Below are positions 1 through 22,427 of a stretch of DNA of 22,427 bases, in pieces. The position numbers and the translations under genes are program-made. Source of the DNA: Deferribacterales bacterium (GTDB taxonomy: Bacteria > Chrysiogenota > Deferribacteres > Deferribacterales > Geovibrionaceae); contig JBFWJG010000041.1 of NCBI GenBank assembly GCA_050253335.1, forward strand, positions 1-22,427. The letters are read 5' to 3'. Every line of letters starts with the position of its first letter. Position 1 is the first letter of the stretch. Under the pieces are notes generated by a model. It saw only the letters and a program-made list of their open reading frames with translations, did no database searches and was not told where the DNA came from.

Positions 1-44
1 CTTTAACAAAGGAGGAAAGAGGGGTATTTTTCATATCCCTCGCT

Positions 45-75
45 GAGATCCTTCACCCTTCGGGTTCAGGATGAC
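45..75. repeat. Half copy of GTCATYCTG...GAGATYCTTC...CAGRATGAC palindromic (REP-like) repeat
   Basis: gagatccttcacccttcgggttcaggatgac resembles the right half of the full element at 8172-8233 (gagattcttcgctttgctcagaatgac). Confidence 0.65.
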
Positions 76-86
76 GTCGCAACATC

Positions 87-238
87 ACAGTTCCATGGAG
101 GGAACTACGCCGTACGGAACAAAGGGCAGTACATCCATCCTAACAGTTCCACGGAGGGAACTGCGCCGTGCGGAGCGAAGGTTTGCTCTGCAAACCGCGA
201 GCGTGTATCACAAATCCCCACGGACGGGGATTTGTGAT
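87..238 (+). repeat. GGA-loop three-hairpin repeat, inverted relative to the other copies (full copy 144-238, partial copy 87-118)
   Basis: Reverse complement of 144-238 is atcacaaatcccc-gtccgt-ggggatttgtgat ACACGCTCGC ggtttgc-aga-gcaaacc TTCGCTCCGCACGGCG cagttcc-ctccgt-ggaactg, with the same linkers as the 5266, 9345 and 22284 copies. 87-118 repeats 143-174 with 3 substitutions. Confidence 0.9.
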
Positions 239-245
239 TGTCATA

Positions 246-2501
246 TCAAAACATACCGCCCATTGAGAATTCCCATCTGCCGCTTTTTTTACTGTCATCA
301 CGGTCAAGGGGAATACCGTATTCTATTCTTATCGGCCCTATGGGGCTGTACCAGCGGAAGCCGATACCGACACCCTGATAGAACTTGCCGCTGAGATAAT
401 CCTCATCCGTATCATTAACCTGCCCCGCATCGTAGAACAGGGCGCCTTTGAAGCCCTGATCGGCGGCTATAGGGAATATAAATTCAGCGTTAAAGAGAGC
501 CATCTTGTTTCCGCCGTAGTCATACCCGTCTTCATCCTTGGGAGATATGTAGCCGTACTTATAGCCCCTTACACTATAGATTCCGCCGAGCCTGAAACGT
601 TCATCAACCGGAAGAACCTCTCCGCTGGTTGAATCCAGATATCCGCCTTCAAGGTGGAGCATTCCCACAAATTTCCAGCCGAGGGGGATGAACTGAGTTG
701 TCTCCACTCCGGTTTTGTAGTAGTCATTATCTCCGCCGAGGGGGCCGCCTGCATATTTGTAGTAAACCCTTGAGATGTTTCCTTTGGTAGGATCAACCGG
801 GTGGTTCGTTGTTCTGTAGTTCAGGATGGGCGTGATGCTTACTGTTGTGAACTCGCCTTCCTGATCCCAGATGTATTTTGAAGCGTTGTCGTCAATATCG
901 GAAATCTCTTCCTGTTCGTAAGCCAGTTTGTATGTGGCGTAAAGCCTGCGTCCGATCACGGGATGCCCGAGCCTGAGAGCCACACCGTCATTGTGTTTGT
1001 CGTATTCAAGGTAGCTTCTTTTCAGCTTATAAAAATCCAGACCGAGGGTTATGGGCTTATCGAGGAACCAGGGGTCGGTGAGCGAGATTGTGTAGTCTGT
1101 CCTTTTGCTTGCGAACTCAGCCTTCAGGTCTGTTGTGTAGCCGGAGCCGAAAAGGTTCTTCTTCTGAAGACGGAGCATAAACATAAGCTCGTCCACGGAT
1201 GAATAACCCATACCCACGCTGAAAAATCCTGTTCTTTTATCCTTAACGCCAACATTGAGATCCACAGACGAGTCGTCCACACGTTTTTCATCAAGACGGA
1301 CTTCCTCAAAATAGTCGGTAAATTCTATATTCTTCTTGGAGCTTTTGATTCTGCGGCTGTCGTAGATGTCGCCTTCCGCGATATCCATCTCGCGCCTGAT
1401 GACTCTGTCCTTGGTGTCTGCGTTGCCTCTTATGTTTATACGGTTGATTTTGACAAGGACATTCTCTTCCACCCTGTACATGACAGAAACAGTTTTGTTG
1501 TCTTTGTTTTCATTGGTCAGGGGCTCCACGTTGGCAAAGGCATAGCCTATTTCAGTGAAGCGGTCTGTGAGACGCTTGATGTCGTTCTGGAATTCCTCAA
1601 CATTAAACCAGTCGCCGGGTTTAAGAACCGTAACTGATTCAAGCTCCTTATCCGTGCGGTGTTTGTTCCCCTGAAACGACACTGCCTCTATTTTGAATCT
1701 GCTGCCTTCCTCTATCCTGAAAGTCAGGGTGATTTTTTTCTTTTTATCATCATTGATCTTCACCTCAGGCTCGCCCACGCGGACCTTGATGAAGCCTTTT
1801 TTCATATATTCGCCGCGGATCTTCTCGACATCGACTTCGATAAGCTCCTGCTTGAGCTTGCCGCTTCCGGTGAGCCATGAGAAAAAGCCCTTCTCCTTAG
1901 TGGAGATCATCTTCATCAGCTCTTTACTGCTGTAAAAGCTGTTCCCTGCGAATACTATATCATATATTCTCGCCTCCGGCCCCTCCTCAATGCGGAAGAA
2001 CACGTCAACGGAGTTATCGCTTCTGTCTTCTATGTCTGCCTTAACCGCAACGGAATAGTATTTCTCGTCATGGTAAACGCTTATTATCTTGTTTATGTTC
2101 TCCTCGACCTTTGCCCTGTCGAAGATCTGCCCTTCCATGGGGATCATGTCTTCGGTTATGTATGTTTCCCTGACATTGATGTTCCCCTCAAGATAAACCT
2201 TATTCACATAAGGCTTTTCCTTAACGATATACACAAGAGTCAGCTTGTCGTCGTCCACACGCATGTCAACCTGAACATCTACCACAAGATCCGTTGAAAA
2301 GATCTCCTTGATGCTGGCGCTGACTTTGTTCATGTCGAACTCTTCGCCCGCTTTGACTGTGTATCTGAGGAAGGTTTCGGAAGGAACGCGTCTGTTTCCC
2401 TCTATTTTGATGAGGTCTATTACCGCGGCGTAGGAATTTGCCGCGAAGGTTAAAATGAGTGCACTAAAAAAAAAATTAATAAATAGCTTTTTCAAGTTCA
2501 T
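246..2501 (-). CDS. bamA: Outer membrane protein assembly factor BamA (Omp85)
   Basis: 751 aa; signal peptide, repeated POTRA-like segments (I.I.GN), VRGY motif in the barrel, GIGFRWYSPIGPIRIEYG, terminal Phe. Confidence 0.95.
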   Translation of the reverse strand: MNLKKLFINFFFSALILTFAANSYAAVIDLIKIEGNRRVPSETFLRYTVKAGEEFDMNKVSASIKEIFSTDLVVDVQVDMRVDDDKLTLVYIVKEKPYVNKVYLEGNINVRETYITEDMIPMEGQIFDRAKVEENINKIISVYHDEKYYSVAVKADIEDRSDNSVDVFFRIEEGPEARIYDIVFAGNSFYSSKELMKMISTKEKGFFSWLTGSGKLKQELIEVDVEKIRGEYMKKGFIKVRVGEPEVKINDDKKKKITLTFRIEEGSRFKIEAVSFQGNKHRTDKELESVTVLKPGDWFNVEEFQNDIKRLTDRFTEIGYAFANVEPLTNENKDNKTVSVMYRVEENVLVKINRINIRGNADTKDRVIRREMDIAEGDIYDSRRIKSSKKNIEFTDYFEEVRLDEKRVDDSSVDLNVGVKDKRTGFFSVGMGYSSVDELMFMLRLQKKNLFGSGYTTDLKAEFASKRTDYTISLTDPWFLDKPITLGLDFYKLKRSYLEYDKHNDGVALRLGHPVIGRRLYATYKLAYEQEEISDIDDNASKYIWDQEGEFTTVSITPILNYRTTNHPVDPTKGNISRVYYKYAGGPLGGDNDYYKTGVETTQFIPLGWKFVGMLHLEGGYLDSTSGEVLPVDERFRLGGIYSVRGYKYGYISPKDEDGYDYGGNKMALFNAEFIFPIAADQGFKGALFYDAGQVNDTDEDYLSGKFYQGVGIGFRWYSPIGPIRIEYGIPLDRDDSKKSGRWEFSMGGMF

Positions 2502-3127
2502 ATCCCGCCCAGCCGCTTAATTATTTCCTTAACGCGCTCGTGTTTGAGCCTTGTCATGCTCTTGTTCCCGATCAGCCTTGCCGTGGATTCAAGCATGGTC
2601 TCAATAACTTCAAGCCCGTTCTTCTTCAGTGTCTGCCCCGTGGAGACAAGGTCGACTATCATATCCGAAAGCCCGACAATGGGGGCAAGCTCGATTGAAC
2701 CGTAGAGTTTTATTGTTTCAACAAAAATGCCTTTTTTGGCAAAAAAATCTTTAGTCATTCTCGGGTACTTGGTGGCGACAACCATATCGTGTCTGTATCT
2801 GCTGTCGCTGTCTTTAATTCCGGCTACACAGAGTTTACATGCGCCGAAGCCCAGATCCATGAACTCATAAACATCGGCGGCGGTTTCCTTCACTATATCA
2901 AGACCGACAATGCCCATATCCGCCGCGCCGTGCTCGACATATGTGGGAACATCCATATTGCGCACAAGCATATATCTCATGCCGTGCTTCTCATCGAGGA
3001 AGACGAGTTTTCTGCTCTCCTCGTCCACTACCCCTTCCTGAGTGATCCCCTTTGACACAAAAAGTTCAATGGTTTCATCCGCCAGCCTGCCCTTGGGCAG
3101 GGCGACGGTTATTATATCTTCATTCAT
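2498..3127 (-). CDS. hisG: ATP phosphoribosyltransferase, short form (needs HisZ)
   Basis: ALPKGRL, VATKYP, YGSIELAP, DMIVDLVSTGQTLKKNGL; 209 aa, no C-terminal regulatory domain. Confidence 0.96.
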   Translation of the reverse strand: MNEDIITVALPKGRLADETIELFVSKGITQEGVVDEESRKLVFLDEKHGMRYMLVRNMDVPTYVEHGAADMGIVGLDIVKETAADVYEFMDLGFGACKLCVAGIKDSDSRYRHDMVVATKYPRMTKDFFAKKGIFVETIKLYGSIELAPIVGLSDMIVDLVSTGQTLKKNGLEVIETMLESTARLIGNKSMTRLKHERVKEIIKRLGGI

Positions 3128-4383
3128 TCCGCCATCCTTGTAATATCCGCGCCCAGAAGCGAAAGCTTTTCATCAAAGCGTTCGTAGCCTCTGTCCAGAT
3201 GGTAAACACGGAGGATCTCGCTTGTCCCCTCCGCCATAAGAGCCGCTATCACGAGGCTTGCGCTCGCCCTGAGGTCGGAAGCCATAACGGGAGCTCCGGT
3301 GATTTTCTCCACCCCTCTGATAACAGCGGATTTATCTTTAAGCTTTATATCCGCGCCCATGCGCTTGAGCTCGGAAACATGCATGAATCTGTTCTCGAAG
3401 ATTGTCTCCGTAATGACGGAAACACCGCCGGAGGCCGCCATCACAGACATAAATTGCGCCTGCATATCAGTGGGAAAACCGGGATAAGGCTGGGTGGATA
3501 TATCCGTGGCCTCAAGTCTGCCTGTTTTCTCCACCGTGATGGTGGAATCGTTTATAACCTTTATTCCCAGACCCGTCTGGGCGAGTTTATCTATTATAGC
3601 AGTCATGGAGGAAACAGGAGCGTTTTCCAGAGTAACTTTTCCGCCCGCGCAGGCAACCGCGCAGAGGAATGTTCCCGCCTCTATCCTGTCCGGCATTACT
3701 ATGTAGTCGTTGCTGTTGAGCTTTTCCACGCCTTTTATGCGGATAATCGTTGAGCCTTCGCCCTCTATCTTGGCTCCCATTTTCTTGAGAAAACGGGCAA
3801 GATCCACAACCTCGGGCTCCTGAGCGGCGTTATAGAGAACAGTCTCGCCTTCCGCCAGCGCCGCCGCCATCATTATATTTTCGGTTCCGGTCACAGTAAC
3901 CACGTCAAACGTGATTTCAGCGCCTTTCAGCCTTTCGCACTCCGCCTCGATATAGCCGTGTGCAACGCTGATGTCCGCCCCCATAAGCTTGAGCGCTTTT
4001 ATATGCTGATCAACCGGACGCTCACCTATGGCGCAGCCGCCGGGGAGAGAAACCTTAGCCTTTTTCTTTCTGGCGAGAAGCGGCCCGAGAGCAAGAACGC
4101 TGGCCCTCATCGTCTTCACCAGTTCATAGGGCGCTACGGCTTTTTCCATGTCATCAGAGCAATTAAGGAATATATCGCCGTCTTTTCGCTCGGCGCTGAC
4201 ACCCACCTCCCCCAGAAGGGAAAGCATTGTTCTTATATCTCTGAGATCGGGAACATTTGAAATTTTGTAGGAACCTTCCGCGAGGATTGTCGCGGCAAGA
4301 ATAGGAAGACAGGCATTTTTAGCGCCGCCTATGCGCACATTACCGTTAAGGGGCTTGCCCCCGTTTATGACCAGCTTTTCCAA
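3124..4383 (-). CDS. murA: UDP-N-acetylglucosamine 1-carboxyvinyltransferase
   Basis: GAKNA, LPGGCAIGERP (active-site Cys), PGFPTDMQAQ, DLRASASL, HLDRGYE; TTG start overlapping the prmC end. Confidence 0.97.
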   Translation of the reverse strand: MEKLVINGGKPLNGNVRIGGAKNACLPILAATILAEGSYKISNVPDLRDIRTMLSLLGEVGVSAERKDGDIFLNCSDDMEKAVAPYELVKTMRASVLALGPLLARKKKAKVSLPGGCAIGERPVDQHIKALKLMGADISVAHGYIEAECERLKGAEITFDVVTVTGTENIMMAAALAEGETVLYNAAQEPEVVDLARFLKKMGAKIEGEGSTIIRIKGVEKLNSNDYIVMPDRIEAGTFLCAVACAGGKVTLENAPVSSMTAIIDKLAQTGLGIKVINDSTITVEKTGRLEATDISTQPYPGFPTDMQAQFMSVMAASGGVSVITETIFENRFMHVSELKRMGADIKLKDKSAVIRGVEKITGAPVMASDLRASASLVIAALMAEGTSEILRVYHLDRGYERFDEKLSLLGADITRMAE

Positions 4384-5234
4384 AAAAGCACCCTTTTTAT
4401 CCCGCTCAGATCGCAGTAAAAGCGGTGTTGAAAACCACCGTTCCGTTTAGGCGGCTCCCCTTCAGAACCTGATGAAAAACCGCTGTAAATCCCGCTTAGA
4501 GCTTCGAATTGACCCGCGCCTATTTCAGCGAGAGCCACCCAGTTTTTATTGCATAAATCAGGCACTATGTCTATCAGTTTTTTATAGAACAAGAGCCCCT
4601 CATCCTCAGCAACCAGAGCCTGAACAGGTTCATACATAACGCTTTTTTCAAGCGTTTTATACTCCTGTTCCGTCACGTACGGGGGGTTGCAGAGCACCAT
4701 GTCAAACCCGCCCCGAATATTCAGGCTCCCGAGTACATCCCCCTGAACAAACTCCGCCCTGTCTGCCAGACCGAGCCTTCTGCTGTTTTCTTTCGCCACA
4801 TCAAGCGCACCCTGGCTGATGTCAACGCCCACGCCGGACGCACCGCTTATTTCCGCTAGAACGGAAAGGAGAATACAGCCTGAGCCGGTGCACAAATCAA
4901 GAATCCGTGGATTTTCGCAAGGGGCAAGTTCAACGGCTTTTTCCACGAGAATTTCAGTTTCGTGTCTCGGAATCAGCACATTTTCATTCACATAAAACTC
5001 ACGGCCGAAAAAGTGCCTGCGGTTCGTTATGTATGCGGGTGGGCAGCCTTCTCTGAGCCTGCCGAGAATATTTGTCACTTTTTCATCATGAGCCACATTT
5101 TCTGACATAAGAAAGGGTAGCCTTTCGTACTCGGCTCCCATTATGAACGCAAGAATATCAAGCGCGTCCGAACGGACGGGTATGATTGTCTGAATCTCTT
5201 TCAGAAGGGCGGCGGCAGTTATACATCCGTTTAT
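4365..5234 (-). CDS. prmC: Release factor glutamine N5-methyltransferase PrmC/HemK (start codon uncertain)
   Basis: VLIPRHETE, LDLCTGSGCI, NPPY motifs; downstream of prfA. The ORF-track start (5354) lies inside a repeat; PrmC-like sequence begins near 5234-5222. Confidence 0.9.
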   Translation of the reverse strand: MNGCITAAALLKEIQTIIPVRSDALDILAFIMGAEYERLPFLMSENVAHDEKVTNILGRLREGCPPAYITNRRHFFGREFYVNENVLIPRHETEILVEKAVELAPCENPRILDLCTGSGCILLSVLAEISGASGVGVDISQGALDVAKENSRRLGLADRAEFVQGDVLGSLNIRGGFDMVLCNPPYVTEQEYKTLEKSVMYEPVQALVAEDEGLLFYKKLIDIVPDLCNKNWVALAEIGAGQFEALSGIYSGFSSGSEGEPPKRNGGFQHRFYCDLSGIKRVLFWKSWS

Positions 5235-5265
5235 AAGCCTACCTCTTTCAATTTTTCTGTTTGAT

Positions 5266-5675
5266 AACCAAAATCTGCACGTCCTGTCAGATTTTGGTAC
5301 ACGCTCGCGCCTCGCAAAGCAAGGCTTCGCTGCGCACGGCGCAGTTCCATCCATGGAACTGTTATAAACCCGCCTCTTTTAGCCTTTCAGCCTGAGCTGA
5401 CTCACAACCAAAATCTGTACGTCCTGTCAGATTTTGGTACACGCTCGCGCCTTGCAAAGCAAGGCTTCGCTGCGCACGGCGCAGTTCCATCCATGGAACT
5501 GTTATAAACCCGCCTCTTTCAGCCTTTCAGCCTGAGCTGACTCACAACCAAAATCTGTACGTCCTGTCAGATTTTGGTACACGCTCGCGCCTTGCAAAGC
5601 AAGGCTTCGCTGCGCACGGCGCAGTTCCATCCATGGAACTGTTATAAACCCGCCTCTTTCAGCCTTTCAGCCTGA
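5266..5675 (-). repeat. Tandem array, three units of 140 bp period: GGA-loop element plus the last 34 nt of prfA
   Basis: Units start at 5266, 5406 and 5546 (aaccaaaatctg...). Each is followed by ttataaacccgcctctttYagcctttcagcctga; the third such segment is the true prfA end. Confidence 0.97.
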
Positions 5676-6712
5676 TCATATGAGAACAGAGCATCGAGGA
5701 TGTCGTCCATTTCGCCTTCCATGAAGCGGTCAAGGCTGTATGAGGTTACGTTGATGCGGTGGTCTGTCACCCTGTTCTGGGGGTAGTTGTATGTTCTGAT
5801 CCTTTCGCTTCTGTCGCCGGAGCCGACCTGAAGCTTTCTGCTTTCGGCGCGCTCGTCAGCCTGCTTGCGGATCTCAATCTCAAGTATTTTTGATTTCAGG
5901 TGTTTGAGAGCCTTCTCACGGTTTTTTATCTGGCTTCTCTCATCCTGACAGGTAACCACAATCCCCGTGGGAACGTGGGTCATGCGCACGGCCGAGTCAG
6001 TGGTGTTTACGTGCTGACCGCCTGCGCCGCTGGCACGGTATACATCCACCTTGATATCTGCCGGATTCACATCGATCTCCACATCCTCCGCCTCGGGCAG
6101 AACCGCCACAGTGCATGCTGATGTGTGTATGCGCCCGCCGGACTCGGTTTCGGGAATACGCTGAACCCTGTGACCGCCGGATTCATACTTCAGGCGGCTG
6201 TAAGCGCCCTTACCCTTAACCATGAAGACGATCTCTTTGTAACCGCCCACGCCTGTTTCGTTGAAATCGATTATTTCGGTCTTCCAGCGCTGGTTCTCCG
6301 CATAGCGGGTGTACATCCTGTAAAGCGCGGCAGAGAAAAGCGAAGCCTCATCCCCGCCCGTTCCGGCACGGACTTCAACGTATATATTCTTGTCGTCATA
6401 AGGATCTTTCTTAACAAGCAGAAGCTTGAGCTCCTCACCCAAGGTTTCAAGTTTTTCCCTGCCCTCTTCAATCTCCATCTCCGCAAGTTCACGCAGATCA
6501 GAATCATTTGAGGTTTCAAGAATGCTCTTAGCCTCAGCTATAGAAGTTTTAACATCCTTGTACTCTTCATACTTTTCCACTACTCCGCGAAGTTCGGAAT
6601 GCTCCTTGGCAAGCTTCTGAAACGCTTTGGGATCCTTCGCCGCAGAAGGATCATTCACCTTGCGAGTAAGGTCTTCATACCTGATGACTACTTCTTCCAG
6701 TTTGTCGAACAT
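5642..6712 (-). CDS. prfA: Peptide chain release factor 1
   Basis: GAGGQHVN (GGQ), RF1 PxT motif (RIPETE), RTYNYPQNRVTDHR. Confidence 0.98.
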   Translation of the reverse strand: MFDKLEEVVIRYEDLTRKVNDPSAAKDPKAFQKLAKEHSELRGVVEKYEEYKDVKTSIAEAKSILETSNDSDLRELAEMEIEEGREKLETLGEELKLLLVKKDPYDDKNIYVEVRAGTGGDEASLFSAALYRMYTRYAENQRWKTEIIDFNETGVGGYKEIVFMVKGKGAYSRLKYESGGHRVQRIPETESGGRIHTSACTVAVLPEAEDVEIDVNPADIKVDVYRASGAGGQHVNTTDSAVRMTHVPTGIVVTCQDERSQIKNREKALKHLKSKILEIEIRKQADERAESRKLQVGSGDRSERIRTYNYPQNRVTDHRINVTSYSLDRFMEGEMDDILDALFSYDQAERLKEAGL

Positions 6713-6745
6713 TGTTTATTCCTATTATTTAATAATCAGTTGTAT

Positions 6746-6867
6746 CCGAGGGAACTTTTAAGGGAAAAAACGTTCTATCGGACTATCTTCAAAAATTGAA
6801 TTCCCTGCGGAGCAATCACGCTTTTTTAAGGGGTAAGGGGAAGCTTTTCCCGGAAAAAGTTTCCCCT
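6746..6867. repeat. Inverted pair of GGGGAAACTTTT...AAAAGTTTCCCC-type palindromic repeats
   Basis: 6822-6867 ttttttaaggggtaaggggaagcttttcccggaaaaagtttcccct matches the reverse complement of 15419-15463; 6746-6797 is a degenerate copy in the opposite orientation ending tcttcaaaaatt. Confidence 0.7.
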
Positions 6868-6888
6868 ATAAATTATTTAAAAAAATTT

Positions 6889-7785
6889 TTATACTACCTC
6901 GATCCCTTCCGGAAGCTCCTGATCCAAGGCTGCTTTCAGGGAGATGATGGCTATTTCGAGCTGTTTGTCGTCGGGTTCTCTGGTGGTTATTTTCTGCACC
7001 CAGAGGCCGGGTGTGATGAATATTTTAAGCAGGGGGTTTCCGCAGTGGCGGCCGCTGAATTTCAGTATTTCGTAAGATATGCCTGCAATAAGCGGGATAA
7101 ACACAACCCTTGCGCCGAGTTTTATTAAAAAGTGCGAATCGTTCGGTATGAGCGAGAACGAGAGTATGCACACCGCCATGACTATTATTATGAAGCTTGT
7201 TCCGCATCTGGGGTGGAGTCTGCCCATTTTACGCGCATTTTCCACCGTAAGTTCCTGTCCGGCCTCGAAGGTATAGATAACCTTATGCTCGGCTCCGTGG
7301 TACTGGAAGACACGCTGAATATCCTTGAAAAAGGATATTATCCACACATACAGCACGAAAAATATCACCCTGATAACCCCGTCTATAGCGTTGTAAAGCA
7401 GGGCTGAAGTCTCAACAGCGGGCAATACGTGTTTTGAAAGATCCGTAAGCAGGAGAGGCAGATACACAAACAACAGCAGACCGAGCCCAAGCCCGCCCGC
7501 CATGCTGAAAAACATGCCGACTTTGCTTACCTGCTCCTCGCCTTCGCCTGTGGAGTGGTATGCGCTGAAATTAAGCGCCTTTATGCCGAGAACAAGTGCG
7601 TCATAGAGTGCGATAAGTCCTCTGAGTACAGGCTTTTTCAGCCATTTATTCCTGTCCAGACTCACGTCCTGTTTTTTGATTATTATATTATCGTCCGGTT
7701 TTCTCACTGCGATTACGAATCTGCTGGGTGCGCGCATCATTACACCCTCAATAACCGCCTGTCCGCCTACGTCAAATTTTGCCAT
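6889..7785 (-). CDS. DUF1385 (YqhQ-like) membrane protein, putative metal-dependent enzyme
   Basis: GGQAVIEGVMMR, YHGAEHK, HPRCGTSF, TTREPDD motifs; hydrophobic segments; typical position between rpmE and prfA. Confidence 0.9.
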   Translation of the reverse strand: MAKFDVGGQAVIEGVMMRAPSRFVIAVRKPDDNIIIKKQDVSLDRNKWLKKPVLRGLIALYDALVLGIKALNFSAYHSTGEGEEQVSKVGMFFSMAGGLGLGLLLFVYLPLLLTDLSKHVLPAVETSALLYNAIDGVIRVIFFVLYVWIISFFKDIQRVFQYHGAEHKVIYTFEAGQELTVENARKMGRLHPRCGTSFIIIVMAVCILSFSLIPNDSHFLIKLGARVVFIPLIAGISYEILKFSGRHCGNPLLKIFITPGLWVQKITTREPDDKQLEIAIISLKAALDQELPEGIEVV

Positions 7786-8146
7786 TAAACATTCCTTGAT
7801 ATTATGTTATTTATATAGTTCAGAAAACTTACGTCCTGTAGTTTTTCTTCACTCGCAGCCTGCGGAGCAAAGCTCCTTGCTGCTCTGGCTGCGCTATGCG
7901 TTCCTCGCATCCGCTGCGGTACGCGCTCCGCGGGCACATCTGTTTTTATATAGTTCAGAAAAACTTACATCCTGTAGTTTTTCTTCACTCGCAGCCTGTG
8001 GAGCAAAGCTCCTTGCTGCTCTGGCTGCGCTATGCGTTCCTCGCATCCGCTGCGGTACGCGCTCCGCGGGCACATCCATGTGCCTAAGCACCCTCAATAA
8101 CCGCCTGTCCGCCTACGTCAAATTTTGCCATTAAACATTCCTTGAT
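7743..8146 (-). repeat. 58-bp perfect direct repeat (7743-7800 and 8089-8146) enclosing two tandem ~131-bp GGA-loop elements (7810-7940, 7945-8084)
   Basis: caccctcaataa...aaacattccttgat occurs twice identically. Internal units have a 135-136 bp period and differ by 2 substitutions and 1 indel. Confidence 0.97.
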
Positions 8147-8171
8147 TTAATATATCCAACTGCCTTTTCTT

Positions 8172-8233
8172 GTCATTCTGAACGGAGTGAAGAATCCATT
8201 CCGATTGAGATTCTTCGCTTTGCTCAGAATGAC
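8172..8233. repeat. Palindromic REP-like element GTCATTCTGA...GAAGAATC...GATTCTTC...TCAGAATGAC
   Basis: Terminal inverted repeat gtcattctga/tcagaatgac and inner gaagaatc/gattcttc. Confidence 0.85.
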
Positions 8234-8355
8234 GCATACAAGAGTAAAACTCTTTCTGTCTCAGACACGCTGACGTCTCCGGAAAACAAACCAAATATTA
8301 TCGTTTGATAAATATATACACTTTTCATAATACATAAAGATAAAACTAAGATAAG

Positions 8356-9108
8356 CTAACGCTCTTTTTCTGAAAGGAGGGTTCTGTATTTTTCTCTGAC
8401 TTCTTTTGCCTTACCGCAGGAGAAAGCCCCCTCGGGACATGCGCCTGAAACACAGCCGGGGCCGGAGTCCTTAAATATGGACGGAGCGATTTTTATGCAT
8501 TCGATAAGCATAAGCTCGGCCATTTTCCTTATTTCCCACTGCGCCCTATTGCAGCAGCGGATTCGGAAAAAGTGGATAAGCTCACGGGCGTTCATTGTGA
8601 CTATGATTTTTGTTTCACAGGCGTTCGGCAGAACATAGCGCGCGTCCTCAGCGGGAACACCTTTTGAGGCGAGGAGGTCATAAGCCTTTGCCACCTCTCC
8701 CATTATGCGTTCAAATTCCTGCTTTGCTTCGGAATCGGCCGCAACGGTTTCGGGAATAATATATTCAAACCCGCCGCCGTGTTTAACGTATCTCTGTGAT
8801 TTCTGGGAGTAGCTTGCTATGCGGTGTCTGACAAGCTGATGGGTGAGCGCTCTGGATACACCTTCAATGCCGAAAGTGAATGAGACATGCTCAAGAACGG
8901 AATGGTGACCGATGGAAACGATTTTCTCTATGAATTTTGTCTGCTCGGATGATGAGACTTTTTCAAAGAGATCGTCAATTCCCGCATCGGAATAGCAGAG
9001 TTTGGCGGCCATGGCCGCCGTGAGTTCACCTTCTGCGGTGCAGTTCAGCAGGCGGACGTTTATTTCCGCCGGCTGTAAATCAGCAGAACCGCTTTTCTGC
9101 CCGCACAT
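8356..9108 (-). CDS. thyX: Flavin-dependent thymidylate synthase
   Basis: GHHSVLEH, RHRIASYSQKSQR (RHRx7SxR motif), EDARYVLP, AQWEIR. Confidence 0.96.
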   Translation of the reverse strand: MCGQKSGSADLQPAEINVRLLNCTAEGELTAAMAAKLCYSDAGIDDLFEKVSSSEQTKFIEKIVSIGHHSVLEHVSFTFGIEGVSRALTHQLVRHRIASYSQKSQRYVKHGGGFEYIIPETVAADSEAKQEFERIMGEVAKAYDLLASKGVPAEDARYVLPNACETKIIVTMNARELIHFFRIRCCNRAQWEIRKMAELMLIECIKIAPSIFKDSGPGCVSGACPEGAFSCGKAKEVREKYRTLLSEKER

Positions 9109-9116
9109 ATGTGAAA

Positions 9117-9329
9117 TTAACCCTGTGCTTTACCGTATTTCTTCATGAATTTCTCAACACGGCCTGCCGTATCAAGGAATTTCTGTTTGCCTGTGAAGAA
9201 GGGGTGGCACTCAGCGCAGATAGCTACAACAGCTTTAGCGGGGTTAACGGTGGATTTTGTTTTAATCTCGTTGCCGCATGCGCATCTGAAAGACACTTCT
9301 TTGTAATCAGGGTGGATACCTTTTTTCAT
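9117..9329 (-). CDS. rpmE: 50S ribosomal protein L31, zinc-binding type
   Basis: [13 protein letters not shown]...[26 protein letters not shown] upstream. Confidence 0.97.
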
Positions 9330-9344
9330 CTTAATGTACCTCTA

Positions 9345-9613
9345 TATTTTATAATGCAAAAACCAGCGTCCTGCGGTTTTTGCATACACGCTCGCGCCGA
9401 AACAAGTTCGGCTTCGCTGCGCACGGCGCGGTTTCTTCCTGAAACCGTACAAAAAAACCGCATGTTTTTAATTTATTTTATAATGCAAAAACCAGCGTCC
9501 TGCGGTTTTTGCATACACGCTCGCGCCGAAACAAGTTCGGCTTCGCTGCGCACGGTGCGGCTTCTTCCTGAAACCGTATCTTAAACGCATTATGCACAAA
9601 ACCAGCGCACGGC
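9345..9613 (-). repeat. Two tandem 105-bp GGA-loop elements (9345-9449, 9474-9578) plus a collapsed remnant (9592-9613)
   Basis: Period 129 bp, 2 substitutions between copies; linkers acacgctcgc and ttcgctgcgcacgg shared with the 5266 array. Confidence 0.95.
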
Positions 9614-9648
9614 CTGCATATATTTTCCTTTATCAGCGCAGTCTGTAT

Positions 9649-9677
9649 AAAATAAGACGCACCGAACTATAGGTCAA
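9649..9677 (-). promoter_or_regulatory. Possible second sigma70-type promoter for the rpmE operon
   Basis: TTGACC-N17-TATTTT on the minus strand. Confidence 0.35.
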
Positions 9678-9685
9678 GGGTAGAG

Positions 9686-9714
9686 GTTATATCACAACCG
9701 CAAACCCTTTTCAA
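9686..9714 (-). promoter_or_regulatory. Sigma70-type promoter for the rpmE operon
   Basis: TTGAAA-N17-TATAAC with an extended -10 TGn on the minus strand. Confidence 0.55.
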
Positions 9715-9720
9715 GATCAA

Positions 9721-9754
9721 ACCTGTAATCCCGAAACTTTCGGAAATTACAGGT
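9721..9754 (-). terminator. Hairpin downstream of rho, possible terminator
   Basis: acctgtaat..ccgaaa-c-tttcgg..attacaggt; U-tract weak. It lies 9 nt beyond the degenerate rho-end copy. Confidence 0.45.
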
Positions 9755-9793
9755 CTGCAGCCTTTACTTACCCATTGATCCTTTACATAGTCT

Positions 9794-9880
9794 AAAAAAC
9801 AGCGTCCTGCTGTTTTTTCTTATCGCATCACCCGAAGAAACTTCGGGCTTGCTCCGCTGTGCGAGCCGCATCGTGCGGCT
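9794..9880 (-). repeat. Divergent GGA-loop three-hairpin element immediately after rho
   Basis: aaaaaacagc-gtcct-gctgtttttt; cccgaag-aaa-cttcggg followed by cttgct; agccgca-tcg-tgcggct. Confidence 0.8.
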
Positions 9881-9888
9881 TACAGAGC

Positions 9889-11130
9889 TTATTTACCCAT
9901 AGACTCCAAGAAGCCGATATTGTTCTTAGTGCCCTTCATCTTATCAAGGAGGAATTCCATAGCGTCCACAGTGTTCATGCTGCTGAGGAATCTGCGGAGA
10001 ATCCAGACCTTGTTGAGTTCGTTTTCGCCAAGAAGAAGTTCTTCCCTTCTGGTTCCGGACTTGTTGATGTCGATGGCGGGGAAAGTTCTTTTCTCAACAA
10101 GACGTCTGTCAAGGTGAAGCTCCATGTTGCCCGTGCCTTTGAATTCCTCGAAGATAACCTCGTCCATTCTGGAGCCGGTGTCCACAAGAGCTGTGGCGAT
10201 GATGGTAAGACTGCCGCCCTCTTCGATATTCCTTGCGGCGCCGAAAAATCTTTTGGGCTTATGAAGCGCGTTTGAATCCACACCGCCTGAAAGAACCTTC
10301 CCGCTGGGCGGTTCGATGGAGTTGTAAGCTCTGGCGAGCCTTGTTATAGAGTCCAGAAGAATACATACGTCACGGCCGTGTTCAACAAGCCTTTTTGCTT
10401 TATTGAGAACCATTTCGGAAACCTGAACGTGTCTGTACGCCGGTTCGTCGAAAGTGGAGCTGACAACCTCCGCGTTAACGGAACGCTGCATGTCAGTAAC
10501 CTCTTCAGGACGCTCATCTATAAGAAGGATGATCATGTAGACTTCGGGATGGTTTTTGGTGATGCTGTTTGCCATGGATTTAAGAAGCATCGTTTTACCC
10601 GTTTTCGGGGGGGCAACGATGAGACCCCTCTGCCCTTTGCCCACGGGAGATATGAGGTTCATAATCCTTGTATCATAGTGGGTGGGAAAGGCCTCAAGCT
10701 CCAGCCTTTCCTCAGGGAAAAGAGGCGTGAGGTTTTCAAAGAGGTTCCTCTGCCTTGCGGGTTCCTCAAAATTGACCTGCTCGACCTTGAGCAGTGCGAA
10801 ATATTTCTCGTTGTCTTTCGGGGGTCTGATCTCTCCCGCTATTGTGTCGCCGTTGCGAAGACCGAATTTCCTTATCTGTGCGGGAGAAACGTATATATCG
10901 TCCGGGCCCGGCAGGTAGTTGTAATCCGTCGATCTGAGAAAGCCGAAGCCGTCGGGAAGGATTTCAAGTACGCCTTGACCGAAAATGTGTCCGTTCCTTG
11001 CGCTGGTGGCTTTGAGAATCTCGAAAATAAGCTCCTGTTTCAGCAGGTTAGCCGAGTTCTCTATCTCCACGGAGTTCGCAATGGCAACAAGATCCTCGAT
11101 CGATTTTTTCTTCAAATCGTTCAGGTTCAC
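9889..11130 (-). CDS. rho: Transcription termination factor Rho
   Basis: DGFGFLR, PDDIYVS, Walker [35 protein letters not shown] start with SD GAGGTG. Confidence 0.99.
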
Positions 11131-11264
11131 TTATTCACCTCATAATTTTATACATAATACTCAGGTTGAAATAATTTGATTTTTAAATTAATAACCCGGA
11201 TTCAGTGTGATTTTTCCGCTAAGTTAAATAGGGTGAGACATGCCATGAAGGCTGTGTACACCAA

Positions 11265-11293
11265 ACTTTATAGACTGCTTTATCCCGTGTCAA
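11265..11293 (-). promoter_or_regulatory. Sigma70-type promoter for rho
   Basis: TTGACA-N17-TAAAGT on the minus strand, about 135 nt upstream of the rho start. Confidence 0.55.
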
Positions 11294-11339
11294 GAGTTTT
11301 TTAGGGCAAAAAGAGCCTGCGCGGACGGTTTGTTATGCA

Positions 11340-12146
11340 CTAAAGCTCCATATCTCTGCCGAAAACGGAGTGGATTATCTCCCTTGCCGTTTCCTCTATT
11401 GATTTATTTGTGGTATCAACAATATGCCATCTTCTGTTCTTGCGGATCAGTTCATAGACGAACTCGACCTCCTCGAAGATCTTGCGCATATCATTATACT
11501 TGCTTTGTGTCTTGTAGTGTTTAAGCCTTGCCGTGCGCACTTTCTGGAGCACTTCCGGATCCATGATCAGGCAGACGACCTTGTTCGGCTCAACCTTGAA
11601 GACCTCGGACGGAATAGGAACCTCCGGCACAAGAGGAATATTAACCACCTTAAACCCCTGCTGAGCAAGGAAGAAGGATGTAGGCGTCTTTGATGTTCTG
11701 GAAAGCCCCAATATGATAATATCCGCCTCGTCCAGACCTGTTACTATCTTTCCGTCATCATGACTGAGCGTGAACTCAACGGCATCTATACGTTTGAAGT
11801 ATTTCTCGTCCACCTTGCGCAGAACACCCGGGCTCTCCGTGGCTTTTCTGCCGAGAAAAACCTCAAGCTTGTCAATGGGGGGGCCCAGAATATCGTAATG
11901 GAGTATTCCGTTCTCATGACAGAACTTATGGATTGTCTCCCTGAATTCTCTGATAACGGTGGTGAAAGCCACAAAGCCGTTATCCACCTTTGCGTGTTCA
12001 AGGATAGCCTTCAGCTTTTCCAGCTTGTCCACCATGGAATATATGGTGAACTTGACCTGCGGGTCTTCAAACTGGAGGAGTGCCGCCTTCATTATATTAA
12101 GGGCGCTCTGCCCCGTTCCGTCTGAAAGTATATAGATTCTTTTCAA
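11340..12146 (-). CDS. Pyruvate,water/phosphate dikinase regulatory kinase-pyrophosphorylase (PpsR/DUF299 family)
   Basis: ILSDGTGQSA, YFKRIDAVEFTLSHDDG, GLSRTSKTPTS, SIEETA; TTG start. Confidence 0.93.
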   Translation of the reverse strand: MKRIYILSDGTGQSALNIMKAALLQFEDPQVKFTIYSMVDKLEKLKAILEHAKVDNGFVAFTTVIREFRETIHKFCHENGILHYDILGPPIDKLEVFLGRKATESPGVLRKVDEKYFKRIDAVEFTLSHDDGKIVTGLDEADIIILGLSRTSKTPTSFFLAQQGFKVVNIPLVPEVPIPSEVFKVEPNKVVCLIMDPEVLQKVRTARLKHYKTQSKYNDMRKIFEEVEFVYELIRKNRRWHIVDTTNKSIEETAREIIHSVFGRDMEL

Positions 12147-12148
12147 TG

Positions 12149-15297
<3,149 letters not shown>

Positions 15298-15352
15298 TGT
15301 TTTTATTTTTTCCTTTTTTGAGTTACTAAATACTTAAATTTAAAAAATTCGG

Positions 15353-15468
15353 TTTTTTGGGAAGAGTTTGAGAAACCCTTTTTTCCCGTTAAAAAAGGGT
15401 TTCTCATTTTTAAGTAACGGGGAAACTTTTTAAAAAAAGCTTTCCCCAAACCCCTTCAAAAATTTTAA
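15353..15468. repeat. Inverted pair of GGGAAACTTTT-type palindromic repeats
   Basis: Perfect 16-bp stem tgagaaaccctttttt/aaaaaagggtttctca (15369-15406), then ggggaaactttttaaaaaaagctttccccaaaccccttcaaaaatt (15419 onward). Confidence 0.75.
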
Positions 15469-15498
15469 CTGCTTCGCATGGCTGATTTACCGATTAAA

Positions 15499-15516
15499 AT
15501 TTCCGTCCATGGAAAT
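15499..15516 (-). repeat. Solo GGA-loop hairpin abutting the methyltransferase stop codon
   Basis: Minus strand atttcc-ATGGAC-ggaaat. Confidence 0.55.
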
Positions 15517-16142
15517 CAGAAATTCACCAACAAAACGCCCGAACCAACGGGCAGCAGCGTTGATGACGCAGGCATATCATGTTTTATTTCCTCGATGAAG
15601 CTGAGGAGCTCGTCACGGCCTTGGCGGTATTTTTTCGGTACTTCCGCTGTTTCCATGGCGAGCATACCGAAGAGGAGAACATCATCGAAAATGACGAGTC
15701 CTCCCTTATTTACCCTTGGTTTTATTGTCTGCCACATGAGCGGGTAGTTCCTTTTGACAGAGTCGATGAACACCATATCGTAAGTATCGTTTGTGCGGTT
15801 AAGATATGTGAACGCGGATTCGCTTATGAATTCCACATTTTCCAGTTCGATGCAGAGTGTTTTCGCCACTGCCACGCGGTTCGGATTGTGGTCGATTCCG
15901 GTAATTTTCGCCTTCGGAGAGCCCTGTTTGATATAGGTTGTTGATGTGCCTATGCCGCTGCCTATTTCGAGGACTGAGGCGGGCTTGAGCACGGATGCCA
16001 GCAGGCGGAGGAGTTCCCCTGTTTCCGGCTCCACGGAGGGGACATCATGTTTTTTGGCGTAGTCGTGCATGTCTTCATTTTTCGCTCTGACTGTGGAGCG
16101 GATGTATTCGAGAATACCGGGAATTAGTATATCGTTTTTCAT
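15516..16142 (-). CDS. SAM-dependent O-methyltransferase (TrmR/YrrM-like)
   Basis: VLEIGSGIGTS, YDMVFIDS.K, GGLVIFDDVL; adjacent to the U32 gene. Confidence 0.85.
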   Translation of the reverse strand: MKNDILIPGILEYIRSTVRAKNEDMHDYAKKHDVPSVEPETGELLRLLASVLKPASVLEIGSGIGTSTTYIKQGSPKAKITGIDHNPNRVAVAKTLCIELENVEFISESAFTYLNRTNDTYDMVFIDSVKRNYPLMWQTIKPRVNKGGLVIFDDVLLFGMLAMETAEVPKKYRQGRDELLSFIEEIKHDMPASSTLLPVGSGVLLVNF

Positions 16143-16625
16143 TTACTGACCGAGATTTATTTTTTCAGGAGTGAGTTTTTCAGTTATCTGTGAAGCTTTT
16201 TCAGCGTCTATTTTGCCCAGTGCCGCCATTATTTTGCCTGCGTTCATGGGTGGAATTCTGCGGATGAGCTGAACAGCCTTGTCGGTGTCCATTTTAACGA
16301 AGATTTCCGCCGCTGATTTCGGCTTTGTGGAGGAGTATATTCTGGCGAGGGCATCGAGGTTTTTATCCTCGCTGGACTGAACTTCGTTCAGCCTTTTGGT
16401 TATGGTGTCCTTGATTGAGTTAAGCTCGTTCTCTTTCGCGATGAGCTCTTCCTCAAGGGCTTTCAGGCGTTTTTCTTTATCAGCCAGGACGGATTCCCTT
16501 TTGTTCAGTTCCTGCTCCTTAGCCTCAAGCCTCGCAGCGAGGCTCTGAATATCCACAATGCTCTGTGCCTGCGCGGTAAAAACTGCGGTTAATACCAAAA
16601 GCGCCGTGAGTAAGGGTTTATTCAT
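16143..16625 (-). CDS. Flagellar MotE/YlxF-like protein (signal peptide, coiled coil, MgtE_N-like domain)
   Basis: N-terminal signal, long coiled coil, LARIYSSTKPKSAAEIF..MD motif; follows fliJ. Confidence 0.75.
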   Translation of the reverse strand: MNKPLLTALLVLTAVFTAQAQSIVDIQSLAARLEAKEQELNKRESVLADKEKRLKALEEELIAKENELNSIKDTITKRLNEVQSSEDKNLDALARIYSSTKPKSAAEIFVKMDTDKAVQLIRRIPPMNAGKIMAALGKIDAEKASQITEKLTPEKINLGQ

Positions 16626-17055
16626 TTCTGCCGCTCCTTGAAACTATGAGTTCATCTATCATTTTCATCTCTTCCTTGTCCAGATAAGCAGTGTAGTCTT
16701 TAACATGCTTTTCCTTGAGCTTCATCATAATTTTGTGGTTGTTCATGGCCTGTACGGTTTTCTTCTTTTGCCGTTCCACCGCTATGCGGGCATCATGCAC
16801 CATGCGCTCCATGGTTTTTCTGTGCCCTTCAAGCTTGAGTATGTAGGCATCGTACATACGCACAAACTGCATCTGCCCGCTTATTTTGGCTTCTTCCTTC
16901 TCGGCGTGTTTCTGCTTTTCGGTCTCAAGCATTTCATTGAGCTGAACGGTAAGGGTGCGGAGCTTTGTCTCAGACTCCGCCAGTTTGTTCTTTTCCAGCT
17001 CAAAGATGCGTTCACGGTGTTCCAGAACCTTTTCCAGTCTGAATTTGGCGTTCAT
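16618..17055 (-). CDS. fliJ: Flagellar export protein FliJ
   Basis: 145 aa coiled coil, KFRLEKVLEHR N-terminus and EMKMIDE C-terminus, directly after fliI. Confidence 0.88.
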   Translation of the reverse strand: MNAKFRLEKVLEHRERIFELEKNKLAESETKLRTLTVQLNEMLETEKQKHAEKEEAKISGQMQFVRMYDAYILKLEGHRKTMERMVHDARIAVERQKKKTVQAMNNHKIMMKLKEKHVKDYTAYLDKEEMKMIDELIVSRSGRNE

Positions 17056-17056
17056 A

Positions 17057-18364
17057 TCATCCCGCCGTTATTTCATTAAGCTTTGAGCGCGCCTCTTCAA
17101 GGGTGAAGCTTTCGTCAATCCCCTGACGGAGGAATTCGTTTATGCGGTTTATCTTCGCTATGGCTTCGTCAATTCTGGGGTTGCTCCCCCTGACATAAGC
17201 TCCGATGTTGATCAGATCCTCCGCTTCGCGGTATGCGCTGAGGAGGTCGCGGAAGCGTCCCGCCGAGGCGAAGTCTTCCTTCGCCGTTATCTCCTTCATG
17301 AGCCTGCTTGCGCTCATGAGGATGTCAATGGCGGGATAATGGTTGCGTGCGGCCAGCAGCCTGTCCAGCACTATGTGGCCGTCTATGATTGAGCGCACGG
17401 AGTCGGCGATGGGATCGTTCATGTCGTCCCCTTCCACAAGGACAGTGTAAAGTCCTGTGACTGCTCCTTCGCCTCTCTTTGTGCCTGCCCTTTCCAGAAG
17501 CTTGGGCAAAAGAGCGAAGACTGAGGGCGTGTAGCCTTTTGAGGTGGGGGGCTCGCCCACTGTGAGGCCTATTTCCCTCTGCGCCATTGCAAAGCGTGTC
17601 ACTGAATCCATCATGAACATGACGTTCTTGCCTTTCGCCCTGAAATACTCCGCAACGGCAGTGGCGACAAATGCCCCCAGCTTACGCACAAGGGCTGACT
17701 GGTCGCTGGTGGCGACTATCACAACGCTTCTTTTCAGTCCTTCAGGTCCGAGGTCGCGCTCCACAAACTCGCGCACTTCTCTGCCTCGTTCGCCGATGAG
17801 CGCTATCACGTTCACGTCCGCCTCGGTGTTTCTGGCTATCATGCCGAGAAGAACCGACTTACCAACGCCGGAACCGGCGAATATGCCAACCCTCTGGCCT
17901 GAGCCGCAGGTCATGAGGGCGTCTATCGCCTTAACTCCGGTGGAGATTGATTCGCGTATGATTTCCCTCTCAAGCGGCAGAGGCGGGGAGGAGTAAACCT
18001 TGGCAAGGTCATAGTCCTGTATGGGGCCTTTGCCGTCTATGGGTTCGCCGAGGCCGTTGAGAATGCGCCCCAGCATATTTTCAGAGACCCTGACGGTGTT
18101 CCCAAGAGCGGTGTTGTGCACTCTGCTCCCGGGGGCTATTCCTTCGCTGTCACCGTAGGGCATGAGAATTATTCTGTTGTCGTTGAAGCCGATTATCTCC
18201 GCCAGAACTGTTCTGCCGTCACTGCCTTCTATGGCGCATCTGGTTCCGATTCCGAGCAGAGGGCCGTCCGCCTCGATGGTGAGGCCGATTATCTTCGTCA
18301 CCCTGCCGGAGATTACTATCTCTTCCTTAGCGTTTATTTGTCTCAGTCGATTCAAGTTCTTCAT
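17057..18364 (-). CDS. fliI: Flagellar export ATPase FliI
   Basis: GIFAGSGVGKS, LIGERGREVREF, MDSVTRFAMAQRE, GEPPTSKGYTPS. Confidence 0.97.
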   Translation of the reverse strand: MKNLNRLRQINAKEEIVISGRVTKIIGLTIEADGPLLGIGTRCAIEGSDGRTVLAEIIGFNDNRIILMPYGDSEGIAPGSRVHNTALGNTVRVSENMLGRILNGLGEPIDGKGPIQDYDLAKVYSSPPLPLEREIIRESISTGVKAIDALMTCGSGQRVGIFAGSGVGKSVLLGMIARNTEADVNVIALIGERGREVREFVERDLGPEGLKRSVVIVATSDQSALVRKLGAFVATAVAEYFRAKGKNVMFMMDSVTRFAMAQREIGLTVGEPPTSKGYTPSVFALLPKLLERAGTKRGEGAVTGLYTVLVEGDDMNDPIADSVRSIIDGHIVLDRLLAARNHYPAIDILMSASRLMKEITAKEDFASAGRFRDLLSAYREAEDLINIGAYVRGSNPRIDEAIAKINRINEFLRQGIDESFTLEEARSKLNEITAG

Positions 18365-19205
18365 AGATCAGCTTCTTAAAGTTTTCCAGCATGGTTTCTA
18401 TGGTATAATCCATTTCGCCTATACTGGTGTCTATTTTAAGCCCGCCCTGAGTTACGGCAGGGTCGGCCACGGAATCATAATCGGGAAAGGCCTGTCTCAC
18501 CGTTTCCAGATCATCGGGATTTACCCTGAAAACCACACGGCTTAGCTCGTGGAGGCTTGTCAGGCTCTTTTTAATGACAGAAACGATCAGCCGCCCGTTC
18601 ACTTTTCTTTCCGCGCCTATGAGGGTTTCAAGGAAATGGGTGAGCATTTCGGGCAGTGCGCTGTCCAGTTCCTTCACTGCGGAAGAAAAGACTCCGGTGC
18701 GGGATATTACCTCTTTATAAGCGCCCTGAAGCATTTCTATATAGTCGTTCTTTTCTTTATTATAATGTTTTCTGGAATTTTCCGCCGCTTCAAGCATACC
18801 TTTCTTATAGCCGTCGCTGTACGCTCTTTCGTATTCGGCTTTCAGGAGCTCCTGAAGCTTCTTCTCGTCCATTGCAGGAGGCTCTTCTTTTATTTCAGCT
18901 TCCTTGAAAACAGCTTCGGAAAACTCCTTGGGTTCCTTTTTTTCCGGTTCGGGAATATTTTCAGGCTCATGCTTCTGGTGCTTATCCAGATAAACTGACG
19001 AATCGCCGACTATGCGCGCCTTGCCGAGGTTGACTGCTGTGTCGAAACTGGCGAAAAGAAAGGGGATCTCGCCGCTGACGGCATTGGTATCCTTGAGTTT
19101 TTCAAGGGAAAAGACCTTCTCTCCGCGCTCCACATCCCCGAAGCTGGTGATATCCATTTCCCTGAGTTCTTTCTGTCTGTTTTTGCCGACGATTTTTCTG
19201 GACAT
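18327..19205 (-). CDS. fliH: Flagellar assembly protein FliH
   Basis: AYSDGYKKG (AxxxGxxxG) repeats, RVNPDD, DPAVTQGGLKIDT; lies between fliG and fliI. Confidence 0.85.
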   Translation of the reverse strand: MSRKIVGKNRQKELREMDITSFGDVERGEKVFSLEKLKDTNAVSGEIPFLFASFDTAVNLGKARIVGDSSVYLDKHQKHEPENIPEPEKKEPKEFSEAVFKEAEIKEEPPAMDEKKLQELLKAEYERAYSDGYKKGMLEAAENSRKHYNKEKNDYIEMLQGAYKEVISRTGVFSSAVKELDSALPEMLTHFLETLIGAERKVNGRLIVSVIKKSLTSLHELSRVVFRVNPDDLETVRQAFPDYDSVADPAVTQGGLKIDTSIGEMDYTIETMLENFKKLIYEELESTETNKR

Positions 19206-19226
19206 AATTCAATCCGGTGGGATTTG

Positions 19227-20228
19227 TTAAACGTACTGCTCTTCCTCTCCGCCGCCGAGGTTGATAACCCCTTCTTCGTCGAGTTCGCGTACAATGGCGA
19301 CAATCTCGTGCTGAGCCTTTTCCACTTCCTTGAGCTTGACAGGGCCCATGTAGTCCATCTCTTCGCGCATTGTTTCCACTGCGCGTTTGGACATGTTTCT
19401 GAAGAAGCGTTCCTTAGTATCGTCATCAGCACCCTTGAGGGCAAGGGTAAGAGCCTTTTTATCCGCTTTCTTGAGGATTTCCTGAATGGCTACGTCATTA
19501 AGCTCTCTGATATCCTCGAATACAAACATCATATCGCGTATGGCCGCAACAAGCTCCGGCGCTTCCTTCTCCAGTTTTTCCAGCGTTGCCTTGCTGGTCA
19601 CTCTGTCCATACGGTTGAATATCTCGGCCACAGACTTAACGCCGCCGACCTCAACATTGTATGAGGAGAGGGATTCGAACCTTTCCTCCAGCACTCTGGA
19701 AAGTGTTTTTACAACCGTGGGTGAAATATCCTGAAGATTCGCTATCCTCAGTGTTATCTCCGCCTTCAGCTCCTCAGGAAGCTGCGCCAGAGACTCCGCC
19801 GCGTGGCTGGGGTCAAGGTGAGCGAGGATAAGAGCTATTGTCTGGGGGTGCTCTGTCTGTATGAATTTAGCAAGCTGCTTGGGGTCAATCTTAGTGAGAA
19901 ACTCAAATCCGCTGGACTGTTCCATCATTTTGGTGAGACGGTCGATGATCTTCCTTGCGCGTTCAGGGCCGAGAGACTTGACAAGAACGCTTTTAGCGTA
20001 TTCAAGACCGCCCTTGGCGATGAACTTTTTGGCAAGCATCATGTTGTAGAATTCTTCTATTGTTTCGTCCATCTCCTCAGGGGGGATGATCTTGGTCATG
20101 GCTATCTCTTTTGAGATCTCCTGAACCTCGTCATCATCAAGATGAGCAAAAATAGCAGAGGAAATTTCCTCACCGAGGGCGATGAGCACCGCCGCGGCTT
20201 TTCTGATGCCTGTACTGGAAATACTCAT
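19227..20228 (-). CDS. fliG: Flagellar motor switch protein FliG
   Basis: KAAAVLIALG, GGLEYA, EHPQTIALIL, MFVFED, NMSKRA, GPVKLKEVE. Confidence 0.98.
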   Translation of the reverse strand: MSISSTGIRKAAAVLIALGEEISSAIFAHLDDDEVQEISKEIAMTKIIPPEEMDETIEEFYNMMLAKKFIAKGGLEYAKSVLVKSLGPERARKIIDRLTKMMEQSSGFEFLTKIDPKQLAKFIQTEHPQTIALILAHLDPSHAAESLAQLPEELKAEITLRIANLQDISPTVVKTLSRVLEERFESLSSYNVEVGGVKSVAEIFNRMDRVTSKATLEKLEKEAPELVAAIRDMMFVFEDIRELNDVAIQEILKKADKKALTLALKGADDDTKERFFRNMSKRAVETMREEMDYMGPVKLKEVEKAQHEIVAIVRELDEEGVINLGGGEEEQYV

Positions 20229-20229
20229 A

Positions 20230-21891
20230 TCAACCTTTCAACATGGATTTTATAATGTTCGCCGCGCCTTCCGGATCCTCTTCGCAGAATTCCTCTATCT
20301 TCTTCAGCATTACCTTGGACTTAACGGCGTCAGTGTTCATAGGTACGCTTTCATCAAGTTCCTGTTCGACCTCACGCTCAAGTTCCTCAAGGGTTTTGGG
20401 GAATCCGGCACTGTCCTTCAGGGTGACATCCACGGAATCAAGCGCGGAGGAAACCGTGATTGTGCCGTCGTCGTTGTAGGTGACGGTTTTGTCCAGCTTT
20501 TTGAGAATGCGCCTGACCACGGCAAAGTAGAACAGGAGCAGAATAATGACCGCAAGGGCATATTTGGATGCTATGGTTATGAGTTCCACTGTCTTCTCTC
20601 TCTGGAGCAGAAGCTGCTCCTGCTGCTGTACGGAGGTGTCAAAGGATATGTTGTTGACCTCAACCTGATCACCCCTTGCCTGGTCAAAGCCGACGGCGGT
20701 GGCGACAAGGGCGCGGATTGAGTTAAGCTCCTCCTGAGTTCTGGGGACGCTTTCGGTTATCTGGTTTCCGGATTCATCGGTGCGGATCACATTTTTATTG
20801 TCCACAACAACGGCAACGGAGATTTTCTTGATTGTGCCGAAGGCCTTGACTTCCTTGGTGACTGTTTTATCTATCTCAAAGTTTGAACGTTCTTCCGTGT
20901 GTTCGTAAGATGAATTGGTATTTCCGCCCAGCACCTGAGGCTCGGCGAGGTTTGACTCAACACCGGGCACGCCCTGCGGCCCTTCGGGCGAGTTTGAGCT
21001 TATTGTTTCTATATTCTCGGAAGAGCGGATCACGGGTTCGCGTCCGAACTCCTCCCTGCTGGTTTCTCTTTTGGAAAAATCTATCTCCGCCGTAACCTTG
21101 GCGACTGCTCCGGTTTCCCCTATGGTTCTTCCCAGTATTCCGTAAAGCTTGGATTCAAGCTCCCGCTCTATCCTTTTCTGATATTCAAGCTGGGTCTGGG
21201 TCATCATCACAGGGGAACTTTCCTCGCCTAGAAAATCGCTGAGAAGCCTGCCTGTGGTATCAACCACCTGAACGTTTTCAGGAATAAGCCCCTTTACGGA
21301 ACCTGAAACAAGAGAGCTGATCGCCTTGACCTGCTCACGGTTAAGTTCGGAGCCTCTTTTAAGCTTGATGACCACTGCGGCCTTTGCGGATTCCTCTTCG
21401 GATATAAAGAGCCTGTTTTTGGGAATGGTAAGGTGTACCCTTGCTTCTTCTATTTCGTTAAGGCTGCCTATTGTTCTGGCGAGTTCGCCCTGAAGCGCGC
21501 GCTGATAATTCACATCCTGAAGGAACTCCGTCATTCCGTAGGATGATTTGTCGAAAAGCTCGAACCCTGCCCCGCCGCCCTTAGGCAGACCCTCACGGGC
21601 GAGATCAAGCCTCGTGTCATAAACCAGCTCCTGCGGAACCTCCACCGTTCCCCCGCCGTCTTTAAGCCTGTACGGAACATTGCCCTCTTTGAGTTTTTCG
21701 ATAACCAGAGGGGCATCGTCTGCGTTCATATTGGCATAAAGGGTTTTGTAGACGGGTCTGTTTGCCCAGATAAGAAGGACACCCAGAGTAACAAGCACCG
21801 CGGCTAACGCGGCGCCGATGGAAATTTTCTGAACAAGAGTCAGTTTCTCAAAAATATCTTTAAACTGAGTTACGACGTCTTGAAGTGCCAT
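20230..21891 (-). CDS. fliF: Flagellar M-ring protein FliF
   Basis: GFELFD, YQRALQGELARTI, ARVHL, GVPGVESN, GFDQARGDQVEV; two TM segments. Confidence 0.97.
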   Translation of the reverse strand: MALQDVVTQFKDIFEKLTLVQKISIGAALAAVLVTLGVLLIWANRPVYKTLYANMNADDAPLVIEKLKEGNVPYRLKDGGGTVEVPQELVYDTRLDLAREGLPKGGGAGFELFDKSSYGMTEFLQDVNYQRALQGELARTIGSLNEIEEARVHLTIPKNRLFISEEESAKAAVVIKLKRGSELNREQVKAISSLVSGSVKGLIPENVQVVDTTGRLLSDFLGEESSPVMMTQTQLEYQKRIERELESKLYGILGRTIGETGAVAKVTAEIDFSKRETSREEFGREPVIRSSENIETISSNSPEGPQGVPGVESNLAEPQVLGGNTNSSYEHTEERSNFEIDKTVTKEVKAFGTIKKISVAVVVDNKNVIRTDESGNQITESVPRTQEELNSIRALVATAVGFDQARGDQVEVNNISFDTSVQQQEQLLLQREKTVELITIASKYALAVIILLLFYFAVVRRILKKLDKTVTYNDDGTITVSSALDSVDVTLKDSAGFPKTLEELEREVEQELDESVPMNTDAVKSKVMLKKIEEFCEEDPEGAANIIKSMLKG

Positions 21892-21903
21892 TTGCCCCTA
21901 ATA

Positions 21904-22215
21904 CTATACTTGAGTTCTCATAACCTCTTGGTAAGCTTCAACGATTTTGTTCTTAACCTCGAGCATGAGTTTGAGGGAAACATCCGCTTTCTGGAGAGCA
22001 ATCATTGTGGAATGAATGTCCTTCGTTTCGCCGTTAAGAACTTTCTGCACAGCTTCACTCGCCTCAAGCTGGGCGTCATTGACGCTGCTGAGGGCATCCT
22101 TGAGCAGGGCGGAAAAATCCGCTCCGGATTCGCTCTGAGTGCCCGCAGACTTGGAGGATGAAGTGTCATCAAGCTTATTCGGCAAAAGGAAGTTGATATT
22201 ATTTATCTCTGCCAT
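21904..22215 (-). CDS. fliE: Flagellar hook-basal body protein FliE
   Basis: F..LLKDAL..VN, DIHSTMIALQKA, VKNKIVEAYQEVMRTQV. Confidence 0.96.
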   Translation of the reverse strand: MAEINNINFLLPNKLDDTSSSKSAGTQSESGADFSALLKDALSSVNDAQLEASEAVQKVLNGETKDIHSTMIALQKADVSLKLMLEVKNKIVEAYQEVMRTQV

Positions 22216-22283
22216 TTTCAGTGTCTCCCTAACTGAATATATAGTATATCAGGGGTATTTTACAACCTTTATCTAACTTTATA

Positions 22284-22360
22284 AGAACAATCCGCGCGTC
22301 CTGCCGGATTGTTCTACACGCTCGCGCCGTGGTAAACACGGCTTCGCTTCGCACGGCGCG
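22284..22360 (-). repeat. GGA-loop element lacking the third hairpin, upstream of fliE
   Basis: agaacaatccg-c-gc-gtcct-gc-cggattgttct ACACGCTCGC gccgtg-gtaaa-cacggc TTCGCTTCGCACGGCG. Confidence 0.9.
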
Positions 22361-22427
22361 ATAACGGAAGAGCGTCCGGGAGTGAAACAGTGTTCAGATC
22401 AGTGTTTATATCTGGATTCGGCGGGTC

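Follow-up and report, generated by a model that had tools for sequence, protein, structure and literature searches.

Repeat copies in the window

The DNA analysed here (the window) is a 22,427-nt stretch from a Deferribacterales bacterium (contig JBFWJG010000041.1), in which copies of a structured repeat of about 105 nt adjoin bamA, prfA, rpmE, rho, fliE and other genes. The repeat is built from three hairpins (H3, H2 and H1). At the left end, a partial plus-strand copy (84..125), comprising the H3 hairpin with loop ATGGAG and the start of the linker, is followed by a full plus-strand copy (141..246; loops ACGGAG in H3 and ACGGAC in H1), whose tail abuts the bamA stop codon and whose GGA strand is opposite to bamA. 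The remaining features lie on the minus strand. The array at prfA starts at the 3' end of this gene (5642..5676), the source of the duplicates. Full copy 1 (5537..5644), whose H3 starts immediately after the prfA stop codon, is followed by a duplicate of the final ~34 nt of prfA (5502..5536), full copy 2 (5397..5504), a further duplicate of these ~34 nt including the stop codon (5362..5396), full copy 3 (5257..5364; loops ATGGAT and AGGAC) and, in front of prmC, an old duplicate of the 3' end of prfA, now diverged to 69-74% likeness (5231..5265).

At the DUF1385 gene, two copies of subfamily B stand between the upstream (8089..8151) and downstream (7743..7805) copies of a 63-nt duplication, which comprises the ribosome-binding site (RBS), the ATG and the first 14 codons of the gene (working start). 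Copy 1 (7947..8088; loops ATGGAT and AGGAT) opens with a TAG, the stop of the duplicated mini-frame, and its minus strand reads TACAGGATGTA at 7966-7976, as the preliminary description of this DNA had noted. Copy 2 (7812..7945) has a longer linker, an H1 loop AGGAC and an eroded 5' hairpin. The same site (joint 7742-8089) holds a single 63-nt copy and no element in genome G002 and in one public run. A full copy with loops AGGAA and AGGAC (9345..9447) lies directly upstream of the rpmE RBS, with a tandem copy (9474..9577) upstream of it. After rho, a divergent copy (9787..9878; H1 loop AGGAC, 5' loop ACGAT without GGA) has at its flank a diverged ~30-nt duplicate of the end of this gene, which is near-perfect in G002; G003 lacks the element at this site. 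A collapsed H3/H1 hybrid (15485..15516; loop ATGGAC) follows a methyltransferase gene, where G002 and G003 have a full copy with a ~60-nt duplication. The copy upstream of fliE (22278..22362) has lost H3 in the host genome only; G002 and G003 retain the H3 reported earlier as absent.

The window copies were scored with a covariance model built from 40 copies of the host genome. The scores were 107.5 bits at 139-250(+), 118-121 bits at 5255/5395/5535(-), 105-108 bits at 9342/9471(-) and 92 bits at 22272(-). The copies at 7810/7945 and 9794, previously set apart as divergent, scored 34 (7943-), 20 (7809-) and 29 bits (9781-). All copies listed in the preliminary description were present in the sequence, and the family lies far above chance: the profile matched the host genome 187 times, at 111 loci, and the reversed-genome control 0 times. 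Its count of about 20 GGA hairpins also agreed with ours: the window has 23 A(N)GGAN hairpins with at least 5 pairs and 17 with at least 7, and about 19 of the 23 fall in repeats. The flanking duplications and the H3/H1 hybrid remnant near 15505 had been missed.

Architecture, loops and covariation

The elements follow in the order H3 (GGA loop), GCGNAGCGAA linker, H2, GCGAGCGTGT linker, H1 (GGA loop) and short tail. A third, closed hairpin lies between the two GGA hairpins, the stems have 7-13 pairs, and three separate helices covary. The two GGA sites of a unit are 68-69 nt apart in 85/134 copies, and the units are dispersed over 111 loci. In the linker GCG-N-AGC the middle base is free (A45 C42 G28 T22), and the linker conservation is partly ascertained by the search pattern. 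For H1, the best match per array was picked. Inspection of the alignment revealed that the ends of the repeat are not complementary, and a CGTC-type stem motif is absent. The stretch GCGNAGCGAAG is common to the element and to the Ssn-type repeats of the same genome.

Both outer loops read A-(N)-GGA-N and are closed by C-G. Counted by position, 91 H3 loops gave A 90, free, G 86, G 90, A 90 and free, with a pyrimidine at position 2 in 71/91 and at position 6 in 55/91; H1 was mostly a 5-base AGGAY. GGA was held by 92/96 H1 loops and 101/112 H3 loops. H1 loops can have either five or six bases, but their A, G, G, A and the closing C-G do not change, a tolerance that is known for CsrA. The proposed likeness to CsrA sites, whose consensus places A(N)GGA(N) in the loop of a hairpin, held in detail.

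The covariation described earlier was confirmed, with 92.1% of cells paired versus 61% in the shuffled set and 335 two-sided changes versus 99. One-sided stem changes numbered 14. G-T and A-C pairs were rare (H3, 2 and 2 of 231; H2, 6 and 1 of 287; H1, 13 and 24 of 962). The lack of the G-U pairs expected of RNA-level compensation tempers a purely mRNA role. An origin of the stems from target DNA as a rule was unsupported, since common arms recur at many loci. Resident copies are constrained: between G000 and G003, fourfold sites were 61% identical and free loop positions 12/22, as compared with 44/44 for the loop core, and the locus-specific H1 arm was identical at 169/187 positions, as compared with 45% for non-orthologous H1.

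Mobility and flanking duplications

The preliminary description had suggested a spreading family, and this is now shown by filled and empty sites and by insertion duplications. When orthologous sites of G000 and G003 were compared (41 arrays examined, 13 unresolved), 10 of the 28 resolvable sites had no core in G000 and a core in G003. Clean cases are found at the end of DUF1385 and at the gene that ends at 15516; there, the last duplicate keeps the ancestral stop and a new one comes with the element. About a third of the sites turn over between species, and orthologous sites show H2 exchanged as one unit.

On insertion, 18-75 nt of the DNA upstream of the element become directly duplicated, with one duplicate on each side of it. 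Such duplications flanked 24/79 arrays, versus 0/396 shuffled pairs, and 19 were left once 5 tandem or other-repeat artefacts had been removed by eye; the other 55/79 arrays were without a flanking duplication. In G003 the count was 7/41 and in other genera 3/31 (1 by the strict rule, 2 by eye), and the Ssn-type control repeat of the same genome had no such duplications. The duplications come mostly from gene 3' ends, and 16 contain the sense stop codon. Since the duplicated part is usually a gene 3' end or an RBS with start codon, the genes survive. GA stood at the start of 8/20 duplications (counted by eye; p=2.5e-5), the 3' junction showed short homology, and the 5' ends were variable. Arrays later grow or shrink by slippage between the duplicates.

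Orientation, gene context and distribution

At 5/6 loci in the window, as first described, the GGA strand has the same sense as the mRNA of the neighbouring genes; the exception is the copy at 141-246. The bias held genome-wide: the GGA strand was the mRNA strand at 50/60 co-directional loci (p=1.6e-7), judged by gene orientation from a home-made hexamer caller, with which single orientations may be wrong. The public RNA runs consist of contigs. The second (Ssn-type) repeat family of the same genome gave 16 sense versus 18 antisense (Fisher p=3.7e-4 for the difference). On the lagging strand the sense bias was weak (11:4 pooled, p=0.12). As a check on replication strand as the sole cause of the bias, GGA was on the inferred leading strand at 32/48 loci, and the ratio was 6:6 between convergent genes. 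Sense and antisense copies were equally intact (antisense median 77 bits, n=8; sense 76, n=45; p=0.58), which tempers a purely mRNA role, and three of the antisense copies are conserved across species.

The repeat is extragenic, is found after stop codons and is rare between divergent genes (4/89 versus 204/731 gaps, p=1e-7). In G000, 14/48 sense starts lie 20-28 nt behind H1. In low-copy relatives, 22/31 model hits are between same-sense genes, and about 16 abut an RBS (by eye; three of them represent one orthologous site). The family is abundant in 4/4 genomes of the genus, with 65-227 exact cores per genome (227 in the complete G003), and sparse in 22/68 genomes of the phylum. The exact core was found in 0/37 relatives outside the genus. 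A genome collection that may lack the records of the genus itself gave 3 exact-core hits scoring 25, 17 and no bits, and one viral exact-core hit scored 8.7 bits.

CsrA in the host and search for a mobilising enzyme

The genome holds 250 intergenic A(N)GGAN hairpins, 116 sense versus 21 antisense, and both flagellin leaders carry C-AAGGAA-G hairpins of the same type as the repeat. Although no csrA lies in the window, fliW and csrA are adjacent elsewhere in the host genome, and CsrA scores above the NCBIfam cut-off. csrA was present in all 14 model-positive genomes; the gene is near universal in the order (36/41 genomes), co-occurrence with the repeat was not significant, and csrA presence was rejected as an explanation of the repeat's distribution (p=0.15). 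The preliminary interpretation is partly supported: the strand bias, csrA in every carrier and the lack of an Rfam match came out in its favour, and the loops are predicted CsrA sites.

A co-occurring HUH or reverse transcriptase (RT) partner, as previously suggested, was not found in five genomes. Y1 transposase (PF01797) was found in 0/5 genomes, with a control that matched 6/14; Y2 was found in 0/5, with a control that was also silent, and IS110 in 0/5. No RT was detected in G000, G002, G004 or the complete G003, and the one RT of G001 was below all curated cut-offs, with no repeat copy nearby. GIY-YIG searches gave only UvrC-sized frames and one Ssn-like gene in G002, which is flanked by the other repeat type; with the query used, ssn was not found in G000, G001 or G003. 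A clear repeat copy stood near 1/10 ssn loci, and one more had weak copies. DUF559 occurred in 2/4 genomes; CCCCCT-type repeats flank it, and beyond these lies one eroded copy of the GGA repeat. Two other repeat families of the genus adjoin their own small nuclease genes. No cargo-like bracketed gene was found in G000.

Interpretation

We favour the reading that the family is a non-autonomous mobile repeat of the Deferribacterales, expanded in the genus, whose copies would be candidate CsrA sites when transcribed; this reading as a whole could equally well prove right or wrong. A single-stranded copy of the GGA strand would be added at a free 3' end, after which synthesis would resume 20-75 nt further back through few-base homology with the tail, often GA. 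The enzyme would act in trans, and arm-to-arm copying could yield the pure Watson-Crick covariation. Each transcribed copy may offer two predicted CsrA-type sites to the host CsrA dimer, and such binding, by titrating CsrA or by controlling an adjacent RBS or 3' end, might be at least one reason why the loops and the sense orientation are kept. We consider it distinctly unlikely that the repeat is a SINE-like parasite turned regulator, which would enter gene ends by target-primed copying, duplicate 20-75 nt and bring its own stop, with an RNA that docks the CsrA dimer and ~250 hairpins forming an mRNA-borne sponge in a FliW-type host.

Alternatively, a small mobilising nuclease may recognise the structure in single-stranded DNA, as Ssn does with its hairpin repeats, with the GGA loops as a recognition code and the CsrA likeness incidental. 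The scarcity of G-T pairs, the intact antisense copies, the occurrence of GCGNAGCGAAG in the Ssn-type repeats and the two families beside their own nuclease genes all point this way. GCG-N-AGC with its free middle base also resembles a DNA GNA mini-hairpin. However, the H1 loops swap five and six bases as CsrA tolerates, the flagellin leaders use the same hairpin, the Ssn-type repeats lack strand bias and duplications, the ssn loci rarely have a clear copy nearby, and the query used found no ssn in three genomes. We regard this alternative as possible but unlikely. Duplications of variable length, short 3' homology and variable 5' ends are marks of target-primed reverse transcription, and all three occur here, together with a sense bias specific to the GGA family. 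They fit a SINE-like route, in which GGA-strand RNA would be reverse-transcribed at a target nick and CsrA might be part of the RNP. This is very doubtful: four genomes, among them G003 with its 227 copies, gave no RT, that of G001 is below cut-offs without a copy nearby, and RNA templating alone fails to explain the missing G-U pairs. About as doubtful is a domesticated cis-regulatory or sponge module, in which host benefit would be primary and spread would occur by ordinary recombination and gene conversion. It would account for the copy-level constraint, the RBS-abutting hits in low-copy relatives, the starts at 20-28 nt behind H1 and the block exchange of H2; against it, the neighbours (prfA, rho, rpmE, fliE, bamA) share no common function, site turnover is high, copy number varies from 65 to 227 within the genus, and recombination alone makes no new sites with long duplications.

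Relation to known systems

Like CsrB/RsmY/RsmZ and B. subtilis hag (PMC7652899), the repeat has GGA hairpin loops, ACAGGAUGU is its commonest H1 core, and two sites per unit suit the CsrA dimer. Unlike CsrB/RsmY/RsmZ, in which one RNA gene has many sites, there are ~190 scattered two-site units inside or after operons; the host has FliW, and the stems are longer than most SELEX ligands. If CsrA binds, the ~250 hairpins would outnumber the sites of a CsrB gene by about ten, and motility control would be tied to bulk transcription. To our knowledge, RNA antagonists of CsrA are not known in FliW-type bacteria. SELEX CsrA hairpins mostly have ≤4 pairs, and whether FliW and RNAs jointly act on CsrA in any species is to be determined (PMC7652899).

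NTS/SRM repeats with Ssn GIY-YIG nucleases (PMC11893778) are likewise extragenic hairpin repeats and share GCGNAGCGAAG, and Ssn-type repeats often lie near GGA copies (26/137 within 250 nt). In contrast, the GGA repeat has no CGTC-type stem, and the SRMs here have no strand bias, GGA loops or long duplications. REP/REPIN/BIME and MITE elements (PMC2229807) are also non-autonomous, shorter than 200 bp, located after stop codons, arranged in tandem arrays and rare between divergent genes. Unlike them, the GGA repeat has no terminal inverted repeats or TA ends, and its duplications are long and variable (18-75 nt). REP repeats are associated with a RAYT (Y1) transposase, whereas no Y1 transposase was found in 5 genomes.

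The closest likeness is to TwoAYGGAY (RF01731; Weinberg 2010, PMC2864571; Gardner and Eldai, PMC4333381; Li et al., bioRxiv 10.64898/2026.09.22.753630), which has two GGA-loop hairpins, covarying stems, a tandem G-A-like stem motif and an intergenic location, can reach ~200 copies per genome, varies strongly in copy number, shows mobile-like spread and has been proposed as a Csr/Rsm sponge. The idea of GGA-loop repeats that occur in many copies, spread like mobile elements and act as Csr sponges is already published for TwoAYGGAY (PMC4333381; bioRxiv 10.64898/2026.09.22.753630), and the Csr link of TwoAYGGAY-like repeats is called unresolved (bioRxiv 10.64898/2026.09.22.753630). In the literature covered, which includes few subscription papers, neither this family nor gene-end duplications of such length in GGA repeats are described. 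What is new here is the mobility of the element with long gene-end duplications. TwoAYGGAY-like repeats are widespread, and the GGA repeat offers alleles with and without the element as well as a clear scar of insertion, which makes the spreading route testable. The window had no RF01731 match at E≤1, and its Rfam scan gave a single chance miRNA hit on an Ssn-type doublet (E=0.94). RF01731 at E≤0.001 gave 0 hits over 21 genomes, with 14 control genomes likewise silent. TwoAYGGAY sets two hairpins on one basal stem, whereas in the GGA repeat the two GGA hairpins flank a closed third. This topology, together with 12 alignment rows, suggests that the repeat may be a circular permutation of TwoAYGGAY.

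Architecture and Distribution of the Repeat Family

The window spans one entire contig of a 2.58-Mb genome (G000), and 20 of its 20 called genes lay on the minus strand; its repeats adjoined bamA, prmC, prfA, DUF1385, thyX, rpmE, rho and fliE. All the copies listed in the preliminary description were found in the sequence. On the GGA strand, the element read H3 (7 pairs, GGA loop), a CGCCGTGCG N AGCGAA linker, H2 (7 pairs, 3-base loop), a GCGAGCGTGT linker and H1 (11 pairs, one bulge, 2 pairs, GGA loop), and a 10-15-nt tail ended the unit. A profile built from 126 core-anchored copies gave 187 matches at 111 loci in the genome and 0 in the reversed genome. The exact core occurred 93, 65, 90 and 227 times in the four genomes of the genus (G000-G003); none of the 37 other relatives had it. 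A covariance model was positive in 14 of 41 relatives and, across the phylum, in 22 of 68 genomes; those outside the genus carried few copies. Distant homologues in other genera (L072 1501-1613, L073 1501-1613, L081 1501-1609) lay between two tRNA genes or before phage-like genes, namely a head protein region and a lysis amidase (copy antisense). The end of a glyoxalase-like gene bore copies in both G000 (C13:41727) and G004, a relative of a different genus (L075).

The element works like TwoAYGGAY (RF01731) but is not a member, as the comparison with Rfam suggested in the preliminary description gave no RF01731 match and the topology differs. Li et al. (bioRxiv 10.64898/2026.09.22.753630) describe up to 202 TwoAYGGAY copies, describe divergent doublets and leave a connection with Csr or mobility unresolved; CsrA binding has been proposed for the motif (PMC4333381). 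Further papers on known kinds are PMC2864571, PMC11893778, PMC7652899, PMC2229807 and PMC4894983. The Csr sponge idea is already in the literature as a proposal; the new, testable observations are the long duplications of gene ends and the almost complete lack of G-U pairs in the stems.

Mobility and Flanking Duplications

Spread of the family had previously only been supposed; orthologous regions showed both filled and empty alleles. At the DUF1385 gene end, G003 carried two elements alternating with three copies of a host segment of ~31 nt, of which the last kept the ancestral stop and the first obtained TGA from the element, and G000 and G002 were empty. At the start of this gene, the element followed codon 14, and a 63-nt duplication restored the RBS and ATG. 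G002, G004 and one public run were single-copy for this region. Because G001 and G003 were filled, precise loss may explain the G002 allele.

Genome-wide, a direct repeat occurred at both junctions in 24 of 79 testable arrays (10 further arrays lay at contig ends) versus 0 of 396 shuffled pairs. Five of the 24 were judged by eye to be tandem or other-repeat artefacts; the remaining 19 duplications were 18-75 nt long, and 16 contained a sense stop codon. Duplications flanked 7 of 41 arrays in G003 (40 loci retrieved, all on one strand) and 3 of 31 in other genera. Among the 28 of 41 G003 arrays placeable in G000, 18 were filled and 10 lacked the core, at least one of the latter with a remnant. 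Where a scar was common to both species (prfA, atpG and others), the duplicate matched each species' own gene end, indicating that duplicate pairs were homogenised or remade in place. The Ssn-type (CGTC) hairpin repeats showed no comparable scar (3/53, all other repeats).

Stem Covariation and Constraint

In 40 copies picked for distinct H1 stems, 92.1% of paired cells were complementary versus 61% after shuffling, and both sides changed in 24 of 27 pairs. Two-sided changes outnumbered one-sided changes (335 vs 14 cells) without G-U steps, and G-T mismatches were not more frequent than A-C. Orthologous H1 stems showed 6 double and 5 single changes. H1 was locus-specific (89% identity between orthologues vs 45% between non-orthologues), and H2 and H3 were at times exchanged as blocks. 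This covariation resembles copying between arms and conversion more closely than it does gradual compensation at the RNA level.

Between G000 and G003 (17 pairs, best H1 chosen per array, linkers ascertained), fourfold sites were 61% identical, and the free loop bases (12/22) and the N of GCGNAGC (9/17) drifted at this rate. The loop core was kept at 44 of 44 positions and the locus-specific H1 arm at 169 of 187. Conversion can account for the former but not for the latter.

GGA Loops and Orientation

H1 was called in 96 of 137 core-anchored copies (GGA in 92) and H3 in 112 (GGA in 101). The 91 six-base H3 loops read, by position, A in 90, free, G in 86, G in 90, A in 90, free; a C-G pair closed all 33 distinct stems bearing an ANGGAN loop, and the H1 loop switched between five and six bases. 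Loops bound by CsrA/RsmE have bases 2 and 6 looped out. The conserved core, free positions and C-G closure of the element are those known from CsrA/RsmE sites; the CsrA SELEX consensus is RUACARGGAUGU (PMC7652899). The genome contained 250 intergenic A(N)GGAN hairpins with at least 7 pairs, compared with 2-13 for five unrelated loop patterns and 35 and 20 for two patterns overlapping the family's own loops. The host csrA scored above the curated cut-off and sat directly after fliW. A C-AAGGAA-G hairpin preceded the RBS in both flagellin leaders; thus the likely CsrA operators of the host share the hairpin form of the element. The two flagellins are giant (~1030 aa; G000:C10:5203-8307 and 16599-19679), with GGA hairpins in each leader. 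The two CsrA-type sites of a copy were 68-69 nt apart in 85 of 134 copies. Host CsrA probably binds the element transcript; a selected regulatory or sponge role is possible but somewhat doubtful.

By gene context, the 111 loci comprised 60 co-directional, 25 convergent and 4 divergent loci and 22 at contig ends. The preference of the GGA strand for the mRNA strand, first noted in the window, held genome-wide (50 sense vs 10 antisense, n=60 co-directional loci), whereas the 66 Ssn-type copies, serving as an internal control, gave 16:18 (contrast p=3.7e-4). Sense:antisense ratios were 16:1 (G000) and 12:3 (G003) on inferred leading-strand operons and 6:2 and 5:2 on lagging-strand operons (pooled p=0.12), the origin of G003 being assumed at its first base. 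Antisense copies scored as high as sense copies, which counts against a purely mRNA role.

Proposed Mechanism and Alternatives

The element is real, mobile, constrained and CsrA-shaped. Most likely, one strand would be copied into the DNA at a free 3' end, after which synthesis would restart farther upstream by way of short homology, a few bases long; 8 of 20 duplications start with GA, the final bases of the tail consensus. Only events sparing a stop codon or RBS would survive, and the resulting transcript would bear two CsrA-type sites. We consider the chances of this whole reading to be evenly balanced. The GGA loops might instead serve as a single-stranded DNA recognition code, which we regard as unlikely. 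Pure domestication is improbable.

Spread driven by a reverse transcriptase is likewise a slim prospect: one such gene was found, in a single genome of five. Y1, Y2 and IS110 transposases were each found in 0 of 5 genomes, and Ssn and DUF559 nucleases solely beside other repeat types; no mobilising partner of the element was found. A visiting enzyme is assumed for many REP families, and one possibly mobilised this element.

Neighbouring Genes and Other Repeats

In G001 and G003, prmC starts ATG-ATT-ACA and does not directly follow prfA. In the window (5200-5354), a one-base shift puts the ATG at 5224-5226 out of frame, and the open frame extends back to an ATG in the H3 loop belonging to the last repeat copy; the start of prmC may therefore lie within the element, or the gene may use an unusual start codon.

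An inverted doublet of CGTC/Ssn-type repeats (66 copies in the genome) lay upstream of DUF1385 (8172-8233), and an inverted CGTC-type pair (TCCCTCGCTGAGATCCTTC...CAGGATGAC) at the contig start (5-70) beside a partial element copy. These repeats flanked an ssn-like gene in G002; no such gene was found in G000. A further type, with GGGGAAAC/G-T-run ... A-run-GTTTCCCC hairpins (6756-6870 and 15354-15460), was common to relatives. In G002 and G003, a DUF559 nuclease gene lay within tandem CCCCCT...GGGGG hairpin repeats (L134 1330-2200; L135 1440-2370), a pattern with 96 matches, both strands counted, in G000, which has no DUF559 gene. At L068 (G007:C4:39092-39289), an ssn-like gene had two duplicates of its final ~19 codons upstream, amid hairpin repeats.
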